The translations under genes and the position numbers were made by a program. Positions 1 through 64,000 of a stretch of DNA of 64,000 nt are shown here, piece after piece (the stretch's first letter is position 1; the number at the start of each line of letters is the position of its first letter). This stretch comes from a virus, in the IMG/VR virus record IMGVR_UViG_3300041583_000284, positions 308 to 64,307 of that record; one strand, 5' to 3'. The notes beneath the pieces were generated by a model. That model was given only the letters and a program-made list of their open reading frames with translations, did not search any database and was not told the origin of the DNA.

Positions 1-12
1 GAGAGGTAAGCC

Positions 13-489
13 ATGGAGTTTTCAACAGGCGGGGGGATGCCACCCCCACAGGGCATGCCACAGGCGGCACCGCAAGGCATGGGTCTCCCGCAGTTGCTCC
101 CCGGCGCGCAGCAGATGTTCGGGGCACAGCTCTTGAACAGGGTGCAGCCGTCTCCAGAACTGATGGCGGCACCACCGACGGCCCCGCCCGGCATGCAGAT
201 CAACATCAACACTCCGAACTTTGACGCCTTGGCCGCGGCACAGGCTGCCACACGAGACCGGGCGGCCCTCGCTCTGGCGGGGCAGGCACAGGGGCAGTTT
301 GGTAAAGGCGGCGGCTTGGCAGGAAAAGGGTCTGGCGTATCCGGGCTTGTTGGGCAGATGGGTCCGACAGGGCTTTTTCAGGGGGGTGGCCAGCAAGTGG
401 AGGAAAGGTCGCGCCTCAGCGACAACACCCCGTACAACATGCCCGGCGGCCGGCCGGCCCCTGACAACCGCTTCAACGGCATTTATTGA
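13..489 (+). CDS. hypothetical protein, Gly/Pro/Gln/Met-rich low complexity
   Basis: ORF with a GAGAGG RBS just upstream of the ATG. 158 aa, no recognisable domain. Lies immediately upstream of the portal gene. Confidence 0.5.
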   Translation: MEFSTGGGMPPPQGMPQAAPQGMGLPQLLPGAQQMFGAQLLNRVQPSPELMAAPPTAPPGMQININTPNFDALAAAQAATRDRAALALAGQAQGQFGKGGGLAGKGSGVSGLVGQMGPTGLFQGGGQQVEERSRLSDNTPYNMPGGRPAPDNRFNGIY

Positions 490-507
490 GCACCAGAGGT
501 AAGAAAT

Positions 508-2955
508 ATGGCGATTGAGAAGCCAATGCAGCCGTCAGACTTTCTGGCGCAAGAGGACCTCCACGAGATAGAGGTCGAGGTGCTTGACCCCCTGTCGGTT
601 GTAACCGAGGGGGACGACGGTAGTGTCACAATAGAGTTTGGTGACGAGACTGAGGCTAAGCCCGCCGCCATGGAGCACTCTGCCAACCTCGCTGAGTTTC
701 TTGACGAGGGTGAGCTGACGACGATCGCCACTGATCTGGTTGAGGGCTTCGAGATGGACCGCCGCAGCCGTAAGGACTGGGCCGAGTCTTACATCAAGGG
801 TCTTGAGCTGCTTGGGATGCGGATCGAGGACCGCATGGAGCCGTGGGACGGCGCGTCGGGCGTGTTTCACCCCATGCTGGCCGAGGCTGTGGTGCGGTTC
901 CAAGCGCAGGCCATGGGCGAGATGATGCCGTCGGGTGGCCCAGCAAAGACCAAGATCATGGGCAAGTCCACCCGGGAGAAGGTCGAGCGGGCCCAGCGCG
1001 TTGAGCAGGAGCTGAACTACCAGATCACCGAGCGCATGCCGGGCTACCGGGAAGAGACCGAGCAGATGTTGTTCAAGCTCCCGCTGGCGGGCTCTGCGTT
1101 CAAGAAAATTTACTTCGACCCCACCACCAAGCGGGCGCGGGCGGTGTTCGTGCAGGCTGAGGACTTCGTTGTGTCCTACGGCGCGTCTGGGCTGGAGGAC
1201 TGCCCTCGCTATACCCATGTGATGAAGCGGACCCCCAACGAAGTGCGAAAACTCCAAGTGGCGGGGCTCTACATCGACGAGGATCTCCCAGAGCCCACGC
1301 GGGAGACGACTGACATCGAGGAGGCATACGCCAAGATCACGGGCGTTGATGTCCCAACGGAGCAGGAGGAGCGGCACACTCTGCTCGAGATGCACGTGGA
1401 CATCTCCCTCCCTGCGCCGTTTGACGACCCCGAAGGGATCGATCGGCCGTATGTGGTCACCATTGACCTCACTTCACGCACAGTTCTGGCCATCTACCGC
1501 AACTGGTACGAGGACGACGAGACGCGGACCAAGCGGCAGCACTTCGCCCACTACCCGTACCTGCCGGGTATGGGGTTTTATGGCACGGGTCTAACCCATC
1601 TGGTGGGCGGCCTCACGAAGTCTGCCACCTCAATCCTTCGCCAGCTGATCGACGCTGGCACTCTGTCCAACCTACCTGCGGGTTTGAAGTCAAGATCGTT
1701 GCGCATCAAGGGGGACAATAGCCCCCTGAAGCCGGGCGAGTGGCGGGACGTGGACATCGTGGGCGGATCGCTCCGCGACTCGCTGTTTCCCATGCCCTAC
1801 AAGGAGCCCAGCGCTGTCTTGTACCAGCTGCTCGGGAACGTGGTGCAGGAAGGCCGGCGGATCAGCTCCATGGCGGACCTGCAGGTCAGCGATATGAGCG
1901 CACAGGCACCGGTGGGGACCACACTGGCCCTCCTCGAGCGCAACATGAAGGTGATGTCGGGCATCCAGCACAGGCTGCATGCCGCGATGAAACAAGAGCT
2001 CCGCCTGCTTGCTCGGGTCATTCGGGACTTCATGTCCAGCAAATACGACTATTTTGAAGATGATGATTTTGACCGGGCAGAGGACTTCGGGACGGGGGTA
2101 GACATTATCCCGGTGTCGGACCCCAACGCGGCCACCACAGCGCAGCGCATCATGCAGTATCAGGCTGCACTGCAGCTCTCTACACAGGCTCCGCAGCTGT
2201 ACGATATGGGCAAGCTCCACCGGCAGATGCTGGAGGTGCTGGGCATCCAAGACGCAGCGGAGATTATCAAGCTCCCAAGCGAGCTGAAGCCCAAGGACCC
2301 GGTGGCCGAGAACATGGCCATCCTGAAGCAAGAGCCTGTGAAGGCGTTCCTGTATCAGGACCACGAGGCGCACATCGCAGTTCACATGGCTGCGGCGCAG
2401 GACCCCAAGCTCATGCAGATCGTGGGCCAGTCTCCGTTTGCGTCGGCAATCCAGAACGCTATGGCGGCTCACATCACGGAGCACGTGGCTCTAGCGTACC
2501 GCAAGTCGCTGGAAGCGCAGCTGGGCGTACCGCTGCCCGCAGAGGACGAGCCCATGCCCGAGGATGTTGAGCTGGAGCTGTCAAGGCTCGTGGCTGCGGC
2601 GGCGGGTAAACTGTTGCAGAAGAATCAGGCCGAGGCTGCACAGCAGCAGGCCGAGCAGCAGGCCAAGGACCCACTCACCCAGATCCAGCTGAAGGAGTTG
2701 GAGCTCGAGGAAATGGGCATCAAGCTCGACGCGGAGATCAAGACCAAGCGCCTCGAACTCGACGCAATGAAGGCGATCGACGCATCTGCTATCCAGCGCG
2801 AGCGTATCGCGGCCGAGGACAAGCGGGAAGGTGCTAGGCTCGGAGTGCGTGTTGCAGAGGATGCCACCAACGCGACACGGGAAGACAAGGCCAAGGGGCT
2901 CGCCATGGGGATTGACATCGCCAAGCAGCTCGCAGGAAATAGGGGGAAAACCTGA
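508..2955 (+). CDS. portal protein (putative)
   Basis: 815-aa ORF with an AGAGGTAAG RBS, upstream of the scaffold-like and capsid genes. Long C-terminal coiled-coil segment (QKNQAEAAQQQAEQQ...ELELEEMGIKLDAEIK). Assigned by size and synteny, not by a diagnostic motif. Confidence 0.7.
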   Translation: MAIEKPMQPSDFLAQEDLHEIEVEVLDPLSVVTEGDDGSVTIEFGDETEAKPAAMEHSANLAEFLDEGELTTIATDLVEGFEMDRRSRKDWAESYIKGLELLGMRIEDRMEPWDGASGVFHPMLAEAVVRFQAQAMGEMMPSGGPAKTKIMGKSTREKVERAQRVEQELNYQITERMPGYREETEQMLFKLPLAGSAFKKIYFDPTTKRARAVFVQAEDFVVSYGASGLEDCPRYTHVMKRTPNEVRKLQVAGLYIDEDLPEPTRETTDIEEAYAKITGVDVPTEQEERHTLLEMHVDISLPAPFDDPEGIDRPYVVTIDLTSRTVLAIYRNWYEDDETRTKRQHFAHYPYLPGMGFYGTGLTHLVGGLTKSATSILRQLIDAGTLSNLPAGLKSRSLRIKGDNSPLKPGEWRDVDIVGGSLRDSLFPMPYKEPSAVLYQLLGNVVQEGRRISSMADLQVSDMSAQAPVGTTLALLERNMKVMSGIQHRLHAAMKQELRLLARVIRDFMSSKYDYFEDDDFDRAEDFGTGVDIIPVSDPNAATTAQRIMQYQAALQLSTQAPQLYDMGKLHRQMLEVLGIQDAAEIIKLPSELKPKDPVAENMAILKQEPVKAFLYQDHEAHIAVHMAAAQDPKLMQIVGQSPFASAIQNAMAAHITEHVALAYRKSLEAQLGVPLPAEDEPMPEDVELELSRLVAAAAGKLLQKNQAEAAQQQAEQQAKDPLTQIQLKELELEEMGIKLDAEIKTKRLELDAMKAIDASAIQRERIAAEDKREGARLGVRVAEDATNATREDKAKGLAMGIDIAKQLAGNRGKT

Positions 2956-3137
2956 TGGAAACCCTAGAACGCCTCCGGCGGACACTTGCCACCCAGCGCC
3001 AAGACCTCGCGGACCATCTGGCGCTGGGTGGCGCAGCAGACTTCAACGCCTATTCCAAAGCAGTAGGGGCTATTCAGACCCTAGATATGGTGTTGGGAGA
3101 GATTGCCGACATCGAAAAGAAGCAGCTTGAAGAATAA
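2955..3137 (+). CDS. hypothetical small protein
   Basis: 60-aa ORF whose ATG overlaps the portal stop (TGATG), suggesting translational coupling. Confidence 0.5.
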   Translation: METLERLRRTLATQRQDLADHLALGGAADFNAYSKAVGAIQTLDMVLGEIADIEKKQLEE

Positions 3138-3221
3138 ACTGCTCCTCGCTATCATATGACCCCATACCGTGGGACCAGCCCACGCTAGGTAACGGCGTAC
3201 CTTAAACGCTGCGGAGAGACC

Positions 3222-3593
3222 ATGTTTACACCAACCGGCGTCAAGATCGACGAGGAGTTGCGCGCCAAACTCCCGGAACCCAAGGGCTACAAGCTCCTGA
3301 TTGCTGTTCCCAAGCTGAACAAGACGACCGAGGGCGGGGTACACCTGCCCGATGAGCGTCGGGACGCAGAAGAAACTGCCTCCATCATTGGATACGTTCT
3401 CAGGCTAGGTTCCGATGCCTACGGAGACACGACCAAATTCCCCGGCGGCCCGTGGTGCAAGGAAGGCGACTTCATCATCTTCCGTTCGTACTCCGGCACG
3501 CGCTTCAGAGTGCATGGGGACGAGTTCCGCATCATCAATGATGACACTGTGGAAGCAGTTGTCGAAGACCCACGGGGGTACAGCCGCGCATGA
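3222..3593 (+). CDS. GroES/Cpn10-like co-chaperonin fold protein (putative)
   Basis: 123 aa with a GGAGAG RBS. Pattern YKLLIAVPKLNKTTEGGVHLPDE...GDFIIFRSYSGTRFRVHGDEFRIINDDTVEAVV resembles the Cpn10 layout (K-x-L-x-V, GGI-LP, GD-V-F, G-E-Y-I). Recalled similarity only. Confidence 0.5.
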   Translation: MFTPTGVKIDEELRAKLPEPKGYKLLIAVPKLNKTTEGGVHLPDERRDAEETASIIGYVLRLGSDAYGDTTKFPGGPWCKEGDFIIFRSYSGTRFRVHGDEFRIINDDTVEAVVEDPRGYSRA

Positions 3594-4492
3594 ACGAGAA
3601 AGCCAAAAAGCCCGCTGAAGACGACGACTTCGAGATTGAAATTGTCGATGATACGCCTGCGGATGACAAGGGTCGGCCACGCCGCCCGGAAGGCGCCGCA
3701 CCGGAAATCCCGGAAGATGATGATCTGGAGCAGTATTCTGATGGCGTGAAGAAGCGCATCAGCAAGCTCAAGTACGAGTTCCACGAGGAGCGCCGCCGCG
3801 CGGACGAGTCCGCCCGGCTGCGGGACGAGGCTGTTTCCTACGCCCAGCGCCAGCAAGAAGAAATCGCTGGGTATCGCAAGCGCCTCTCTGATGGCGACGC
3901 AGCCTTCGTTTCGCAGGCTCAGGGCCGGGTAAAGTCCCAGCTGGAGCAGGTGAAGGCTAAGATGAAAGCCGCCTATGAGGCAGGGGACTCAGATGCGTTC
4001 GTGTCTGCAAGTGCCGAGCTCGCCGACATCAAGGGCGAAGAAGGACGGCTCGCGTCATACCGGCCACCTCAGCCACAGCAGGCGGCCACCCCGGCCCCCG
4101 CTCCGCAGCGCCCCTCAGTGCCAAAACCGTCGCCCCGGGCAGAATCTTGGGCCACGACAAACGACTGGTTCGGCAAGGACGCGGAGATGACGGCTCTTGC
4201 GTTCGGCGTCCACGAGCGCGCGGTGCGCGAAGGTGTTGCGCCAGACAGTGAAGCGTACTATACTGAGATAGACACCGCTATGCGACAGCGGTTTCCAGAC
4301 AAGTTTGCGACCAGCGGGGAGTCAACACCCCGGAAGCAACCGGGTTCCGTGGTGGCCCCCGGCGGTAGAAGTACCGCAGCAACACCTCGCAAGGTTACGT
4401 TGACAGCGACGCAGGTTTCTCTCGCCAAGAAGCTCGGGTTGACGGTAGAACAGTACGCGGCGCAGATTATCAAGGAGATGAAGAATGGCTGA
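3590..4492 (+). CDS. scaffolding protein (putative)
   Basis: 300 aa, highly charged with helical/coiled-coil character and a Pro/Gln linker. ATGA overlap with the previous ORF. Lies between portal and capsid. Confidence 0.5.
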   Translation: MNEKAKKPAEDDDFEIEIVDDTPADDKGRPRRPEGAAPEIPEDDDLEQYSDGVKKRISKLKYEFHEERRRADESARLRDEAVSYAQRQQEEIAGYRKRLSDGDAAFVSQAQGRVKSQLEQVKAKMKAAYEAGDSDAFVSASAELADIKGEEGRLASYRPPQPQQAATPAPAPQRPSVPKPSPRAESWATTNDWFGKDAEMTALAFGVHERAVREGVAPDSEAYYTEIDTAMRQRFPDKFATSGESTPRKQPGSVVAPGGRSTAATPRKVTLTATQVSLAKKLGLTVEQYAAQIIKEMKNG

Positions 4493-4931
4493 TCGTACCC
4501 CCAGAGAGTCGGAGACTCGTGAGGCCGAAGCCCACGACACACCGTGGAAACGCCAGTCTATGCTCCCCACCCCCGAACCGCGTGATGGTCTCCATTATCG
4601 TTGGGTTCGCACCTCGTCCCTCGGCAATGCTGACATGGCAAACGTCTCACGTCGCTTTCGTGAAGGTTACGTCCCTGTCAAAGCCTCCGAGTACCTCGAA
4701 CTGAAGATCATGTCTGACGTGGACTCTCGGTTCCCGGACAACATTGAGGTTGGTGGTCTGTTGCTCTGCAGCATCCCCGACAAACAGGCGGCCCGACGTG
4801 TTGTCGGTCAGGCCCAGCAGGCGCAAGCCCAGATGGATGCCGTTGACCGGAACTACATGAAGGAGTCCGACTCACGGATGCCCGTGCTCGCGCCGGAGCG
4901 TTCGTCCCGCACTTCGTTTGGCAAGGGATAA
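4485..4931 (+). CDS. hypothetical head-module protein
   Basis: 148-aa ORF overlapping the scaffold stop by 8 nt, same strand and operon. No domain recognised. Confidence 0.5.
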   Translation: MADRTPRESETREAEAHDTPWKRQSMLPTPEPRDGLHYRWVRTSSLGNADMANVSRRFREGYVPVKASEYLELKIMSDVDSRFPDNIEVGGLLLCSIPDKQAARRVVGQAQQAQAQMDAVDRNYMKESDSRMPVLAPERSSRTSFGKG

Positions 4932-4966
4932 CCTTGCCTCCTCAACACGATTCTGGAGGATGAGAA

Positions 4967-5587
4967 ATGGCACTTACTGCCGCTCCCTATGGCCTGAAGC
5001 CCGTAAAACGCGCTGACGGTATGGCTTATGCTGGGGCTATGTCCCAGTACCTGATCGACCCCGCTGGTGAAGCGACGAACCTGTTTGTAGGGCAAGTCGT
5101 ACACATCGGCGCGGACGGCTATCTTGCTTTGACCACCGCAACTGGCGCCGATGGCACCACCAACGCGTTTGCGACTGGCACAACCCTCCGGGGTTCGCTG
5201 GGCGTCTTCATGGGTTGTGAGTATATCAACGCGCAAGGTCAGCTGATCTTCTCGCAGCTTTATCCTTCGGGTTATGCTGCACCGGCGGGCACTGAGATCA
5301 AGGCGCTTGTCGTCGATGATCCGAACGTCCTGTTCCAAGTTCAGCTGGACGGCGTTGCCGATCAGTCGGACATCGGGGCCAACACCTTCTTCGCCGCTGC
5401 CCAGACCACTTCGACTGGCAACGTGGTGACGGGCGTATCCACCTCGGCGCTGGAATCCACCACGGTCACCACGACCGCGGCGTTCCGCATTGTGTCCGCG
5501 GTATCCCCGCTGACCGACGCTTTTCCAGATGTTCTGGTCAAGTTCAACCCCGGCTACCACAGCATGACCAATGCTGTTGGCCTTTAA
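4967..5587 (+). CDS. hypothetical head-associated protein (decoration candidate)
   Basis: 206 aa with a GGAGGA RBS. Ala/Gly/Thr-rich, beta-rich composition. Immediately upstream of the major capsid gene. Confidence 0.5.
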   Translation: MALTAAPYGLKPVKRADGMAYAGAMSQYLIDPAGEATNLFVGQVVHIGADGYLALTTATGADGTTNAFATGTTLRGSLGVFMGCEYINAQGQLIFSQLYPSGYAAPAGTEIKALVVDDPNVLFQVQLDGVADQSDIGANTFFAAAQTTSTGNVVTGVSTSALESTTVTTTAAFRIVSAVSPLTDAFPDVLVKFNPGYHSMTNAVGL

Positions 5588-5600
5588 GGAGGGCTAACCC

Positions 5601-6506
5601 ATGGCAATTTCGCGCGCACAGGCCCTCAAAGAGCTTCTTCCCGGATTGAACGCTCTGTTCGGTCTGGAATACAAGAAGTACGAGGACGAGCATTCGGAGA
5701 TCTACGAGACCGAGACATCCGAGCGGTCGTTTGAAGAAGAACTGAAGCTGTCCGGCTTCGGCGCTGCCCCCATCAAGACCGAAGGGGGCGCACTGTCCTA
5801 TGATAACGCGCAGGAGTCCTACACTGCACGTTATGTCCACGAGACCGTGGCTATGGGTTTCGCCATCACTGAAGAAGCGATGGAAGACAACCTGTATGAC
5901 TCCTTGTCCAGCCGGTATACCAAGGCGCTCGCTCGTGCCATGGCTTACACCAAGCAGGTCAAGGCCGCGTCGCTGCTGAATACAGGCTTCACGACGTTCC
6001 GGTCGGGCGACGGGGCTTTCCTGTTCTCGGCAGCACACCCAACTGTATCGGGCGTAGTCAACGCCAACACTCCTTCCGTTGCTGTTGACTTGAACGAGAC
6101 GGCGTTGGAGCAAGCTGTGATCGACATTGCGGGGTACGTGGATGAGCGTGGCCTGCTGATCGCTGCAATGCCACGCAAGCTGATCATCCCACCGGGCCTC
6201 ATGTTCGTTGCAACTCGTCTGCTGCAGACTGATTTGCGTGTCGGCACTGCTGACAACGACCTGAACGCCCTGAAGACGAACGGCTCCATCCCTGAAGGCT
6301 ACCGTGTCAATCACTATCTGACTGATGCTGATGCGTGGTTCCTTACAACTGACGTGCCGAACGGGATGAAACACTTTGTTCGGGCGGCGATCACCACAGC
6401 GATGGACGGCGATTTCGACTCAGGAAATGTGCGTTACAAAAGCAGAGAACGTTACAGCTTCGGGGTGAGCGATCCCTTGGGCATCTACGGCTCCGCAGGA
6501 GCTTGA
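5601..6506 (+). CDS. major capsid protein (putative)
   Basis: 301 aa with a strong AAGGAGG RBS, followed by a strong rho-independent terminator. Position after the scaffold-like gene. N-terminal pattern LKELLPGLNALFG...KLSGFG recalled from phage major head proteins. Confidence 0.7.
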   Translation: MAISRAQALKELLPGLNALFGLEYKKYEDEHSEIYETETSERSFEEELKLSGFGAAPIKTEGGALSYDNAQESYTARYVHETVAMGFAITEEAMEDNLYDSLSSRYTKALARAMAYTKQVKAASLLNTGFTTFRSGDGAFLFSAAHPTVSGVVNANTPSVAVDLNETALEQAVIDIAGYVDERGLLIAAMPRKLIIPPGLMFVATRLLQTDLRVGTADNDLNALKTNGSIPEGYRVNHYLTDADAWFLTTDVPNGMKHFVRAAITTAMDGDFDSGNVRYKSRERYSFGVSDPLGIYGSAGA

Positions 6507-6534
6507 TAGCAATATCAAGCACTTAGGCTACAGG

Positions 6535-6564
6535 AGGCCCGCTTCGGCGGGCCTTTTCTTTTGT
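6535..6564 (+). terminator. rho-independent terminator after the capsid gene
   Basis: AGGCCCGC-TTCG-GCGGGCCT stem-loop (8 bp) followed by TTTCTTTTGT. Confidence 0.8.
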
Positions 6565-6565
6565 G

Positions 6566-6595
6566 TTGACCGCAAGTGGTAACTTACCGTATAAG
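6566..6595 (+). promoter_or_regulatory. sigma70-like promoter candidate for the endonuclease cassette
   Basis: TTGACC (6566-6571), 18-nt spacer, TATAAG (6590-6595). A TATAAGAGG motif occurs twice (6590, 6609) before the ATG at 6629. Confidence 0.35.
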
Positions 6596-6628
6596 AGGGA
6601 ACACCCGCTATAAGAGGTAACCCAGCCT

Positions 6629-8164
6629 ATGAAAACCCTTGAGCAAACGCTTGCCCTGTTCCCCTTACAAATACTGGAAAGGTACGATTTTAGCAACGCC
6701 ACCTATAAAGGCGCGTTGGTGCCTATGACAGGTATTGTGTGCCCTACACACGGGACGTTCCAACAATACTCAGCACAGTTTCGCAAAGATGGCGCGGGGT
6801 GCCCTTCCTGCGGGGCCGCCCAGCGAACTTTAACAGTGCGGATGGACCCAGAAGAGTTTCTTAGGCGGGCGGAATTGGCCCATCCGGGAAAATATGACTA
6901 CTCAAAAACGCGTTACCTCACCATGGTGGAGAAAGTCGTGGTCACCTGTCCAGAGCATGGGGACTTCGAAGTGCGACCCCTTAAGCTGGTGCATGGCAAG
7001 CAGGGGTGCCGTGCATGTGGGGACCGCAGGAAGGGGCCGACCCCCCAGTCCCACAGAAACGCAGCGGCCACCAAGAAGAAAAAGTTTCAGGCCCTATTCC
7101 CAGAGCGGGCCCGAGAGGTTCACGGGGACCTGTATGATTACTCCCAGCATGGGTACACCACCGGGCGCAACAAGGTGACTATCCTGTGCGGCAAACACGG
7201 GGCTTTCGAGCAGGCCGTGTACCACCACCTAGCAGGGCAGGGGTGCCCTAGTTGCGGGCAGAAATCAGCCCCAGAAGACGCCGTGGCGGCCTACCTCTCA
7301 CAGTTCACAACAGTTGTCCGCCGCGACCGCACGCTGATCGGGCCCAAGGAGCTGGACATTTACCTGCCTGAGCATAACCTAGCTGTCGAGTTCTGCGGGG
7401 TGTACTGGCACAGCCACGGCGACAAGGACGACGAGCGCAAGAACAAGCTGCGCCATGCTGAGAAGCACCGCCTGTGCGAGGCTCAGGGCATCCGCCTCAT
7501 AACGCTCTACGAGACAGAGTGGGCAGAACGGACGGCCACGATCAAGCGGATGCTACGCAACGCCGTTGGGAAGACCCGGGGCAGGCTGATGGCCCGCAAG
7601 TGCGAGCTGCGCAAGCCTACAGTGCAGGAGTCCCGAGAGTTCTATGAGAAGTTCCACCCGCAGGGCGGCGGGGGATCTGGAGATCATTATGGCCTCTATC
7701 ACAAGGGCAAGCTCGTTGCCTGCATGAGGTTCTCCTTCGGGAACAACGATCGGGGTGCGGGGGCAAAGGTGCGCCAATGGACCTTGAGCCGGTACGCAAC
7801 ACGCCTTGCAGTGGCAGGGGCGGCCAGCCGGTTGTTCAAAGCGTTCGTGAAGGAGCATGACCCAAGCGAGGTCAAGTCGTTCTCCGACAACAGGTTGTTC
7901 GGCGGGGGCATGTACGCCCAGCTAGGCTTCGAGAAGGAAGCCGACGTTGTTGCGGACTATCAGGTCTGGAGCCCCAAGCTAGGGTTGCGCCCGAAACCCC
8001 ACTATCAGCGGCGAGTCTTGCCGACCCGGTTGAAAGATCACGGGATCCTAGAGGTGTTTGACCCCGCCACAGACAAGCGAACTGAGGGGGAGATGACCTA
8101 CCTCATGGGTGCGCGGCGGATCTTCGATTGCGGCAAGAAAAGATGGGTGTGGCAAAGGCCGTGA
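6629..8164 (+). CDS. free-standing homing-endonuclease-like protein (zinc-ribbon repeats plus Vsr/PD-(D/E)XK-like core)
   Basis: 511 aa. Three repeats of C-P/G-x-HG-x-F...G-C-P/R-x-CG. Followed by ELDIYLPEHNLAVEFCGVYWHS, recalled from Vsr-like phage endonucleases. Interrupts the capsid-to-tail gene order. Confidence 0.6.
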   Translation: MKTLEQTLALFPLQILERYDFSNATYKGALVPMTGIVCPTHGTFQQYSAQFRKDGAGCPSCGAAQRTLTVRMDPEEFLRRAELAHPGKYDYSKTRYLTMVEKVVVTCPEHGDFEVRPLKLVHGKQGCRACGDRRKGPTPQSHRNAAATKKKKFQALFPERAREVHGDLYDYSQHGYTTGRNKVTILCGKHGAFEQAVYHHLAGQGCPSCGQKSAPEDAVAAYLSQFTTVVRRDRTLIGPKELDIYLPEHNLAVEFCGVYWHSHGDKDDERKNKLRHAEKHRLCEAQGIRLITLYETEWAERTATIKRMLRNAVGKTRGRLMARKCELRKPTVQESREFYEKFHPQGGGGSGDHYGLYHKGKLVACMRFSFGNNDRGAGAKVRQWTLSRYATRLAVAGAASRLFKAFVKEHDPSEVKSFSDNRLFGGGMYAQLGFEKEADVVADYQVWSPKLGLRPKPHYQRRVLPTRLKDHGILEVFDPATDKRTEGEMTYLMGARRIFDCGKKRWVWQRP

Positions 8165-8170
8165 CTACAG

Positions 8171-8200
8171 AAGGCCCGCCGAAGCGGGCCTTTTCTTTTG
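8171..8200 (+). terminator. rho-independent terminator (second copy)
   Basis: AAGGCCCGC-CGAA-GCGGGCCTT stem-loop followed by TTCTTTTG. Confidence 0.8.
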
Positions 8201-8278
8201 TCAAGAGGTAGTGTATCCTTCGGGCTATCCCTGACAGCGTGCATTGTGCCGCTGACCTAACCCTGACAGGAGATTCTC

Positions 8279-8515
8279 ATGGGTACTACAACATTTTCGG
8301 GCCCCGTCATTTCGACCAACGGTTTGGTCGCTGACGTTATTGGGGCTATCAAGCTCCCCACATACACTGTAGCCTCCGCGCCCTCCGCAGCCACCGCTGG
8401 TGCAGGCACGCTCATCTATGTGTCCAACGGCGCTGCTGGTGCAGCAATCCTCGCCTTCTCCGACGGCACAAACTGGAAGCGCTCTGATACCGGCGCAACC
8501 ATCGCAGCAGCATAA
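8279..8515 (+). CDS. hypothetical small structural-module protein
   Basis: 78 aa with a CAGGAG RBS. Ala/Gly/Thr-rich. Confidence 0.55.
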   Translation: MGTTTFSGPVISTNGLVADVIGAIKLPTYTVASAPSAATAGAGTLIYVSNGAAGAAILAFSDGTNWKRSDTGATIAAA

Positions 8516-8526
8516 GGGCAGCTCCC

Positions 8527-8652
8527 ATGAAAAAAGCTATTGTTTGGGCGGCTCCGTCCGCTGAGGAACTGGAAGCCCGGGGGGCAACCCCGGCTCCTGC
8601 CGAGGCCCCGAAGCCCGCCCCCAAGAAGGCTGCCAAGAAAGCCAAGGAGTAA
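8527..8652 (+). CDS. hypothetical small Lys/Pro/Ala-rich protein
   Basis: 41-aa ORF read by hand (MKKAIVWAAPSAEELEARGATPAPAEAPKPAPKKAAKKAKE). Fills the gap between flanking ORFs. Weak RBS. Confidence 0.3.
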   Translation: MKKAIVWAAPSAEELEARGATPAPAEAPKPAPKKAAKKAKE

Positions 8653-8655
8653 GTC

Positions 8656-8964
8656 ATGGCCCGCAATCAAGAAGTCGTAAACTGCCTGCCAAAAGTGTGG
8701 ACGGAGTTGACAAACTCCGACGCTGTGTCGATCACCTTTCAGGTGCAGTCGGGGGCTATCAAGGTGCGGGCCACCACGGGGGCGGCGCCCAGTTCTTTAG
8801 CTGATGGCGGGTACATCTACCACGCACATGCCACTGGCCAGCAGACAGAGGAGGGTGAGCTGCGGATACTCCTCAGCGACCTTACTGCAACAGCGGGCGC
8901 TGATCGGGTGTTTGCTACCCCCATCGACGGGCGCCCCTCGAACGTAATTGTGGACCATGCGTAA
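8656..8964 (+). CDS. hypothetical protein
   Basis: 102 aa with an AAGGAG RBS. Its stop overlaps the next start (TAATG). Confidence 0.55.
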   Translation: MARNQEVVNCLPKVWTELTNSDAVSITFQVQSGAIKVRATTGAAPSSLADGGYIYHAHATGQQTEEGELRILLSDLTATAGADRVFATPIDGRPSNVIVDHA

Positions 8965-9701
8965 TGCGTAACTGGCACCGCCTCAAGTCGCCGTTTGGCT
9001 CTTGGCACAGCGGCCTCTCCCCCGCGCCCTTCTCCCCTGCAACACTATACAGCGCCGCGCAGCTTGGCGACTATATTACAGCCGACGACGACACTCGCCA
9101 ATGGCAAAACCAAGCCGGGTCAGTTGCGCCTGTTGTTGATAGCCCGATTGGCAAGATTAACGGCGGGCAGGGCGTAATGTCGTGGGGTCCGGGTGACGCG
9201 AATGACTCAAGGCGTCCGGCGCTAAGGGCTGCCGGCGCGTTGCGGTATTGGGAATACGACGGAATAAATGACGGGATGGGCACAGGCATTAGTTACGGCG
9301 CAACTCTGATGGACTTGTTTTTTGTTTCGCAAAGAGCAACTACGCCTAACTTTCTGCAAGCTACAGCTATCTACGGCGCAGGTAGCTTTTTGGGAGCGGC
9401 ACAAGCTACCACTACACGCCCAGATCAAGACCTTGGTACTCCAACGTACTTTATAAATGGGAACGCAATCGACCGCACTAGATTGGCAATTTTTAACGCA
9501 ACAACCCCCGACGTACCTTTTATTATGGAAGTACGCGGTTGTAACATGGTGTCATTCTGGCCGGAATTGTGGACTGGTTTTTACCCGACATATAGTAGCC
9601 TGCGACGCGTTTACGCAGTAGTTGCCCGCCAAACGTTGTCCACCGACGAGCGAAATTTGCTGATGCCGTGGCTGGCAGCAAAAGCAGGGATTACACTATG
9701 A
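8964..9701 (+). CDS. hypothetical tail-module protein
   Basis: 245 aa, coupled to both neighbours. Locally lower GC at about 9280-9600. No motif recognised with confidence. Confidence 0.5.
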   Translation: MRNWHRLKSPFGSWHSGLSPAPFSPATLYSAAQLGDYITADDDTRQWQNQAGSVAPVVDSPIGKINGGQGVMSWGPGDANDSRRPALRAAGALRYWEYDGINDGMGTGISYGATLMDLFFVSQRATTPNFLQATAIYGAGSFLGAAQATTTRPDQDLGTPTYFINGNAIDRTRLAIFNATTPDVPFIMEVRGCNMVSFWPELWTGFYPTYSSLRRVYAVVARQTLSTDERNLLMPWLAAKAGITL

Positions 9702-10471
9702 GCATGGTAGCAATTATCCCCGCTGTACTTCTGGATGCGGCAAACAAGAAACTTGAGGCGGCTGGCTTTGGTCCAAGCAATTTCAGCGTAGCTGCGTACA
9801 CTGGCCCCGGCATCTCGCACGCTGCGTTTCATTCGTGGAACGATCCTGCCTTTGAGGCTGATGTGCAGGCCATTGCTGGCGTGGTCTGGGAAATCAGTGA
9901 GGGCAATCATGAAGCCCGCGTTACGGCGATGATCAAGGCGCAAGGGGCAAAGTGGGGCGACCGGGCAGCCGCATTGCCTGACAAGGGAACAGTCAAAGCG
10001 GGCGACCTGTTGCGGGATACGGACGGCAACCTGTGGTCAGTGATCCAGCCATTCAGCCGCACCACCTACGGCGCAGCACCGGAAACCTACCCGGCCCTGA
10101 TCCGCCGCGTTCGTGACCCCAAAGCGACCGAGGAATACAAGCAACCGATTGACCAATACGACAGCTACAGCCTCAAGAACCCGTTCACGGGCGCGGCTGA
10201 CCGCGTTACCGTAGAGGGTAAGACCTACGCGTCACTAGTCAACGCCAATGTATGGAAGCCACCAAGCGCACAGTGGCAAGAGATTGACCCAAAGACGGGT
10301 GAACCTATCGTGCCAGTCAAAACCGTGGCCGCGTGGAAACAGCCTGCGGGGGCGCATGACGCCTATAAGGCGGGCGATCAAGTTACCTTTGGGGGCAAGA
10401 CCTACGCAAGCGCAATTGACGCTAACGTCTGGTCGCCAACAGCCTACCCGGCTGGCTGGAAAGCGATCTGA
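9698..10471 (+). CDS. protein with two CBM5/12-like carbohydrate-binding repeats
   Basis: ATG at 9698 overlaps the upstream stop (ATGA); the track offers an alternative GTG at 9668. Two repeats, VTVEGKTYASLVNANVWKPPSAQWQEI and YKAGDQVTFGGKTYASAIDANVWSPTAYPAGWKAI, match the recalled Y-x-G-D-x-V-x-x-G-K-x-Y...W-x-P...W pattern of CBM5/12. Confidence 0.55.
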   Translation: MSMVAIIPAVLLDAANKKLEAAGFGPSNFSVAAYTGPGISHAAFHSWNDPAFEADVQAIAGVVWEISEGNHEARVTAMIKAQGAKWGDRAAALPDKGTVKAGDLLRDTDGNLWSVIQPFSRTTYGAAPETYPALIRRVRDPKATEEYKQPIDQYDSYSLKNPFTGAADRVTVEGKTYASLVNANVWKPPSAQWQEIDPKTGEPIVPVKTVAAWKQPAGAHDAYKAGDQVTFGGKTYASAIDANVWSPTAYPAGWKAI

Positions 10472-10836
10472 TGCTCTGCGCCCTGATCATCGCAACACAT
10501 ATGGGCGGCAGCATCTCGGATGCGACAGCCGTTGCGCGATGGGCCGATAAGTCAGGGTGCATTGTTCGGATTGAGGGTCAATGCGCAAGCGCCTGCGTCA
10601 TGCTCGTGAAGCTGGGCTGTGTAACACCTAGTGCTAGGCTTGGTTTCCATGCCCCTACGCGCAACGGAAGGCCCCTTGTGGGTGATGACCGGGCGTTCTG
10701 GGCACAACGTATGGCAAGTCACATGCCTGCCGCTATGGCGCGGTGGTATCTGGCAGGTCCAGCATACAAAGCAGGCCTGACATGGCTGGATGCAAGGAAT
10801 GCAATTATAATGGGGGCGAAACCATGCCGCTCCTGA
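10471..10836 (+). CDS. hypothetical protein
   Basis: 121 aa with a TGATG overlap with the previous ORF. Cys-rich (CASACVML). Confidence 0.45.
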   Translation: MLCALIIATHMGGSISDATAVARWADKSGCIVRIEGQCASACVMLVKLGCVTPSARLGFHAPTRNGRPLVGDDRAFWAQRMASHMPAAMARWYLAGPAYKAGLTWLDARNAIIMGAKPCRS

Positions 10837-10968
10837 TATTTCACAGCACAAAGGAATCCCCCATGAAATACATACTCGCAGGTCACGGCTACGCCTTTGA
10901 ACCCGAGGGCGAGATTTAATGGCAACGCTTGCCGCGATGGGGCTGACGCAGGTGGTGGTGGACATCTG

Positions 10969-11223
10969 ATGGCCAAGTCCCCTGCATGGACCCGCAAAGA
11001 TGGCAAGAGCGCCAAAGGCGGGTTGAACGCCAAGGGGCGGGCATCCTACAACAAGGCCAACCCCGGGAAGCCGGGGCTGAAGGCCCCCCAGCCGGAAGGG
11101 GGCTCCCGCAAAGCGAGTTTCTGTGCTAGAATGACAGGTATGAAGAAGAAGTTGACCTCGAAGAAGACGGCCAGCGACCCGAACAGTCGCATCAACAAAA
11201 GCCTGCGGGCTTGGAAGTGTTAG
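10969..11223 (+). CDS. small basic protein
   Basis: In-frame ATG inside track ORF 10897-11223 (MAKSPAWTRKDGKSAKGGLNAKGR...). Lys/Arg-rich. Confidence 0.45.
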   Translation: MAKSPAWTRKDGKSAKGGLNAKGRASYNKANPGKPGLKAPQPEGGSRKASFCARMTGMKKKLTSKKTASDPNSRINKSLRAWKC

Positions 11224-11237
11224 ATGGAGGATACCCG

Positions 11238-11423
11238 ATGATGAACCGTGCGATGATGGGCAGCCAGATGACGGGCAACCAGATGGCGATGCCTAGCGCC
11301 CAACCGATGATGCCCGTCGCTCCCATGAAAAATGGGGGCAAGGTCAAGAAGATGGCCAAGGGCGGCAAGGTCCGCGGCGATGGCGCCTGCATCAAGGGCA
11401 AGACCCGGGGGGCAATGAAATGA
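11238..11423 (+). CDS. small Met/Lys-rich protein
   Basis: ATG preceded by a GGAGGA RBS, inside track ORF 11211-11423. MMNRAMMGSQMTGNQMAMPSAQPMMPVAPMKNGGKVKKMAKGGKVRG. Confidence 0.5.
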   Translation: MMNRAMMGSQMTGNQMAMPSAQPMMPVAPMKNGGKVKKMAKGGKVRGDGACIKGKTRGAMK

Positions 11424-11650
11424 AGAAACCCGTCAAGAAGGCTGACTACAAGTCCTCTAAGTATCGGGACGGCAGATCGCAGGGGGCTGCTGCACCTCTC
11501 GGTACAAAACGATCTATCAAAGACCGTGCAGACCCAGCGTATGGCACTCCCGCGCAGCAAGCTAAAGGGGCAGCTTTTCGGGCAGCCGCATCCCTCAAGA
11601 GCAATAAAAAGGCTGGCAAAGACGTAAAGCTAGCTAGAAATGGCAAGTGA
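11420..11650 (+). CDS. small basic protein
   Basis: 76 aa, Lys-rich, ATGA-coupled to the previous ORF. Confidence 0.5.
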   Translation: MKKPVKKADYKSSKYRDGRSQGAAAPLGTKRSIKDRADPAYGTPAQQAKGAAFRAAASLKSNKKAGKDVKLARNGK

Positions 11651-11760
11651 TGTCGAAGAAACCCACCAAGAAGGCCGACGAGGGCAAGATGTCTGGCAAA
11701 GACCGCTTCCTCGCGATGATCGAGAAGAAAAAGGCGAAGAAGCCTAAGAAGAAAAAGTGA
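11650..11760 (+). CDS. very small basic protein
   Basis: 36-aa ORF read by hand (MSKKPTKKADEGKMSGKDRFLAMIEKKKAKKPKKKK). TGATG overlap with the previous ORF. Confidence 0.35.
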   Translation: MSKKPTKKADEGKMSGKDRFLAMIEKKKAKKPKKKK

Positions 11761-11763
11761 CCT

Positions 11764-12138
11764 ATGGGCCGCACGAACGAGAAGCTGTGGGGCAAGGCTA
11801 AGGCGGAAGCCAAGGCTAAGATGGGCGGGAAACACTCCGCCCGGGCCATGCAGCTCGCAGGTAAGATATACCGTGAGGACGGCGGCGGATACACTGGCAC
11901 GAAGACAAAATCCCAGTCCTCCCTGTCAAAATGGGGCAACGAGGACTGGGGTACAAAGAGCGGCAAACCCTCTGGCAAGACGGGCGAGAGATACCTGCCA
12001 AAGAAGGCGCGTGAGTCTTTGTCCGATGCAGAGTATAGTGCCACCTCAAAGGCGAAGCGGGCGGGCACTGCCAAGGGCAAGCAGTTCGTAGCGCAACCGA
12101 AGAAGATCGCGAAGAAGACCGCGAAGTTTAGGGACTGA
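11764..12138 (+). CDS. basic protein (Lys-rich)
   Basis: 124 aa. The SARAMQLAGKIYREDGGGY segment is recalled from a widespread uncharacterised phage/bacterial family. Confidence 0.5.
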   Translation: MGRTNEKLWGKAKAEAKAKMGGKHSARAMQLAGKIYREDGGGYTGTKTKSQSSLSKWGNEDWGTKSGKPSGKTGERYLPKKARESLSDAEYSATSKAKRAGTAKGKQFVAQPKKIAKKTAKFRD

Positions 12139-12140
12139 CC

Positions 12141-12806
12141 ATGGCCGCCATCGTACCAGACCTGTCGGAACTCTTTGAGGAAGCCTACGAGCGGGCAGGC
12201 CTCGAGATGCGTTCAGGGTATGACCTAAAGACCATCCGCCGCAGCCTGAACCTGCTGTCGTTGGAGTGGGCGAACCGGGGCCTGAACCTCTTCACCATTG
12301 AGGCGGGCACGATTCCTCTCACCGCCGGCACTGCGTCATACGAGATGCCTGTGGACACGATTGATCTGATCGAGCACCAGCTGCGCACCGGGCAGCAAGA
12401 TACGTTCTTGGAGCGGATCAGCGTGTCAACCTATGCGCAGCAGTCCAACAAGGCGATGATTGCGCGCCCCACCCAGATCTATGTGAGCCGCGGGGCCACT
12501 GGCACGACGGTGACGCTCTGGCCCGTGCCAGACAGCACGCAGGCCTACACCCTTGTCTACTACCGGCTCAAATACATAGAGGGCCTGTCTGGTGGTATCG
12601 GTGGCGAAGTCACGTCCATCCCACCCCGCTTTGTGCCTGCCCTCGTGGCGGGCCTCGCCTACTACATCGCGGGCAAGCGGCCGCAGGCGGAAGGGCGTAT
12701 CCCCCGGCTCCAAGCAGAGTACGAGGCGCAGTTCGATCGCGCAGCGGGCGAGGACCGGGAGCGCGCGTCTGTCAGGCTGGTGCCCACTGGCCCACGGGGG
12801 TACTGA
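12141..12806 (+). CDS. hypothetical structural protein (head-tail connector/adaptor candidate)
   Basis: 221-aa ORF in the structural operon. Assignment by position only. Confidence 0.45.
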   Translation: MAAIVPDLSELFEEAYERAGLEMRSGYDLKTIRRSLNLLSLEWANRGLNLFTIEAGTIPLTAGTASYEMPVDTIDLIEHQLRTGQQDTFLERISVSTYAQQSNKAMIARPTQIYVSRGATGTTVTLWPVPDSTQAYTLVYYRLKYIEGLSGGIGGEVTSIPPRFVPALVAGLAYYIAGKRPQAEGRIPRLQAEYEAQFDRAAGEDRERASVRLVPTGPRGY

Positions 12807-13129
12807 TGACATACGCACGTGCGAGCAAAGCGTTTGGGTTCTGCGACCGGACGGGGTTCAGATACCCCCTGAAAGACCTTGTGTATGAAGTCCGCGATGG
12901 CCAGCAAACTGGTTTCAGGGTCGGCCGCGACGTTGTAGACCCCGACCACCCGCAGAATTTTGTAGGGCGCCTCAAGGTGAACGACCCGCAGTCGCTCTTT
13001 GACCCACGCCCGGACACATCACAGGACGCAGCAAACGCGCTGTGGGGCTGGAATCCCGTAGGAAACCCCGCACAATCTATGGTAGGCTCCGTTGGAGTCG
13101 TAACAGTCAACATTGAGGAGGCCTCCTGA
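12806..13129 (+). CDS. hypothetical structural-module protein
   Basis: 107 aa, TGATG-coupled. Confidence 0.5.
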   Translation: MTYARASKAFGFCDRTGFRYPLKDLVYEVRDGQQTGFRVGRDVVDPDHPQNFVGRLKVNDPQSLFDPRPDTSQDAANALWGWNPVGNPAQSMVGSVGVVTVNIEEAS

Positions 13130-13362
13130 TGAAATCCCCACGCCCCAAAGCCGATCCCCGCAAGAGCGCCCCCAAGATGCGCCCGAAGCCCCGCGATCAA
13201 AAGAAGATCGACGCTATCGTGGATGACAAGGCCGCCAAGGGCGCGGTCGAGCGCGGCAATCGCAATGCCCAGCCTCCGGGGCCCACTGGCTACGCCAAGG
13301 GTGGTACTGTCCGCGGGATGGGTGCAGCTGCCAAGGGCGGCAAGTTCAACAAGAACGGGTAA
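13129..13362 (+). CDS. small basic protein
   Basis: 77 aa, Lys/Arg/Pro-rich, TGATG-coupled. Confidence 0.5.
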   Translation: MKSPRPKADPRKSAPKMRPKPRDQKKIDAIVDDKAAKGAVERGNRNAQPPGPTGYAKGGTVRGMGAAAKGGKFNKNG

Positions 13363-13365
13363 GCC

Positions 13366-14013
13366 ATGACGTATGCAGAGCTGGTGCAAGCGATCACGGA
13401 CTACACGGAAAACCTTGAAGCGACTTTCGTTTCGAGCATCCCTACGTTTGTCAGGCAAGCGGAAAGCCGCATCCAGCGGTCGGTTCTCATCCCAGAGTTC
13501 CGTACCAATTCCTTGGGAACGGTGTCTACGGGCAACCGCTATCTTGCGCGACCTGCGGACTTCCTATCCGTATTTTCTGTGGCTGTGATCGCGGCCAACG
13601 GGGCATACACCTACCTGCTCGACAAAGACATGAACTTCATGCGTGAGGCTTACCCGAACCCAACTGTGACGGGTGTGCCGAAGTATTATGCCCAGTACGC
13701 AGGGGACAGCGCTGATGTCCCCACTGGGTCCTTCTTGATAGGCCCCACGCCCAACGCTGACTATCAGGTGGAGCTGCAGTATTACCGCGACCCTGCGTCC
13801 ATCGTAGACGCGGGCACGTCGTGGCTCGGGGAGAACGCGGCCCCGGCGCTGCTATATGGTTCGCTGATCGAGGCCTACACCTTCATGAAGGGCGACGCAG
13901 ACATGGCTGCCGTCTACAAGGGTCGGTATGACGAGGCCCTTGCCCAGCTGGGGATCATTGACGTGCGGAGCAAGCGTGACAGCTACCGCGATGGGGATAT
14001 GAGGGTCGAATGA
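13366..14013 (+). CDS. hypothetical structural protein
   Basis: 215-aa ORF in the operon. Confidence 0.5.
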   Translation: MTYAELVQAITDYTENLEATFVSSIPTFVRQAESRIQRSVLIPEFRTNSLGTVSTGNRYLARPADFLSVFSVAVIAANGAYTYLLDKDMNFMREAYPNPTVTGVPKYYAQYAGDSADVPTGSFLIGPTPNADYQVELQYYRDPASIVDAGTSWLGENAAPALLYGSLIEAYTFMKGDADMAAVYKGRYDEALAQLGIIDVRSKRDSYRDGDMRVE

Positions 14014-14438
14014 GCTTCTCTGGCAACTATATGTGCACGAGCTTCAAGGTGCAGCTTTTTCAGGGGGTCCACGACTTCCCGGACCACGTATTCAAGCTCG
14101 CCCTGTACACGGAAGACGCGGTGCTTACGGCGGCAACAACGGCGTACACCACCACGGAGGAAATCCCAGCCACTGGTGGTTATACCACGGGCGGGGTCAC
14201 GCTCACGCCCACAGCACCGGTAGCTGCAGGCACGGCCGCTGTTGTGTCTTTCGCTCCGCTCACTTTGGCAGGGGCGCAGGTGCGGGCCCGCGGGGCGCTG
14301 ATCTACAACAGCACTGTGGCGGGCAACCCAGCCGTCGCTGTGCTGGACTTCGGGCTCTTGCGCGGGGGTACAGCGTCGGGGATCACCATCAGCTTCCCCC
14401 TCGCGACGGCCACTAATGCCATCTTGCGTGTCACATGA
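14010..14438 (+). CDS. hypothetical structural protein
   Basis: 142 aa, ATGA-coupled. Beta-rich, Thr/Ala/Gly composition. Confidence 0.5.
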   Translation: MSFSGNYMCTSFKVQLFQGVHDFPDHVFKLALYTEDAVLTAATTAYTTTEEIPATGGYTTGGVTLTPTAPVAAGTAAVVSFAPLTLAGAQVRARGALIYNSTVAGNPAVAVLDFGLLRGGTASGITISFPLATATNAILRVT

Positions 14439-14570
14439 GCTGGAGCCCTGTGAACCCGGTCCAGACGCCTGTTTACACAGCCGTTGCCCCAAACCAGAAT
14501 CCGGGGTATTCTCCCGACAATCCGAACCAGACCCCATCGTGGGTCACCATCGCAGCGTGAGGCCTAGACC

Positions 14571-15839
14571 ATGCCAAGTACCTATACAACGAACCTCGGT
14601 GTAGAGAAGCCCGGCTCTGGCGAGCAGTCAGGCACGTGGGGTGGCACTGTCAACGACAACATGGACATCGTGGACCGGGCGATTAACGGAGCAGTATCGC
14701 TCACGCTTGTGGGCGCCACGTCCACGCTGACGACATCCGAGGGCACGCTGTCGGACGGGCAGAACAAGTTCCTGCGCCTCTCAGGGTCGCCCGGCGGCAC
14801 CCACACTATTACTGTGTCGCCCAACGACGCCCAGAAGGTTTACTTCGTGACCAACGGGAGCAACCAATCGGCGGTGTTCTCCCAAGGCTCAGGTGCCAAC
14901 GTCACAGTTCTGGCAGGCGATGCCGCTGTAATTTACTGCAACGGCGCCGGGGCGGGCGCAGCTGTGCTCAGTATGCTCGACGCCCTTGCCATGGGCGCGG
15001 TGCGGATCACCGGCGGCACTATCACAGGCATCACTGACCTTGCTGTCGCGGACGGCGGCACGGGGGCTTCGACTGCCGCCGCTGCTCTGATAAATCTGGA
15101 CCTGACGGCCACGGCGGCGGAGCTGAACATCCTCGACGGGGTTACGGCCTCGACGGCGGAGTTGAACCATGTTGACGGGGTGACTTCTGGCATACAGACG
15201 CAGCTGGACGCTAAAGCGCCGCTGGCAAGCCCCGCCCTGACGGGGAACCCGACAGCCCCCACGCAAACCCCATTAAACAACTCAACGCGGGTCGCGACAA
15301 CGGCTTATACAGATGCTGCTGTTGCAGCAATACCGGCGGCTGATCCTTTCCCCGCAGGTGCAGTGGCACAGTTTGCTATGAACACTGCCCCCTCTGGGTG
15401 GCTAAAAGCTAACGGAGCGTTGGTTTCTCGGGCTACCTACGCCGCTCTTTTTACGGCCATTGGCACCACCTTTGGGGTTGGGGACGGGAGTACAACCTTC
15501 GGTTTGCCCGACCTTCGTGGGGAATTTGTTCGGGGTTGGGATGATGGGCGAGGCGTTGATACCGCGCGGGCTTTTGGTTCTGCGCAAGACGACCTTCTCG
15601 AAACGCACACCCACACGGGTACGGCTGCATCTGCGGGGGCACATACGCACACCGTTGCCATTAACGGTTCAGGCGATAACGGCGGGTCTCAATCTTCGGC
15701 AAGCGCCAGTAAGGAAAATCCGGGTAATTACACCACTTCCAGCGCCGGGGCGCACACGCACTCTGTGACCGTAGACGCAACAGGGGGTGCAGAAACACGC
15801 CCGCGCAACGTTGCGCTCTTGTTCTGCATCAAACACTGA
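14571..15839 (+). CDS. tail fiber protein with C-terminal phage tail-collar domain
   Basis: 422 aa. C-terminal FAMNTAPSGWLKANGALVSRATYAALFTAIGTTFGVGDGSTTFGLPDLRGEFVRGWDDGRGVD matches the recalled tail-collar pattern (P-x-GW-x-x-NG...Y-x-x-LF...FG-x-GDG-x-TF-x-LPDLRG-x-F). Confidence 0.75.
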   Translation: MPSTYTTNLGVEKPGSGEQSGTWGGTVNDNMDIVDRAINGAVSLTLVGATSTLTTSEGTLSDGQNKFLRLSGSPGGTHTITVSPNDAQKVYFVTNGSNQSAVFSQGSGANVTVLAGDAAVIYCNGAGAGAAVLSMLDALAMGAVRITGGTITGITDLAVADGGTGASTAAAALINLDLTATAAELNILDGVTASTAELNHVDGVTSGIQTQLDAKAPLASPALTGNPTAPTQTPLNNSTRVATTAYTDAAVAAIPAADPFPAGAVAQFAMNTAPSGWLKANGALVSRATYAALFTAIGTTFGVGDGSTTFGLPDLRGEFVRGWDDGRGVDTARAFGSAQDDLLETHTHTGTAASAGAHTHTVAINGSGDNGGSQSSASASKENPGNYTTSSAGAHTHSVTVDATGGAETRPRNVALLFCIKH

Positions 15840-15884
15840 AACACCGCGCCTGCCGGAAGCAGGTAACAACCTACGGAGACTAAA

Positions 15885-16217
15885 ATGAAGACTTTCCTTT
15901 ACGCAATCGTGGCGATGATGACTACGGCAGCCGCCGCAATGGCTGGTGGCATGTACGAGGTCAGCCGCACGTCCACCCTTGAAGCTGGCATCTTTGTGCC
16001 TGCTTTGGCCGTGCTGGTCGCTGGTGAACGCCACATTCTGAAACTTGGTGAGAATGGCCTGACCCGCAATATTGTGTTCGACGCTGACAAAGCCAAAGCC
16101 TTCGCCGTGGCCAACGTTGCTCTACCCGCTGGCGTTGTCTTGCAGGTCGCATTGCGCGGCGGCGGTGCTGTGGATGCACTTGGCGTTGAAACCTCCAGCA
16201 ATGGTCAGAGCTGGTAA
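15885..16217 (+). CDS. small secreted protein (signal-peptide-like N-terminus)
   Basis: 110 aa with a GGAGA RBS. MKTFLYAIVAMMTTAAAAMAGG looks like a signal peptide. Followed by a terminator. Confidence 0.5.
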   Translation: MKTFLYAIVAMMTTAAAAMAGGMYEVSRTSTLEAGIFVPALAVLVAGERHILKLGENGLTRNIVFDADKAKAFAVANVALPAGVVLQVALRGGGAVDALGVETSSNGQSW

Positions 16218-16232
16218 AGCGACAAGACTCAG

Positions 16233-16258
16233 CACGGGGGACAAGTTGATCCCCCGTG
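16233..16258 (+). terminator. stem-loop terminator candidate
   Basis: CACGGGGGA-(8 nt)-TCCCCCGTG 9-bp stem followed by TACTTATTT. Confidence 0.5.
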
Positions 16259-16292
16259 TACTTATTTGAGTCTAAAAACAGAAAGAGCGCGC

Positions 16293-16622
16293 ATGCCACC
16301 ATCTATAGCAAGCCAAGTCGCCGCCATGGCCGCAATCCTAGAGCGGATGGAACGGCAGGCTGATGACGATCGCAGAGACCGTAAATCGGCTCAACGTGAA
16401 ACTGAACTTACGCGGGCGGCTGTTTCTGCGGAATTAGCTGACATTCGCCACAGCCAGATTGACGTAGTGAAGCGTCTCGACAAGATCGAGCCAATCACAG
16501 ATTTGGTCACCTCTGTTCGCAGCCGGGTGACTGGCGGCCTGATGTTGCTGGGGGTGCTTGGCGGCGTCGCTTGGGCTGGCGTCTTGTTTTTCAAAGAGAC
16601 AATTTTGGGGTGGTTCCAATGA
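16293..16622 (+). CDS. membrane-anchored coiled-coil protein in the lysis cassette
   Basis: The ATG at 16293 is preferred over the TTG at 16266. C-terminal transmembrane segment GGLMLLGVLGGVAWAGVLFF. ATGA-coupled to the endolysin. Confidence 0.45.
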   Translation: MPPSIASQVAAMAAILERMERQADDDRRDRKSAQRETELTRAAVSAELADIRHSQIDVVKRLDKIEPITDLVTSVRSRVTGGLMLLGVLGGVAWAGVLFFKETILGWFQ

Positions 16623-17305
16623 GATACAACTACAAAATCGTGCAGCCGTGGGTGCTGGCATACGAGGGCGGGTACGTCAACCATCCAGATGACCCCGGCG
16701 GAGCGACCATGGAAGGCGTGACGCAGCGCACCTATAATGCTGACCGGCGGCGGCGCGGTCTCAGCACAAGGCCAGTGATCCGGTTGGAACCCCTTGAGCG
16801 CGACGCGATCTATAAGATCCAATACTGGGATGCAATCCGTGGCGATGATCTGCCAAGCGGCATTGACGCTGCGGTCTATGACTACGCGGTCAACTCTGGG
16901 CCGAGCCGCGCGGCGCGCGAGTTACAGGCGGTGCTGGGCGTGACGCAGGACGGCGTGATCGGGATCTTGACACTGGAAGCGGCGATGCGGGCAAGCCCTT
17001 TCGTGGTCATCAAGGCCCTGTGCGAGCGGCGGTTGGCGTTCATGCGGCGCGCCCGGCATTCCAAGACCAAAAAGCTGCTGTGGCCCACTTTCAGCGTCGG
17101 CTGGACCCGGCGCGTGATGGGCGACATGCCCGGCATCCAAGACGCCGACACAGGGATCATTGACCGGGCGACACGGCTGGCCCGCGGCGCTCCGCACATC
17201 CCCGCGCCGAAGATCCGCGACGACGGTGCCGGGCAAGCTGCCACCGAGACTTTGCTTGGGTTCTGGGCGCGGCTGTTCGCGCTGTTGTTTGGAAAGGTCG
17301 CGTGA
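16619..17305 (+). CDS. endolysin, GH108-type muramidase with PG_binding_3-like C-terminus
   Basis: The ATG at 16619 overlaps the upstream stop. LAYEGGYVNHPDDPGGATMEGVTQRTY is the recalled GH108 signature. The C-terminal DGVIGILTLEA segment resembles a peptidoglycan-binding domain. Confidence 0.85.
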   Translation: MRYNYKIVQPWVLAYEGGYVNHPDDPGGATMEGVTQRTYNADRRRRGLSTRPVIRLEPLERDAIYKIQYWDAIRGDDLPSGIDAAVYDYAVNSGPSRAARELQAVLGVTQDGVIGILTLEAAMRASPFVVIKALCERRLAFMRRARHSKTKKLLWPTFSVGWTRRVMGDMPGIQDADTGIIDRATRLARGAPHIPAPKIRDDGAGQAATETLLGFWARLFALLFGKVA

Positions 17306-17514
17306 TGGGAAAGTTTGTGAGGCTCGGGGTCTACCTCGCCGCGCTGGTGGCGGGTGTGTTGGCCATGGCGGGATACGGGGATTTCGATATGTCCACGTTT
17401 GAGTTTGACCTGTATCCGTTCAATGTCAAAGAGGCTGTGCTGACGCTAGGCATGATGGGCGGCAACGCGCTGGCAGCGTTTGCGTTCTTGCGCGGCTGGA
17501 AGGGCAAGAAATGA
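17302..17514 (+). CDS. holin-like protein (two transmembrane segments)
   Basis: 70 aa. Hydrophobic segments LGVYLAALVAGVLAMAGY and AVLTLGMMGGNALAAFAFL, basic C-terminus. ATGA-coupled to the endolysin. Confidence 0.55.
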   Translation: MMGKFVRLGVYLAALVAGVLAMAGYGDFDMSTFEFDLYPFNVKEAVLTLGMMGGNALAAFAFLRGWKGKK

Positions 17515-17744
17515 TTACCTTGATCCCTGTTGAGGTGTGGGCGGCGCTCGGTGCGATCATCGCGGCTATCGTGGCGTGGTTCGGCCTCCGCCGCAGCGGG
17601 GCAAAAGCGGAGCGGAGCAAGACCGAACGCGACGACGCAGCAGCGTATCGCAAAACAACGGGGGACATGCAGAATGCGGATATTGGTCGCGGTGATCCTG
17701 ACGATGACACTGAGTGGCTGTCCAAGCGCAAGGACAAGCGATAG
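17511..17744 (+). CDS. i-spanin (Rz-like) candidate
   Basis: 77 aa. N-terminal transmembrane segment VEVWAALGAIIAAIVAWFGL followed by a charged periplasmic segment. Confidence 0.55.
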   Translation: MITLIPVEVWAALGAIIAAIVAWFGLRRSGAKAERSKTERDDAAAYRKTTGDMQNADIGRGDPDDDTEWLSKRKDKR

Positions 17745-17871
17745 CGCGCTGGTTACGAATTTGCGGGGGCCTATGGCTGATCTTGCCGGGGCGCTTGTGA
17801 TTGACGGGGGTCCACTGTCCAAACGTGCTGGGCGAGTGGTTATTGCAAAATTTGACGCGGGGGCGCCATAA
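17674..17871 (+). CDS. o-spanin (Rz1-like) lipoprotein candidate
   Basis: Internal ATG in track ORF 17530-17871. MRILVAVILTMTLSGC has a lipobox (LSGC). Overlaps the 3-prime end of the i-spanin gene in another frame. Confidence 0.6.
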   Translation: MRILVAVILTMTLSGCPSARTSDSALVTNLRGPMADLAGALVIDGGPLSKRAGRVVIAKFDAGAP

Positions 17872-17872
17872 T

Positions 17873-18151
17873 ATGAAATACCTTCTAGCAGCTCTACTGG
17901 CATTTGCGGCGTATCCCGCTCTTGCGATCCAGCAATGCAACACCCGAGAGAGCATCCTCTCGCAGCTTGAGAAAAACTACGGAGAGGTTCGCCTCATGGC
18001 TGGGCTGGCCGGGAACGGCAATATGCTGGAAGTTTTTGCCAACACTGCGACAGGCACTTGGACGATCACGGCGACCAGACCAGATGAGATCACGTGCCTG
18101 ATCGGTAGTGGCGGCAAGTTCGAGGCTATCGAGCCCGGCATAGACGGCTGA
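17873..18151 (+). CDS. small secreted protein
   Basis: MKYLLAALLAFAAYPALA signal-peptide-like N-terminus. ATG at 17873 lies inside track ORF 17801-18151. Confidence 0.5.
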   Translation: MKYLLAALLAFAAYPALAIQQCNTRESILSQLEKNYGEVRLMAGLAGNGNMLEVFANTATGTWTITATRPDEITCLIGSGGKFEAIEPGIDG

Positions 18152-18208
18152 TCCGGGCTATCGACGCGGGGCTTATTTCGCGGTATATTCCCGCCACAGG
18201 AGAACCCC

Positions 18209-20074
18209 ATGCCATTCATCAAGCTGCAGTTCCGCCCGGGCATCAACCGCGAGACCACCGCCTACACGAACGAGGGCGGTTGGATCGACGGCGACAAGAT
18301 CCGGTTCCGCGCAGGGCTCCCCGAGACTATTGGGGGCTGGGAGCGGTACAGCCAGCAAGCCATGCTTGGCGTACCCCGCAGCTTGTTCCCATGGGCAGCG
18401 CTGGACAGCAGCACCTATATCGGGGCGGGGACACAGCTTAAATACTACATCCTTGAGGGCGGTACGCCGAACGACATCACGCCGATCCGGGCAACCACGG
18501 CTGCGGGGGACGCCACGTTTGCGGCCACTAACGGCTCTACCACCCTCGTCGTGTCGGACACCTCCCACGGCGCTGCCGTGAATGATTTTGTCACGTTCTC
18601 CGCCGCCGTATCGCTGGGTGGGGTGGTCACAGCAGCAGTGCTCAACGTGGAGCACCAGATCACCAGCATCGTCGATTCCAACAGCTATCAGATACAGATC
18701 GCCGTCGCCGCAAACGCTTCGGATACCGGGAACGGGGGCGCGGGGACTATTGCTGCCTACCAGCTCACAGTTGGCCTAGATAGCGCAATTCTCGGCAGCG
18801 GGTGGGGCGCGGGGGCGTGGTCTCGCGGCGGGTGGGGCTCTGCAGCGGATGTCAGCATCCCCGGCGCACAGCTGCGGGTATGGAGCCAAGACAACTTCGG
18901 TGGGGACCTGCTTATCTGCCCCCGCGGCGGGGCTATATTCTTGTGGGATACAAGCGCGGGGCTCGCGGCGCGGGCAGTCAACATCGCGGCACTTGTAGGG
19001 TCTTCTGAAGCTCCGACCGTTGCGCAGCAGGTGATCGTATCAGAGCGGGATCGGCACACTATTGCCTTTGGCTGCGACAGTCAGTTCTCGGTGGGGGTTG
19101 CGGACCCCTTGCTGGTCCGCTTTTCCAGTCAAGAAACCTTGCTTGACTGGGATGTCACAAGCGCCACAAACACGGCTGGGGAAATCCGGCTGGGGTCTGG
19201 CTCCAAGTTCCTCACAGCGGTGCAGACCAAGCAGCAGATTGTTATCTTCACTGATATGTCGCTGCACGCCATGCAGTTCATCGGCCCCCCCTTCACGTTT
19301 GGCACTCAAGAAGTGGCAGCGGGCATCTCCCTGATTGGACCCAACGCGGCACTTGCCGTGGGCGATGCCGTGTACTGGATGGGCCTTGGCGACTTCCACA
19401 TATATGACGGCGCGGTGACCCCGCTCCCCTGCGATGTGAAAGAATACGTGTTCAGCAACATCAACCGGATACAGGGCGCCAAGATATGCACGGGGCACAA
19501 CAGCGGCTTTTCAGAAATTTGGTGGTTCTATCCGTCCAGTAATAGCCTGAGCAACGACCGATACGTCGTGTATAACTACGCCCAGAAACTCTGGTATTAC
19601 GGGACTATGGACAGGACCGCGTGGGCGGACACGGGGCTTGTGCAGTACCCTCTGGCCTCGACGAGCGATGGGGAGGTGTACTTCCAAGAGTTCGGTCTGG
19701 ACGATGGGAGTACCAACCCTCCGGTGGCGCTGGCCCCCTACATCGAGTCCAGCGTGGTCGATATGGGCGAGGGCGATCAGTTCATGTTTGCTTCGCGGCT
19801 TATTCCTGACATCACGTTCCGGTCGTCCCCTGACAGCGGGCCCTCGGCTACGATGACGATCTCCGCACGGAACTTCCCGGGCGACGCCTTCAGTGGTGCC
19901 GATGCAAACCCTGTGGTCAAGACGGCCACGCTGCCTGTTGAGAGGTTCACGGACCAGCTCTTCATCCGCATCAGGGGGCGGTCAATGTCTTTGCGGATAG
20001 AGTCCGCACAGGTTGGAACTGCTTGGCGACTGGGCAGTCCCCGGCTTGAAGTCCGCACCGATGGGAGGCGATAA
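18209..20074 (+). CDS. large tail structural protein (tail tubular/nozzle candidate)
   Basis: 621 aa with a CAGGAG RBS, beta-rich. Precedes the putative internal virion protein genes. Assignment by position only. Confidence 0.5.
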   Translation: MPFIKLQFRPGINRETTAYTNEGGWIDGDKIRFRAGLPETIGGWERYSQQAMLGVPRSLFPWAALDSSTYIGAGTQLKYYILEGGTPNDITPIRATTAAGDATFAATNGSTTLVVSDTSHGAAVNDFVTFSAAVSLGGVVTAAVLNVEHQITSIVDSNSYQIQIAVAANASDTGNGGAGTIAAYQLTVGLDSAILGSGWGAGAWSRGGWGSAADVSIPGAQLRVWSQDNFGGDLLICPRGGAIFLWDTSAGLAARAVNIAALVGSSEAPTVAQQVIVSERDRHTIAFGCDSQFSVGVADPLLVRFSSQETLLDWDVTSATNTAGEIRLGSGSKFLTAVQTKQQIVIFTDMSLHAMQFIGPPFTFGTQEVAAGISLIGPNAALAVGDAVYWMGLGDFHIYDGAVTPLPCDVKEYVFSNINRIQGAKICTGHNSGFSEIWWFYPSSNSLSNDRYVVYNYAQKLWYYGTMDRTAWADTGLVQYPLASTSDGEVYFQEFGLDDGSTNPPVALAPYIESSVVDMGEGDQFMFASRLIPDITFRSSPDSGPSATMTISARNFPGDAFSGADANPVVKTATLPVERFTDQLFIRIRGRSMSLRIESAQVGTAWRLGSPRLEVRTDGRR

Positions 20075-20325
20075 TGGCGTCCACTAACCCAGCACCGTTT
20101 TTTGCGGCACCCCCGGCGGCGTACGACCAGCGGTACTTTGCACAGGTCACACGTGCGTTTTCTGTGTTCGTACAGCAGACTAGAAACCCCGGGCCGAATG
20201 TGGCGTCCACGTTGCGCCTGACCAATCTGGCTGTCCATGCAGACAACGCCGCCGCCGTTGCTGGGGGCCTGTCTGTGGACGACGTTTACAAGACCGCGAC
20301 GGGCGAGCTCCGCATCGTGGTGTGA
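20074..20325 (+). CDS. hypothetical protein
   Basis: 83 aa, TAATG-coupled to the previous ORF. Confidence 0.5.
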   Translation: MASTNPAPFFAAPPAAYDQRYFAQVTRAFSVFVQQTRNPGPNVASTLRLTNLAVHADNAAAVAGGLSVDDVYKTATGELRIVV

Positions 20326-20381
20326 CCTAGCATTTCTCGTAGGATCTTGCTATTCTGCGCGCAGCCTTCAGGAGATAACCC

Positions 20382-21533
20382 ATGGTACTGCCCCTTCTAT
20401 TTTCCTTCCTCGCCCCGCAGCTGCTCGCTGGGACCGGTATGTCGGCCCTCGCCGCAAGTGCGCTCGGTGCGGGTGTGGGGGGCGCTGTGCAGACAGGAGA
20501 CCTCGAGAAGGGCCTGCTCACTGGGCTTGGGGCGTTCGCCGGCGGATCGCTGCTGGGCCCTCTCATGGGCGGAGGTGCGGAGGCGGCGGCGCTGCAGCCG
20601 GGACAGGTGGCCACAGGCACGGGCAGTAACGCCGCGACAGCGCTTGCACCGGGTAACCCGGGGATCACAGGGCTGCCACAAGCTGCGCTGCTGCCTCCGC
20701 CAGCTGCTCCATCAGGCATGTTTGGCAATATGATCGGGGATGCCAAGGCGTTTGCGATGTCCCCAACGGGCATGGGTGCAGGCCTTGGTGCTATGGTGGG
20801 CCCAGAGCTCTCAGGCCTGTTCAAGGGCAAAGACGATGGCAAGAAGACCAGCAAGTACGCAAACACTGAGATGTCACCGATCCCGAGGATACCCACGATG
20901 CCCGGTGCAGATTACCAGCCCGGCGTTTCTGGGGAGTTCAACTACGGGGTCGGCACGCCCCAGTCCGCGGGGGACATCATTGATTATAACCAGAAGAGAA
21001 ACCGCTTCGCCGATGGGGGCATGATCCAGCGGTTCGCGAACCCCAACATGCCGGGCCTTGGCCCCGTCCGTCTTGCGAGCGGGGGTATCGTTGCCTTGGC
21101 CGAGGGCGGCGAGATGCCCCAGCAAGCGCCAAACGAGCGAGAGATCGTATCGGGAGCCGTCGCTGCTATCAAGGGCAACTCAGCCCAGCCCGAAGCGGCC
21201 CTCGGCCTGTTCCTTGCCACCTACGGGGAAGAAGCCCTCCGCGACCTTGTGGATAAGGTGCAGTCTGGCGCAGTGGACGAGACCGCCGAGAGGTTCCGCA
21301 GCGGAGAGAACGGCGAAGTCCGAGGCGTTGGCGATGGCTCTGGCACAGATGACAAGGTGCCCGCACGGATGGCTGACGGCTCTGGCGATGTGTTGTTGTC
21401 CGACGGGGAGTTCGTGATGCGCAAAGATGCCTCCGATTCTCTGGAAAAGCAGTTCGGAGACGGCTTCCTTGATGAGGTCAACGACGCCGGGCCCGGGGCC
21501 GGAAACGCCGCGAAGCGCCGGGTGGCCGCATGA
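20382..21533 (+). CDS. putative internal virion protein (hydrophobic Gly/Ala-rich N-terminal region)
   Basis: 383 aa with a CAGGAG RBS. N-terminal MVLPLLFSFLAPQLLAGTGMSALAASALGAGVGGAV is hydrophobic. Confidence 0.45.
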   Translation: MVLPLLFSFLAPQLLAGTGMSALAASALGAGVGGAVQTGDLEKGLLTGLGAFAGGSLLGPLMGGGAEAAALQPGQVATGTGSNAATALAPGNPGITGLPQAALLPPPAAPSGMFGNMIGDAKAFAMSPTGMGAGLGAMVGPELSGLFKGKDDGKKTSKYANTEMSPIPRIPTMPGADYQPGVSGEFNYGVGTPQSAGDIIDYNQKRNRFADGGMIQRFANPNMPGLGPVRLASGGIVALAEGGEMPQQAPNEREIVSGAVAAIKGNSAQPEAALGLFLATYGEEALRDLVDKVQSGAVDETAERFRSGENGEVRGVGDGSGTDDKVPARMADGSGDVLLSDGEFVMRKDASDSLEKQFGDGFLDEVNDAGPGAGNAAKRRVAA

Positions 21534-21958
21534 GCGAGGTCCAGTGCCTCGCTGTGCACCGTGAGCACCTCGCTCACATCTGGCCTGTGGTTGAGCCTAT
21601 GCTTGCAAAGGCAGTGCTCACCGCCCCGGACAAGGTCGCAGTCGATGACATCCTAGCAGGGGCGCATGCGGGGGCATACGTGATATGGGTTGTCACAGTG
21701 GACGGCACTATCACAGCGGCGATCACCTCACGGGTTATTGAGTACCCCCTGCGACGCGCCATGGCCCTCGACTGGATCGGGGGCACCCGCATGAAGGTAT
21801 GGTTCGGTCTGGCGATGCGTGTTATGAAAGAGCATGCCGCCCGCAACGACTGCGCGCACATGGAAGGCTACGGCCGCGAGGCTTGGATGCGGTGGCTTGG
21901 CAAAGAGGGTTGGCGCCCGGAGTACGTGGCGTTCAGGATGGAGCTAGACAATGGGTAA
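21530..21958 (+). CDS. hypothetical protein
   Basis: 142 aa, ATGA-coupled. Acetyltransferase-like size, but no motif confirmed. Confidence 0.45.
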   Translation: MSEVQCLAVHREHLAHIWPVVEPMLAKAVLTAPDKVAVDDILAGAHAGAYVIWVVTVDGTITAAITSRVIEYPLRRAMALDWIGGTRMKVWFGLAMRVMKEHAARNDCAHMEGYGREAWMRWLGKEGWRPEYVAFRMELDNG

Positions 21959-22970
21959 AGGTGGCGGCAATACCACTTCAACAGTTACGCAGCAAAACAT
22001 CCCTGATGAGTTCAAGCCGTATTTCGAGCGGATGCTCATCCGGGGCGAAGCCGCGTCCCAAGAGCCCTACACCCCCTATGGGGGCCAGCGCTTGGCTGGG
22101 CAGACCGGTGACACACTTGCCTCGCAGCAGATGGTGCGTGACATCGCCTCCAACCCACAGCCGGGGCTGGATCTTGCAACAGGCATGACGGCGAACAACG
22201 CGCTCTCCGCGCAGGGGATGTCGGGCCAGCCTAACGCCCAGTTCTCAGAGTTCGGGTTCTCTCCCGTGCAGCAGTTCTCCGGGGACGCTGTGCAGCAATA
22301 CATGAACCCGTACATGCAGAACGTGGTGGACATCCAGAAGCAGCAGGCTGCCTCGGACTACCAGATCGCGCAGCAGTCTCGGAACGCCGGGGCTATCCAA
22401 GCAGGGGCCTTTGGGGGCTCGCGGCAGGCCGTTGGCGAAGCTATGGCCGAACGAGACCTGCTGACCCGCACCGGGCAGATACAGGCGGAGGGGCTGTCAA
22501 ACGCCTACACCGACGCCCAACGGATGTTCGAGGCTGACCGCAACGCAGGGTTCATGACCCAGCAAGCGCAGGCTGGGGAGCTTGGGCGCGTGCAAGGTGC
22601 GCGGGCAGGTGAGGGTCTATCCCGCGATCAGTTCGGGCTCGACGCTCTCGCGCAGTCCAGCGGTATGGCCCAGCAGCTCGCAGGGCTGTCAGAGCAGGCA
22701 CGGTCTGGCGATATTCAAGCAGCGCAGCTGCTCGAGGTCATGGGTCGGTCCAATGAGGCACGCAGTCAGGCAGGCATGGACATTGCCTATCAGGACTTCT
22801 TGCGCCAACAAGGCTACCCGATGGAGCAGCTGCAGCAGTTCTCGGCCATGATTAACGGGCTCCCCGTGCAACCAGCGGGCACCACGAGCACACAGACGCC
22901 CTACAACCCCGTGCAGCAGGCGCTGGGCATGGGTATTTCGGCCCTCGGCCTCTACAAAGGGATGCAGTGA
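21951..22970 (+). CDS. putative internal virion protein (Gln-rich)
   Basis: 339-aa ORF in the operon between tail and giant-protein genes. Confidence 0.45.
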   Translation: MGKGGGNTTSTVTQQNIPDEFKPYFERMLIRGEAASQEPYTPYGGQRLAGQTGDTLASQQMVRDIASNPQPGLDLATGMTANNALSAQGMSGQPNAQFSEFGFSPVQQFSGDAVQQYMNPYMQNVVDIQKQQAASDYQIAQQSRNAGAIQAGAFGGSRQAVGEAMAERDLLTRTGQIQAEGLSNAYTDAQRMFEADRNAGFMTQQAQAGELGRVQGARAGEGLSRDQFGLDALAQSSGMAQQLAGLSEQARSGDIQAAQLLEVMGRSNEARSQAGMDIAYQDFLRQQGYPMEQLQQFSAMINGLPVQPAGTTSTQTPYNPVQQALGMGISALGLYKGMQ

Positions 22971-25147
22971 TGAATATCCTCGACCAGCAGGATAAACTCA
23001 AAGGGCTGTCCGAGCAGCAGCTCGTGTCCGAGATGCAGATGCCCACGGGCCAGATGCCACAGTTCCTTGTGTTGTCGGAGATCACCCGGCGCAAAGGGCT
23101 GCGCGATGAGATGGCGGCACGCGAGCAGCGGGGGCCCCAGTCTACCGTGGCCGAGGAGGCCGTCGCTGCTGCAGGTATGCCCCAGCAGGGTCTGGGCCGT
23201 ATGGCCGCAGCCATGGCACCGAAGTCTGACGTTGTTGGCAACACTGGCATCGCCAGCCTGCCACAAGCCCCGCAAGCCATGGCCGAAGGCGGCCGGGTCG
23301 GCGGGCAAACTTATGACGTGCCTCCGACAGCATATCTTCGGGACCCCGCGGTGCAGGCGCTCGCCGCTCGCATGGGTATCCGCCCCGCACAGATGTGGGA
23401 CCAGATGTCCGAGGGCCAACGGGCAAGCGAAGTCGCGCGTCTCGCAGCGCAGGACAACAACGCGTCGGGCCCCGTTACCCGCGAGGACTTCGTTGCAGGG
23501 CTCACGCAGATGGGGAGCGGGGTAAACCCCAGCTACGACCCTGTCGCCACGGAACAAGGCACCCGTGCAGACTTCATCATGCCCTCACAGGGAGACATGG
23601 ATCGCCGGTTCAGCGAGACTGTCGTGCCCCGGGGGTTCCCACCGAACCTCAGCCCACAGCCTGCGTCCACCGGGTTTGGTGTGCAGCTGCCCTCCATGCA
23701 GGACGCCCCGGGGGTGTTTGGCGCTCCGCAAGCACCGGGAGTCGATATTGACCTTGACCTGACGGGGCCAGCCTTCGAGCAGCAGGGCCGTAGCCCAGCT
23801 ATGCCCGCGTCGTTCCCCTTCAACCCAGACGCTGCGGCGATGGCCTTGGGGCGGACAGACTTTGCACCGAACATGCTGCAGGCGTCCCAAGCGGGCTTGG
23901 AAGAAGACCGCGCCGCGCGCAAAGATTTTGGCGCGAAAACCGATGCCGCTGTGCGCAACTTCCTTTTTCCGGGCCCAGACCCGGCCGTCGCCGCGCGTCT
24001 TGCAGAAATCACAGCTGCAAACCCTCCTGCTGTCAAAGACTACAGCGCGATGACCCCCAACCAGCTGCGGGCTGCGATGCTCGCCGCGGAGACCCCCAGC
24101 CTTGGGGAAGGGTTAGGTGCCCTAGCAGGACGCGGGGCCGGGGGTATTCGCAACGCAGGCGAGGTTGTCCAAGGCGGGCTGGGCACCTTAGCAGCGAGAT
24201 TGGGCTTCCCTGATGCGGGGGCGTTCATGTTCGACCAAGCTGACAAGACTGCGAGTCTGAGCGCGCAGCGTGCAGGGGAGTCGGTCGAAGCTGCGGCTGC
24301 CAGAGCGGCAAAAGTGGCGGAGATAGGAGCAGCAAGCACGGGTCTGGCACCCGTGTCACCTGTGCAAGACCTCCAGCGTAGGCCTGAGCCGAGACCAGAC
24401 CCCGCAGCCTTAGAGGCCGCGATACAAACCCGCGTAGCAAATGAGGCAGCTGCTGCGCCCGCGGTTACGCCTCCGGCCCCTGCGGTTACGCCGCCGGTTC
24501 CAGATACGGCGACGGACCCTGTGGCAGACCCTGCTGCCGCCCCAACAGCCAACCCTGCTATTGCCGCGGGCGCTGGTGGGTCAGGTGGGTCAGGTGGGTC
24601 AGGCGGATCAGGCGGCGCGGCTGCCACAGGCGGCATGTCTTCCTACGAGCAGGAGCTTACCAACGCCATCACCCGTGGCGAGAAGCGCGCGCAGCAGGAC
24701 AAGTGGCTGGCACTGGCACAGGCTGGTATGGCCCTCATGTCGTCCAAAGAGCCAACGCTCGGTGGCGCCCTCGGCGAAGCTGGGGCCACAGGGCTTGCTG
24801 CGTTCCGCGGCAGCCGCGACTCCGCAGAAGAAAGCCGCATGAAACTGCTAGAGCAGCAGTTCGGTGTGCAGATGACCCGTCAGCAGATGGCCATGGCACA
24901 AGCCAAGGCAGCGAGAGGCGGTGGCGGCAGTGGCGGGTTGACCCCACTTCAGCTGATTAAATTGCAGCAGGACGAGCAAAAAACCCTCCTATCCGAGATT
25001 GAGGTGTTGAGCGGTATGGCGGGGGACTTCAATTTGACAGAGGCCCAGCGTATGCAGGCAACCGAGGCTATGCGAGTCAGGATGGACCGCGCGTTCGGAG
25101 GGGCGTCCGTCGCCGCTGACCGCCGTGACTCCATGGCTATCCCTTAG
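22967..25147 (+). CDS. putative internal virion protein
   Basis: 726 aa, ATGA-coupled. Pro/Ala-rich linkers and a (GGS)n tract. Confidence 0.45.
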   Translation: MMNILDQQDKLKGLSEQQLVSEMQMPTGQMPQFLVLSEITRRKGLRDEMAAREQRGPQSTVAEEAVAAAGMPQQGLGRMAAAMAPKSDVVGNTGIASLPQAPQAMAEGGRVGGQTYDVPPTAYLRDPAVQALAARMGIRPAQMWDQMSEGQRASEVARLAAQDNNASGPVTREDFVAGLTQMGSGVNPSYDPVATEQGTRADFIMPSQGDMDRRFSETVVPRGFPPNLSPQPASTGFGVQLPSMQDAPGVFGAPQAPGVDIDLDLTGPAFEQQGRSPAMPASFPFNPDAAAMALGRTDFAPNMLQASQAGLEEDRAARKDFGAKTDAAVRNFLFPGPDPAVAARLAEITAANPPAVKDYSAMTPNQLRAAMLAAETPSLGEGLGALAGRGAGGIRNAGEVVQGGLGTLAARLGFPDAGAFMFDQADKTASLSAQRAGESVEAAAARAAKVAEIGAASTGLAPVSPVQDLQRRPEPRPDPAALEAAIQTRVANEAAAAPAVTPPAPAVTPPVPDTATDPVADPAAAPTANPAIAAGAGGSGGSGGSGGSGGAAATGGMSSYEQELTNAITRGEKRAQQDKWLALAQAGMALMSSKEPTLGGALGEAGATGLAAFRGSRDSAEESRMKLLEQQFGVQMTRQQMAMAQAKAARGGGGSGGLTPLQLIKLQQDEQKTLLSEIEVLSGMAGDFNLTEAQRMQATEAMRVRMDRAFGGASVAADRRDSMAIP

Positions 25148-25161
25148 CCGCAAATAGCGTA

Positions 25162-25190
25162 TACTGCGCCCTAACCATGGAGGCGCAGTA
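25162..25190 (+). promoter_or_regulatory. stem-loop occluding the RBS and start codon of the giant gene
   Basis: TACTGCGCC (25162-25170) pairs with GGCGCAGTA (25182-25190). The GGAGG RBS (25079 offset: 25179-25183) and the A of the ATG (25190) fall in the loop and 3-prime arm. Confidence 0.4.
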
Positions 25191-28100
25191 TGGCTATTCT
25201 CACCATCCCCGGGCAGTTCAGCGGGAAAAACTACACTGTGAACATCCCCGGCGAGACGCCGTCGGTCGATGAGCAAAACAAAATTGATGCTTTTGTTCGC
25301 CAGCGGGAATCTGATTTTCTCGCAGAGTACGAGCAGGTTTACGGCAAGCCCTTGGATACGGGCGAAGGCTCGGGCTTCGGCAACTATCTTGGCGAGATAC
25401 CCAAAGGTCTGGCCCGGGGTGCCGTTGGCATGCTGGAGACTGGCGCGCTCGGCGCTGCTGCCTTGCTGCCTGAGCGCTTCGAGGACCCGACGCGGGAGTT
25501 TATTCGTGGCACGGCCTACAACCTTAAACCCCAGACAGACATTGGCCTCGAAGACAGCCTCGTGGGCAAGCTCTCGGAAGGTGTGGGTTCTTTCGCGGGC
25601 ATCCTTGCTGCTGGTGCGATTAACCCCGCAGCGGCCGTGGCCTTGGCTGGCGCAGCGGGTTCCGGGGAAGCCTCGGAGCGGGCCCGTGCCAAAGATGCAA
25701 CAGAAGAAGAGCGCACCCTCGCTGCGGCACTGGGCCTCGTCCCCGGCATGTTCGACTACATCCCTGTCGCGCGAATTTTTAACCGGCTAGGGGCCACGAG
25801 AACACGGGGCCTGAAAGCCTCGTTGGGCCGCATCCTCCAGCAGAGCGGCGAGGAAGCCTTGCAGGAAGCCGCGCAGGAAGTGGCGCAGAACCTCATTGCG
25901 CAGGGCGTCTACGACCCTGACCAAGACGCACTTGGTGGCGTTGGCGAGGCGGCAGCACTTGGCGGCGGTGTTGGTGCTATCGTGCAGGGGCTCGTAGAGC
26001 TTGTACTCCCCGGCAGACGGCGCGGTGCCGCGACAGGCACTGAGGCAGGAGAGAGCGCGGATGCAGGCACTGAGGCCGGAGAGAGTGCGGATGCAGAGCC
26101 GTTCGACGATGCGGACATGCTTTTTCCCCCGGGGATGGAGATGCGCCCCGCCATCACAGGCGACGCCTTCGCGGCGCTCACACAGCAGCAGCAAGCCCAA
26201 GAGACTGCGTTCGCACAGGCTGAAAAGTTTGTGGTGCAGAAGCAGATCTTGGCAGACGCTGCCAACGGCATGTCTACGGCCGATAGCGCCAAGAAGCGGC
26301 GGGATACGATCAAAAACCTGACCGCAGGTGTTGAAAAGGGGGCTCAACTCGGGGTCCTGACTGATTTCGTGCAGCAAGTGCGCAACCGCATTGGTGTCCC
26401 TGTTGTGAGGCCCGAGCCCGAGTTCTCCGCAGACGACCAACTAAAGCTAGACAAGTGGCGGGCTTCGACGAAAGCGTTTCTCGACGCTGGGAAAAAGGCG
26501 GGCCCCGAAATGGTCCCTACGCCAGTAAGCGGGACGCAACTCACCGCAAAACAAAAGAAAGCTGCGGAGGCAGCTGCGAGGAAGGCTGCGAAGGAAGCTG
26601 CTGCGGGCGTAGTGCCCCCTGCTGCCGCTGTGGAGCCTGTTGCCACTGCTGATGCAGGCCCCCCTGCCGCCATTGCTGATCTGTTCGCTCCCGCCGCCAC
26701 TGCGGAGCCTGTCGTCACACCTGCCGCCGCCACTGCTGATCTGTTCGCTCCCGCCGCCGCTGCGCCGGTTATCGCTTCGGCTGATGCTGTCGCTGCTGCA
26801 CCCGTAGGTGCGCCTGTCGTCGCTACGCCCCCTGCCGGCGAAACCCTGTTCACCCCAGAGTTTGTGCAGTCGCTCGGATTTTCTAAGGGGTCGCCTGTCA
26901 CAAAGGCTGCGACAGCTCCTGCGGGAGTCCTCGCGGGCAAACCCTTGTCTGACCCTGCGGTGCAAAAACGACTGAAGGAGCTGTTGGCCAACGCTCAGGT
27001 GCCGTCCGCGAACAAAGCCGCGATCCGCGCTGCGATGGCTCCTGCACCTTCAGCTGCTCCTGTGCTCGATCCTGCACCCACGGCTTCTGTGGCCGAGACG
27101 CCTGCACCCACTGCGTCCGTGGCCGAGCGCGAGCCTATGCGTGGGGCGATCCCCGGCGAGGTGTCGGGTACAGCAGGACAGAACATCGCCCAAGGGGTCC
27201 GCGGAGTAGCGTCTTCCCCGGCACCATCAGTTGTGACCCCCACAGCGGCGGCAAACCCGAATGACAGCAAGGCGCTGGGCGAGCAGATCGCGGCCTATGT
27301 GCGCAGCACGCTGCCGCAAGAGCAGCAGGACTTCCTCTACGCGGGAGGAGCTGGGTTTATCGGGGTGGACTCTACGGATGCCACAGATAAGAGCCTCATT
27401 CTTGCGCTGCTCGCGCAGGGTGGAGCCAAGACCCCAGAGGAGAAGGCCGCGAAGAAGTTCTTCTCAAAGTTTACCAACCCCACAGAAGCCTTGGAGGAGA
27501 TCGCTGCGCAATCGGTGCTGTCCCCAAAAACCTTTGACAAGCGCGGCGACTCTGCTGAGGCTTCCGCGTTCTACGCAGGGATGGGTAGTGATGCTGCTGT
27601 TCTGGCAGGCAAGTGGGCGCTCACCCGCGTGTCCGCCCCGGCGCGCGCTGCGTTCCGCAAGGCTCGGCAAGATGCCCGGTCTGCGAAGGCCCGCCTCTAT
27701 GTGCAGAGCACCGCTGGCCAAGACCCGGTGACCACCCCACTGACAGCAGTCAATACGGAAGCCCCCACCGCAGAAGAAAAGGCAGCTGGGGAGGCAGCGT
27801 TCGCTGCGCCGATCACGCCTGAAGAGCGAGCCGGGTGGGCGACTGGAGTCGCAGAGGCGGCAGAAGCTACCAAAGCCGAACAAAACCTTCTTCGGGCAGA
27901 GCGGGCCGCCGCCCTTGCGCGACGCGACGCCGAACCTGCAGCGATCAAGCGGGCAGGGCTGGCTCTTCTCCGGGCCCAGCGGGAAGCTGCGATGACCCCA
28001 GAAGAGCGTAATGCCCGGGCTCAACGGGACATGGCGAAGCGTGCGGCTGTGAGTGCAGAGCAAGACCTTGAGAATGCGGTAGACATTATCATGCGGACCC

Positions 28101-31100
28101 GGGCAACCTTGGCACTCAAGGCATCCGCCGTCACGGGGCTCGACCAACCCCTGTTGCCGAGCGTTCGGCGCCTTCTGGCCAAGGGGGATCTGAAGCGGGC
28201 TCTGGAGGCTATCGCGGCAACCGCGGAGAGCTCTGGCGTGGCCCGCGTTGCTCGGGCGCTCTCCCGTGTGTCTGGCACCACGAAGGTGGAGCTCGTCACC
28301 GACCTGACTGCTGAGGACGGATCGCCCGCCTCTGGCCGGTTTGACCCCGCGACAAACACGATCTCCCTTGACGCTTCCACGGGCCTGAATTTCCACACGG
28401 TGCTGCACGAGATGACCCACGCAGCAGTGTCCAAGACCCTTGCCAACCCGAGCCACCCCCTAACAGTGCAGCTGAAGACGCTGTTCACCAACACGAAGCC
28501 CGCTCTGGGGGCTGCCTACGGCACCACAAGCCTGCAAGAGTTCGCCGCGGAAGTCATGGGCAGCGTCAAGTTTCGGCAGTCTCTGGCCCAGCTGAACGAG
28601 CGGGGAAAAACTATCTCTGCGCTGGACCGCGCGATGCACGCCATCAGCAACTTTGTGCGCCGCTTGATGGGCATGAACCACCGGACCATGGACTCGGCGC
28701 TGTCTCGCGGCGACCAGATCGTTATGGGCATGCTGGCCCCGGCCCCTGAGTCCCGAAACTCAGGCGTGCTCTATATGGCAAGCCGTAGAGGGACCGGAGG
28801 GCGCCTTCTCAGCAACCTGCTTAACGCGGGCACCGTGGAGCCGACCGCAGAGCGTATGGAGAGGCTCACGGAGGTCCTGACCGACGCGGGTTCTGACGCA
28901 AAGTACGGAATTACCTACTTGTTCCGGGAGGCGCTGCTGCGCCTGACGCCGCTGCACTACATAGTGCAGATAGCTGCACCGTACTTCCCCAGTGCGCCCC
29001 GGCTGAACGAGCTGGTGAACGAAGCCAACGGGGAAATAGCAAGGGTTCTTGAGCGGACCTCCGCGCTGAACAATGCTATTGGTAAGTGGGCAAGCGGTAA
29101 CCGGGAGCTCGTGGACCGGTTCAACTCCCTCATCAACTATTCGACGCTCTATCAGGTGGACCCGGAGATCAGTGGGGCTGCGGCCCTCAAGGCCTACGGC
29201 TCTGACACAGACCGCATGCAGCAGTACCGCGCGGTTATGGCAGACTGGAACGCCGTAGACCCCTCGGGGCAGGCAGAGTATCGCCGCATACGCAACGTGT
29301 TTCGCACCTTGCAGTCAGACCTCATGTCCGCGCTTGATGCCCGGCTCGAGGCTGCTATCCCTGACGCGCAGGTCCGCGCCCGGGTGCGCAAAGACTTGTA
29401 CACGCAGCTCACGAAGAAAGATCAGCTCTCGGTCTACTTTGCGCTGGGCCGTGATGGGGACTATTGGATGACTTACAACGCCTATGACCCTCGCAGCGGA
29501 TCGGTTGAGTATTTTGTGGAGGCGTTCAAGTCCCAAGCAGACCGCAACCGTGCCCAGTTGGAGCTCCAGAGTGATCCCGACACTCAGGCGGGCAACTTTA
29601 ACCACATGCTGCGGACTGACAGTGAGGGGTTCGCCAACGCCCCTCCGGCGTCGTTTATCGCGAAGCTCAACACACAGCTCCGGGGGGCGAGCGTGGATGA
29701 GGACACCATCAGGCTGGTCACGAACTTGTACCTAGACACGGTGCCAGAGACCTCATTCCTGCAGTCATACCGGCAGCGGAAGGGCACGTTGGGCTTCAAC
29801 AAGGACGCGATCCGCACCAACACGTCCAAGGCCAACTCACTCGCGCGCAATATCGTGCAGCTGCGGTTCGGGTCAAAGTTCTCGGCGCTGAAGACGAAGT
29901 TCGAGAAAGAAGCCAAGCAGCTTGGTTCCGAGGCTGCAGAGGTGCGGCAGATCCGAAATCAGTTGAACGCCTTCGCCAACTTCGCATCTAACCCTGCCCT
30001 CCCCGGCTGGTCCCAGACGCTGAGGTCCTTTGCGTTCAACATGACCCTCGGGTTCAACATCTCCACAGCCATGCTGAACCTCATGCAGATGCCTATGATC
30101 GGGCTGCCCTTCCTCGGAGCGAAGTATGGCTACCGGGAAACCACTCGTGCCATGGGCGCAGCCACGCGGCTGATCGCTGGCAGCGGCACCATGCGGGAGA
30201 TCGACGCCTTCAACCCTGACGGCACTGGACTGGTCAAGGAGCGGGTGGAGGCACAGCCGTCGCTGGAGAACTATGACTTCACCGCGCCGAACCTATCACC
30301 CGAGCTGCAAAAGCTGCAGTATCTCGTGGCTGAGGGACGCACCAACGGGCAGTTCAACCGGTCCATTACGCTCGACACCCTCGACATTGACGGGTCTCAG
30401 GGCCTTTCGGAGAAGTTCAACCGGGCAACGGGCTGGATGCTCCACCACTCGGAGCGCTACAACCGTGAGGTCGCACTGGCATCATCGTACATGCTCGAGC
30501 TGGGCAGGTTGGAAAAGGCGGGCACCGCGCTGACCTCTGAGGTTATGCGCAACGCGGCCAAGCAGGCTGTGTACCTGACGGAGATGATAAACGGGGGCAC
30601 CGCAGCGGCGTCTACGCCTCGCATCGCCCAGAACGGGCTCGGCTCTCTTGTGTTCATGTACAAGCGGTACGGCGTGTCTATGTATGCCCTGATGTTTGAC
30701 TCGGCCAAGCGTGCCCTCAAGGACCAGTCGCCCGAAGCAAGGCGCATTGCGCAGAAGCAGATCGGGGGCCTCGTGGGCGCAACAGCGCTCCTGTCCGGTA
30801 TCGCTGGCCTGCCAATGTTCGGCACCGCCGCCATGCTCTACAACTTGCTGTGGGCCGACGACGACGAGGAACAGTTCGAGTCTGTGGTGCGGGAGTACAT
30901 TGGGGACGGTGCAAATCGAGGGATACTTGATTACGCTCTGGGCATCAGCGTTGCGCCCCGCATCGGCCTGTCAGACATCTTGTTCCGGGAGCCTATGATC
31001 GAGAAGGAGCAGTCCAGCCTATGGACTGTTGCGGAGGTGCTGGGGGGCCCTGCTATCGGCACCTATCTGAACCTCGAGCGCGGCGTCAAAGACATGGCCG

Positions 31101-31582
31101 CTGGTCAATGGCAACGAGGCATCGAGTCAGCATCTCCTGCGGCGGTCCGTTACTTCCTGAAGGCTGGCCGGTATGCGGCTGACGGTTCCGTGACGCGCTC
31201 CGGGGACACTATTGTCGAGGAGATACACCCCGGCCACGTTCTTGCGCAGGCCCTCGGCTTCGCCCCGGCGGAAATCATCGCGGTGCAAGAGGTCAACTCT
31301 GCACGAAAAAGGCTGGATCTGGGTATCAATAAGCGCAAGTCCAAGCTAGCTGATCGCTATGCAATGGCGCAGAAGGAAGGCAACTCCGAGGCCATGAAGG
31401 ACATTATCGCGGACATAAAGGACTTCAACGCGGATCACCCATACACGGGGATAGACCGCGATTTCCTTCGGAGCTCTATGAAGAGCCGGGCGAACACCGA
31501 CAAGCGGACCTACAACGGGGTGTCGTTCGACGCCAGATTGGTGGATGAGGTGCGGGCCCGGTTCAAGGACTATCAGGGATGA
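25190..31582 (+). CDS. giant virion-associated (ejection/polyvalent-type) protein with an HExxH motif
   Basis: 2130 aa, the largest ORF, at the end of the structural operon. FHTVLHEMTHAAVS is a zinc-metallopeptidase-type HExxH motif. Long Ala/Pro-rich repeats. C-terminal third has hydrophobic helices (FAFNMTLGFNISTAMLNLMQMPMIGLPFLG, GLVGATALLSGIAGLPMFGTAAMLYNLLW). Confidence 0.55.
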   Translation: MAILTIPGQFSGKNYTVNIPGETPSVDEQNKIDAFVRQRESDFLAEYEQVYGKPLDTGEGSGFGNYLGEIPKGLARGAVGMLETGALGAAALLPERFEDPTREFIRGTAYNLKPQTDIGLEDSLVGKLSEGVGSFAGILAAGAINPAAAVALAGAAGSGEASERARAKDATEEERTLAAALGLVPGMFDYIPVARIFNRLGATRTRGLKASLGRILQQSGEEALQEAAQEVAQNLIAQGVYDPDQDALGGVGEAAALGGGVGAIVQGLVELVLPGRRRGAATGTEAGESADAGTEAGESADAEPFDDADMLFPPGMEMRPAITGDAFAALTQQQQAQETAFAQAEKFVVQKQILADAANGMSTADSAKKRRDTIKNLTAGVEKGAQLGVLTDFVQQVRNRIGVPVVRPEPEFSADDQLKLDKWRASTKAFLDAGKKAGPEMVPTPVSGTQLTAKQKKAAEAAARKAAKEAAAGVVPPAAAVEPVATADAGPPAAIADLFAPAATAEPVVTPAAATADLFAPAAAAPVIASADAVAAAPVGAPVVATPPAGETLFTPEFVQSLGFSKGSPVTKAATAPAGVLAGKPLSDPAVQKRLKELLANAQVPSANKAAIRAAMAPAPSAAPVLDPAPTASVAETPAPTASVAEREPMRGAIPGEVSGTAGQNIAQGVRGVASSPAPSVVTPTAAANPNDSKALGEQIAAYVRSTLPQEQQDFLYAGGAGFIGVDSTDATDKSLILALLAQGGAKTPEEKAAKKFFSKFTNPTEALEEIAAQSVLSPKTFDKRGDSAEASAFYAGMGSDAAVLAGKWALTRVSAPARAAFRKARQDARSAKARLYVQSTAGQDPVTTPLTAVNTEAPTAEEKAAGEAAFAAPITPEERAGWATGVAEAAEATKAEQNLLRAERAAALARRDAEPAAIKRAGLALLRAQREAAMTPEERNARAQRDMAKRAAVSAEQDLENAVDIIMRTRATLALKASAVTGLDQPLLPSVRRLLAKGDLKRALEAIAATAESSGVARVARALSRVSGTTKVELVTDLTAEDGSPASGRFDPATNTISLDASTGLNFHTVLHEMTHAAVSKTLANPSHPLTVQLKTLFTNTKPALGAAYGTTSLQEFAAEVMGSVKFRQSLAQLNERGKTISALDRAMHAISNFVRRLMGMNHRTMDSALSRGDQIVMGMLAPAPESRNSGVLYMASRRGTGGRLLSNLLNAGTVEPTAERMERLTEVLTDAGSDAKYGITYLFREALLRLTPLHYIVQIAAPYFPSAPRLNELVNEANGEIARVLERTSALNNAIGKWASGNRELVDRFNSLINYSTLYQVDPEISGAAALKAYGSDTDRMQQYRAVMADWNAVDPSGQAEYRRIRNVFRTLQSDLMSALDARLEAAIPDAQVRARVRKDLYTQLTKKDQLSVYFALGRDGDYWMTYNAYDPRSGSVEYFVEAFKSQADRNRAQLELQSDPDTQAGNFNHMLRTDSEGFANAPPASFIAKLNTQLRGASVDEDTIRLVTNLYLDTVPETSFLQSYRQRKGTLGFNKDAIRTNTSKANSLARNIVQLRFGSKFSALKTKFEKEAKQLGSEAAEVRQIRNQLNAFANFASNPALPGWSQTLRSFAFNMTLGFNISTAMLNLMQMPMIGLPFLGAKYGYRETTRAMGAATRLIAGSGTMREIDAFNPDGTGLVKERVEAQPSLENYDFTAPNLSPELQKLQYLVAEGRTNGQFNRSITLDTLDIDGSQGLSEKFNRATGWMLHHSERYNREVALASSYMLELGRLEKAGTALTSEVMRNAAKQAVYLTEMINGGTAAASTPRIAQNGLGSLVFMYKRYGVSMYALMFDSAKRALKDQSPEARRIAQKQIGGLVGATALLSGIAGLPMFGTAAMLYNLLWADDDEEQFESVVREYIGDGANRGILDYALGISVAPRIGLSDILFREPMIEKEQSSLWTVAEVLGGPAIGTYLNLERGVKDMAAGQWQRGIESASPAAVRYFLKAGRYAADGSVTRSGDTIVEEIHPGHVLAQALGFAPAEIIAVQEVNSARKRLDLGINKRKSKLADRYAMAQKEGNSEAMKDIIADIKDFNADHPYTGIDRDFLRSSMKSRANTDKRTYNGVSFDARLVDEVRARFKDYQG

Positions 31583-31587
31583 AAAAA

Positions 31588-31607
31588 GCCCCCGCCGGAG
31601 CGGGGGC
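31588..31607 (-). terminator. rho-independent terminator at the convergence of the two arms
   Basis: GCCCCCGC-CGGA-GCGGGGGC 8-bp stem. The A6 run on the plus side gives a T6 tract for minus-strand transcripts. Confidence 0.7.
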
Positions 31608-31676
31608 AGTAGGCTAGGAACAACCTTGGGAGGTACGACAGGAAGCAGGTGGCTCTGTTCTGTCAAGGTAACTATA

Positions 31677-31910
31677 TCATGGGGTTCGCCATATACGCAA
31701 CCCCAAAATGTTGTCTTTGAAGGCCCGCCGACAGGCGATACGGATCTCCAGTTTTCTCGCTATGACCTCGGCCTGCTTCTGGCAGGCTTGGGCGTTTATG
31801 CAGGGCACGAACACTGACATCCCGGGATAGAGCTCCTTCCACGGGACCACGATGCGAAGCCCGTCCGGGCATAGGTCAAGTAGGGTCCGAACTGTCATGA
31901 GGTGCCTCAA
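31677..31910 (-). CDS. hypothetical small protein
   Basis: 77-aa last ORF of the minus arm before the terminator. VVPWKELYPGMSVFVPC resembles a recurrent phage small-protein motif (recalled). Confidence 0.4.
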   Translation of the reverse strand: MRHLMTVRTLLDLCPDGLRIVVPWKELYPGMSVFVPCINAQACQKQAEVIARKLEIRIACRRAFKDNILGLRIWRTP

Positions 31911-34785
31911 AATGCATGGGGATCTTCAGCACGTCCACCGGGGGCAGGCTCATCGAGGTGCCTTTGGACAGCCGCACGCGGACTTTCTCAGCCTTGACCT
32001 TCTTCGTCAGCTCATCTTGCACCGATGCATAGTTGATCTGCTGCTCGGACAACCACTCCTTGAACGGACGGATCAACAGGTACAACTGCTTGAGGTCTGT
32101 CTCGTACCGCCCCGCAAAGTCTGTGCTGCGGGGCATCTGCTCTGGCACCGCCATGTGCTCCATCGTGGTCGATGTGCCCCGGGCCCGAAGGTCTATGGTC
32201 GATTTGATCTGCAGGATGCGGCCCCAGTTCTCGTAGACGTACTCGTTGACCAGCGCCACTGCGTCAATCGTGAGTTCCCCGCTCGCCTGCTGGTTCGGGC
32301 GCAGCACCTTGGCGATGACGTAATCGCGGAGCGTCTTGACGTTGTACTGTAGCAGACCAAGGTGGTTGCAGATCACGGCCGCGGCGATAGATGCTGCCAT
32401 GGCGGACGACCAGAAGCGGTTCTCCGGCCCCAAGTTCGCTGTGGTGTCGATCTGGCGCTGGACAGTCTGCACCAGTATCTGGACCTCCTGCAGGTTCTGG
32501 AGGACGTACTGAACGAAGGGCACACCGGCATGACCGTAGTGCAGGAGCAGGTCCCGGCTGAACTTGTCGGTGTCCTCCTTGTCAGACTTCTGCGAGAACA
32601 GCCGGCCAACCTCAATCTCGAGGACCCGCTGGGCTTCTGCTTTTGGCATGGCCTTGGCGCTGGCCACCTTGTCGATCAGGCTGGCATTGCCAGATGTGAT
32701 GAACAGCAGGTTCCAAGGATCGCCGCGGAAGCGCTCCGAGTTGCCGCTGGACGACATCCTGTTGCGCTGCTGGCCCCCGGTCACCTGATAGATGAGGTCT
32801 GATGCGTGGTCGGGGCGGATGTTGGTCACCTCGTCCATGCACACAGGGATGCTGTGCATCACGTCAGCCCGGTTCATGCGAGAGTTGTGGGTGTCCCGCT
32901 CGTCAAGGATCAGCTTCTTCGGGTTGCCCCAGATAGATAGCGCTGCGAGCTTCGCTGTGGTTTTGCCGAACCCAGAATCTTTGGACCACAGGTGGATCAG
33001 GGCAGCGCTTTCCGGCAGGAACTTCATCAGGGCAGAGCCGAACCCCGCGCAGACCACGAGCTGGTGCAGCTCGAAGCCGGGCCGATTGTAGAAGGCCATT
33101 GTCTCCTTCCAGCCCTCCAAGGTGCCTTTGGGGGTGAAAAACTCGGTCAGCCCCCGTGTGCCTGCTGCTGGTGCATTGTGCTCGATACGGTCGCTTTGGA
33201 TGACTTGCTCACCCAGCACGAACCCGTTGAACTCGCCGACCCAGCCAAACTGGCGGTGCGCGTTGTCTGCTTGCGATCTATATTGCAATTCTCTCACCCA
33301 TGTTTGTGTGTACTGCATAAGCGCGTCCACTTCTTTGTTGATAGCCGCCACACCCTGCATAGCGAGGGCGCGTCGAAATTCCTCTTTCGAGGTGACTGCG
33401 TAGAGGGGCACAACGAACGTGCGGGCCTTGTCTTGGGGCAGATGATACCGCATCTCGATAACCTCGCCTTGCTCGGGATCAACCAGCCGCCGGAGCACGT
33501 AGATGTCGTGGAGCCAGACCAGCTTTGAGTCCACCACCCCTTCGGCATCCTTGGTCTCTAGGTATACTCCGCCCCCGATACCGCGCTTGTAGGGGTACGG
33601 CAGAGGAGGAAGCACCATCTTGCCGTCGCCGCGGACTTCCACGACCAGCTTCGTGCCTTCTGGAGCCTCGAACACTTCCACAGGGCCCTCGGCCTGTATC
33701 AGGGAGTTCCCCAAAACAATCGGGGACTTGATTTTGCCCCAGTGCGGGCAGCCTTCGCAGCCGCCGGGGTTCAACTCGTCAAACCGCACACAGAGATAGG
33801 GACCCTTGATCTGGGAGGCCTTGTACGCAGTGTCTTCAGCGTCGTAGTCCGGGTGCCCCGCAGACAGCCAATGGATGGCCTGCTGCTCGGCGCAGTGTGT
33901 CGCGATGGACAGCCCTGCACGCCACAATGGTTCTGGCACAGTTGTCGGGTCTGACAGCATGGCCCCTATCTGTGCGCAGCCGGTGCCCGCAGCGGTCTTT
34001 CGGGCGATCTTCTTGAACGATGCTTCTATGTTGCCCCGCAGGGCATCCATGACAGCGCTGGTGCCTACCACGGCGGCGGCCGCAGCGGAAACCTTCATGG
34101 CAGGGTCTGCAAACAGGCCTGCTGGTGCCGAGACCGCTGCGTGGGGCGCTATGCACGCATTGAACAGCTCAAGAGATGTTGCCTCATGATCCCCGTTGGC
34201 CAGTATCGTGACCGGGTTCGGCGGGGTGTCCTTGTAGTTGTGGGTGCCCGGCATGCGCAGCACCCGTGCAGCATCTGCAGTTGCCGTGGTATCGCAGCAA
34301 AAGCCTAGTGTCTTGCAGGCCGACTTGAACCGTGTCGCCACAGGCAGCCAGCTTGCATAGGGCACCGCAGAAGTGAGCGGCCAGTAGACATGCAGGCCCC
34401 GGCCCGAGTTTACGATGATCGGTTTTGGCAATTTCAGCTTCTTGACGAAGCCGCGCAGAGACAGCAGTGCTTCTCCTTGGTTGGGGTAGTCCTTGCCCGC
34501 CCCGCAGTCCAGATCGAGAAAGAAAGACCCCATCGAAGTAACGTTGCCAGCCTCACGGCTGTCTGCTGTAGCGAAACGCCCCAGCGCGAAATAGGCATCA
34601 CGCTCGTTGCTGTCGAAGTTTAAGGCCGCATGGATAGCGGCCTCTGGGGTATCGTAGAATTTCTGGGTGCGTTTGCCCTTGTCGGGCCCTAGTGCAAGGA
34701 TGCTGTAGTATCCGGCGTCCCCCGTGACACGCCTTACGAAGTCTGTTGTTTCCATAGCCGCCACTCTTTGGATGATGCTCGCCAA
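31876..34785 (-). CDS. bifunctional primase-polymerase / SF3-type helicase
   Basis: 969 aa. FFLDLDCG (DxD) and GRGLHVYW are the prim-pol signature. A CEGCPHWG zinc motif follows. Walker A is DSGFGKTT and Walker B is VCMDEV. Confidence 0.8.
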   Translation of the reverse strand: MASIIQRVAAMETTDFVRRVTGDAGYYSILALGPDKGKRTQKFYDTPEAAIHAALNFDSNERDAYFALGRFATADSREAGNVTSMGSFFLDLDCGAGKDYPNQGEALLSLRGFVKKLKLPKPIIVNSGRGLHVYWPLTSAVPYASWLPVATRFKSACKTLGFCCDTTATADAARVLRMPGTHNYKDTPPNPVTILANGDHEATSLELFNACIAPHAAVSAPAGLFADPAMKVSAAAAAVVGTSAVMDALRGNIEASFKKIARKTAAGTGCAQIGAMLSDPTTVPEPLWRAGLSIATHCAEQQAIHWLSAGHPDYDAEDTAYKASQIKGPYLCVRFDELNPGGCEGCPHWGKIKSPIVLGNSLIQAEGPVEVFEAPEGTKLVVEVRGDGKMVLPPLPYPYKRGIGGGVYLETKDAEGVVDSKLVWLHDIYVLRRLVDPEQGEVIEMRYHLPQDKARTFVVPLYAVTSKEEFRRALAMQGVAAINKEVDALMQYTQTWVRELQYRSQADNAHRQFGWVGEFNGFVLGEQVIQSDRIEHNAPAAGTRGLTEFFTPKGTLEGWKETMAFYNRPGFELHQLVVCAGFGSALMKFLPESAALIHLWSKDSGFGKTTAKLAALSIWGNPKKLILDERDTHNSRMNRADVMHSIPVCMDEVTNIRPDHASDLIYQVTGGQQRNRMSSSGNSERFRGDPWNLLFITSGNASLIDKVASAKAMPKAEAQRVLEIEVGRLFSQKSDKEDTDKFSRDLLLHYGHAGVPFVQYVLQNLQEVQILVQTVQRQIDTTANLGPENRFWSSAMAASIAAAVICNHLGLLQYNVKTLRDYVIAKVLRPNQQASGELTIDAVALVNEYVYENWGRILQIKSTIDLRARGTSTTMEHMAVPEQMPRSTDFAGRYETDLKQLYLLIRPFKEWLSEQQINYASVQDELTKKVKAEKVRVRLSKGTSMSLPPVDVLKIPMHFEAPHDSSDPT

Positions 34786-34835
34786 GGCTGGTGCCTTTAC
34801 CCCCTCGGCGAGCTTTGTTTCAGTGACCTGCGACC

Positions 34836-35816
34836 TTATTCGTCGTCATCGTCATCCCACTGCCCAATGATGCTGGCCAGATCCGTCTTGGTCTCCGCAA
34901 CAGCCGCAGGCTTGGTCGTGCGCTTGATGGGCGCATCTTCGTCCTCGTCTTCGACCGGAGCAGGCTTGGGCTTCGGCTTGGGCTTTGGCGCGGGCTCTTC
35001 GTCCTCTTCTTCGACCGGAGCAGGCTTCGGCTTCGGCTTCGGCTTCGCCTTCGGCTTCGGGGCAGGGTCCGCCGACTTAGGCTTGACGCCGTCGCCTTGG
35101 GACACGGTCATTGTCAGTGCAGCCTTCGCCGCATCGCTGTCCCGTGCGTCCACAGCAGCGCGGAGCTCGTCCTCATCCAGTGGGCGGACAGGCTTGAAGT
35201 ACAGCTTCGGCGTCTCTGTGTCTTCGTCGAAGGACACCTCGGTCACGATGGCCGTGATCGGAGTACTGTGGACCCCCAGCAGCTTGGCATACGCCTGCAT
35301 GCCCATCAGGCCCTTGTTCGCCTCGCCGAAGATTGACGTGGCAGGGAGCTGCATCTGGTACACGGTGTTCTCCGGGTCGCCTTCCAGCACCACGGCAAGG
35401 CGCTGGCTGAAGCGGCATGCACGTGAGTCGCCCTGCCCAGAGCCCTTGATGTTCATCGGGCAGTCAGTGCAGCTGGCCGACATCTTCTGGTCTTCAGGCA
35501 CGTCTGGGCTCGGCACCCGGGTATCAGAGGACCAGCAGACTGGCGCCGTGGCGCTGTTCGGGTCGTAGGTGCCTTCATAATAGGTGCGCGCCAGAGGGGC
35601 AGCGTTCGCGATGATAAGGTTGAGCTGGCCACCTTTGAACACGCGCACTTGCTCGCCACCGATGATCTCACGGAAGCGGCCGCCTTTGATACTGATACGC
35701 GGGATGCCGATAGGGTTGCCCGCAAGGGTTTTGTTCGTATCCAGCAGGGACTTGAACAGGTCGCTGGTCACCATCGAGTTCCCGGCGCCACCGAAAAGGG
35801 TCATTGCATCACTCAT
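34836..35816 (-). CDS. single-stranded DNA-binding protein (putative)
   Basis: 326 aa. Acidic C-terminal tail ...GQWDDDDDE, typical of phage and bacterial SSBs. Duplicated PKPKPKPKPAPVE(E/D)EDE linker. Sits between the primase and helicase genes. Confidence 0.5.
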   Translation of the reverse strand: MSDAMTLFGGAGNSMVTSDLFKSLLDTNKTLAGNPIGIPRISIKGGRFREIIGGEQVRVFKGGQLNLIIANAAPLARTYYEGTYDPNSATAPVCWSSDTRVPSPDVPEDQKMSASCTDCPMNIKGSGQGDSRACRFSQRLAVVLEGDPENTVYQMQLPATSIFGEANKGLMGMQAYAKLLGVHSTPITAIVTEVSFDEDTETPKLYFKPVRPLDEDELRAAVDARDSDAAKAALTMTVSQGDGVKPKSADPAPKPKAKPKPKPKPAPVEEEDEEPAPKPKPKPKPAPVEDEDEDAPIKRTTKPAAVAETKTDLASIIGQWDDDDDE

Positions 35817-36039
35817 TGTTATCTCCAGAGGTTGTAGGTTTTTGTTGTGCAGCCTCAGCGTGGGACTGCAGGGCAGTGACGACCGCGGGCAGGTTAAAGC
35901 GGTACACGGAGCCCAGTTGGATGTATGTATCCTTGGGGACTGTGCCCGCCCGCACCCAACTGCGGAAGGTAGAGAGGGACACCAGAAAATGCTTCGCAGC
36001 GTCCTCCAGCGTCACATAGGGAGTGGGGTTCGGTGTCAT
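35809..36039 (-). CDS. helix-turn-helix DNA-binding protein (excisionase/MerR-like HTH)
   Basis: 76 aa. YVTLEDAAKHFLVSLSTFRSWVRAGTVP...YRF matches the recalled HTH_17-type pattern. Confidence 0.55.
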   Translation of the reverse strand: MTPNPTPYVTLEDAAKHFLVSLSTFRSWVRAGTVPKDTYIQLGSVYRFNLPAVVTALQSHAEAAQQKPTTSGDNNE

Positions 36040-36443
36040 GCTTTCCTCACAGAAATGGAATACTCCGAATCGACGTTCAACGCCGGGAGCGTGATTTCAG
36101 GGTTCTCCTCAATGTACGCCTTAACCGCCGTCTGGTTCAAGCGCTTCTCAAGGAACTCGGGTAGGCTGTGCTCCATGATGAAGGCATGCATCGCCTGCCA
36201 ATCGCCCGTCCAGTAACGGGTCTTCGTGGAGCGGTAGAACAAGCCGCTGGCCGTGCGGACAGAGTCCACGCCATGCTCCTTGCAGTGGTCCAACAGCGCC
36301 CGCTTGATGGTGTCCATCTGCTCAGTGAACTTCTTGTCCTCGGTGTCGTACTCCAGCTTCAGCTTCGCCTTCGCGTCGCGGATGCGGATGTAGGCTTTGG
36401 TCATCTTGCCCACCATTGCCGACTCTGTGTTCTCGGTTGTCAT
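36036..36443 (-). CDS. hypothetical protein
   Basis: 135 aa, ATGA-coupled. Confidence 0.5.
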   Translation of the reverse strand: MTTENTESAMVGKMTKAYIRIRDAKAKLKLEYDTEDKKFTEQMDTIKRALLDHCKEHGVDSVRTASGLFYRSTKTRYWTGDWQAMHAFIMEHSLPEFLEKRLNQTAVKAYIEENPEITLPALNVDSEYSISVRKA

Positions 36444-36491
36444 TAGCTGTTCTCCAGTGGTTATAGCGCTTATCTAATAGTGCGCGGTTAC

Positions 36492-38033
36492 TTAGTCAAG
36501 TATTTCTTTGTAGAGGGTCGTAAGTTTCATGTGGTCACCTTCGCGGGTGTCCAGCATGCTGTACAGGTGTCGCTCCACAGGCGATCCCTGCAGCTGCACC
36601 ACCGTGCACTTATCCGTCTGGCCAGACCGGTGTACCCGGGCGTTGGCCTGTGCGTATATTTCCAAGGACGATGTTGGCCCCCACCAGACCACGACGTTCG
36701 CCGCTGTCAGGGTCACACCATGCGCTGCTGCCTGCGGCTGGATCAGCAAGACCTGCGGGTCTGCTTCACGCTGGAACCGCTGGAAAATCTCCGTGCGCTT
36801 GCTCACAGGCACGTCGCCTCGGATGATGTCCACAGAGTAGCCGTCAGCCCGCATCTTCTCTGCCAAGATGTCGGTGATGTGCGTATAGGGCACGAATACC
36901 AGAACCTTCTTGGACGCCTCGGCTATGACTTCCTTGAGCACCGTGTAGCGGTTCCCGATGTCGAACTCCAACACGTTGCCGTCGTCGTCGTACACGGCGC
37001 CGCAACTAATTTGGATTAATTTATTCATGCCCACCGCAGCGTTCACCGCGGACACGACAGACCCCGAGGTCTCCAGCAGGAGGTTCTTGCGCAACTTCTC
37101 GTAGTAGGTTTTCTGCTGCTTTGTGAGCTCCACGGCGCGCTTGACGTACACCATATCTGGTAGGTCCATGCACTCTTCCTTGGTGAAGCGGATGGCCGGC
37201 TGCAGGGCTTTGTGCACGATCTGGGACGACTCTTTTCGGGGCACCCACTTGAACTGGGTGATCTTAATCATCACCATGTCCTTGAAGGAGCTGAACGTGC
37301 GGGGCACCCCGGTGGGGTTCACGAGCTTCGCCAAGCCGTAGGCGTCCTCTGGGCCCTGCGCGGCAGGTGTGCCAGTCATCATCCACAGCCACGTGTCGGG
37401 GCACGCCTTCAGGATCGCGTTGAGTGTCTTCCACCGCTTGCTCTGGGCGTTCTTATAGGACGTGGCCTCGTCCACGATTATCAGATCGAAGCCGCCGTTG
37501 ATGATCTCGTCTTCCACAATCTCCACGCCGTCGTAGTTGATGATGACGAACTCCGCGCCCTCGGCGAGAATCTTCTTGCGCTTGACGGGGGTGCCGTGGG
37601 CGATGCTCACCGTGCGGTGCATGGCGAAGCTAAAGAGGTCGCCCTTCCATGCCACGTCCATGATTGACACTGGACAGATCACCAGCACCCGGCGGATGCG
37701 TTTGGTTTTCATCAGGAAGTCCGCGGCCCATATGGTGCTGGCTGTCTTGCCTGAACCTGCCTCGGAAAAGCAGAACGCCTTCTTGTGCAGCGTGAGAAAG
37801 GCTGCGGTCTTCTTCTGGTGGGACATAGGCTTGTGCAGCCCGGTCCACTGATAGCGGCCCTCGATAGGAGAGGGGACCTTTATGTTCATGGCGATCAAGC
37901 GCTGCACTGTGGGCATGTCCCACCGCACCAGCACCTCGTGCTCCCCCAAGAGGTGGGCTTTGTCCACCGCCGCCATGATGTGGGCAGGCTCCTTGACTCG
38001 CAAGAGCAAGGCTTTGTTGTCGATGATCTGCAT
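36492..38033 (-). CDS. SNF2-family (SF2) helicase
   Basis: 513 aa. Motif I EAGSGKT, motif II DEATSYKN, motif VI QANARVHRSGQ. Confidence 0.85.
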   Translation of the reverse strand: MQIIDNKALLLRVKEPAHIMAAVDKAHLLGEHEVLVRWDMPTVQRLIAMNIKVPSPIEGRYQWTGLHKPMSHQKKTAAFLTLHKKAFCFSEAGSGKTASTIWAADFLMKTKRIRRVLVICPVSIMDVAWKGDLFSFAMHRTVSIAHGTPVKRKKILAEGAEFVIINYDGVEIVEDEIINGGFDLIIVDEATSYKNAQSKRWKTLNAILKACPDTWLWMMTGTPAAQGPEDAYGLAKLVNPTGVPRTFSSFKDMVMIKITQFKWVPRKESSQIVHKALQPAIRFTKEECMDLPDMVYVKRAVELTKQQKTYYEKLRKNLLLETSGSVVSAVNAAVGMNKLIQISCGAVYDDDGNVLEFDIGNRYTVLKEVIAEASKKVLVFVPYTHITDILAEKMRADGYSVDIIRGDVPVSKRTEIFQRFQREADPQVLLIQPQAAAHGVTLTAANVVVWWGPTSSLEIYAQANARVHRSGQTDKCTVVQLQGSPVERHLYSMLDTREGDHMKLTTLYKEILD

Positions 38034-38047
38034 GGTTTCTCCAGTGG

Positions 38048-38332
38048 TTAGGGCTTCTCGCCCTTCTTGTGCCCGTTGCGGGCCCGGTTCTTCGACGGTG
38101 CCTCGAGCGTGTAGCCGTCAGAGTTCTTGCCACCCTTGGCGATGGCCTTCTTGTGGCTGACATCCTTGCCCTTGCGGGGGACGCCCTTCTTGTCCAGCGC
38201 GCGGCGGGCACGCTGCCGCTCCATGCGACCCTCGTGTTCACCGCGCGACTGTTGCAGTTCATATTCGCGTTTGTAGGGTCGTGGCGACTTCGTGTACGGC
38301 ATGGTGGCCTCCTTTAGAGCTTCGGTCGCCAC
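38048..38332 (-). CDS. small basic protein
   Basis: 94 aa, Arg/Lys-rich. An alternative start MPYTKSP lies at 38302. Confidence 0.45.
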   Translation of the reverse strand: MATEALKEATMPYTKSPRPYKREYELQQSRGEHEGRMERQRARRALDKKGVPRKGKDVSHKKAIAKGGKNSDGYTLEAPSKNRARNGHKKGEKP

Positions 38333-38365
38333 TTATACCACGGGATACGCGCAGAGTGAGCAGGC

Positions 38366-39040
38366 TCATTGTCCATGGTGGGGGCACTCCGTTACAGGGC
38401 AATAGTTGCGGCACAGGCCCGAGGGGCTCGGGTTCCATACGCCAGTCTCGAACGCTCCGAGCAGCTTGGAGTATTTGGCCAGCCACCCCGCCCACATCTG
38501 CTTGCGATCGCGCCTGTGGTAGGTGGCCTTTATCATCTGGTTCGGGACCACAAAGAGCAGGGCCCCGCGCACTTCCTTGATCTCAGGGTACAAGGCGAAG
38601 ATCATGATCGCCATGAGCTCCAGCTGCCCGGTGTCTGCGTACCGGCTGGACTTGCCAGTCTTGTAGTCCACGTAGAAAGCCACGCCCTTCTCACGCTGCA
38701 AGATGATGAGGTCACCGATGCCCCGCACAAAGCAGTCCTTGGCGAAGAAGGTGCAGCCCTCCAGCTTGGTGTTCAGGGCCATCTTGAGTTCGCACAACCG
38801 CTCCCCCTTGATATTCTTCAACGCGTCCAGCACTGGCTTCACGTGGACGAACCGGCCCTCGAGCTCGGTGTCGTCCCGCACGTACTCCTCGCATGCGGTG
38901 TGGAACTCCTCGCCATAGGCTGTCGCCGCGGTCGGAGCACTCGTGTACTCCTTGGTGACGCGGGTGTGGTAGTATTGTTTGGCGCATGTCAGAAAGCCTT
39001 TGAGGCTGCTGAACGACCATGCTGGTAGTTTGTTCATCAA
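38366..39040 (-). CDS. PD-(D/E)XK Cas4/RecB-like exonuclease
   Basis: 224 aa. N-terminal Cys (FLTCAKQYY), core GIGDLIIL...YVDYKTGK...QLELMA, and a C-terminal CRNYCPVTECPHH cluster. Four-Cys Fe-S arrangement as in Cas4-type nucleases. Confidence 0.75.
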   Translation of the reverse strand: MMNKLPAWSFSSLKGFLTCAKQYYHTRVTKEYTSAPTAATAYGEEFHTACEEYVRDDTELEGRFVHVKPVLDALKNIKGERLCELKMALNTKLEGCTFFAKDCFVRGIGDLIILQREKGVAFYVDYKTGKSSRYADTGQLELMAIMIFALYPEIKEVRGALLFVVPNQMIKATYHRRDRKQMWAGWLAKYSKLLGAFETGVWNPSPSGLCRNYCPVTECPHHGQ

Positions 39041-39990
39041 GTGTCTCCATAGTTCTGGGCAGAGCCCGCTTCACAATCGACTGGCAAGCCCTTGGCCCAC
39101 TTAGGCAGCCAGCGCATGCAGTCCTCCACGTAGGCCTTGGCTGTCTCTTCCTCCGCCTTGGGCACGACAATAAGTGCGGAGTCGTGCACGGTCAGGGCGA
39201 TGGGGTATTCTTTTTTGATCTGGAGCATCTGCTCCGCCACGATGATGCGGGCCAGCGCTTGTGTAACATTCTCGATCACAAGAGCGCCGTATACCTTCTT
39301 GCGGCTGGTGCCGCGCCCTGCGTAGTCGAACTGCCACCCTCGCTCGGTCTGGTGCCCTTGCAGGTCGGGGTACTGCACGTAGAGGCCGGAGGGCAGGCGG
39401 ATGCCGAACCGGTCTGGATCCACCCCAAGGACACCGGGCTTGCCGAAATGGTAGGCCGTCTCACGGGTCATGTAGGTCAGCATGTTCCCCGCGTCTTTCC
39501 ACAGCTTGACGATACGTGGATTGGCCGCGCGGTAGATCTTCACGATACGCTGGCACTCGTCCAGCTCGAGGGGGATGCCGTAGGTGCCTTTCATGGTCCC
39601 CTGAAACTTGTCGGGGCCCATGCCAAATCCGCAGCCCAGAACCACACCCTTGCCCACCTGCCGCTGGTCTTTGGTAACGTCGGCTTCCAGCACGCCGTAG
39701 ATGGGGACCGCCATCTTCTTGTAGGGGTCTTCCTTGTCCCGAAAGGTCTGGAGCATGTCCGCCTGCTCCGCGAGCCACGCCAGAACACGCGCTTCGATTT
39801 GGGAGGAGTCGGCCTCGATGATGACATACCCGGGAGGAGCTTCGATGGTGGACTTTATCTTCTTGGCGTTGGGCCCCCGGCTCGGCAGGTTTTGCAGGTT
39901 CACGGAGTCTGAGTTGTGCACGAGCTTGCCATTGGCCACGAACCGGTGCCGGGGCCCGCAATTCTTGATGTCATAGACTGGGACGAGCAT
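39037..39990 (-). CDS. DNA polymerase I family, C-terminal fragment preceded by a 26-aa C-intein-like segment
   Basis: Begins MLVPVYDIKNCGPRHRFVANGKLVHN then SDSVNLQNLPSRG...IIEADSSQIEARVLA (family-A motifs). The extein part is 39040-39912. Confidence 0.85.
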   Translation of the reverse strand: MLVPVYDIKNCGPRHRFVANGKLVHNSDSVNLQNLPSRGPNAKKIKSTIEAPPGYVIIEADSSQIEARVLAWLAEQADMLQTFRDKEDPYKKMAVPIYGVLEADVTKDQRQVGKGVVLGCGFGMGPDKFQGTMKGTYGIPLELDECQRIVKIYRAANPRIVKLWKDAGNMLTYMTRETAYHFGKPGVLGVDPDRFGIRLPSGLYVQYPDLQGHQTERGWQFDYAGRGTSRKKVYGALVIENVTQALARIIVAEQMLQIKKEYPIALTVHDSALIVVPKAEEETAKAYVEDCMRWLPKWAKGLPVDCEAGSAQNYGDT

Positions 39991-40904
39991 ATTTGCGCCT
40001 CTTTGTTATCTCTGTGTTGCTTTGCCCCTGCTTGATCCACATTCGCAGGGTCTCATATGTCAGGTCTGGGCGCTGCGCTTGGAGGGCCCGGATGCGCTCG
40101 CCGGTTATGGACCGCTTGTAAGCCCTCTTGTTGCACGCCTGTTCCTTGCGAGTAGCCCAGCGCAGATTACCCGGCTCGTAGTGCCGGTTATTGTCGATCC
40201 GGTCTATGCTGTGGTCCTTTGAGGGGCGGGGGCCTGTGTTGGCTAGAACCCAAGCAGCTGCGGCGAGGGGCGTCGGGAAACAAAACTGTATCCCGCGCCC
40301 TCCATAGTCAGAGTAGGAAGCACCTGCGGGGTTGGTACAGCGCTGTCTGGCGCCCACCATGATGGACACTAGCGCACGGGCATGCGCAAGGGGGTGCGGG
40401 GTACGGGGGCGCGCGGCGGCTGCATCTGAAGCCTTCTTGGCCAGCTGCGTTCTTTGCGCCGGGGGGAGTGTAGCCATCCGGGCCTTGGAAGCGCAGCTCC
40501 GGCACATCCTCGTCCCTCCCGACAGCAGGTCCGACACGCGAATTGAAGCCCCGCGTCCGCAAGTACACTGACACAAAACCTTAGACTTTGATGCGACCGC
40601 GCCTGTGCACGTTCGGGTCCACTGCGTCAGGATCAGGGCGCCCTCCAGACGTGAGGTAGTGGCCTCCCTGCATCGCGTCTCGTAGGCCAATCTCTCCGGC
40701 GTCCGTAAATACAACATGGTCTTCTGTCCCCCTCACCCCATCCCACTCGATCACTTCAGCAAACCCGCTGAACACGACCCCCTCGTGCTGTACGAAAGCT
40801 ACCCCGTCCCATACGAGGTCGTCGGGCATGACATCTGTTATCTTCTTCTCGTGCATAGTGCCTGAAGTGTCAAGCACTGTGACCGCAGTATCGGCCACTA
40901 AGCA
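39913..40904 (-). mobile_element. split-intein-like element with an embedded free-standing HNH gene (fractured polymerase gene)
   Basis: N-intein-like part 40584-40904, HNH ORF 39971-40717, C-intein-like part 39913-39990 ending VHN|S. The insertion splits the conserved TGRxS / NLQN motif. Confidence 0.6.
39971..40717 (-). CDS. HNH homing endonuclease
   Basis: 248 aa. Cys-rich zinc region (CQCTCGRG...CRSC), YSDYGGRGI, and HSIDRIDNNRHYEPGNLRWATRKEQ (HNH core). Lies between the two polymerase fragments in a different frame. Confidence 0.75.
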   Translation of the reverse strand: MLYLRTPERLAYETRCREATTSRLEGALILTQWTRTCTGAVASKSKVLCQCTCGRGASIRVSDLLSGGTRMCRSCASKARMATLPPAQRTQLAKKASDAAAARPRTPHPLAHARALVSIMVGARQRCTNPAGASYSDYGGRGIQFCFPTPLAAAAWVLANTGPRPSKDHSIDRIDNNRHYEPGNLRWATRKEQACNKRAYKRSITGERIRALQAQRPDLTYETLRMWIKQGQSNTEITKRRKYARPSL

Positions 40905-41870
40905 TCCAGACCAGCGCCCTGTGTGTGCCCCATAGTACCGAAGCGGCACCGGGAACATACCCCGGTCAGCGATCCCGATGAACCGCGCGGTGCGCGTCTC
41001 TTCGAGGGTGGACTTGTTCCCAAGCCGCGCTGCAACGAGGGCCTGCACGTCAGGGTCGTCGTGCTCAAGCAGCGCCTTGAACTCCTCGTCGGTCTTGGCG
41101 AAGGCCCACGCTTCCTTGCCGGTGGTGGCGCTGACCTTGCGTGGGGGGTCCACGCCCATGTCCTGCAACAACCCTGCAAACTTATCGTTGGACATCAGGT
41201 CCTTCTTGTCCGCCCCCACGCGGTCCAGCAACGCCTGCTTGGCCCTGACAGTCTCGATCAGGTGGGCTTCCAGCTTGGGCTTGTTCAGTTGCAGCTGGGG
41301 TTCTGTGAACATGCGCAACGTCATGTCAATCAGCTGGAGTTCCTTTTTCGGGAACCCCCCGGGGATAGAGCCCATGAAGATGTTGAAGAGCTGATAGCAC
41401 AGGTCAGTGTCGTGCTTGCAGTATTTGCCGTAGGCTGCCAGCTCGGTAGGGGTGAAGTCTGCCCGCCGCATCCCCATCGCCCGCAGCACCTCGTCCCCCT
41501 TGGGCGGCAGGTTGTACCGCTTGGCGAGGGCTGCGAGGCCGTGCGATGCGTCGGGGCCATGAATGGCCCGTGACATAGACAACGTGTCCAGCCACAACTT
41601 AGGCTTGATGCCTAAGCGCCACGCAAGGATCGCCCCGTCGAACAGGGTGTTGTGCGCGAGGATCGCAGCGTTTGACCAGTCGATGGTGTGCAGCGCCGCG
41701 TATATCTCGAGGATGTCGCCCGAGAGCCACTTGGCTTTCTTGCCATTCTTCTTGACGGACAGCCCGATAAGTTCAAACCGGGGGTCCCGCACGTATTCTT
41801 CCGTGGTGATCTTGGATAGGCTGTACTCCTTGGAGTAAAACGTCTCCGCGTCTATCGTATAAAGATCCAT
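40581..41870 (-). CDS. DNA polymerase I family, N-terminal (3-5 exonuclease plus N-terminal polymerase) fragment ending in a 107-aa N-intein-like segment
   Basis: The extein (40905-41870) ends ...YYGAHTGRWSG. It is followed by CLVADTAVTVLD... (intein block-A-like Cys-Leu-x-x-Asp-Thr) up to the stop at 40581. Confidence 0.85.
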   Translation of the reverse strand: MDLYTIDAETFYSKEYSLSKITTEEYVRDPRFELIGLSVKKNGKKAKWLSGDILEIYAALHTIDWSNAAILAHNTLFDGAILAWRLGIKPKLWLDTLSMSRAIHGPDASHGLAALAKRYNLPPKGDEVLRAMGMRRADFTPTELAAYGKYCKHDTDLCYQLFNIFMGSIPGGFPKKELQLIDMTLRMFTEPQLQLNKPKLEAHLIETVRAKQALLDRVGADKKDLMSNDKFAGLLQDMGVDPPRKVSATTGKEAWAFAKTDEEFKALLEHDDPDVQALVAARLGNKSTLEETRTARFIGIADRGMFPVPLRYYGAHTGRWSGCLVADTAVTVLDTSGTMHEKKITDVMPDDLVWDGVAFVQHEGVVFSGFAEVIEWDGVRGTEDHVVFTDAGEIGLRDAMQGGHYLTSGGRPDPDAVDPNVHRRGRIKV

Positions 41871-41916
41871 TAGTTATTCCTCCTAATCCAGTCTGCAAAC
41901 AACTTCTAGTGAGCTG

Positions 41917-42399
41917 CTAGGGCACCTTTCTCCAGTAGCTGCCGAGGGCGCTTGCACGCTTCGACAAGATTAGATCAGCGCGCCTCCCCGCAGCCCACAG
42001 CGTTATGCCATGGCCGGGGGACTTGCCGACAGAGCCGTCGGGCCGCTCGAACTTCGGCTTGCCCAGCACCAACATCATCCCTTTGGCTCTCTTGGCGGCG
42101 TCTTGCCACCACGGGGCGCTTGTGCGGTCGGGCGTCAGTGCGATCCCGTTACCGTGCAGGAAGAACTTGTCTAGCCACGGCGAAAGCCCGTTGCGCCCCC
42201 CAAAGGGCGGGTTCATCCAAACAAAACCTTGCCATTGCGCGGTCAGGCTGTCCGAACTGATCCATCCTTTGCAGGGTACGTGTTGCGGCCCTTCCAGTGG
42301 GGCTGCAACGTCGAGGTCAAAAGTTACGCCCAAGGCGTCAAAGATATATTTTGGGGTATACCAATCGTCTGTTGCGCCGGGGGCTTCCCACGCGCTCAT
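41917..42399 (-). CDS. DNA N6-adenine methyltransferase (phage Dam-type)
   Basis: 160 aa. DDWYTPKYIFDALGVTFDLDVAAP and the WMNPPFG catalytic motif. Confidence 0.8.
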   Translation of the reverse strand: MSAWEAPGATDDWYTPKYIFDALGVTFDLDVAAPLEGPQHVPCKGWISSDSLTAQWQGFVWMNPPFGGRNGLSPWLDKFFLHGNGIALTPDRTSAPWWQDAAKRAKGMMLVLGKPKFERPDGSVGKSPGHGITLWAAGRRADLILSKRASALGSYWRKVP

Positions 42400-42548
42400 T
42401 GGTCACCCTCGTCGGCGTTCTTCTCCCGGCGCGCGAGAGCTTCGCCAACATCCCGATGGATGCGCGCGGCCATCAAAGCCGCGGCACCAACCAAGAAAAA
42501 CAGCACGAGCCACAGGATTGAGGTGGCTACGTAGCCCAAGCACGCCAT
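42396..42548 (-). CDS. small membrane protein
   Basis: 50-aa ORF read by hand (MACLGYVATSILWLVLFFLVGAAALMAARIHRDVGEALARREKNADEGDQ). Coupled at both ends (TGATG, ATGA). Confidence 0.4.
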   Translation of the reverse strand: MACLGYVATSILWLVLFFLVGAAALMAARIHRDVGEALARREKNADEGDQ

Positions 42549-43081
42549 CACAGGAACTCGCCATGCTTGGCACTGATCGCGATCAAGTGCTCTGCCTGCG
42601 AGCGGGCGTCGTCCAGCGCGTTGTGGTGGGTGCCGCTGCGAGCCATCTTCACGTCAGGATACATACCCTTAACAGTGCGGTAGCACTTGTCTTTCCGGAA
42701 CTCCCACATCGGCACGCCGCATCGCCTCCCCGACTCGCGCGTCAATACGTTGTCAAAAGGTGCCCCTTTGCCCCATACGCCTTTTAGGCTGTCACCGTAG
42801 GCGCATACAAACTGCATAAAGTCGCGCAAAGCCACGTCAAGTCCAATGGCTTCGTCTTGGGCTTCGGTCAGTGCGTTGCGAGCACTGTCTCCTTGCCGCA
42901 GCCACCACATGACAGTGCTGGGGTCAATAACGGCACCTGAGCGCACGGCGCTGTGAAGCGACACAACGCGGTAGAACGTCTCGTCAGTCACGCCCATGGC
43001 GTTAAACGCCACGGCACCAATAGCCACGATTGGTGCATCCGGGCGAGTGCCCATGGTCTCTAGGTCAAGCATGATGTGCAT
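42548..43081 (-). CDS. DEDDh 3-5 exonuclease
   Basis: 177 aa. IMLDLETMG (Exo I) and HNALDDARSQAE (Exo III with His). Confidence 0.8.
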   Translation of the reverse strand: MHIMLDLETMGTRPDAPIVAIGAVAFNAMGVTDETFYRVVSLHSAVRSGAVIDPSTVMWWLRQGDSARNALTEAQDEAIGLDVALRDFMQFVCAYGDSLKGVWGKGAPFDNVLTRESGRRCGVPMWEFRKDKCYRTVKGMYPDVKMARSGTHHNALDDARSQAEHLIAISAKHGEFL

Positions 43082-43377
43082 CAGTTTGTCTCCTCAATAA
43101 GCAGATAACAGGCTGCGAGGTAGACGATTGCCCCAAGCACCTCGGCCTGCGCGCGGGCGGGTTCCTTACGGCCCAGCATGCCAGAGGCTTCCTGTGTTTT
43201 CTTCATGGCTTGGCCGAGGGAGTACCCGGGCCCCACCATACGTCCGATCTCCATGATGGGTTGGCGGTCAAAGGGCTTGCCGTTGGCGTGGCGCTCCTTG
43301 CCTTTGCCTGCGGCCGCTTGGTTGTAGGCCGCGCCCAAGACGCGGCCCAGCCCTACGTAGTCGGGATTCTCAATCAT
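43081..43377 (-). CDS. dATP/dGTP pyrophosphohydrolase-like (MazG-related) small protein
   Basis: 98 aa. AAGKGKERHANGKPFDRQPIMEIGR...GQAMKKTQEA matches a recalled phage nucleotide pyrophosphohydrolase N-terminal pattern. Confidence 0.45.
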   Translation of the reverse strand: MIENPDYVGLGRVLGAAYNQAAAGKGKERHANGKPFDRQPIMEIGRMVGPGYSLGQAMKKTQEASGMLGRKEPARAQAEVLGAIVYLAACYLLIEETN

Positions 43378-43401
43378 GTGCTTTCTCCAGTGGGTTGTTG
43401 T

Positions 43402-43593
43402 TTAAGACGGTGTATCACGCTGCGCAGCGGTGCGCAAGGCAATCATAGCGTAGGCGTTGGTAAAGAATGGTCTCAGACCTCGTTTAGGGTCTTTTGCTAT
43501 CCAATGGGCAGCGGTCAACTGCGCCGGGGACATCTTATTCAGAGTCGCCAAGAGCTGTGTTTGCTTTGGCGGCTTGTGCTTGCGTCGGGTCAT
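43402..43593 (-). CDS. hypothetical protein
   Basis: 63-aa ORF in the minus-strand operon. Confidence 0.4.
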   Translation of the reverse strand: MTRRKHKPPKQTQLLATLNKMSPAQLTAAHWIAKDPKRGLRPFFTNAYAMIALRTAAQRDTPS

Positions 43594-43886
43594 GGCTTGG
43601 CCTCCTGTGCGGGGGATAAGGCACGTATCTTGAGCGTTATAACTGACGCCTCATCTTCGCGTATTGGTGCGCTGGAATGGGCTGACATGAAGGCCGTGCG
43701 TGATCTGGCAAGACTAACATCGGAGGCATCTTTAAGCCCCTCCGCATACCCATCTGCCTTTGCCGATGCCAGCGCGGCCTCGGCAACGGCAAGGCTGGCT
43801 GATAATGCCGCTATTTGGTCTATGTATGGCTGGCATACTCGCCGGGTTTTCGGTGGGTATCCCATCGGTAATATTTCGTCGGTCAT
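43590..43886 (-). CDS. hypothetical protein
   Basis: 98 aa, ATGA-coupled. Confidence 0.45.
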   Translation of the reverse strand: MTDEILPMGYPPKTRRVCQPYIDQIAALSASLAVAEAALASAKADGYAEGLKDASDVSLARSRTAFMSAHSSAPIREDEASVITLKIRALSPAQEAKP

Positions 43887-44218
43887 TCCCCGTTACCTCT
43901 CTCCCAATATCCGCGTTCATAGGCGGCGCGGGCGTTGTCACGCTCGTCCTCAAGTTTTTGCTCAAGCACCACCTCACGCGCCAAGGATGCGGCAAGCTCG
44001 CGGTGCAGGTCTGGTGCGGCGGCGATTAGGGCCGCGTTCCAATGATTAGGTGTTTCCCCCGCTGTTGGGTAGTAGGTTGTATCACAACCAAAATTGCAAA
44101 CTGCGGTTTCGCCGCTATAAAATCCTCCCAGCCAATCACCTTTACCGAGGTCAAGTTCCCACGTCCCAGGCGTAAAGCCTGTCAGGCGTGCGATTAGTTC
44201 TTGTGGTGTTTCGGTCAT
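43883..44218 (-). CDS. hypothetical protein
   Basis: 111 aa, ATGA-coupled. Confidence 0.5.
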   Translation of the reverse strand: MTETPQELIARLTGFTPGTWELDLGKGDWLGGFYSGETAVCNFGCDTTYYPTAGETPNHWNAALIAAAPDLHRELAASLAREVVLEQKLEDERDNARAAYERGYWERGNGE

Positions 44219-44427
44219 AGCTTTACCTTTTGCATAAAGTCATCAACCTGATCGAAGTGCAGCCAGCCGTCTTTGTACCTCGGGCGGCTATTCGTGGCGG
44301 GTTGGATAAACTCGTCAACACCCCACATTTTTACCAATGCGCAGGTATCACCCAACTCGCAAAGTTCTTTGCCTTCGAGGTCTTTGAAGGCGTAGTAATT
44401 CTTAGGTAGTTTCCAGTCGGGTTTCAT
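44215..44427 (-). CDS. hypothetical protein
   Basis: The internal ATG at 44427 (MKPDWKLPKNYYAF...) is preferred because an upstream micro-ORF stop overlaps it (ATGA). Confidence 0.45.
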   Translation of the reverse strand: MKPDWKLPKNYYAFKDLEGKELCELGDTCALVKMWGVDEFIQPATNSRPRYKDGWLHFDQVDDFMQKVKL

Positions 44428-44570
44428 AGCATCCTCCAAACAAGCCAGCCCAGACCTGCCCATGTGGACAGGCATAGCGTGGCGAAAATAATCAGTACAC
44501 CAGCGCCGGATTTACTCACGCGGTGCGGGCAGTCGCGGCCTTGGCGGCAATTGTGATTGCAGCAGGTCAT
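44424..44570 (-). CDS. small Cys-rich membrane protein
   Basis: 48-aa ORF read by hand (MTCCNHNCRQGRDCPHRVSKSGAGVLIIFATLCLSTWAGLGWLVWRML). Confidence 0.3.
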   Translation of the reverse strand: MTCCNHNCRQGRDCPHRVSKSGAGVLIIFATLCLSTWAGLGWLVWRML

Positions 44571-44639
44571 GGCTTCACCTCATCGCGGCATGCGTGTAAA
44601 GTACACTCGGGAACGCTGGCCCGCCTGTGTTGATCTTGG

Positions 44640-44846
44640 TCATGGCTTGGCCTCCAGCGCCTTGATGGCTTCACGCGGGCGTGGGTCGCGGTATCCGTCA
44701 ACCTTGCATCGCTGTCCGGGCAGCAGAATTGATGCGTGGGCTTTTGGTCGTGCAATCGCGCATTGCGGGCAATCTATGCCGCGTTCTGCACGGTCAGCTT
44801 TCCGCGCGTCCCGAATGTCGTTGTAGTAGTCGCCCATGTCACCCAT
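44640..44846 (-). CDS. small zinc-ribbon-like protein
   Basis: 68 aa with CPQC...C. Confidence 0.4.
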   Translation of the reverse strand: MGDMGDYYNDIRDARKADRAERGIDCPQCAIARPKAHASILLPGQRCKVDGYRDPRPREAIKALEAKP

Positions 44847-45134
44847 CGGTCAGTCTCCATTTGTTGCGTTGCAGTTCCAGCGCCGGCCGATACAGGGCCT
44901 TGCGCAAATCGGTTGGCATCGTTGCCAGCGGGCCAAGGTCGCGGCCAAGGCGGACCACGTCTGCTTTTGTTAGGTTTGTCATTGTGTTGGTTCCTTTGGT
45001 TGGGTTGGTTGTGGATCGTGGTAGGTGCTATGTCAGCCAAGGCTTGCGCCGCCAGACAGTCACCGTGCCCCCGTAGGTTTGCGGCCGGCTCTCGACGATT
45101 TGTAGCTTGGGATTGCCGGGGCAGGTGGGGCAGG

Positions 45135-45413
45135 TCAGCATGACTCGCACTCCCCATCACAATCCTGCTTCTTGAGCCGCACAATTATGCGGTACTTGGC
45201 GCTGCTGGTCTTTTTCTTGGTCAAGCCCACGGGGCCAGTGTACCTCATGTGACCATAGGTGCAGATGTACGCCGAGACCTTGACAAACCCGACGTTCGAC
45301 AGGCACCGAAGGGTTTCTGTCCGCCCAATAGCGAAGTCACTCCAACGAGTGCCCTCGGGCTTACCAGACCAGCGGCGCTGGTTTGGGATGTAAGTGTACT
45401 GGGTCTCCGTCAC
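45135..45413 (-). CDS. hypothetical protein
   Basis: The GTG at 45413 overlaps the upstream stop (GTGA). 92 aa, Cys-rich C-terminus. Confidence 0.4.
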   Translation of the reverse strand: MTETQYTYIPNQRRWSGKPEGTRWSDFAIGRTETLRCLSNVGFVKVSAYICTYGHMRYTGPVGLTKKKTSSAKYRIIVRLKKQDCDGECESC

Positions 45414-45874
45414 GCCCGGTCCTCCCACTCGTCAACGTCAGCGCGGTGTGGGCTGCACGTGAACCATTCCTTTGCTGGGTTGGTCGTGCTTGGCGAGGTG
45501 CGCAGCTCAAACTTGGAACAGCCGCCCTCATTGAAGAGGGTCAGCAGGTGGCCACGGGCCACGCCTACATCGTGCCAGCCCAGCGCGGTGTTCACTTGCT
45601 CAGGGGTCCATACGCCGCCTCGCGTCAGGACATTCGCCACCAAGCCCAGCGGGGTTGGCGCTCCAGAGAGGAGCTTCATAGACAGCACCTGCCATGGCGT
45701 GCGTTCCGTATCGCGCGGGTTCGGCACAAGCGTTGCGTCGTAGGCGCTGCCTATCGTTGCGTTCAGGGAGTCGGCAATCCGCCCCGGCACAAACACGGAA
45801 TCGGCACGGCCTTCCGTGGTCACAGCAAACGTCGAGCCAGAGGGTAGTCGGTGGGTGATTGTAATCTGCGGCAT
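45410..45874 (-). CDS. hypothetical protein
   Basis: The internal ATG at 45874 (MPQITITHRLPSG...) lies just after the upstream stop at 45877. Confidence 0.5.
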   Translation of the reverse strand: MPQITITHRLPSGSTFAVTTEGRADSVFVPGRIADSLNATIGSAYDATLVPNPRDTERTPWQVLSMKLLSGAPTPLGLVANVLTRGGVWTPEQVNTALGWHDVGVARGHLLTLFNEGGCSKFELRTSPSTTNPAKEWFTCSPHRADVDEWEDRA

Positions 45875-45876
45875 TG

Positions 45877-46170
45877 CTAGGTCTTTCTGTTGAGGGCAGA
45901 GGTTACCTCTGCGATATTGGTCTCGTTTATTACGAGCGCGATGCCCCCCGCGGCTGTGATGGCCGCGAGGTTCTTGCTTTGTAGGGGGGTGGGCTTGTTC
46001 GTCCCTGCCTTGCACTCGATGCCGAAGAACAAGCCTTTGTGGCAACCCACTATGTCGGGAACGCCCGAGGCACCGTAGCCGCCCGTAGCGGGGAAGAAGT
46101 AATACGCCTCCATGCCCTTCAGCAGGGCGACGACCTCCCGCTTTACTTTTTTCTCGGGGGTGTCAGCCAT
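45877..46170 (-). CDS. VRR-NUC domain nuclease
   Basis: 97 aa. GVPDIVGCHKGLFFGIECKAG is a PD-(D/E)XK core of VRR-NUC type. Confidence 0.7.
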   Translation of the reverse strand: MADTPEKKVKREVVALLKGMEAYYFFPATGGYGASGVPDIVGCHKGLFFGIECKAGTNKPTPLQSKNLAAITAAGGIALVINETNIAEVTSALNRKT

Positions 46171-46508
46171 TACGTTTCCTTAGTTGGGGCAATGATCCAG
46201 AAGACCGTTGCAGACATCCGAAGCCCAACACCTTCGATGGGCCGGGGCGGAGGAGGTATCTCCATAAGCCCCAACGCCATCAGCCGGTCAGTGACCCACA
46301 TAGGCTCGGTGCCCATAGTATAATCACCACTTGGAAGTAGATCAACACATACCTCACTGAATGGTTGTAGCACAACACGTGTCGCGTCCATAACTTCAGC
46401 ACGTATCGTGCGGTCCCGGTTCTTGCCCATCCAGTGCATGACCCCCGCGTGTAGCGTCGCTGCGGGGCCCCACTTCAACAAGTCCCCTACGGCCTGCCAT
46501 CTTGCCAT
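46170..46508 (-). CDS. hypothetical protein
   Basis: The internal ATG at 46508 overlaps the upstream stop (TGATG). 112 aa. Confidence 0.45.
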   Translation of the reverse strand: MARWQAVGDLLKWGPAATLHAGVMHWMGKNRDRTIRAEVMDATRVVLQPFSEVCVDLLPSGDYTMGTEPMWVTDRLMALGLMEIPPPPRPIEGVGLRMSATVFWIIAPTKET

Positions 46509-46705
46509 CAGTGCGCCTTCCCCGCCACTGGGCCAACGGAGGCTACAAGCAGCCGGATCTTGCGGATCGCGTTGCGCAGCTCTGTGTGGTCCTCGGGGTC
46601 GCTGACCCCGTATGTGGCCCCCGTGGGTTGGTGGCGCACCTGCCACCCCGTACCACAAGGTTCAATCACGAAGTTGGGGGTCGCCCCCCGGCTGTCCTTA
46701 ATCAT
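46508..46705 (-). CDS. hypothetical protein
   Basis: 65 aa. AAAGGA RBS directly after palindrome copy P1. Confidence 0.5.
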   Translation of the reverse strand: MIKDSRGATPNFVIEPCGTGWQVRHQPTGATYGVSDPEDHTELRNAIRKIRLLVASVGPVAGKAH

Positions 46706-46719
46706 ATCGTATCCTTTCT

Positions 46720-46738
46720 CTTAGTCCCGAGGACTAAG
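46720..46738 (-). repeat. junction palindrome P1 (CTTAGTC-N5-GACTAAG)
   Basis: CTTAGTC CCGAG GACTAAG, between the stop at 46741 and the ATG at 46705. Confidence 0.85.
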
Positions 46739-46740
46739 TG

Positions 46741-47670
46741 TTACCAACCAAAGCCGGGCAGAGCTGCGATCGCTGCGTCCAGCTGCTTCTTTGTATCCGC
46801 CTTGTGGTAGGGGTCGTCCCGCAGAGCGAGGGCCGACGTGCCATTGAGGGTTTCGCTGAGGACACGCTGCATCCGCACCATGTCCGGGTCGTTGGTGATG
46901 TTGCACGTCTCCATCATGGCCACGAGGTCATGCGCCCGGTCAATCACGCTGTCGTAGATGCGCCGTGCCTTCTCCCCTTCCGCTGTCGGCTCCAGCTGCC
47001 GGGTCAGGGTGGTCAGGGTGTCGCGCAGCCGGGCCCAGATGTCGTCCATGGCGGACTTGATCTGCGTGTCGAAGTAGGAGGAATACTCCTTCTGCAAGGC
47101 TGCCTTGGCCTCGGCCTCCATATCCACACGCCAGTCGCCTGCATCAGGCAAGGGCACGAAGCTCATGCGGAACGCGAACTTGTCCCGGATGGAATCGACC
47201 GTGGGGTATTCCTCGCGGTTGAACAGGGTGCCCAACTTGAGCTCGGAGGCGGAAATCTCCCAGCTGTATGCCTTGAGGAACGCGTTGGCCAAGCGGTGGA
47301 ACTCGTCTTGCAGGGCCGTCATCTGCTTCTGGTACTTGAAGAACTGCGCCGTGGGGAGCAGGCGCAGGCCGAGGTCGGACCATGGCATGGTCATGGACCG
47401 GTGCAAGCTACGCACATTCTCCGAGAACTTCTGCACAGCATCGAGCTCTGCGCAGTCGCCCAGCAGGTTCTTGTTGACGCTGGCCACACCCCGTGCAGCA
47501 CCGCTGGAGCGGGTCACCGCCTCGGATGCCGTCTTGTCCCGCTTACGTGCCGTCCACACAGAGATGGACAGGTCCACCAGCATAGCCGCGCTGGACACCG
47601 ACGGGGCACTCTGCCCGAAACCCGCAGGCAGCTGGATCGGGTTAGGCTTGTTTGTGATATTGATTGTCAT
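46741..47670 (-). CDS. DUF3150-like protein
   Basis: 309 aa. LSISVWTARKRDK near the N-terminus is recalled from DUF3150, a family that accompanies CobS/CobT-like AAA and vWA genes in phages. Not verified. Confidence 0.5.
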   Translation of the reverse strand: MTINITNKPNPIQLPAGFGQSAPSVSSAAMLVDLSISVWTARKRDKTASEAVTRSSGAARGVASVNKNLLGDCAELDAVQKFSENVRSLHRSMTMPWSDLGLRLLPTAQFFKYQKQMTALQDEFHRLANAFLKAYSWEISASELKLGTLFNREEYPTVDSIRDKFAFRMSFVPLPDAGDWRVDMEAEAKAALQKEYSSYFDTQIKSAMDDIWARLRDTLTTLTRQLEPTAEGEKARRIYDSVIDRAHDLVAMMETCNITNDPDMVRMQRVLSETLNGTSALALRDDPYHKADTKKQLDAAIAALPGFGW

Positions 47671-47900
47671 GGTGTTTGGTCTCCTACAATGGATGTTAAT
47701 CTAAAAGCGACGATACGATCCGCCGCTATGGATACAGACTCCTTGTCGTTACGCAGGGTCAGGAACCCTGTGTCTCGTATCTTCTGGGTGAAGAACTCCC
47801 CGATCCCCGGGCCCACTGGCACGTGCAGCGCCACCATGCCTCCGCCGGTCACCTGCACTTCAACAAGGGACCACTCCGTGGGGTATTTTGGTTTTGTCAT
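47667..47900 (-). CDS. hypothetical protein
   Basis: 77 aa. AAGGAGAG RBS after palindrome P2. ATGA-coupled to the DUF3150-like gene. Confidence 0.5.
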   Translation of the reverse strand: MTKPKYPTEWSLVEVQVTGGGMVALHVPVGPGIGEFFTQKIRDTGFLTLRNDKESVSIAADRIVAFRLTSIVGDQTP

Positions 47901-47921
47901 TCTTTTTCTCTCCTTGGTTGG

Positions 47922-47942
47922 ACTTAGTCGGGATGACTAAGT
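47922..47942 (-). repeat. junction palindrome P2
   Basis: ACTTAGTC GGGAT GACTAAGT. Abuts the GR1 stop. 21 nt containing CCAACCAAGGAGAG precede the ATG at 47900. Confidence 0.9.
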
Positions 47943-48175
47943 TAGTTGTCGCCGTCGCCGGAGCCGTCGCCGGAGCCGTAGCCATCGCCGTAGCCGTTGC
48001 CGAAGCCGTAGCCGAAGCCGTTGCCGAAGCCATCGCCGTTGCCGTTGCCGAAGCCGTAGCCGAAGCCGTTGCCGAAGCCGTTGCCGAAGCCGTAGCCGTC
48101 GCCGTCGCCGTAGCCGTAGCCGTCGCCGTAGCGGGACCCCGCCCACACCAGCGGGCGCAGGAACGTCCAGATCAT
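47942..48175 (-). CDS. Gly-rich micro-protein GR1 (MIWTFLRPLVWAGSRYG leader plus Gly-X repeat core)
   Basis: 77 aa. Its ATG overlaps the GR2 stop (ATGA). Its TAA stop abuts palindrome P2. Confidence 0.7.
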   Translation of the reverse strand: MIWTFLRPLVWAGSRYGDGYGYGDGDGYGFGNGFGNGFGYGFGNGNGDGFGNGFGYGFGNGYGDGYGSGDGSGDGDN

Positions 48176-48348
48176 TGTTCACCTCTGTTCCCATTGCCGT
48201 AGCCGTAGCCGTCGCCGTCGCCGTCGCCGTCGCCATCGCCGTAGCCGTAGCCGTCGCCGTAGCCGTTGCCGTTGCCGTTGCCGTTGCCGTGGCCGTGGCC
48301 GTAGCGGGACTTCGACCACACCAGCGGCCGCAGGAAAGTCCAGATCAT
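48172..48348 (-). CDS. Gly-rich micro-protein GR2
   Basis: 58 aa, MIWTFLRPLVWSKSRYGHGHGNGNGNGNGYGDGYGYGDGDGDGDGDGYGYGNGNRGEQ. The ATG at 48348 overlaps the stop of the 278-aa ORF (ATGA). The 3-prime end encodes the GAGGTGA RBS for GR1. Confidence 0.7.
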   Translation of the reverse strand: MIWTFLRPLVWSKSRYGHGHGNGNGNGNGYGDGYGYGDGDGDGDGDGYGYGNGNRGEQ

Positions 48349-49181
48349 AGCGCTGCGTAGAGGCACTCTACCTGCATAGTGTGGGTTGAGCGCTCGAACC
48401 CGTGGTGTCTGATCTGGAAGATCCGCTCTGGTGCGAGGTCAGAGAGCTCGGTGTCCATGCCATTGGGCAATTCTGGGATCAGGTATGGCCGGTGGAGGGG
48501 CTGCTCGGGGCCGTGCCGATACCCTGAGCTGGAATACTTAGGCGCTAGCTTATGGGCGTCGTCGTTGCCCAGCGCACACCATGCGGTACAGGCCGCATGC
48601 AGATTGTGCAGAGCTTTCTTCTCCTCCGGGGTGCGCTTGACCGGCACACGGACCGGGATGTTGTCGCCGACGGCCTTGCTCTGCGGGCTGGGGATGTAGG
48701 CCATGGGCCGGTTGTAGTGGTTCACACCAACTGCCGACCACGCGGACGCCCACTGCCACGCGGCGTTGCGCCCCTTGTCGTTTCGGTAGTTGCTACCAAT
48801 ACCCACGCTGCGCCCGGTGCTCGCATCGAGGAGCAGGAGCTGCGAGTCTCCTCTGTTGATCCACGCCTTGGGCAGGGGCTTGGCTGCCAGAACGTCGGCG
48901 TCCTGCCTGCACAGTGCGAGCACCGCGCGTGCCTCGGGGGTCAGGCTGTCTTTGCCAAGCGACAGTGCGGGGCAGTCCCCTTCCACGCTGCTGACCACAC
49001 GCAGGTCACTCTCGCCCCGCCCGAGCCTGCGCTCCATGCCGCGATGATCGGGCTTGAAGTCCCGCGCCGAGAGCAGAACTTCGCCGCTCTCGAACACGAT
49101 CAGATTGTGCTCGGGCTCGTTGTAGAACCGCTTGAAGCGATCCCAGCGGGCGTCTTTGTTGTCGAATGTTGGGAGTTTCAT
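48345..49181 (-). CDS. hypothetical protein
   Basis: 278 aa. AAAGGAAAG RBS after palindrome P3. Confidence 0.55.
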   Translation of the reverse strand: MKLPTFDNKDARWDRFKRFYNEPEHNLIVFESGEVLLSARDFKPDHRGMERRLGRGESDLRVVSSVEGDCPALSLGKDSLTPEARAVLALCRQDADVLAAKPLPKAWINRGDSQLLLLDASTGRSVGIGSNYRNDKGRNAAWQWASAWSAVGVNHYNRPMAYIPSPQSKAVGDNIPVRVPVKRTPEEKKALHNLHAACTAWCALGNDDAHKLAPKYSSSGYRHGPEQPLHRPYLIPELPNGMDTELSDLAPERIFQIRHHGFERSTHTMQVECLYAAL

Positions 49182-49205
49182 GTTGTTTGCTTTCCTTTGG
49201 TTGGG

Positions 49206-49224
49206 CTTAGTCGGAATGACTAAG
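49206..49224 (-). repeat. junction palindrome P3
   Basis: CTTAGTC GGAAT GACTAAG, directly after the GR3 stop. Confidence 0.9.
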
Positions 49225-49365
49225 TCAGTTGCCGTAGCCGTAGCCGAAGCCGTAGCCGTCGCCGAAGCCGTAGCCGAAGCCGTAGCCGTAGCCGCCGCCG
49301 TCGCCGTAGCCGTAGCCGTAGCGGAACCGGGACCACACCAGTGGGCGTAGAAAGCCCCAGATCAC
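49225..49365 (-). CDS. Gly-rich micro-protein GR3
   Basis: 46 aa, (V/M)IWGFLRPLVWSRFRYGYGYGDGGGYGYGFGYGFGDGYGFGYGYGN. The GTG start overlaps the vWA gene stop (GTGA). The TGA stop abuts palindrome P3. Confidence 0.6.
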   Translation of the reverse strand: MIWGFLRPLVWSRFRYGYGYGDGGGYGYGFGYGFGDGYGFGYGYGN

Positions 49366-50621
49366 AGCTCGTGACCCTTGATGTGTGTCGTGGCCCCGTG
49401 GGCGGGGCGGGCGCTCTTGTTGTCGAGGATAGTCCACAGGACCGGGCAGGTCCACGTTCCCCAGCCGCCGCCGAGGTAGCCGTCAGTCAGCACGATGACC
49501 GCCTGTGGTGCGATACCATTCTTGTTGAGGAACTCCGGCACGCACTCGACCATGGTGCCGCCACCGCCCGCAGGCTTAGTCGAGGCGACTAAGTTGGGCA
49601 GGTCTTGCTCGAGATACACCTCGTGTCTGCACACTTCGGTATCCCAGTACAGCAGGTGGACGCGCTCGGGGCGCACGGAGTCTGCGATGCCGCGGACCTC
49701 GCTCAAAAACGATGCCAGTTGCGGTCCTCCGATAGACCCCGACGTGTCTATCGCCACGCAGATGTCCTTGACGCGCTCGGTGGTGCCACTGGGCATGTAG
49801 TAGCCGCCGATGAAGCGACGGTTGGGCCGCTTCCACGTGGAGAAGTCAGACCCTGCGCAGGTTGTCGTGATGAAGTCGCGCAGCGCTGTGCGCCAATCCA
49901 CCTGTGGCTGCATCAGGTCGTCGAGGGAGCGATCGCCACCGGACCCCGTCTTGCCTGCCATCAGCGCGCCTTGACGCACTGCCTCGTCAATGTCACGGGC
50001 CAGCGCTTGCTTGTCCGCATCGGGCATATCCTGCGCCCCGTCCCAGTCGTGCATATCGAAACCTTGACCGGACTGGCCCTCGCCTTGGCCCTCGCCTTGG
50101 CCCTCGCCTTGGCCCTCGCCTTGGCCCTCGCCTTGGCCCTCGCCTGACTTGGCGTTCTTGAGCAGATCGTGGAACACCGCAGCGCTGTCCCAGTCGCGGT
50201 ACTTCTCGTCGAAGCAACCGGTCCGCAGGGCACCGGTCATGGTGGCGAAGTGATCTGACTTGTTGTCATCTACCAGCTTGATGTTGATGACGAAGTCGCA
50301 AGCCTGATTGGCCATCTGAGCATGGCGCAGGTACATCCACCGCCACGTGGTCAGGTGCTTGTACAGCTTGTGATAGTTCTCGTGCAGGACGAGGAACCGC
50401 AGCTCGGAGTCCTTGAGCGATGCGATGAAGTCGGGGTTGTAGACCTCATTCATGCCGTCCGTGGCCGCAGTATTCACAGGGCTGCGACGTATGTGGGTAT
50501 CCACCGTGCGGCTGCCGATCATCAGCACGCCCGCCAAGGCGCGATACCTCTCGTGGTGCATGATCGCAATGACAGCCTTTTGCAGGCGCTGTTCTGGAGT
50601 GAGTTTGCCGTTCCCAAACAT
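49362..50621 (-). CDS. vWA-domain protein with an N-terminal putative metallopeptidase domain (CobT/DUF2201-like)
   Basis: 419 aa. HExxH in FLVLHENYHKLYKH. MIDAS motif in VAIDTSGSIGG. Internal perfect (GEGQ)6 repeat. Confidence 0.75.
   Translation of the reverse strand: MFGNGKLTPEQRLQKAVIAIMHHERYRALAGVLMIGSRTVDTHIRRSPVNTAATDGMNEVYNPDFIASLKDSELRFLVLHENYHKLYKHLTTWRWMYLRHAQMANQACDFVINIKLVDDNKSDHFATMTGALRTGCFDEKYRDWDSAAVFHDLLKNAKSGEGQGEGQGEGQGEGQGEGQGEGQSGQGFDMHDWDGAQDMPDADKQALARDIDEAVRQGALMAGKTGSGGDRSLDDLMQPQVDWRTALRDFITTTCAGSDFSTWKRPNRRFIGGYYMPSGTTERVKDICVAIDTSGSIGGPQLASFLSEVRGIADSVRPERVHLLYWDTEVCRHEVYLEQDLPNLVASTKPAGGGGTMVECVPEFLNKNGIAPQAVIVLTDGYLGGGWGTWTCPVLWTILDNKSARPAHGATTHIKGHEL
49575..49593 (-). 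repeat. palindrome P4 (intragenic copy)
   Basis: CTTAGTC GAGGC GACTAAG inside the vWA gene, encoding NLVASTKP. Confidence 0.8.
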
Positions 50622-50643
50622 GGGGTATTCCTTCCTTGATTGG

Positions 50644-50664
50644 ACTTAGTCGGGATGACTAAGT
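50644..50664 (-). repeat. junction palindrome P5
   Basis: ACTTAGTC GGGAT GACTAAGT, after the GR4 stop. Confidence 0.9.
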
Positions 50665-50888
50665 CAGTTGCTGTTGCCGTAGCCGAGGCCGAGGCCGTAG
50701 CCGTCGCCGCTACCCCATCCGTTGCCGCTGCCCCATCCGTTGCCGTAGCCGCGGCCGTAGCCGGGGCCGTGGCCGTGGCCGTAGCCGTCGCCGTAGCCGG
50801 GGCCGTGGCCGTCGCCGTAGCCGTAGCCGTCGCCGTCGCCGTAGCGGGACTTCGACCACACCAGCGGGCGCAGGAACGTCCAGATCAT
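50664..50888 (-). CDS. Gly-rich micro-protein GR4
   Basis: 74 aa with the MIWTFLRPLVWSKSRYG leader. ATGA overlap with GR5. The TGA stop abuts palindrome P5. Confidence 0.7.
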   Translation of the reverse strand: MIWTFLRPLVWSKSRYGDGDGYGYGDGHGPGYGDGYGHGHGPGYGRGYGNGWGSGNGWGSGDGYGLGLGYGNSN

Positions 50889-51061
50889 TGTTCACCTCCG
50901 TTCCCATTGCCGTAGCCGCAGCCGTCGCCGTCGCCGTCGCCGTCGCCATCGCCGTAGCCGTAGCCGTCGCCGTAGCCGTTGCCGTTGCCGTTGCCGTTGC
51001 CGTGGCCGTGGCCGTAGCGGGACTTCGACCATACCAGCGGGCGGGCAAAGAGCCAGATCAT
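50885..51061 (-). CDS. Gly-rich micro-protein GR5
   Basis: 58-aa ORF read by hand, below the track length cutoff: MIWLFARPLVWSKSRYGHGHGNGNGNGNGYGDGYGYGDGDGDGDGDGCGYGNGNGGEQ. The ATG overlaps the stop of the upstream 252-aa ORF (ATGA). Near-duplicate of GR2. Confidence 0.65.
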   Translation of the reverse strand: MIWLFARPLVWSKSRYGHGHGNGNGNGNGYGDGYGYGDGDGDGDGDGCGYGNGNGGEQ

Positions 51062-51816
51062 TCGCTACTCTTTACCCACGCAGTGAACGACCCGTAGTCG
51101 GGGGCGCTCGCGTGCTCCTCGGTGTAGTAGGCGTCGTGCTCCTCATACACAATTTTGCGGAGTTCTTTCTCTACTGCTGGCACCTCTGCCCCGTAGTCTG
51201 CGATCCCAGCGGAGACGCGCAGATTCTCCCACTGGTCCCGGTCCAGCAAGGCCACGAGGGTATCAGGCCAGCCCGGCTGCCCCCTGTGCATCTGCTCGTT
51301 ACCAAGCAAGGCTGCCATGGGCTTGTACCATGCGAGGAAGTCCTTGAGACCGGACACTTCCATGGCCTTGTTTGCCTTCTTGCGGTCTACCCGCACACGG
51401 GCGATAGGGCGCGTGTCCTCGCTGGCGTGGGTCAGCCTGCCCTCTGCGTCAAGGCGCACCTGGGCCCCGGGCTTATAGTAAGCATCGCCGGAACGAAGGG
51501 CCTTGCACTCCCCGCTTATGCCGGCGCCCCGAGGCATGAAGCGATCGGCGAAGGCCGCGGTGCTCTGGCTCTCGTAGTTGAGGTCCAGCGTGCATGTGTT
51601 GTCGGGGTGCCACTGCACCACCTCAGTGCTGTGATAGATGAAGCAGATCGTGCCGTCGTGGCTCTTTGACAGCCCGGTGAAGTGGGCGCTGTGGCGGGGC
51701 ATGGCATGTGTGCCCGAGCGACCGTAGGTGTTCTTGCGCAGCTTGGCCTTGTCGAACAGGGCTGCTGCCTCTGCGTAGGTGTTGAGGCGTCTGACGCCGG
51801 GCATTTGAAGTCTCAT
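51058..51816 (-). CDS. hypothetical protein
   Basis: The ATG at 51816 (MRLQMPGVRR...) follows palindrome P6 and an AAGGAAGGA RBS. The track ORF start at 51882 would read through the palindrome and GR6. Confidence 0.55.
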   Translation of the reverse strand: MRLQMPGVRRLNTYAEAAALFDKAKLRKNTYGRSGTHAMPRHSAHFTGLSKSHDGTICFIYHSTEVVQWHPDNTCTLDLNYESQSTAAFADRFMPRGAGISGECKALRSGDAYYKPGAQVRLDAEGRLTHASEDTRPIARVRVDRKKANKAMEVSGLKDFLAWYKPMAALLGNEQMHRGQPGWPDTLVALLDRDQWENLRVSAGIADYGAEVPAVEKELRKIVYEEHDAYYTEEHASAPDYGSFTAWVKSSE

Positions 51817-51839
51817 GGTTTTAGTCCTTCCTTGGTTGC

Positions 51840-51860
51840 ACTTAGTCGGGATGACTAAGT
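51840..51860 (-). repeat. junction palindrome P6
   Basis: ACTTAGTC GGGAT GACTAAGT, after the GR6 stop. Confidence 0.9.
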
Positions 51861-51952
51861 CAGTTGTGGTTGTAGCGGCCATAGCCGAGGCCGAGGCCGT
51901 AGCCGTAGCGGGATTTCGACCACACCAGCGGGCGGGCGAAGAGCCAGATCAT
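51860..51952 (-). CDS. Gly-rich micro-protein GR6 (shortest member)
   Basis: 30 aa, MIWLFARPLVWSKSRYGYGLGLGYGRYNHN. The ATG overlaps the HNH gene stop (ATGA). The TGA stop abuts palindrome P6. Confidence 0.55.
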   Translation of the reverse strand: MIWLFARPLVWSKSRYGYGLGLGYGRYNHN

Positions 51953-52584
51953 GTCACTGATCCTTTCTTTGGCACGAGTAGTGCTAGGCCCCGCACACCC
52001 TTGCGCCACCGGCTGTCCACTGTTGAGTACGGCAAGCCGTATTCTCGGACAGCATCTGTCAGGGCCAATCGGCGGTCGGGCAGGTAGACCCACCGGGTCT
52101 GGCGACGGTTGTTCAGTTGCTCAGTCATGGTGACCCAGCGCACGTTACCGGGCTCGTAGCCCCGCTCGTTATCAATCCGGTCCAGTGTACTGTGCCGATC
52201 TTGGGTAGGTGCGGGACCGATGTGGGCGTAGAACAAGGCAAAGTCCGCCTCCCACGCGGGGAGCATGGCTATGCCGCGCCCCCCATAGTTGTGGTATTTA
52301 GGGTTCTTTGGGTTGTTGCATCGCTGCTTTGCAGCAATCCACGCAACCCATTCTTTGCCGTGGGCCAGACCATGCCTAGCCCTACGGCGATTGCTTTCGG
52401 CGACGCCGCACTTTACCGAACAGGAGATAGCCCCTGTCCGCAAGTGGCTGCCGGTCTTTATGCAGATGTTCCCACAGTCGCATTGGCATTCCCACCGAGC
52501 TTGCCCGTCGTGGCTACTGTCCACTTGTCTAGTTACAAGTAACTTTCCTTGGCGTATTCCAGCCCACTGAACTAGGTTGCCCAC
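51949..52584 (-). CDS. HNH homing endonuclease (paralog of 39971-40717)
   Basis: 211 aa, GTG start. CQCDCGN...CSVKCG zinc region, YHNYGGRGI, STLDRIDNERGYEPGNVRWVTMTEQ. Same architecture as the polymerase-associated HNH. Confidence 0.75.
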   Translation of the reverse strand: MGNLVQWAGIRQGKLLVTRQVDSSHDGQARWECQCDCGNICIKTGSHLRTGAISCSVKCGVAESNRRRARHGLAHGKEWVAWIAAKQRCNNPKNPKYHNYGGRGIAMLPAWEADFALFYAHIGPAPTQDRHSTLDRIDNERGYEPGNVRWVTMTEQLNNRRQTRWVYLPDRRLALTDAVREYGLPYSTVDSRWRKGVRGLALLVPKKGSVT

Positions 52585-52600
52585 TTAGGTTTCTCCCCTG

Positions 52601-53701
52601 CTATTGATCCGCCCCGAAGAGGTAGGCATGGGCCTGAACCCAGCGAGTGAAGCTCTTGTTAAGCAGCACTACGGACTGCTTGGCATACTTCGGGGAGCGA
52701 ACACCGTTCGCAAACAGACCTTGCGCTTCCGCGTCTAACTTGTCAACGTAAATCATCCAGTTGTCCACCCAATCTGCTTCCATGGTTGACAGCGCCCGGT
52801 ATACTACCATGCACGTGGCAGCGGCCGAGGTGGGCACCTTGGCGTTGGCCGGGTCGTTCTTGATCGAGGCATGGCTGGGCAGGTCGTTGGCCAGCCTTAC
52901 GAAGGCCATCAGGTCCATCGCTGCCCGGTCCCCGAGGGTGCCCATCAGGGCGGCAGTCAGGGTCATGTCGTCCACCTTGCCCATGGTGGCCTTGATGATG
53001 TTGCTGGCCTTCTCCAGCGAACGCCCGGTCACGAACGCCTTGCGGCTCGGGTCACGTGGGTGGAAGATGTAGGGGTTCTGGTCTGGCTCCTTGACTTCCT
53101 CGAAGGACTGGAACAGCTGCGGGTTGTCGCGCACCCAGCCCAGCAACGTGTGGTCCACGCCGTTGGAGATACCCCACTCCAGCCACTCCATGTGGCTCGG
53201 CTTGCGCACGGTCAGCACCGAGATGCGGTTCCACTGGTGGGGCAGCAGCATATCCCCAACGCCTTCGGCGCCGAGGTTGGTGGTGGCAAACACAATGCTG
53301 TCTGGATGCATCGTGTACCCTGCCATCTTGCGCTCGTAGAGGATGCGGGTCAGTGCGTTCTTCACCGAGGGGTTGGCTTTGCCAAGCTCGTCGATCATCA
53401 AGATGATGGGCTGGTCGCACAGGTGCATGCCAAGCTCCTCGTTGGTGGCAAACCGCACGAAGGGTGCGCCGCCCGATGCCTCGGCGAGGTTGGGGATCAT
53501 GATGTCCCCGAGGTCCTTGGTTGTGCAGTCAAAGTAGACTGGCAGGTGGTTGGGCAGGCTCTTGCCGAGCTGGCCCAGCAGGGCTGACTTGCCGATGCCA
53601 ATACCGCCTTGCAGCAGGTAGGTCACCGTGTTGCCCGAGGCCTCGATGAGTGCTGCGCACTGGTCAAGGCTCACGTCGTAGATTGCGTTTGCTCGTGTCA
53701 T
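52601..53701 (-). CDS. MoxR/CobS-like AAA+ ATPase
   Basis: 366 aa. Walker A QGGIGIGKSAL, Walker B ILMIDELGKA, then IVFATTN. Confidence 0.8.
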   Translation of the reverse strand: MTRANAIYDVSLDQCAALIEASGNTVTYLLQGGIGIGKSALLGQLGKSLPNHLPVYFDCTTKDLGDIMIPNLAEASGGAPFVRFATNEELGMHLCDQPIILMIDELGKANPSVKNALTRILYERKMAGYTMHPDSIVFATTNLGAEGVGDMLLPHQWNRISVLTVRKPSHMEWLEWGISNGVDHTLLGWVRDNPQLFQSFEEVKEPDQNPYIFHPRDPSRKAFVTGRSLEKASNIIKATMGKVDDMTLTAALMGTLGDRAAMDLMAFVRLANDLPSHASIKNDPANAKVPTSAAATCMVVYRALSTMEADWVDNWMIYVDKLDAEAQGLFANGVRSPKYAKQSVVLLNKSFTRWVQAHAYLFGADQ

Positions 53702-53722
53702 TGTGTGTATTCCTTTGGTTGA

Positions 53723-53743
53723 ACTTAGTCGGGATGACTAAGT
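53723..53743 (-). repeat. junction palindrome P7
   Basis: ACTTAGTC GGGAT GACTAAGT, after the GR7 stop. Confidence 0.9.
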
Positions 53744-53934
53744 TAGTTGTCGCCGTAGCCATCGCCGTAGCCGTTGCCGAAGCCGAAGCCGTAGCCGTAG
53801 CCGTCGCCGTTGCCGTTGCCGTAGCCGAAGCCGTGGCCGTAGCCGTTGCCGAAGCCGTTGCCGAAGCCGTAGCCGTCGCCGTCGCCGTAGCGGGACCCCG
53901 CCCACACCAGCGGGCGGAGAAAGCCCCAGATCAT
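53743..53934 (-). CDS. Gly-rich micro-protein GR7
   Basis: 63 aa with the MIWGFLRPLVWAGSRYG leader. ATGA overlap with GR8. The TAA stop abuts palindrome P7. Confidence 0.7.
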   Translation of the reverse strand: MIWGFLRPLVWAGSRYGDGDGYGFGNGFGNGYGHGFGYGNGNGDGYGYGFGFGNGYGDGYGDN

Positions 53935-54173
53935 TGGCCACCTCCGTTCCCGTTTCCATAGCCGTCGCCGTCGCCGAAGCCGTAGCCGTAGCCATCGCCG
54001 TTGCCGAAGCCATCGCCGTTGCCGTTGCCGAAGCCGTAGCCGAAGCCGTTGCCGAAGCCGTTGCCGAAGCCGTAGCCGTCGCCGGAGCCGTCGCCGGAGC
54101 CGTTGCCGAAGCCGTAGCCGCTACCGTAGCGGAACTTCGACCACACCAGCGGGCGGAGAAAGCCCCAGATCAT
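53931..54173 (-). CDS. Gly-rich micro-protein GR8
   Basis: 80 aa with the MIWGFLRPLVWSKFRYG leader. The ATG at 54173 overlaps the upstream TAA by 1 nt (TAATG). Ends GGGQ, encoding the GGAGGTGG RBS for GR7. Confidence 0.65.
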   Translation of the reverse strand: MIWGFLRPLVWSKFRYGSGYGFGNGSGDGSGDGYGFGNGFGNGFGYGFGNGNGDGFGNGDGYGYGFGDGDGYGNGNGGGQ

Positions 54174-54451
54174 TATGCCAGTGCTTCGATCCATGCTGCG
54201 CTCTCATTCACAGGCAGGGCAAAGATGATGTGGATATTCGGCACCAAGATGAGAGGCGCCTTGGCGTCCAGCACGGTGTCTTTGGTCGGGCCGTCAAAGA
54301 GCTGGTTCAGCCCGTGTGCAGTGCCCCACTTGCGGATGGTGCGGGCATCGTAGAGTTCCACGAAGCCGTCGTTGCCACCCCGTGCCCGGCCGACCATAAC
54401 GTGGCCAGCAGTGATTACGAGGATCGCGAGAGTTGGTGTTCCAAAGTTCAT
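54173..54451 (-). CDS. hypothetical protein
   Basis: 92 aa from the ATG at 54451 (MNFGTPTLAILVITAGH...), with a GGAGA RBS after palindrome P8. The track ORF extension to 54688 reads the GR9 region out of frame. Confidence 0.5.
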   Translation of the reverse strand: MNFGTPTLAILVITAGHVMVGRARGGNDGFVELYDARTIRKWGTAHGLNQLFDGPTKDTVLDAKAPLILVPNIHIIFALPVNESAAWIEALA

Positions 54452-54474
54452 GGTAGTCTCCATAGGTTGTTGTA

Positions 54475-54495
54475 ACTTAGTCGGAATGACTAAGT
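54475..54495 (-). repeat. junction palindrome P8
   Basis: ACTTAGTC GGAAT GACTAAGT, after the GR9 stop. Confidence 0.9.
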
Positions 54496-54740
54496 CAGTT
54501 GTAGCCGTCGCCGTAGCCGTCGCCGTCACCGTTGCCATAGTTGTAGCCGTCGCCAGTGCCGTCACCGTTGCCATAGTTGTAGCCGTCGCCGTCACCGTTG
54601 CCATAGTTGTAGCCGTCGCCAGTGCCGTCACCGTTGCCATAGTTGTAGCCGTAGCCGTCGCCGTCACCGTTGCCATAGCCGTCGCCATTGCCGAAGCTGG
54701 ACTTCGACCACACCAGCGGGCGGAGAAAGCCCCAGATCAT
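54495..54740 (-). CDS. Gly-rich micro-protein GR9
   Basis: 81 aa with the MIWGFLRPLVWSKSSFG leader and a GNGDG(Y/T)G(D)GYNY-type core. The ATG overlaps the upstream stop (ATGA). The TGA stop abuts palindrome P8. Confidence 0.7.
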   Translation of the reverse strand: MIWGFLRPLVWSKSSFGNGDGYGNGDGDGYGYNYGNGDGTGDGYNYGNGDGDGYNYGNGDGTGDGYNYGNGDGDGYGDGYN

Positions 54741-55039
54741 TTCAGTCTGGCGTGCATCACCTGCCACTCCTCCGGCCACAGCAGGGTCGGCACATCCTTC
54801 AGTGCGAAGACTTGCGGCTCTCCGTCCTCCACACGGATGCTGTATGTGGCACGGAGCCAAGGCTTGTGGTTGTGATAGGAGCCGCTGCCTGTCTCCGTGA
54901 TCTGCATGGTGATCTTACCCTTGATCGACTTAGGCGGCATGCCTAAGAGGGTGGCGATCATGAACAGCTTCTTAAACTCTATGAAGGTTGCGATCTGCTC
55001 GTGCAGGTTGGCGATTGCTTTGTCGATGATGTCGATCAT
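54737..55039 (-). CDS. hypothetical protein
   Basis: 100 aa, ATGA-coupled upstream and downstream. Confidence 0.5.
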   Translation of the reverse strand: MIDIIDKAIANLHEQIATFIEFKKLFMIATLLGMPPKSIKGKITMQITETGSGSYHNHKPWLRATYSIRVEDGEPQVFALKDVPTLLWPEEWQVMHARLK

Positions 55040-55254
55040 AGCATCATCGCCCCAACAAGGGCGATCACCCCCAAGAGGGCAACCAGCACGATGGTGGCAG
55101 CCGCCAAGGCGTCACGCTGGTTGCCCGCAGGCTTCGCGGTCACTGATGCCAATTGTGCTACGATGCGGGCCCGTGCGGCGATGCGGGCGTCCGCTGCGGC
55201 CTTGTCGAGGATAGCCTCGATCGCCACGTCGATGTCAGATTTCGTTGTCATCAT
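55036..55254 (-). CDS. small protein with a C-terminal transmembrane segment
   Basis: The ATG at 55254 follows an AAGGAGA RBS. C-terminal AAATIVLVALLGVIALVGAMML. Confidence 0.45.
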   Translation of the reverse strand: MMTTKSDIDVAIEAILDKAAADARIAARARIVAQLASVTAKPAGNQRDALAAATIVLVALLGVIALVGAMML

Positions 55255-55525
55255 CGTCTCCTTCGTTGTTGTCTGGAAAGTACACCCACACCCAAGCGGA
55301 TATGTAGATGCCCGGGTCCTCGCCGGGCGAGAGCAGCACCTCGTCGTCAAGCTCCACCTCGCCGTCCACGTGGTGTTGGTACCGCGCCATTTGGATAGCC
55401 TCGGCGTACTCGATCTGGTGGGCGTCGTGCTGGGCGAGCCAATCTCTGGCGGCGCTGACTGCTTTCATCAAGTCGTCGGCATCTGATGCTACCGTGATGT
55501 TGCGCAGGATTTGCAGGACCATCAT
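55235..55525 (-). CDS. hypothetical acidic protein
   Basis: 96 aa. AAAGGAGAAG RBS after palindrome P9. Confidence 0.5.
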   Translation of the reverse strand: MMVLQILRNITVASDADDLMKAVSAARDWLAQHDAHQIEYAEAIQMARYQHHVDGEVELDDEVLLSPGEDPGIYISAWVWVYFPDNNEGDDDDNEI

Positions 55526-55543
55526 CGTCTTCTCCTTTGTTGT

Positions 55544-56050
55544 TTAACTTAGTCGTTGTGACCGAGTGGTTTTCCATGGGGCTTTGCCCGCGATCACGCG
55601 GCGGACTGCAGCGGCCGCTTGTGCCGGGCTGCACGGGTCTGGGGCCAGCACGGCGTCGAACAGCGGATGCCCCTTGTGCACCGCCATTTCGCTCTCGTGC
55701 AGATTGCGGCTGAGGCCGAGGAACCCCAAGGCGGCGTCTCTTGTGGCTGCCCAGTCGCCTTCCGTGTCCTTCAGCAAGGCCTGCTGCCGCTTGAGGGATG
55801 GGAAAATCTCCCCCGGCTCTGCGACAGACATGAGGTGTGCGGCCCCTGCGATGCAGCAAACGGTGCCACAGTCAGGCTTCAGCATCTCGTCCGTGCGCCG
55901 CAACAGGCTGCCCAAGGTGCTGCAATCGCCGGTGGCGTCGGCCACTCCGTCGTCCGTGGCGGCGCAGATACCCAGCTCCATGTTGAAATAGGCATGTGGT
56001 GCGCCGGCCTCGAGCCACTCGGCGAGCTGTGTCAGGTGTGGGATATGCAT
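55544..56050 (-). CDS. hypothetical protein
   Basis: 168 aa. AAAGGAAC RBS after P10. Its 3-prime end runs through degenerate palindrome P9. Confidence 0.55.
   Translation of the reverse strand: MHIPHLTQLAEWLEAGAPHAYFNMELGICAATDDGVADATGDCSTLGSLLRRTDEMLKPDCGTVCCIAGAAHLMSVAEPGEIFPSLKRQQALLKDTEGDWAATRDAALGFLGLSRNLHESEMAVHKGHPLFDAVLAPDPCSPAQAAAAVRRVIAGKAPWKTTRSQRLS
55547..55567 (-). repeat. junction palindrome P9 (degenerate arm)
   Basis: ACTTAGTC GTTGT GACCGAGT. Overlaps the 3-prime end of ORF 55544-56050. Confidence 0.7.
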
Positions 56051-56072
56051 CGTCTTGTTCCTTTCTTGGTTG

Positions 56073-56093
56073 ACTTAGTCGTTGTGACTAAGT
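56073..56093 (-). repeat. junction palindrome P10
   Basis: ACTTAGTC GTTGT GACTAAGT. Contains the stop of ORF 56088-56321. Confidence 0.9.
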
Positions 56094-56321
56094 GGTGTAA
56101 GTATGGGCCTCGGGCCGCCCAGCTTCTTGGTCAGCAGCCCACTTGTCATGCAGGTCGTTGTGCTGGACGAGTGCAGTGGCCTCGTCAGGGGCTTCCTGCC
56201 AGACATAGGCGTCGGCGTCGTCCACAATTGCCCGGCCAGCAGGCGTGGCGAAGGTTGCCTCAGTCATGCAGGCTGGCTCGAAGGCGTTGTCGCTGTGTTC
56301 GTAGGTGCAGTATCTTGGCAT
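56088..56321 (-). CDS. hypothetical acidic protein
   Basis: 77 aa. Its stop codon is the TAG inside palindrome P10. Confidence 0.5.
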   Translation of the reverse strand: MPRYCTYEHSDNAFEPACMTEATFATPAGRAIVDDADAYVWQEAPDEATALVQHNDLHDKWAADQEAGRPEAHTYTT

Positions 56322-56344
56322 TGTCTTGTTCCTTTCTCGGTTGA

Positions 56345-56363
56345 CTTAGTCGTTGGGACTAAG
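56345..56363 (-). repeat. junction palindrome P11
   Basis: CTTAGTC GTTGG GACTAAG. Contains the stop of ORF 56359-56649. Confidence 0.9.
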
Positions 56364-56649
56364 AGTGAAAGCCAAAGTGGCCATTGCTCTCGTCGGCTCT
56401 GGCGGAGTCTGGGTGCCACACGGCACAGATCTGGTAAGCGATCGGCCCCAGCGGGTCTGCACGATAGGTAGCTGTGATTTCGAGGCTGTCGGCGGACGCA
56501 TGACCAATCAACTCAGCATAAGCATACTGAGCGGAGCTGCTGGCCCACTGGGACAGATAGCCAATGGCTTGGTGCATGTCGTCGCGTCCAGTAACAGACT
56601 CAATCTTTGTGAGGGTGTCCGGCTCGATGTTCAGATGCGTGGTTCTCAT
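56359..56649 (-). CDS. hypothetical protein
   Basis: 96 aa. Its stop codon is the TAG inside palindrome P11. Confidence 0.5.
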   Translation of the reverse strand: MRTTHLNIEPDTLTKIESVTGRDDMHQAIGYLSQWASSSAQYAYAELIGHASADSLEITATYRADPLGPIAYQICAVWHPDSARADESNGHFGFHS

Positions 56650-56673
56650 TTGGTTGGTTCCTTCTGTTGTTGA

Positions 56674-56692
56674 CTTAGTTGTTGTGACTAAG
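56674..56692 (-). repeat. junction palindrome P12
   Basis: CTTAGTT GTTGT GACTAAG (one inner mismatch). Contains the stop of ORF 56688-57113. Confidence 0.85.
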
Positions 56693-57113
56693 CAGGGCGT
56701 GCGTCGCCCTGCGGGATCGGTGCAGCGAGGGCCTGCATGATGGCAAGGTAGTGCTCATCCACGATGGTGTGGCACAGTTGCTCCTTCTGCTCCTTCGACA
56801 GGCCCTTGAGGTGCTTCAGGTGCTTGGCCTTTTGCTTATCGAACACAGCTCGGGCGTCGGCGAGATCCTCTTCTGTATGACGCCACGGCAACGGGGTGCA
56901 CCACTGGGTGTGCAACGGGGTGTGCCACACCATCGTGTGGTGCAGTTGTTCCCTCGACATGCGCTTGAGGCGCTTGAGATGCTTGGCCTTTTGCTCCTCG
57001 AACACAGCTCGGGCGTCGGCGAGATCCTCTTCTGTATGACGCTGGGGGAAGATCAGCGTGCAGCGCGCGTTTTCGTACCGTGCGGCGGCGGCGGCCTTGC
57101 GGACTTTGGGCAT
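56688..57113 (-). CDS. hypothetical protein with an internal tandem duplication
   Basis: The ATG at 57113 (MPKVRKAAAA...) follows P13 and an AAAGGAAC RBS. RHTEEDLADARAVF(E/D)(E/K)QKAKHLK(R/H)LK occurs twice. The stop is the TAG inside P12. Confidence 0.5.
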   Translation of the reverse strand: MPKVRKAAAAARYENARCTLIFPQRHTEEDLADARAVFEEQKAKHLKRLKRMSREQLHHTMVWHTPLHTQWCTPLPWRHTEEDLADARAVFDKQKAKHLKHLKGLSKEQKEQLCHTIVDEHYLAIMQALAAPIPQGDARPA

Positions 57114-57134
57114 CGTCTTGTTCCTTTCGGTTGA

Positions 57135-57153
57135 CTTAGTTGTTGTGACTAAG
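57135..57153 (-). repeat. junction palindrome P13
   Basis: CTTAGTT GTTGT GACTAAG. Contains the stop of ORF 57149-57409. Confidence 0.85.
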
Positions 57154-57409
57154 CGCTTGTTGCAAACATAACTGTCACGTCGTGGCAATCGCACGGCAGG
57201 ACACCGTATTCGGCGGCGTCATGGTAACGTGCGAAGTGAGACTGCTCGGCGGCATCGGCGTAGGTCAGCGGGCCAAACTCCATCACCATGTCTGTTTCCC
57301 AGCGGGTGAAGGCGCGTGCCTCATTGTCGTCGAGGCCTGTCGTGTCGCCGTTGATGCACGCAGGCAGCCAGTGGGTCGGCAGTGCGAGGGTGAGTCGGTC
57401 GAATGTCAT
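57149..57409 (-). CDS. hypothetical protein
   Basis: The ATG at 57409 (MTFDRLTLALPTHW...) follows an AGAAGGAAC RBS. The stop is the TAG inside P13. Confidence 0.5.
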   Translation of the reverse strand: MTFDRLTLALPTHWLPACINGDTTGLDDNEARAFTRWETDMVMEFGPLTYADAAEQSHFARYHDAAEYGVLPCDCHDVTVMFATSA

Positions 57410-57428
57410 GGTGTGGTTCCTTCTGTTG

Positions 57429-57632
57429 TTAGATTTGAAAATCAGCGACGACGCCGTTTTTTTGGCACTGGGGGCAGATGCAGCTTGCATACTCATCCCA
57501 GTCGCTGTCCCAGTTGGGCAGTTTCTTGTCGTCTGTATCGAAGCCATCGGCGTCGTACCTGCCCCACACACTAGCAGTGATGTGGAAGGCCTTGTTCTGG
57601 CCACAGTTGGGGCACTTCATGTCTTCCAGCAT
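57429..57632 (-). CDS. small zinc-ribbon protein (first early ORF)
   Basis: The ATG at 57632 follows P14 and an AAAGGAAC RBS. MLEDMKCPNCG...CICPQCQ (two CxxC pairs). Confidence 0.5.
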   Translation of the reverse strand: MLEDMKCPNCGQNKAFHITASVWGRYDADGFDTDDKKLPNWDSDWDEYASCICPQCQKNGVVADFQI

Positions 57633-57653
57633 AGTGCGGTTCCTTTCGGTTGA

Positions 57654-57672
57654 CTTAGTTGTTGTGACTAAG
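57654..57672 (-). repeat. palindrome P14 (upstream of the first early ORF)
   Basis: CTTAGTT GTTGT GACTAAG. Sits in a 31-bp block identical to the P12 region. Confidence 0.85.
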
Positions 57673-57970
57673 CAGGGCGGTGTCGCCCCGCTGCGTTGTT
57701 TCCTTGAACGTCTGCCTTGTGTGTTCCTTGGCCTGTTGTCAGCAGGCATGACTTGACGGCTCTGTCGGTGTCGTGGGGTTTTAGTGGCTATCGCTTGGCC
57801 GTGCGTCATGCACGGGGGTCTGGAGGCTTCTTAGGCAGGTTCGGCGTCGCTTCACAGCGGGGCTTACTTCTCCGATAGCATACACCCTCTTGTCCGAGAG
57901 ACGTATGGCAGATCATCTAGCATCATCGAGGCATTGTTTCCGGCTATGCCATCTCTGGCGTAGCCAGATA

Positions 57971-57991
57971 ACTTAGTCGGGGGGACTAAGT
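57971..57991. repeat. palindrome P15 (non-coding leader region)
   Basis: ACTTAGTC GGGGG GACTAAGT. Confidence 0.85.
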
Positions 57992-58074
57992 GCCTCTAGC
58001 GTTTGGTTATGGTCCACGTGCCATGCAGGGCAGGCGGCTGATAAAGAGCTGGCAAGCGCCTCACGACGCGGCCA

Positions 58075-58093
58075 CTTAGTCGCAAGGACTAAG
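58075..58093. repeat. palindrome P16 (non-coding leader region)
   Basis: CTTAGTC GCAAG GACTAAG. Followed by a second inverted repeat, GAAGCGGC...GCCGCTTC (58096-58126). Confidence 0.85.
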
Positions 58094-58135
58094 CACGAAG
58101 CGGCACCAACTGCATCTGGGCCGCTTCGTACTATT

Positions 58136-58163
58136 AGAATATCATGGTGGCACCTCATATCAA
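58136..58163 (-). promoter_or_regulatory. leftward early promoter candidate
   Basis: Read on the minus strand: TTGATA (58163-58158), 16-nt spacer, TATTCT (58141-58136). Lies upstream of P16, P15, P14 and the first early ORF. Pattern match only. Confidence 0.3.
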
Positions 58164-58340
58164 GCAGTTTGTTCTAGAAGTGGGCATGTTTGTTTAGGAA
58201 GGTTTCGTGGTTTCTGATGGTGGGAGATGGCACACTTTTGTTAATGCTATGCTGTGTCTGTCGGTTTAGTGGTGGGAGGTGGCGGGGTGTGAGAACTGGC
58301 ATTGGTGGGCAGTGTTGGGGAGTGTGAGGTTTGTGGGGGG

Positions 58341-58359
58341 CTTAGTCGTCGGGACTAAG
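58341..58359. repeat. palindrome P17 (control region)
   Basis: CTTAGTC GTCGG GACTAAG. Confidence 0.85.
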
Positions 58360-58559
58360 TGGCAATGGATGGTATGAAAACAGAACTGCTACCCTGTGTC
58401 TGTCGGTTTAGACGTATATGGTGGTATGGGAACAGAACTGCTACCCTGTGTCCCAAAGTTTGGTGGTGTATGGTGGTTTATGCATGTATCTGCTGAGGGT
58501 TTTTCGGCGGTTTCGGATGGGGTCGGTATATGGTAGCATATGGTTGTAAGGGGTGGTAT

Positions 58560-58995
58560 ATGGGTAATGTTCTTATTGTCTTAGTAATGTTCTTAAAAAT
58601 ATATATATATAACAATGTCTTGCGGGAATGTAACAATGTTCCTGCTTGAAGGGTACTCAGCTACATTTTTTTGTGTTGTGCACGGAACATTGGTAAAACG
58701 GACCGCTTTTGCCAGAATCGCGTTTTCTAAATCCTACCCTACCCTTCAAAACGCGGAACATTACAACATTACTGCAATATCAATGACTTAGGGGGAACAT
58801 TGGGTCGGAACATTACAAACTGGCAAAATCGCTAAGTCATTGATATATAACGAATTGCAATGTTCCTGCAAAAGGCCAACTTCACTATAACTCACAGTCC
58901 CAGAGAGTTTAGTTATATAATATCTATTGACAAAAATACGCAGACTGTGACAAGTAGTGAAGTTGGCCGATTTTGGCCAAATCTGGAACATTACA
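58560..58995. other. iteron-like repeat region with an AT-rich core (replication origin or master regulatory region candidate)
   Basis: GGAACATT or its complement AATGTTC(C/T) occurs at 58566, 58586, 58635, 58684, 58755, 58794, 58807, 58859 and 58985. AT run AAAAATATATATATATAA at 58594-58613. 15-bp perfect inverted repeat ATATCAATGACTTAG / CTAAGTCATTGATAT (58777-58791 / 58832-58846). Lowest GC in the window. Confidence 0.4.
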
Positions 58996-59009
58996 AAAAG
59001 GGGCTAAAA

Positions 59010-59318
59010 ATGGCTACTGAGCGAGACCTCGACCGCGCGCAGGCAATCCACAATTACGGTAGAAACTGCTACTTTTGTGCAGCTGGCCCTCTGGAGCGAC
59101 GCGCTTTATTCCTGAAACCCCTCGGGCCCAACAACACCAACGTGCCTATGTGCAAAACGTGTTGCCATGCCGTCGATACAGGCGTGTCGCTGCGTCCCAT
59201 CCTGCTCGCGCACTTGAAGCGTGGTCGTGCACTTGAAGCTGTCGCCAGTCTGCGCCTGACCGAATACGGCTGGGCCACACCGCGCAGACCCGAGCACCTA
59301 CTTAGTCACGAGGACTAA
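59010..59318 (+). CDS. zinc-ribbon protein, paralog A
   Basis: ATG at 59010 inside track ORF 58860-59318. MATERDLDRAQAIHNYGRNCYFCAAGPL...CKTCCHAV. The N-terminus and CxxC spacing are shared with paralog B. Confidence 0.55.
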   Translation: MATERDLDRAQAIHNYGRNCYFCAAGPLERRALFLKPLGPNNTNVPMCKTCCHAVDTGVSLRPILLAHLKRGRALEAVASLRLTEYGWATPRRPEHLLSHED

Positions 59319-59379
59319 GTCCCGCCCCGGCCAAAGCCGCGGGGTTCCGAAGTCCCGTCGCTGTTGGAGAACTGGCTTC
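59297..59379 (+). repeat. 83-bp repeat element, copy 1 (palindrome plus GC-rich tail)
   Basis: CTTAGTCACGAGGACTAAGTCCCGCCCCGGCCAAAGCCGCGGGGTTCCGAAGTCCCGTCGCTGTTGGAGAACTGGCTTC. Confidence 0.85.
59300..59320 (+). repeat. palindrome P18 (plus-strand unit)
   Basis: ACTTAGTC ACGAG GACTAAGT. Contains the TAA stop of ORF 59010-59318. Confidence 0.9.
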
Positions 59380-59398
59380 CGTTTTGAAAGGACACAAC

Positions 59399-59707
59399 AT
59401 GGCTACTCAGAGAGATATTGACCGCGGGCTTGCGCAGCGCAGGTATGGCAAAAGCTGCTACTGTTGCGGGAAAGGCCCGCTGTCGGGGCACGGACTGTTC
59501 TTGGCGCCTATTGGCTACACCGAGTACGCAAACACTGCCCACCCGCTTGCCCCCGTGTGCGCCTCGTGCCGCACAGCGCTCAAAACTGTCCCGACCCTCC
59601 GCCACATTGAGAACCTGCGTAGGGACCTGCGTAAGTGTCTGGTGACCACGCGGCGCTGGGCGGACGAGATCCACGGACTGGACTTTGCTTACCTCAGTGA
59701 GAACTGA
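59399..59707 (+). CDS. zinc-ribbon protein, paralog B
   Basis: ATG at 59399 after a GAAAGGA RBS. MATQRDIDRGLAQRRYGKSCYCCGKGPL...CASCRTAL. Confidence 0.55.
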   Translation: MATQRDIDRGLAQRRYGKSCYCCGKGPLSGHGLFLAPIGYTEYANTAHPLAPVCASCRTALKTVPTLRHIENLRRDLRKCLVTTRRWADEIHGLDFAYLSEN

Positions 59708-59790
59708 CCCGCTTAGTCACGAGGACTAAGTCCCGCCCCGGCCAAAGCCGCGGGGTTCCGAAGTCCCGTCGCTGCTGGAGAACTGGTTTC
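59708..59790 (+). repeat. 83-bp repeat element, copy 2
   Basis: Near-identical to copy 1. Tandem with copy 3 at an 86-bp period. Confidence 0.85.
59712..59730 (+). repeat. palindrome P19
   Basis: CTTAGTC ACGAG GACTAAG, 5 nt after the stop of ORF 59399-59707. Confidence 0.9.
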
Positions 59791-59793
59791 TGG

Positions 59794-59876
59794 CCCGCTT
59801 AGTCACGAGGACTAAGTCCCGCCCCGGCCAAAGCCGCGGGGTTCCGAAGTCCCGTCGCTGTTGGAGAACTGGTTTC
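59794..59876 (+). repeat. 83-bp repeat element, copy 3
   Basis: Near-identical. Followed by an AAAGGAAAG RBS-like sequence but no ORF. Confidence 0.85.
59798..59816 (+). repeat. palindrome P20
   Basis: CTTAGTC ACGAG GACTAAG, in the third copy of the 83-bp element. Confidence 0.9.
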
Positions 59877-59890
59877 CGAAAGGAAAGCAC

Positions 59891-59921
59891 AAAAAAGCCC
59901 CCGAACCTTGCGGCGCGGGGG
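59891..59921 (-). terminator. rho-independent terminator candidate (distal of a tandem pair)
   Basis: Minus-strand reading: CCCCCG-(12 nt containing CCGCAAGGT)-CGGGGG then CTTTTTT. Confidence 0.55.
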
Positions 59922-59935
59922 TAAACGGCGGGCAC

Positions 59936-59967
59936 AAAAAAAACCCCGTAACCTTGCGGCTACGGGG
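59936..59967 (-). terminator. rho-independent terminator of gene 59978-60805
   Basis: Minus-strand reading: CCCCGTA-GCCGCAAGGT-TACGGGG followed by T8. Confidence 0.8.
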
Positions 59968-59977
59968 TTGATCTAGA

Positions 59978-60805
59978 TTACTTGATATCGGCGGGGTTCT
60001 GTTTCGCCGTCTGGCCCTTCACAGGCGCGGGACTCTTGCTAGCCTTTACTTTTGTTGCAAGGGGCTTGGGCTTCCGGTCAATCTTGGCGCTTGCCTTGTC
60101 AGCGGCCAGAACCGCGTCATAGGCGGCAAGGCACAACCGCGCCAAGTTTTGTTTTTCCTTCACAGGTGACAAGGCAAGCAAGGCAAGCTCGCAAAGACGC
60201 AAGTAAGCGGGCGCATCGACGTGGGGCGGTATCTGTTCGCCCTTGCCATTAGTCGCGGCAAGTGCCGTTGCCATTGCTTTCATTGGCGCACCCATTGCGT
60301 CGATAGCGCGTTGATCAATTGGCGCTTTGCGATTTGGGGCTTTCGTTCCATCCGCCGCGATAGGCGCGGCATTGTCCGCTTTGGTTTGCGCGATTGCTTT
60401 GGCAATCCGGTCCGTGATGCGACCGAACACCTTTCCCTTTTGCATCTGCCAATAGAGCCGCGTATTGCTTGCCATGCCTTTCTTGGGCGCGCCGATCATA
60501 TCCTTTGCGCCCTTGCCATTGTTCACCTTATCGGTGAACACCTTACCCCAAGCCTCCACGACCGCCGCGTCCTTCAAGATGATATAGGCGTTCCTTTCCT
60601 CTACACTTGCATCCTTGTCGCGTGATGTAGCAGTAAGGCAACGGGCAGACCCGAACGTGGCCACGGCGGCATCGTGTACGGCCATTGCCGCTGCCATTGC
60701 AATCACGCTGGCCGTTGCTTCCCTATCCAAGGCACGAATGGCCAAGGGGATAGTGGACAAGATAAGGTCTAGATTCGGGCGGGGGCTATTTGTTTCGATT
60801 TTCAT
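59978..60805 (-). CDS. hypothetical protein (stand-alone leftward gene in the control region)
   Basis: 275 aa, Ala/Lys-rich. Has its own promoter candidate and twin terminators. No domain recognised. Confidence 0.6.
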   Translation of the reverse strand: MKIETNSPRPNLDLILSTIPLAIRALDREATASVIAMAAAMAVHDAAVATFGSARCLTATSRDKDASVEERNAYIILKDAAVVEAWGKVFTDKVNNGKGAKDMIGAPKKGMASNTRLYWQMQKGKVFGRITDRIAKAIAQTKADNAAPIAADGTKAPNRKAPIDQRAIDAMGAPMKAMATALAATNGKGEQIPPHVDAPAYLRLCELALLALSPVKEKQNLARLCLAAYDAVLAADKASAKIDRKPKPLATKVKASKSPAPVKGQTAKQNPADIK

Positions 60806-60861
60806 TGTGTAGTCTACTTTCTGTTAAGGTTATATGGCAGGCTTTCCCTGTCCACATCTTA

Positions 60862-60890
60862 CTTATAGGACAGAGTAGAACCAATAACAA
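60862..60890 (-). promoter_or_regulatory. sigma70-like promoter candidate for gene 59978-60805
   Basis: Minus-strand reading: TTGTTA (60890-60885), 17-nt spacer, TATAAG (60867-60862). Confidence 0.35.
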
Positions 60891-60894
60891 TAGA

Positions 60895-60913
60895 CTTAGA
60901 CCCAAGGACTAAG
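60895..60913. repeat. palindrome P21 (one mismatch)
   Basis: CTTAGAC CCAAG GACTAAG, 5 bp from the -35 of the promoter candidate at 60862-60890. Confidence 0.6.
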
Positions 60914-61149
60914 GGAACGGGGCTGTTTTGTGGGGCTGGACGGCGCGACCCCACCTAGGGGGCAGGCCCGGTATTGGAGGGTGGCGGCGGCGCGGCTATA
61001 TATTACTATTCCAGACGAACCATTCTGAGTTTCGCTGCGTTGCAGCATAAATACACCCCGTTGACCATAACGGCCAATAGTTACATTTTTTAACTTGTTT
61101 TCAAGGGCTTGGGGTGGTGACCTCTTCCCCGCGTTGCAGCATAAATACC

Positions 61150-61308
61150 ATGTTGATTGTCGGCGCACTTATCGGAGCGGGGTTGGGCTATCTTTTTGGC
61201 ATGGTCGTGATTGCCATTGATGATAATTCAGCGTGGGTAGGTGCATTCCCTGCGGGGTTCGTCCTCATAGGCACAGTGATCGGGGCTGCAGTGGGCGCTT
61301 CGGGCTGA
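61150..61308 (+). CDS. small glycine-zipper membrane protein
   Basis: MLIVGALIGAGLGYLFGMVVIAI...FPAGFVLIGTVIGAAVGASG, two hydrophobic segments. Start uncertain (the track offers 61114). Confidence 0.4.
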   Translation: MLIVGALIGAGLGYLFGMVVIAIDDNSAWVGAFPAGFVLIGTVIGAAVGASG

Positions 61309-61433
61309 GAGACCCCCACCCCCATTTATTTTTCCAGCCCTTACCCCGCCAACAAAACGCCCCCCACCCCTATTTATTTAGGGACTCCCCTTTTCTATCA
61401 AGGGGGGCTATATTGTGTCAGGAGGCGCTCCTG

Positions 61434-62003
61434 ATGACCATATACCTGTCGCCCGAGGTGAACATAGACATGCCAGACAACGATGAGTTTGATCGGTTCG
61501 TGCCGACATTGAAGGCTGCTGCGGCCACGGCCCGGCTACTCGCTGAGGCAGGACTTTCCTTCGCCCCCACAGATGCAGACTTGGACTATGCAGCGGGGAT
61601 CACGCGAACGGCGGCACAGGCACCGGGCGAGCTGATGACGAAAGCTGCGTCTCTCGGGCTGCTGAAACAGACCCCAGCCGCGCTCCTGCTCACAGAGTCT
61701 ATCCTTGAGGAGTTTGGACACAGGGTCGTGCAGGAAGCCGAGCAGGTGCGGAACCTCGTTACCAACAAGCTGGTGATCGAGACAGAGAACCCGGACCCCC
61801 GGGTTCGCATCCGTGCCTTGGAACTGTTGGGCAAGATCGGCGACGTGGGCTTGTTCAACGAGAAGCGCGAGGTCGTCGTCACCCACCAGACCGTGGACGA
61901 CGTGAAGGACCGCCTGCGCGCCAAGCTAGAGAAGCTGCTGCTTGTGCAGGACGCGGAGTTCATCGACGAGGAGCCCGAAGCAGAGGAGGACGATGATGAG
62001 TGA
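61434..62003 (+). CDS. terminase small subunit (putative)
   Basis: ATG at 61434 after a CAGGAGG RBS, inside track ORF 61233-62003. VRIRALELLGKIGDVGLF resembles the recalled ALELLGKHLGMF motif of Terminase_2-type small subunits. Two genes upstream of the large terminase subunit. Confidence 0.55.
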   Translation: MTIYLSPEVNIDMPDNDEFDRFVPTLKAAAATARLLAEAGLSFAPTDADLDYAAGITRTAAQAPGELMTKAASLGLLKQTPAALLLTESILEEFGHRVVQEAEQVRNLVTNKLVIETENPDPRVRIRALELLGKIGDVGLFNEKREVVVTHQTVDDVKDRLRAKLEKLLLVQDAEFIDEEPEAEEDDDE

Positions 62004-62409
62004 TGTGATCCCGTCCCCCTCGAAAGTTGTGCCTGATACCATATGGGTGTGCGGCTGTGGCTGCTGCAGCTTCGCACTGCTTGACGGAGGCCGTACCACG
62101 TGCAGTGCGTGCGGGGGTGACACTGCTGGCTCAGCCGCAGGAGGCTGGTTCGTGCCACCATCACCGGGCTTGGTATGGGGAGGGAATACCCCTGTAACAC
62201 ACGTCACGGGCAACGGGTCGCCTGAGTTCGCCCGGCGGCGGATGACGCGCTTCGCAAACGAGGAGGATGTGGCGGGAATCATCATCATCCGGGACTCAGG
62301 CCAGCTCCACACATGGACCGCTGTGGACACCAACGAGGGCGTGCAGTGGTTGCAGGAGCGGATAAAGGACGCTGCGGGACTAATCACGGAAGACGCCGTA
62401 GATGAGTGA
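61993..62409 (+). CDS. zinc-ribbon protein
   Basis: The ATG at 61993 overlaps the 3-prime end of the small-subunit gene. CGCGCCSF...CSACGG. 138 aa. Confidence 0.45.
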   Translation: MMSDVIPSPSKVVPDTIWVCGCGCCSFALLDGGRTTCSACGGDTAGSAAGGWFVPPSPGLVWGGNTPVTHVTGNGSPEFARRRMTRFANEEDVAGIIIIRDSGQLHTWTAVDTNEGVQWLQERIKDAAGLITEDAVDE

Positions 62410-63946
62410 TGTTGGGTTCACTGAGGCCGAGCTGCGGGCACTGCTGGCAAACATTGACCAGCTGACGAGCGACGAGGCGGCGGAGGTGGAGGACATGCTC
62501 TCGGACCTGCAGGAGCGCTCCGCGCGGCAGGGAGCCTATGACGACCTGATCGCGTTCTGTAAGTACATGCAGCCTGACTACAAGGTGGGCCGACACCACC
62601 GCATCCTCGCGGATCAGCTGATGGCGTTGGACAACGGGGCCAAGGATCGGGTGGCGGTCAACATGCCGCCGCGGCACGGCAAGAGCCAGCTTGTCTCTAT
62701 ATACTACCCCGCGTGGTATATTGGGCGTAACCCCGGCAAGAAGGTCATGATGGTGTCGCACACCTCCGATCTGGCTGTGGACTTCGGCCGCAAGGTGCGG
62801 AACCTGATGAACGACACACGGTATCAGGAGATATTTGCGGGGATCACCCTCGCTCAGGACTCCAAGTCCGCCGGGCGGTGGAGCACGAACCACGGATCTG
62901 AGTATTACGCCACGGGTGTGGGCTCCAGCCTTGCCGGGCGGGGCGCGGACATGCTCATCATCGACGATCCTCACTCCGAGCAAGACGTGCTGGCAGGTAA
63001 CTTTGAGGTGTTCGACAAGGCATATCAGTGGTTCACCTTCGGCGCGCGGACGCGCCTCATGCCCGGGGGCTGCGTGGCTCTCGTGCAGACACGCTGGCAC
63101 CTCGACGACCTTACGGGGCGTGTTGTGCGGGACATGACCCAGAACGAGGACGCCGACCAGTATGAGGTGGTCGAGTTTCCAGCCATCATGGAGATCGAGC
63201 AGCCCGATAAGACGTTCAAGGAGAAGGCCCTGTGGCCCGCGTTCTTCGATCTGCCAGCCTTGCACCGCACAAAGGCCTCAATGCCTACGTTCCAGTGGAA
63301 CGCCCAGTACCAGCAGGACCCGACGGCAGAAGGTTCAGCGCTCATCAAACGAGAGTGGTGGCGGATATGGACGGAAACAGAGCCCCCTGAGGTGGACTAC
63401 GTCATCATGACGCTCGACGCTGCTGCGGAGCAAAAAGAGCGGGCCGACTATACCGCGATTACCGCGTGGGGCGTGTTTTTCCATGAGGAAGAGCGCACAA
63501 ACAACCTTATATTGCTCGACGCTGTTCGTCGTCGGGTCGAATACCCCGAACTGAGGGCGCTGGCCACGGAGATGTACCACAAGTGGGAGCCAGATGCGTT
63601 CATCGTGGAGAAAAAGAGCTCCGGGGTGGCACTGTTTCAAGAACTGCGGCGCACAGGCATGATGCTGCAGGAGTTTACCCCCCACCGCGGGTCGGGTAAC
63701 AAGTATGCCCGGATGCAGGCCGTGGCAGACATTGTGCTGGCGGGCATCGTCTGGGTGCCGACGACCCGTTGGGCCGAGGAGCTGGTGGAGGAGATCGCGA
63801 GTTTCCCGGTTGGCAGCCACGACGATCTCGCGGACGCAACTGTTCTGGCCCTGACAAGGTTCCGACAGGGCGGGTTCATCCGCTTGCCCACAGACGAGGA
63901 AGAGAACGAGGCCGAATATGTCCCAAAACGTGCAGCCTACTATTGA
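62402..63946 (+). CDS. terL: terminase large subunit
   Basis: 514 aa. Walker A-like NMPPRHGKSQ, Walker B MLIIDDPH. The C-terminal nuclease region with D...D acidic residues (TLDAA, SHDDLADA) is typical of Terminase_6-type large subunits. Confidence 0.9.
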   Translation: MSDVGFTEAELRALLANIDQLTSDEAAEVEDMLSDLQERSARQGAYDDLIAFCKYMQPDYKVGRHHRILADQLMALDNGAKDRVAVNMPPRHGKSQLVSIYYPAWYIGRNPGKKVMMVSHTSDLAVDFGRKVRNLMNDTRYQEIFAGITLAQDSKSAGRWSTNHGSEYYATGVGSSLAGRGADMLIIDDPHSEQDVLAGNFEVFDKAYQWFTFGARTRLMPGGCVALVQTRWHLDDLTGRVVRDMTQNEDADQYEVVEFPAIMEIEQPDKTFKEKALWPAFFDLPALHRTKASMPTFQWNAQYQQDPTAEGSALIKREWWRIWTETEPPEVDYVIMTLDAAAEQKERADYTAITAWGVFFHEEERTNNLILLDAVRRRVEYPELRALATEMYHKWEPDAFIVEKKSSGVALFQELRRTGMMLQEFTPHRGSGNKYARMQAVADIVLAGIVWVPTTRWAEELVEEIASFPVGSHDDLADATVLALTRFRQGGFIRLPTDEEENEAEYVPKRAAYY

Positions 63947-63947
63947 G

Positions 63948-64000
63948 ATGCAGGAAGAATACACGAAGATGCGGAAACGGCGGCGGCAACTGCTCCAGAG
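63948..64000 (+). CDS. hypothetical protein (5-prime fragment, truncated by the window end)
   Basis: The ATG lies 2 nt after the terL stop. MQEEYTKMRKRRRQLLQ... Confidence 0.3.
   Translation, partial: MQEEYTKMRKRRRQLLQ

Follow-up and report, generated by a model that had tools for sequence, protein, structure and literature searches.

In the phage genome of approximately 64 kb analysed here (the window, 64,000 nucleotides), the gene for a family-A DNA polymerase (polA) is split across two minus-strand open reading frames (ORFs), with an HNH-like ORF lying between them (Table 1). The three ORFs occupy three frames (the N ORF f, the HNH ORF f+1 and the C ORF f+2), and the HNH ORF shares 137 nt with the N ORF and 20 nt with the C ORF. 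The N ORF passes directly from polymerase sequence into CLVADTAVTVLD..., which extends for 107 aa up to a TAA stop; the C ORF has MLVPVYDIKNCGPRHRFVANGKLVHN at its start and then resumes with polymerase sequence. The initial annotation had described an N ORF with an intein-like tail, a C ORF with an intein-like start and a terminal HN, and a complete HNH ORF in another frame overlapping both halves, and all of these are present exactly as described. The observation is confirmed by the recurrence of the same N(f)/HNH(f+1)/C(f+2) layout in 11 non-redundant IMG/VR contigs, with 47–65% identity in the N-terminal polymerase part, which is far beyond chance.

Table 1. Coordinates of the features of the interrupted polA locus in the window.
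Feature	Coordinates	Strand	Length	Remarks
N ORF	40581–41870	−	429 aa	Exonuclease, N-terminal polymerase part and N-intein
polA N-extein	40905–41870	−	322 aa	3′–5′ exonuclease domain and N-terminal polymerase part; ends ...YYGAHTGRWSG
N-intein	40581–40904	−	107 aa + TAA	Cys1 in CLVADTAV (block A); T60-E-D-H63 (block B)
HNH-like ORF	39971–40717	−	248 aa	
Dual-coding overlap	40581–40717	−		Last 45 codons of the N-intein ORF coincide with the first 45 HNH codons
Shine–Dalgarno-like AAGAGG	39998–40003	−		7 nt upstream of the C-fragment ATG, inside the 3′ end of the HNH gene
C ORF	39037–39990	−	317 aa	C-intein and polymerase catalytic part
C-intein	39913–39990	−	26 aa	M-LVPVYDIKNCGPRHRFVANGKLVHN; blocks F and G, terminal His-Asn
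polA C-extein	39037–39912	−	291 aa + stop	Begins with the +1 Ser (SDSVNLQNLP...); motifs A, B and C
Whole mobile insert	39913–40904	−	992 bp	Missing from the 92–97% identical relative L001

The N-extein matches Pfam DNA_pol_A_exo1 (E = 1.3e-6) and positions 670–977 of the PHROG profile phrog_17 (DNA polymerase), and the C-extein matches Pfam DNA_pol_A (E = 2.4e-29) and phrog_17 from position 978 onwards. The profile is unbroken over the split, with position 977 at residue 322 of the N ORF and position 978 at residue 28 of the C ORF, and the predicted spliced polymerase is 613 aa in length (322 + 291). An uninterrupted allele is found in the relative L001, where the motif reads ..HTGRWSG-Q-DSVNLQNLP.., so the initial claim that removal of the intein-like segments restores the polymerase motif holds. 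The two parts are 93% (N-extein, amino acids) and 97% (C-extein, nucleotides) identical to the L001 gene, and the L001 allele differs from that in the window by the insert and the +1 codon. The insert is placed after the Gly of the TGRWSG/(S)DSVNLQN motif (the slash marks the junction) and before the next codon, and its length of 992 bp, being 3n+2, explains why the two polA ORFs differ in frame. At the junction flanks, 4 of 9 nt differ from L001 (TCTGGA/TCA versus TCCGGGCAA). No internal terminator was found on the coding strand of the locus.

The segments flanking the HNH gene carry the sequence hallmarks of inteins. Conservation was evaluated in two alignments of 13 (A1) and 54 (A2) sequences. 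Cys1 is invariant in both; in the block-B T-x-x-H motif, H63 never varies, and conservation of T60 is complete or at least 90%. The C-intein, which is 73–96% identical across the 11 contigs and 88–96% identical in orthologous loci, ends at the junction as VYDI..CGPRHRFVANGKLVHN/S, with an invariant terminal Asn; the penultimate intein residue is His or Ser across the homologues and is His at this locus. Every intein-bearing allele has Ser or Cys at position +1, whereas almost all of the approximately 75 empty alleles have Asp, Glu or Gln there. The N-intein is 38% identical to the intein of the APSE-1 P45 protein, and its folded part comprises approximately residues 1–92, whereas the tail (residues 93–107) is poorly conserved and is disordered in the structural model.

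The fold was modelled with AF2 from the 54-sequence alignment as an artificial fusion of both halves (pLDDT 90.7, pTM 0.83). The pLDDT is above 90 for N-intein residues 1–90, below 50 for residues 93–100 and approximately 96 for the C-intein, which completes the HINT fold of the fusion. When this model was compared with the PDB using Foldseek, the top 37 matches were all inteins, with gp41-1 first (probability 1.00, TM 0.5–0.72). A search of PDB sequences with a profile of the intein family gave 13 matches, all 13 of which are inteins (best E = 0.0033), and the C-intein was aligned with the C-terminus of the Spl DnaX mini-intein. Alignment to intein profiles had been proposed as a check on the initial annotation; Pfam intein models give no match on either half, and TIGR01443 (intein_Cterm) scores 15.2 bits on the C-intein, below its cut-off of 15.6. 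Standard intein models (Pfam and NCBIfam) thus miss these halves, and a profile check would have led to the finding being wrongly rejected. Taken with the APSE-1 homology and the empty site in L001, the motifs, the predicted fold and the PDB profile search support the assignment of the flanking segments to a class-1 intein with a HINT fold. Because the C-intein is only 26 aa long and is without the extra β-strand of longer C-inteins, the efficient association of the two halves is an assumption.

The ORF between the halves matches two PHROG families annotated as 'HNH endonuclease', phrog_374 (E = 9e-33) and phrog_3377 (E = 5e-27). It has a zinc-ribbon-like CxCxC...CxxC region at its N-terminus and a core motif YGGRGI...DRIDNNRHYEPGNLRWAT..EQ..N. 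In the core S-[IL]-D-R-I-D-N-N-x-x-Y-E-P-G-N-L-R-W-A-T the Asn residues are conserved and the usual first His is Arg (DRIDNN); because of this substitution and the subthreshold match to Pfam HNH_3 (E = 0.074, 13.1 bits, cut-off 24.8), the catalytic assignment is uncertain. No match was obtained against PDB sequences. Orthologues that are 44–59% identical occupy the same position in the 11 loci. A free-standing HNH paralogue is present in the same genome (51949–52584), to which HNH residues 25–45 align; it is a possible donor of the nuclease gene. The HNH protein is a putative homing nuclease with the insert-free allele as its predicted target; the sporadic distribution of the element, the empty allele in a 92–97% identical relative and the clustered junction changes lend homing indirect support.

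The overlap between the N-intein and the HNH gene, which is in the +1 frame relative to the N-intein, is genuine dual coding and is not incidental. The HNH start codon (40715–40717) is built from the block-B His codon CAT (40716–40718) and the G of the following Val codon, and this His codon is CAT in 11 of 11 loci, whereas CAT usage as a whole is 35%. Third-position diversity in the intein is 0.59 over codons 1–62, 0.26 over codons 63–80 and 0.36 over codons 81–96 (Mann–Whitney p = 8e-8), and the drop in synonymous variation begins exactly at the HNH start codon. No conserved RNA structure or hairpin was found in the overlap region. The C ORF has a conserved ATG of its own, preceded 5–9 nt upstream by GGAG, AGGA or GGGG in 11 of 11 loci.

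Judging from sequence matches, the arrangement is common in metagenomes. The N-intein matches 1043 representative proteins; among the best 150 of these, 51 are contiguous and 75 end within 45 aa after the intein and are split-like, some of which could be gene-calling artefacts. The contiguous set includes mini-inteins without an HNH domain at the same site (P0009 and P0028). In APSE-1, L095 and L098 the HNH gene is nested out of frame, and it is in frame in one fragment only (P0084). The pairing of intein and HNH gene is found at no fewer than four polA sites (TGRxSG/S, motif A, motif B and the APSE site) and also in other genes, in both split and contiguous forms. The descent from a formerly contiguous HNH-containing intein that had been offered as an alternative is not favoured by these relatives, which are HNH-less mini-inteins or carry the nuclease out of frame apart from the single in-frame fragment. 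The likeliest origin is that a mini-intein was invaded by a free-standing HNH gene.

These results make it highly probable that the locus is a fractured family-A polymerase gene containing a 992-bp mobile element in which a class-1 split intein is combined with a free-standing gene for an HNH-like homing endonuclease; the fold, the motifs, the APSE-1 homology, the empty allele and the PDB profile search all bear out this part of the initial annotation. The three ORFs would be co-transcribed and translated from three separate starts, with HNH translation initiating in the +1 frame at the ATG built by the block-B His codon and C-fragment translation at the ATG whose Shine–Dalgarno sequence lies inside the 3′ end of the HNH gene. 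The N-intein and C-intein would then associate into the HINT fold, and trans-splicing via Cys1, T-x-x-H, the terminal His-Asn and Ser+1 would join the two polymerase fragments into the full-length enzyme. In a co-infection, the HNH enzyme would cut insert-free alleles and repair would copy the element in, the flanking +1 codon being co-converted to Ser during repair.

Trans-splicing of the two polA products is predicted from sequence and modelling. The polymerase fragments might instead work unligated, the intein halves being no more than a non-covalent dimerization module, much as phage Aeh1 assembles its split NrdA with no splicing step. There are documented cases of phage replication genes that are split and work unspliced (PMC2677866; see also PMC3045599), and the C-intein is unusually short. 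We consider this unlikely, since Cys1, T60, H63, the penultimate His/Ser, the terminal Asn and the +1 Ser/Cys are invariant or nearly so across 13–54 homologues in which synonymous sites are otherwise saturated, and a +1 Ser or Cys specific to intein-bearing alleles is expected of splicing chemistry and not of mere docking. Models of the homing cycle predict degeneration after fixation (preprint 10.1101/2025.01.02.630785), and on these grounds the ORFs could be pseudogene remnants of a decaying element, a broken intein having inactivated polA in a phage that uses another polymerase. This is very improbable: all three ORFs are intact in the 11 divergent loci, the polymerase motifs are intact, and the intein diversity is 0.22, 0.20 and 0.59 at codon positions 1, 2 and 3, respectively, with nonsynonymous far below synonymous variation. 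Furthermore, the ORFs that were examined revealed no second polymerase gene.

The frame order f, f+1, f+2 runs in one direction and is conserved, as would be expected if two programmed +1 ribosomal frameshifts joined the reading of the N-intein, the HNH ORF and the C-intein into a single intein of the conventional HNH-containing kind. This reading has very little probability, as the constraint on the HNH frame starts exactly at the conserved ATG instead of at a slippery site, the N ORF stops at different positions and has a different tail sequence from locus to locus, and the C ORF has its own conserved Shine–Dalgarno sequence and ATG, with no conserved RNA structure. A sequencing or assembly frameshift in a contiguous intein, which the initial annotation had also raised, or a group I intron with an HNH ORF, for which prior plausibility is the sole argument, is effectively refuted by the identical three-frame layout, HNH start and C-fragment initiation signals in independent metagenomes, the lack of any match to group I introns or other Rfam families at the locus, and the protein-level conservation and modelled HINT fold of the flanking segments; a Logan contig (SRR13696611) is also 100% identical over 4940 bp, but may not be independent of the window.

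The preferred reading, a split intein with a free-standing nuclease gene, places the locus among the fractured genes described by Dassa et al. (2009; PMC2677866) at gp41, NrdA, NrdJ and IMPDH loci from GOS metagenomes. Both share the single-strand order of N-extein and N-intein, endonuclease gene, C-intein and C-extein, a phage or metagenomic source and a fit to the mini-intein-invasion model; the 3′ end of the endonuclease gene overlaps the C-intein ORF in both (20 nt here, 6–69 bp there), and the gp41-1 intein is the best structural match. The differences lie in the endonuclease, which is GIY-YIG or Vsr-like in the 2009 loci and HNH-like here by its PHROG matches, in the host gene, here a family-A DNA polymerase, and in the shorter C-intein (26 aa). 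Moreover, a noncoding spacer of 27–51 nt, often with a hairpin, is present there, whereas a 137-nt dual-coding overlap without a conserved hairpin is found here; the spacer and hairpin are a descriptive feature of the 2009 loci and do not define fractured genes, and the different nuclease type marks a variant of the layout but leaves the locus within the group.

The phage APSE-1, the intein of whose P45 DNA polymerase has been noted (PMC7313666) and which has a nested HNH ORF, P46 (NC_000935; named HNH endonuclease in RefSeq), offers a contiguous counterpart. Its intein belongs to a homologous family, with VYD..CGPR.RF...VHN shared in the C-half, its nuclease belongs to a homologous HNH family and is likewise encoded one frame (+1) away from that of the intein, and its host gene is also a phage family-A polymerase. 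In APSE-1, however, no stop interrupts the polymerase frame across the HNH region, so that the intein is contiguous, with a nonhomologous linker; the insertion site is YGGKS/C, near motif C, and P46, shorter at 141 aa, lies clear of the splicing domain. Actinobacteriophage inteins likewise contain nested free-standing endonuclease genes in another frame, for which invasion has been proposed (bioRxiv 10.1101/2025.01.02.630785); those inteins are contiguous, their out-of-frame or antisense nucleases are EndoVII-like, LAGLIDADG or Vsr-like, and HNH was observed in frame only, whereas here an out-of-frame nuclease of the HNH type accompanies a split intein. Cyanobacterial DnaE and Nanoarchaeum equitans PolB, the N-half of which (NEQ068) is among the matches of the intein-family profile, are also replicative polymerases made as two genes with half an intein each, but the genes for the two halves are located apart from each other, without an intervening endonuclease gene, and they belong to polymerase families C and B. 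In Aeh1, an HNH-type homing endonuclease gene (mobE) similarly fractures an essential gene of replication or nucleotide metabolism (nrdA), but no intein is present and the fragments assemble noncovalently.

The kind of locus is therefore already known from the 2009 fractured genes, and what is new is the HNH-type nuclease, the family-A polymerase host and the overlapping nuclease start. As the start and the first ~45 codons of the nuclease gene lie inside the splicing domain, neither the intein nor the HNH gene would easily be lost or exchanged alone. We tentatively raise the idea, which we regard as possible but rather doubtful, that the two form one obligately coupled mobile module and that the HNH protein may recognize the DNA of HNH-less mini-inteins belonging to this family and not the polymerase site. 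If true, such recognition would explain the pairing at several polA sites and in other genes, in split and contiguous forms alike. A nuclease start embedded in a translated ORF could also throttle the expression of the nuclease.

The family-A DNA polymerase gene (polA) of the window is divided over three consecutive minus-strand ORFs, each in a different frame: an N-terminal ORF, in which the polymerase sequence ...YYGAHTGRWSG runs into CLVADTAVTVLD... and continues for 107 aa up to a TAA stop, an HNH-like ORF and a C-terminal ORF that opens with MLVPVYDIKNCGPRHRFVANGKLVHN and then reads SDSVNLQNLP.... In the phrog_17 polymerase profile, position 977 corresponds to residue 322 of the N-terminal ORF and position 978 to residue 28 of the C-terminal ORF; as the match is continuous across these positions, removal of the two extra segments restores a gapless polymerase. 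This is the fractured-gene arrangement of Dassa et al. (2009), in which a host gene is broken by a split intein together with a free-standing endonuclease gene. The initial annotation had described the locus in these terms, and each of its observations proved correct; its interpretation is supported and the finding is real.

The window represents approximately a whole phage genome of ~64 kb, with polA in a minus-strand replication module. A blastn search of 50,697 phage records revealed no close cultured relative, the best matches reaching ~71-76% over 100-220 nt (Rhizobium and Pseudomonas phages). The genome also carries nine paralogous small ORFs (30-81 aa) with the conserved N-terminus MIW[TGL]F[LA]RPLVW[SA][KG]SRYG and, after it, extended Gly-X dipeptide repeats in which X is Y, F, D, N or H; six copies of a ~64-nt conserved element with the inverted repeat CTTAGTCATCCCGACTAAG are found among them, directly downstream of several. 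These paralogues are present in the IMG/VR relative L001 (IMGVR_UViG_3300037606_000144) as well.

Coordinates of the features discussed, in the numbering of the window
Feature	Position	Strand	Length	Matches and remarks
N-terminal polymerase ORF	40581-41870	-	429 aa	Pfam DNA_pol_A_exo1 (1.3e-6); phrog_17
HNH-like ORF	39971-40717	-	248 aa	phrog_374 (9e-33) and phrog_3377 (5e-27), both named HNH endonuclease
C-terminal polymerase ORF	39037-39990	-	317 aa	Pfam DNA_pol_A (2.4e-29)
Insert in polA	39913-40904	-	992 bp (3n+2)	delimited by comparison with L001
SNF2 helicase	36492-38033	-		polA module
Cas4-like exonuclease	38366-39040	-		polA module
Dam methylase	41917-42399	-		polA module
Rv2179c-like exonuclease	42548-43081	-		polA module
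Primase-helicase	31876-34785			
Portal	508-2955			tail fibres and ejection proteins next
Large terminase	62402-63946			
Free-standing HNH paralogue	51949-52584	-	211 aa	35% identity, E = 6e-27 to the HNH-like ORF
Third putative homing endonuclease	6629-8164	+	511 aa	phrog_559 'HNH endonuclease' (E = 7.7e-95); Pfam DUF723
Small paralogous ORFs (within 47942-54740)	47942-48175, 48172-48348, 49225-49365, 50664-50888, 50885-51061, 51860-51952, 53743-53934, 53931-54173, 54495-54740	-	30-81 aa	

IMG/VR scans with the N-terminal and HNH-like ORFs as queries yielded 98 loci, and dissection by tblastn revealed the same order and frame progression (N-intein f, HNH f+1, C-intein f+2) in the relatives L002/L085, L003, L081-L083, L086-L093 and L094. 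[quoted passage not shown] The persistence of this layout in divergent loci excludes a sequencing frameshift as the cause of the split, which had initially been offered as an alternative. Window 38857-43796 is matched at 100% identity by a Logan contig from SRR13696611, which may share the source of the window.

The HNH-like ORF begins inside the N-intein, its ATG (40715-40717) being formed by the block-B His codon CAT (40716-40718) and the G of the following Val codon. This codon is CAT in 11/11 loci, against a CAT share of only 35% among the His codons of these ORFs. Averaged over sequence pairs, third-codon-position diversity in the intein frame is 0.65 in the N-extein and 0.59 in intein codons 1-62, compared with 0.26 in codons 63-80 and 0.36 in codons 81-96, a drop that starts exactly at the ATG (Mann-Whitney p = 8e-8). 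Of the third positions, 2/62 are invariant before the ATG and 12/34 after it (Fisher p = 5e-5), and past codon ~81 the HNH frame fits the variability pattern better than the intein frame. RNA structure was rejected as the source of this synonymous-site constraint (consensus -4.3 kcal/mol, essentially no covariation, single-sequence z-score +0.83), and HNH residues 25-45, encoded in the overlap, align with the free-standing paralogue. The invariant CAT, the diversity drop, the lack of RNA structure and the paralogue alignment together show that the 137-nt overlap is genuine dual coding and that the ATG within the intein is the real start of the nuclease. Only the N-intein residues up to about 90 are functional, the remaining tail representing read-through of the nuclease gene.

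An exact look-up found the 248-aa nuclease product not to be on record because the gene caller of the collection began at an internal Met, as in L102 (positions 2484-3020 of the SRR13696611 contig, L102/L103), where the called HNH protein has 178 aa. This Met cuts through the CxCxC...CxxC region, and the conserved upstream ATG in the N-intein ORF is overlooked; database entries of this nuclease family are therefore probably systematically truncated, with 178 aa called against 248 aa supported.

At the other end of the insert, GGAG, AGGA or GGGG lies 5-9 nt upstream of the conserved ATG of M-L-V-P-V-Y-D-I in 11/11 loci, the motif in the window being AAGAGG (39998-40003). It is contained within the nuclease 3' end, and the C-fragment seems to have its own translation start. 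The overlap between the nuclease 3' end and the C-terminal ORF is 20 nt in the window and variable in other loci. Neither terminator-like nor promoter-like sites were found on the coding strand of the locus, so the most economical interpretation is a single transcript on which translation initiates three times.

Five agreeing lines of evidence identify the halves flanking the nuclease gene as an intein, with a predicted HINT fold. Firstly, two family alignments (13 and 54 members) show complete or near-complete conservation of the residues required in class-1 splicing, namely Cys1, T60-x-x-H63, the terminal His-Asn and Ser/Cys at +1 (the first C-extein residue). Secondly, a profile of the fused halves matched 13 PDB sequences, 13/13 of them inteins with blocks B, F and G aligned, including the Spl DnaX mini-intein (E = 0.0033), Mtu RecA, the Neq PolB N-half, Ssp DnaB and NrdJ-1. 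The family profile was needed for this, as phmmer with the fused intein as a single sequence found nothing in the PDB. Curated intein profiles, the check proposed at the outset, were of little help: in scans of the isolated halves and the fusion, Pfam gave no match and the NCBIfam model TIGR01443 (intein C-terminal region) scored 15.2 bits against a cut-off of 15.6. Thirdly, the N-half shares 38% identity with the intein of the phage APSE-1 P45 DNA polymerase, an intein that has been differentially lost (PMC7313666). Fourthly, AlphaFold2 modelled the fused halves with a mean pLDDT of 90.7 and a pTM of 0.83 from a 54-row alignment of substrings of database proteins (pLDDT 33 from the single sequence), with pLDDT <50 solely at residues 93-100 in the N-ORF tail; in a Foldseek search of the PDB the top 37 matches were inteins (probability 1.00, TM up to 0.72), gp41-1 first, then DnaB, RecA, NrdJ-1 and Npu DnaE, with Hedgehog HINT domains ranking next. 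Finally, an Rfam scan of the region found no family, group I introns included.

The polA gene of L001, whose DNA is 92-97% identical to the window across the replication module, is uninterrupted (...YYGAHTGRWSG-Q-DSVNLQNLP...). At the junction (marked by a slash) 4/9 nt differ, TCTGGA/TCA in the window versus TCCGGGCAA in L001; the flanks are otherwise 93-98% identical, and their comparison shows no co-conversion tract past ~9 nt. The insert is present in only 2/80 of the closest polA relatives in IMG/VR. The +1 residue is Asp, Glu or Gln in nearly all alleles lacking the insert and Ser in every insert-bearing allele except L093, which has Cys. The sporadic distribution and the altered +1 codon would be the expected trace of a homing element with flank co-conversion, and are not proof of homing. 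Two intein-free IMG/VR relatives, L039 and L043, have Ser at +1 (GG/SESINLQN and GG/SDKINLQN) and may be precise intein-loss footprints or pre-adapted sites.

The HNH label of the nuclease is putative and derives from PHROG and RefSeq names; Pfam HNH_3 matched only at E = 0.074, the canonical first His of the motif is replaced by Arg (DRIDNN) and comparison with PDB sequences gave no meaningful match. Its free-standing paralogue, which has a MoxR-like ATPase gene on one side, an uncharacterised gene on the other and no intein in its vicinity, may represent the type of gene by which the mini-intein was invaded. The third putative homing endonuclease is encoded among the structural genes, downstream of the portal.

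In the mechanism that we propose, the three ORFs would be co-transcribed, trans-splicing would join the halves into a 613-aa polymerase, the nuclease would act on a target with homing co-converting the +1 codon, and the element would have originated when a free-standing HNH gene invaded a mini-intein. We consider this reading, taken together with the architecture, to be probable with good confidence. The main rival, in which the polymerase fragments complement each other non-covalently without splicing, is improbable. Decay of the element is unlikely by a further step and programmed frameshifting somewhat more so, while an artefact or an intron is the least likely, given the intact three-frame layout across 11 sequences and the lack of an Rfam match, respectively.

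The fractured genes described previously (gp41, NrdA, NrdJ and IMPDH) pair a split intein with a free-standing endonuclease gene of GIY-YIG or Vsr-like type, which follows a 27-51-nt non-coding spacer and overlaps the C-intein ORF by 6-69 bp; HNH genes 'could fracture genes', but none was observed (Dassa et al., 2009; PMC2677866). The present locus shares the overlap with the C-intein ORF (20 nt) but differs in its HNH-type endonuclease, its family-A polymerase host and its 137-nt dual-coding overlap in place of the spacer, and thus adds the predicted HNH-type case to the fractured-gene model of split-intein origin. A 2025 preprint on actinobacteriophage inteins reports endonucleases that lie out of frame or antisense within contiguous inteins, those of HNH type being in frame only. 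Neither an HNH-type fractured polA nor a dual-coded start was described in the literature searched, which lay outside subscription journals. With 26 aa, the C-intein is short by the standard of natural split inteins, those of Npu DnaE, gp41-1 and Neq PolB having ~36, ~37 and ~30 aa, respectively.

Searched by HMMER with the N-intein as query, a set of 1.84 billion representative proteins gave 1,043 matches at E <= 1e-3; a word-indexed protein search returned just 8 short fragments. Among the best 150 of the 1,043, 75 are split-like (ending <=45 aa past the N-intein with no C-intein motif; mostly ~400-480-aa polA N-fragments), 51 are contiguous with the C-intein motif in frame and 24 are unclear. 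HNH-less contiguous mini-inteins of ~135-140 aa occupy the same TGRxxG/S site in the matching proteins P0009 and P0028, and in APSE-like contiguous forms (APSE-1 P45/P46, L095, L098 and the second insert of L003) the polymerase frame is open across an out-of-frame HNH. The intein is paired with an HNH at four or more positions in polA and also outside this gene, as in a helicase (P0137); the HNH is in frame in one fragment only (P0084). A second intein of the same family, contiguous with a nested out-of-frame HNH, is located in polA motif B (..VLG/CG[FY].MG) in L003 (7283-8056), L094 (6109-7140) and P0009 (residues ~560-870), so that split and unsplit family members can share one polymerase gene.

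The HNH type, polymerase host, dual-coded start, very short C-intein and family abundance should be of interest to specialists. Should splicing be confirmed, protein engineers could be interested in the family as a large and diverse supply of natural split inteins of the Cys1/Ser+1 type with a very short C-half (26 aa); at least 75 clusters (50% identity) look split. The conserved overlap of splicing domain and nuclease offers a clean natural case of overlapping genes in a mobile element. All stages of the Dassa et al. invasion model coexist within this one intein family, from the empty site through the HNH-less mini-intein and the contiguous intein that nests an out-of-frame HNH to the split form.

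Follow-up and report, generated by a model that had tools for sequence, protein, structure and literature searches.

A Palindrome with Lineage-Specific Stems at the Early and Middle Gene Junctions of Podophages with an N4-like Gene Order

The viral DNA analyzed here, a stretch of 64,000 nucleotides (hereafter, the window), carries a 19-base palindrome, CTTAGTC-N5-GACTAAG, between nearly every pair of early and middle genes. The palindrome is a cis-acting signal at gene junctions and a trait of the whole phage family, i.e., podophages with an N4-like gene order lacking both N4-type RNA polymerases. To judge from the sequences compared, its stem is read specifically by something co-evolving with it. 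The preferred explanation, held at a probability of about 0.4, is an mRNA element separating and controlling cistrons; we infer that RNA is the active form and a phage protein the reader, as well as the effect of the signal.

Distribution and Architecture in the Window

An exhaustive scan of both strands of the window revealed 16 exact copies of the palindrome (0.00 expected), 23 copies with up to two mismatches (0.03 expected), and 24 with up to three (1.1 expected); the additional three-mismatch match, at 52120, is probably due to chance. In 20 shuffles of the window, no palindrome with a 7-bp stem recurred even twice. An earlier note on this DNA had counted at least 21 copies and seen none in the structural arm, both of which the scan bears out: the plus-strand structural arm (1–31.6 kb) holds zero copies, and all 23 lie within 41598–60913, restricted to the early and middle arm and mostly on leftward transcripts. 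The span given in that note, 46720–60913, accommodates 22 of the 23 copies, the one at 41598 having been missed. The region-wise loop classes were recovered as well, with (plus strand) GGGAT or GGAAT at 47.9–54.5 kb, GTTGT or GTTGG at 55.5–57.7 kb, ACGAG three times at 59.3–59.8 kb, and mixed sequences in the leader. A U-tract, reported absent before, was looked for 3′ of every copy and was found after none.

In the leftward unit, the stop codon lies in or touches the 5′ arm, and the hairpin is followed by a spacer of ca. 8 nt, the Shine–Dalgarno sequence, and the ATG; the earlier note had not described this unit as a whole. The distance from hairpin to ATG in the window is 21–25 nt at 13 junctions and 14 nt at one more. 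The family geometry, measured on 156 canonical copies, is similar: the medians are 3 nt from stop to hairpin, 8 nt from hairpin to Shine–Dalgarno, and 21 nt (IQR 17–26.5) from hairpin to ATG. Folding prediction for the RNA in its context gives a hairpin of −6.8 kcal/mol that leaves the Shine–Dalgarno open.

The middle-region copies are part of a repeated unit composed of a Gly/Tyr-rich ORF, hairpin, and Shine–Dalgarno. Small ORFs of this type end in a stop abutting the exact minus-strand copies at 47923–47941 (TAA; ATG 47900, 22 nt) and 49206–49224 (TGA; ATG 49181, 24 nt, a 278-aa gene). The same holds for the Gly/Tyr-rich ORFs abutting the copies, likewise exact and on the minus strand, at 50645–50663 (TGA; ATG 50621, 23 nt, the DUF2201 gene), 51841–51859 (TGA; ATG 51816, 24 nt, a 252-aa gene), 53724–53742 (TAA; ATG 53701, 22 nt, the AAA_5 or MoxR-like gene), and 54476–54494 (TGA; ATG 54451, 24 nt). 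The exact minus-strand copy at 46720–46738 follows the TAA of the DUF3150 gene by 2 nt and precedes ATG 46705 by 14 nt.

In the early region, again on the minus strand, the TAG of the upstream ORF lies in the 5′ arm of the exact copies at 56074–56092 (ATG 56050, 23 nt) and 56345–56363 (ATG 56321, 23 nt), and in an arm of the one-mismatch copies at 56674–56692 (ATG 56649, 24 nt) and 57135–57153 (ATG 57113, 21 nt). The closing pair of the copy at 56674 is C.A in the minus sense (G.T on the plus strand), and the stem of the close relative L016 is perfect there. The degenerate copy at 55548–55566 (minus sense CTCGGTC-ACAAC-GACTAAG; ATG 55525, 22 nt) is traversed by the upstream ORF, whose TAA comes just beyond. 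Preceded by a GC-rich hairpin, the one-mismatch copy at 57654–57672 stands before the first early gene (ATG 57632, 21 nt).

Intragenic copies, of which the earlier note admitted one, number at least two and probably three; all are on the minus strand, and each is followed at a distance of exactly 21 nt by an ATG in frame. An exact copy (49575–49593) lies within the DUF2201 gene (49362–50621), and a variant, CTTAGGC-TTGAT-GCCTAAG (41598–41616), within the PolA exonuclease-domain gene (40581–41870). Another variant, CTTAGGC-GGCAT-GCCTAAG (54929–54947; ATG 54907), is probably inside the ORF 54737–55039. Both variants carry the identical compensated T>G/A>C pair. The copy at 49575 is kept in the relatives L016 and L030, and in L035 this site reads CTTGGTC..GACCAAG, i.e., doubly changed yet paired; the copy at 54929 is kept in L016.

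Seven copies are not followed by a gene start. Three exact minus-strand copies occupy the non-coding leader, as noted earlier: 57972–57990, 58075–58093 (ca. 45 nt downstream of a sigma-70-like TTGATA-N16-TATTCT at 58163–58136), and 58341–58359 (flanked by CAGTTCT repeats). Three more, exact and on the plus strand, come after zinc-ribbon genes. The copy at 59301–59319 contains in its 3′ arm the TAA of the zinc-ribbon gene 59010–59318 and opens a 79-nt repeat, in which it is followed by the GC hairpin CCCCGGCCAAAGCCGCGGGG and, behind that, GGAGAACTGG; the second repeat copy includes 59712–59730, located 4 nt past the stop of the zinc-ribbon gene 59399–59707, and the third 59798–59816. The seventh, a one-mismatch copy with T.T in the stem (60895–60913), resides in the divergent control region. 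It is indeed the degenerate copy described as lying close to a −35 element: the promoter-like TTGTTA-N17-TATAAG, 5 nt downstream of the copy, reads leftward into the gene 60805–59978. Its counterparts in L001 and L006 are imperfect, too.

Stem Conservation and Covariation across the Family

The phenomenon spans the whole phage family. Among environmental phage contigs, 43 related loci harbor at least four perfect copies each of their own palindrome, and in the cultured Planktothrix phage Pag-Yong1, GGTTCA-GNC-TGAACC recurs about 25 times with the same arrangement. Each genome has one stem, and related genomes differ in the stem found at corresponding junctions (e.g., GTTAGTG-N3, GTTATCA-N3/4, GGTTCA-N3); in most relatives, the stems are 7–8 bp and the loops 3–4 nt long. 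Of 60 related loci, 49 have a lineage-specific palindrome upstream of the AAA_5 gene; for the DUF3150 gene, the figure is 40 of 55. The motif, previously called genome-specific, is not strictly so: its stem is common to the close IMG/VR relatives L016, L030, L035, L001, and L006.

The stem is under a much stronger constraint than the loop: among close relatives, stems diverge by 1.7%, loops by 14.1%, and flanks by 7–9%. The region-specific loops are not conserved in these relatives and thus reflect the history of the copies, not their function. As proposed in the earlier note, which allowed for either a DNA-binding dimer or an RNA-binding factor, the site must be recognized by its sequence, given the sharing of one stem within a genome together with the different stems at equivalent junctions; a generic terminator is ruled out. 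Covariation was assessed in 28 sequences of the junctions upstream of the AAA_5 and DUF3150 genes (seven core pairs, 196 core-pair cells). All core pairs were Watson–Crick (100%), with 60 cells changed on both sides and one-sided changes in none of the 196; the covariation score was 0.648 vs. 0.132 in shuffles and was reached by 0 of 500 shuffles. Across the family, 259 of 302 copies are perfect, the mismatches comprise 7 G.T and 10 A.C in the sense orientation, and 4 of the 14 two-mismatch copies contain compensated pairs. In the comparison with relatives suggested earlier, compensatory change against strict conservation, double changes retain the pairing, and G-U pairs are not in excess.

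These figures leave only a marginal chance for generic RNA structures lacking a specific reader, e.g., weak terminators, REP-like protectors of 3′ ends, or insulating hairpins. Such structures would suit moderately stable hairpins situated directly past stop codons and also at the end of the rightward unit, beyond its last genes. They would, however, drift site by site and gather G-U pairs, whereas one largely perfect stem is maintained per genome and G-U pairs are just as uncommon as A.C. Moreover, the terminator scan was not enriched, the U-tract is absent, and the real intrinsic terminators of this genome (59,975–59,890) look quite unlike the palindrome. The 7-bp stem is also far too short for RNase III, so the analogy drawn earlier with the RNase-processing hairpins of T7 does not hold.

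The Proposed mRNA Hairpin and the Operator Alternative

In the preferred explanation, the element would be transcribed as part of the polycistronic mRNAs of early and middle genes, where it would fold as a 7–8 bp hairpin directly past the stop of one cistron and ca. 8 nt ahead of the next Shine–Dalgarno. A fast-evolving phage-encoded factor would read the stem, chiefly the three pairs adjoining the loop, and, by means of the hairpin, would separate or gate the cistrons. This could occur via cleavage or stabilization of the mRNA at the hairpin, or by blocking or allowing ribosome loading on the next start. As a result, early and middle genes would be controlled jointly, leaving the late genes untouched.

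Its close rival, though a somewhat doubtful one, is an array of duplex-DNA operators: at about 20 sites, a phage regulator would bind both half-sites and shut down or time early–middle transcription during lytic growth. Inside operons the bound site would be a roadblock, and in the control region it would work like a classic operator. The logic is likened to that of Cluster A stoperators, phiC31 CIRs, and the plasmid KorA/KorB operators. In phages L5, P1, and phiC31, specific sites scattered in multiple copies turned out to be repressor sites, which counts in favor of operators; duplex operators, unlike most RNA hairpin–protein pairs, also usually combine a conserved stem with a free loop. Purely structural selection on an RNA helix would yield G-U pairs; in the 302 copies they are no commoner than A.C, which weakens the RNA reading, and a change in either arm is equally rare. 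Of the 158 N3 loops, 96 have complementary ends, as have 48 of the 74 N4 loops, and many lineages with loops of these two lengths extend the palindrome to its center (A-N-T, G-N-C, C-RY-G), which operators would explain and a hairpin has no need for. The position of the copy at 60895 by a −35 element, where the region may not be transcribed, likewise speaks against RNA, as do the seven copies without a gene start and the fact that no RNA-binding protein or nuclease able to read the hairpin was identified. Operators are also consistent with the control-region copies adjoining promoter-like sites (60895 by the −35, and 58075 just downstream), with the retention of intragenic copies among relatives, and with the two zinc-ribbon paralogs encoded among the control-region copies, whose fold is suggestive of an inactivated HNH-like one.

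At the same time, a rigid dimer should not tolerate a spacer varying from 3 to 5 nt between lineages with a common half-site, e.g., CTTAGTC with N3 in L077/L087 and N5 in the window. Even inside one genome, identical stems occur with 3- and 4-nt or 4- and 5-nt loops (9 of 43 genomes), and these copies occupy normal junction positions. This variation, the compensated pairs, and the double change in L035 speak for a single strand that folds rather than for a rigid site on duplex DNA; double changes preserving the complementarity of the arms are, furthermore, enriched. With its center 31–34 nt upstream of the ATG, the palindrome is too close to be an activator site of the following gene. Neither a repressor-like HTH protein nor an integrase or prophage copies were found, and the sole match in genomes of 185,579 species was one 3.4-kb MAG contig, making a lysogeny repressor unlikely. 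Stoperators are asymmetric sites of temperate phages, so the earlier comparison with them fails on symmetry and probably on lifestyle.

Hairpin Promoters and Cassette Boundaries as Improbable Readings, and Known Analogues

The gene order of the window agrees with that of the Schitoviridae phage nACB1 (early genes, MoxR, DUF2201, helicase, HNH-split PolA gene, and giant virion protein), and this N4-like order without N4-like RNA polymerases had not been remarked upon before. It invites a very improbable reading, in which template-strand DNA hairpins of the N4/LUZ7 type recruit a single-subunit phage RNA polymerase or its replacement, transcription starting a few nt downstream so that each early and middle gene has its own promoter. 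The bases contacted by the N4 vRNAP are in pairs adjoining the loop, and so are the lineage-specific pairs of the palindrome. The early promoters of N4 are hairpins whose stems comprise both conserved and variable bases (PMC4496689). LUZ7 possesses hairpin promoters of two classes, 9 early ones and at least 4 middle ones, with 3–4 nt loops and starts 13–15 nt from the hairpin center (PMC9163698). The stem and loop lengths of most relatives comply with this, and such a start would give a 15–19 nt leader containing the Shine–Dalgarno. A giant ORF (25190–31582) occupies the N4 vRNAP position and shows a weak similarity to the vRNAP PHROG, in the N-terminal part of the latter (E 1.7e-5). However, residues 300–1000 of its product are Ala/Pro-rich and of low complexity, followed by an HExxH zincin motif and an LPD39 domain, leaving neither room nor motifs for a polymerase. 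The search of 39 early and middle proteins yielded no T7-like motifs and no RNAP or sigma families; it is this failure to find a phage RNA polymerase that makes hairpin promoters unlikely. Furthermore, the truly N4-like nACB1 genome lacks a multi-copy palindrome, and copies in the window also occur inside genes and past the last gene of a unit.

Also improbable, though less so, are cassette boundaries, i.e., recombination sites or selfish small palindromic elements at which co-infecting relatives would exchange early-gene cassettes, regulation being at most a secondary effect. Between the window and L016, homology stops precisely at the hairpins 57654 and 55548, and the 2.1 kb of early genes in between are replaced in L016 by unrelated genes, again separated by hairpins. 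Homologues of most early genes are missing from other lineages, where the junction elements persist, and the repeated unit of the middle region points the same way. Still, 19 bases are very short for homologous exchange, and no transposase, RAYT, or integron-type integrase was found. Gene conversion would homogenize the loops, which differ between copies and diverge fastest. The positions before conserved core genes are kept from lineage to lineage while the sequence changes in step, so a functional site with a co-evolving reader fits better than repeated invasion.

The closest analogues of the palindrome are the ESAS repeats of Cluster K (PMC3203893), phiC31 CIRs, and Cluster A stoperators. 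The novelty claimed earlier stands for the motif as a sequence, whereas the ESAS repeats are a similar kind of element. A literature search returned no description of such an element. Overall, the data point to a hitherto undescribed control signal evolving together with the phage factor that reads it.

Copies of the palindrome and layout of the junctions

An exhaustive scan of both strands returned 16 copies of CTTAGTC-N5-GACTAAG with no mismatch (0.00 expected from shuffles), 23 copies with at most two mismatches (0.03 expected) and 24 with at most three (1.1 expected), and among 20 shuffles of the window there was none in which a palindrome with a 7-bp stem occurred even twice. The observation made in an earlier note from the sequence alone is thereby confirmed, although the 21 copies located there at 46720-60913 did not include one at 41598. 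The copies all fall within 41598-60913, and the full scan bore out their absence from the plus-strand structural arm (portal gene at 508-2955, capsid, tail and ejection proteins, and the giant ORF reaching to 31582). Other details of the note also agree with the scan, i.e., loop classes that vary by region, three copies in the non-coding leader and the missing U-tract, since no copy is followed by a T-run. The single intragenic copy reported there was an undercount: three copies lie inside ORFs (41598, 49575 and probably 54929, the last within ORF 54737-55039).

The minus strand is the sense strand for these genes, and on it the layout of the junction is constant. The upstream ORF stops at a TAG inside the 5' arm (nCT TAG TC) at four early junctions, and a TGA or TAA touches the hairpin at six middle junctions; 3' of the hairpin stand T(C)CAACC, a Shine–Dalgarno sequence of the AAGGA or GGAG type and, at 21-25 nt, the ATG (at one junction it lies 14 nt from the hairpin). 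About 20 of the 23 copies are situated at gene junctions or in the leader. The copy at 54929 is a variant, CTTAGGC..GCCTAAG, with both partners of one pair changed, and precedes an ATG by 21 nt. Three copies follow the two zinc-ribbon genes of the rightward unit, each heading a 79-nt repeat. The control-region copy at 60895 is imperfect and lies 5 nt from a TTGTTA-N17-TATAAG site, which corresponds to the degenerate copy that had been noticed 5 bp from a -35 element. The stems comprise 7-9 bp, with three of the seven pairs being G-C, and the RNA hairpin is predicted to fold in context at -6.8 kcal/mol, leaving open the Shine–Dalgarno sequence, a plain one in an A/C-rich leader.

Each of the in-ORF copies (41598, 49575 and 54929) has an in-frame ATG exactly 21 nt downstream, as at true gene starts. 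These codons may be internal starts, or the spacing may be a coincidence; the intragenic copies of other lineages have no such ATG at 21 nt.

A separate peculiarity of the middle region is a set of at least seven paralogous small ORFs on the minus strand (window 47937-54767), which have the N-terminus MIWxFxRPLVWSKxRYG in common, followed by 15-65 residues of Gly-Tyr/Asp/Asn/His repeats (e.g., 54495-54740, 53931-54173, 51860-51952, 50885-51061, 50664-50888, 49225-49365 and 48172-48348). Found alone or two together between conserved middle genes, they begin in overlap with the stop of the gene before, and the last ORF of each group abuts a junction hairpin. In the related locus L056, a GYGLGY* tail is likewise found just before the hairpin.

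The phage group and its lineage-specific palindromes

The window is a nearly complete circular phage genome: related contigs connect its two ends, position 64000 and position 1, through about 180 nt, and a protein identical to one of the window was found on a 64,307-bp contig. The genes at 31.8-58 kb run leftward and encode a DUF927 primase-helicase, an SNF2 helicase, exonucleases, a Dam methylase, a PolA split by an HNH gene, a DUF3150 protein, a DUF2201 peptidase/VWA protein, an AAA_5 (MoxR-like) ATPase and about a dozen small early ORFs. In the gene for the family A DNA polymerase (39037-41870, minus), the HNH endonuclease gene at 39971-40717, which has a paralog at 51949-52584, separates the exonuclease portion (40581-41870) from the polymerase portion (39037-39990); PolA of the N4-like Acinetobacter phage nACB1 is similarly split. 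The DUF3150 protein (46741-47670, minus) was assigned with a Pfam score under the cutoff (E 8.5e-5); the homologue from the cultured Planktothrix phage Pag-Yong1, UMO76051, carries the annotation hypothetical protein. Another CDS of the same Pag-Yong1 gene cluster, UMO76045, is annotated as AcrVA2, a member of the AcrVA2/FinQ family reducing the mRNA of specific targets (bioRxiv 10.1101/2022.11.29.518452).

No close cultured phage was found at the DNA level, and the gene order is that of nACB1. The giant ORF (25190-31582, plus, 2130 aa) stands where N4 has its virion RNA polymerase and codes for a polyvalent protein with long Ala/Pro-rich stretches, an HExxH zincin, LPD39 and a DarB-like C-terminus; its match to the N4 virion RNA polymerase family is weak and confined to the N-terminal part, and searches against PDB sequences, Pfam and PHROGs together with a motif search revealed no polymerase in it. 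Likewise, no RNA polymerase or sigma factor was detected among the 39 early and middle proteins screened. The virion polymerase domain seems to have been lost in the lineage, or never to have been there. The group descends from or is sister to N4-like viruses, without their polymerases. Pfam and PHROG screens returned no integrase or repressor family. In the genomes of 185,579 species, the sole match was one 3.4-kb MAG contig (the search reaches close relatives only), and the lack of prophage copies is suggestive of a virulent lifestyle without proving it.

This ancestry brings in N4-type hairpin promoters as a reading of the palindromes. N4 has three of them and LUZ7 has 13 known, not at every junction, with transcription starting 11-15 nt downstream of the hairpin centre (PMC4496689, PMC9163698). 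Ancestry and shape fit: the genome architectures are related, and the elements share short hairpins with loops of 3-4 nt (in most relatives of the window), partly conserved and partly variable stem bases, and a position upstream of early and middle genes. However, neither vRNAP nor RNAPII was found here, and nACB1, a true N4-like phage, has no multi-copy palindromes; lacking a polymerase, this reading is considered very improbable.

A search of IMG/VR with the motif and the DUF2201 protein retrieved more than 100 related loci. The palindrome had been called genome-specific; three or four close relatives turned out to carry the identical one. About 40 more distant loci (DUF2201 protein 50-63% identical) have their own palindrome each, in 4-14 perfect copies, e.g., TGTTAGG-N6, GTTAGTG-N3/4, GTTAGGG-N3/4, GTTAGGC-N3, GTTAGTC-N3/4, TTTAGGG-N4, GTTATAC-N3, GTTATCA-N3/4, GTTCTAC-N3, GTGTAAC-N3, TGTAGTG-N3 and GTATGCG-N3. 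Most relatives have N3 or N4 loops, and the window has N5. Pag-Yong1 is syntenic as well and carries about 25 copies of GGTTCA-GNC-TGAACC, ordered TGA, hairpin, Shine–Dalgarno, ATG. The multi-copy junction palindrome is absent from HTVC027P and DSL-LC04, which are relatives through the terminase only. Over 156 canonical copies of the family, the median distances were 3 nt from the stop codon to the hairpin, 8 nt from the hairpin to the Shine–Dalgarno sequence and 21 nt from the hairpin to the ATG.

The position of the element is kept as its sequence changes: a palindrome built from the lineage's own arms precedes the AAA_5 gene in 49 of 60 loci and the DUF3150 gene in 40 of 55. An alignment of 28 sequences from these two junctions in different lineages showed all seven core pairs to be Watson–Crick in 28/28, with two-sided changes in 60 cells and one-sided changes in 0. 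The covariation score was 0.648 vs 0.132 in shuffles, none of the 500 shuffles reaching 0.648, and pairing in slid controls was limited to 25-44% of cells. Variation by lineage affects the three loop-proximal pairs, the outer GTTA/TAAC remaining nearly constant. In the flanks, a 3' A is conserved in 24/28 sequences vs a 5' T in 11/28, a comparison confounded by the upstream coding sequence and the A-rich leader. Stems diverge by 1.7% among close relatives, loops by 14.1% and flanks by 7-9%; across the family, 259 of 302 copies are perfect. The two-sided stem change, the strong constraint on the stem and the proportion of perfect copies together exclude a structure-only element and a generic terminator, and the proposal of the earlier note that a conserved stem with a varying loop reflects specific recognition is upheld. 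Something recognises the sequence of the stem and has changed along with it.

RNA hairpin or duplex DNA, and the candidate readers

The best explanation of the sequence evidence would be an RNA-level junction hairpin separating or controlling cistrons and read by a phage factor, with a probability of roughly 40%. The palindrome has a fixed length in the window, and in 9 of 43 relatives identical stems occur within one genome with loops of 3 and 4 nt (or 4 and 5 nt), the length variants being located at normal junctions; the half-site CTTAGTC is combined with N3 in the related loci L077 and L087 and with N5 in the window. Double changes that preserve pairing are enriched (4 of 14 two-mismatch copies vs a few percent expected). 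The close relative L035 has CTTGGTC..GACCAAG at the 49575 site, a weak point since both changes are synonymous third-position ones. The location in transcribed gaps near the Shine–Dalgarno sequence and the 21-nt spacing to an in-frame ATG at the three in-ORF copies also speak for a hairpin in the mRNA.

A close rival, with a probability not far below, is an operator array read in duplex DNA. A conserved stem around a free loop is the usual operator pattern, the palindrome reaches the centre in many N3 and N4 lineages (complementary loop ends in 96 of 158 N3 and 48 of 74 N4 loops), and control-region copies adjoin promoter-like sites. G·T pairs are no commoner than A·C pairs (7 vs 10), which accords with the duplex, the count itself being uninformative for separating RNA from template-strand DNA. 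The strand asymmetry of the loop did not discriminate either: C vs G at the loop centre differs by lineage in an inconsistent direction. The CIRs of Streptomyces phage phiC31 are reportedly such an array: operators of a fixed 17 bp to which, as duplexes, the repressor isoforms of this temperate phage bind. They are likewise strongly conserved palindromes with many intergenic copies in the early region, and one stands at the promoter of a control-region gene; unlike them, the present element varies in spacing across the family, no repressor was found, and the phage is apparently virulent.

An activator site for the host polymerase is ruled out, because the palindrome centre is just 31-34 nt from the ATG, and a sigma-70 promoter in or around the hairpin was rejected (hexamers and spacings misfit, and promoter-like sites are not enriched).

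The palindromes might alternatively be cassette boundaries, a reading that has homology breakpoints exactly at the hairpins 57654 and 55548 on its side. It is likelier that the element gave rise to these breakpoints than that they show its main function, and the reading itself is rather improbable. In the 95%-identical relative L016 (1041-2696, compared with window 57650-55562), homology ends at the two hairpins, and in place of the six intervening early genes stand unrelated ones, hairpin-separated too. In this respect, the early genes act like interchangeable cassettes.

As to the reader, none was identified among the candidates examined, and no protein with a recognised DNA-binding domain was found beside the sites. 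The zinc-ribbon paralogs of the rightward unit (59010-59318 and 59399-59707, plus) have 102 aa each with four invariant Cys, and each gene is followed by the 79-nt repeat headed by the palindrome; they have only seven homologues in 5.8 billion proteins. The best fold matches of their model (pLDDT 76.8) were HNH nucleases and T4 endonuclease VII, all at E > 0.1, with the catalytic His and Asn not conserved, so their candidacy as the reader is suggestive only. The 275-aa Ala/Lys-rich ORFan (60805-59978) forms its own unit with a sigma-70-like promoter site adjoining copy 60895 and two tandem intrinsic terminators after the gene (59,975-59,890, minus sense); its 17 homologues are all uncharacterised, and its all-helical model (pLDDT 67.5) had no fold match. 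Finding the reader by co-variation was not feasible because the early proteins evolve too fast for the loci at hand, most of them having no detectable homologue outside close relatives.

The control region also contains repeats of other kinds. A family-wide motif, tGAtACCAGTTCyTAGAG.GCG..GCGc, is present 2-3 times per genome in the early-gene sense, where it either immediately follows an intrinsic terminator or comes 4-8 nt behind a junction hairpin; in the window it lies at about 59,880-59,360 and 58,450-58,295 (minus sense), and it recurs in the related loci L037, L038, L039, L047, L053, L056, L060, L065, L066, L091, L101, L106, L108 and L112. Unlike the hairpins, it is constant across lineages, and it could represent binding repeats of the terminase small subunit or an initiator, a promoter of an unusual kind or the point where a small RNA begins. 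The AT-rich non-coding stretch at 58,560-59,000 harbors about 10 copies of AATGTTCC / GGAACATT, a word also occurring in the control regions of L038, L053, L047, L078 and L079, which resemble the iterons of an origin or the sites of a regulator. At about 700-900 nt past the control-region motifs, the first early gene in many relatives (L053, L075, L078, L101, L051, L056, L065, L066, L091 and others) codes for a conserved zinc-ribbon protein of 71-80 aa with the pattern C..C...R..LGY..CL.CGE...NKSNYMLFTD..LKQLNPKR. The first early gene of the window differs, being a 67-aa zinc-finger ORF (57429-57632).

Known junction elements and significance

Multi-copy, lineage-specific junction repeats are known in phages, from each of which the present element is set apart by a defining feature. 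The stoperators of Cluster A mycobacteriophages, to which the earlier note likened it, are asymmetric 13-14 bp sites in one orientation, bound in lysogens by a monomeric immunity repressor (L5 gp71). The likeness holds for the copy number (about 20-30), the short intergenic gaps near stop and start codons and a phage-group-specific sequence co-evolving with its reader, but not for the site itself, a perfect 7 + 7 bp inverted repeat in a phage without sign of lysogeny.

Hairpin cleavage sites of Csy4/Cas6 have been used as cistron insulators in synthetic operons. They are comparable as short hairpins with a sequence-specific stem between cistrons, and a cut here would likewise end the upstream message in a 3' hairpin and give the next one a short, open leader. 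Neither a CRISPR context nor a Cas6-like or other candidate RNase was found here, and the resemblance would be purely functional.

Several generic elements were rejected. An intrinsic terminator is at odds with three G-C pairs out of seven and with TCAACC or TCCAACC in place of the U-tract, the true terminators at 59,975-59,890 looking different. The RNase-processing hairpins of T7-like transcripts, also suggested earlier, do not apply: an RNase III site of that type needs about 20 bp or more, and the stems here have 7-9 bp. For a REP/RAYT or MITE-like element, the screens returned no Y1 or other transposase family, and the element is just 19 nt long. Rfam 15 gave no match at any copy over 40-64 kb at E up to 1.

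The nearest described element, by analogy, is the ESAS of Cluster K mycobacteriophages, which has imperfect 17-bp arms with spacers of 4-13 bp and is tied to a separate 13-bp asymmetric site, the GGGATAGGAGCCC-like SAS, itself contrasted with the Cluster A stoperators; its function was left open in the 2011 paper, where a role in translation initiation was suspected (PMC3203893). Like the present element, ESAS is an inverted repeat whose spacer varies and which directly precedes the ribosome-binding region; both are confined to the non-structural half of the genome, where some genes have them and others do not; the consensus differs by subcluster in ESAS and by lineage here, and the sites are kept with the gene family that they precede. 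Unlike ESAS, the palindromes have perfect 7-8 bp stems and loops of 3-6 nt, with neither the 13-bp SAS nor 17-bp imperfect arms, and their Shine–Dalgarno region is only loosely conserved. Since hosts and phage families are unrelated, the likeness is one of analogy rather than homology. The motif had been thought new, and the literature searched indeed holds no description of it or of the Pag-Yong1 repeats, its nearest likeness being ESAS (PMC3203893).

A more specific and distinctly unlikely version of the RNA hairpin reading is that the hairpins would be substrates of a phage-encoded Csy4-like sequence-specific reader, a nuclease or tight RNA binder, which would cut or clamp early and middle mRNAs at every junction, its specificity having diversified with the three loop-proximal pairs in dozens of lineages. 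If true, it would represent a natural, evolvable code punctuating operons, and post-transcriptional control in a virus that replaced the ancestral N4-type polymerases.

The interest of the element lies in its breadth in the family, its clear recognition code and the existence of a cultured member, Pag-Yong1, in which it is testable. With over 15 different stems occupying the same junctions, the family offers a natural experiment in specificity, and the constant outer GTTA/TAAC with three variable inner pairs looks like a readable recognition code. Solving this case could illuminate the ESAS repeats of Cluster K as well; orthogonal hairpin-reader pairs would be useful gene insulators for synthetic operons, and with the motif as a simple marker, gene starts can be annotated and these phages classified. 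For the viruses themselves, the palindromes would constitute a new layer of control in a large phage group, much of it from aquatic metagenomes.
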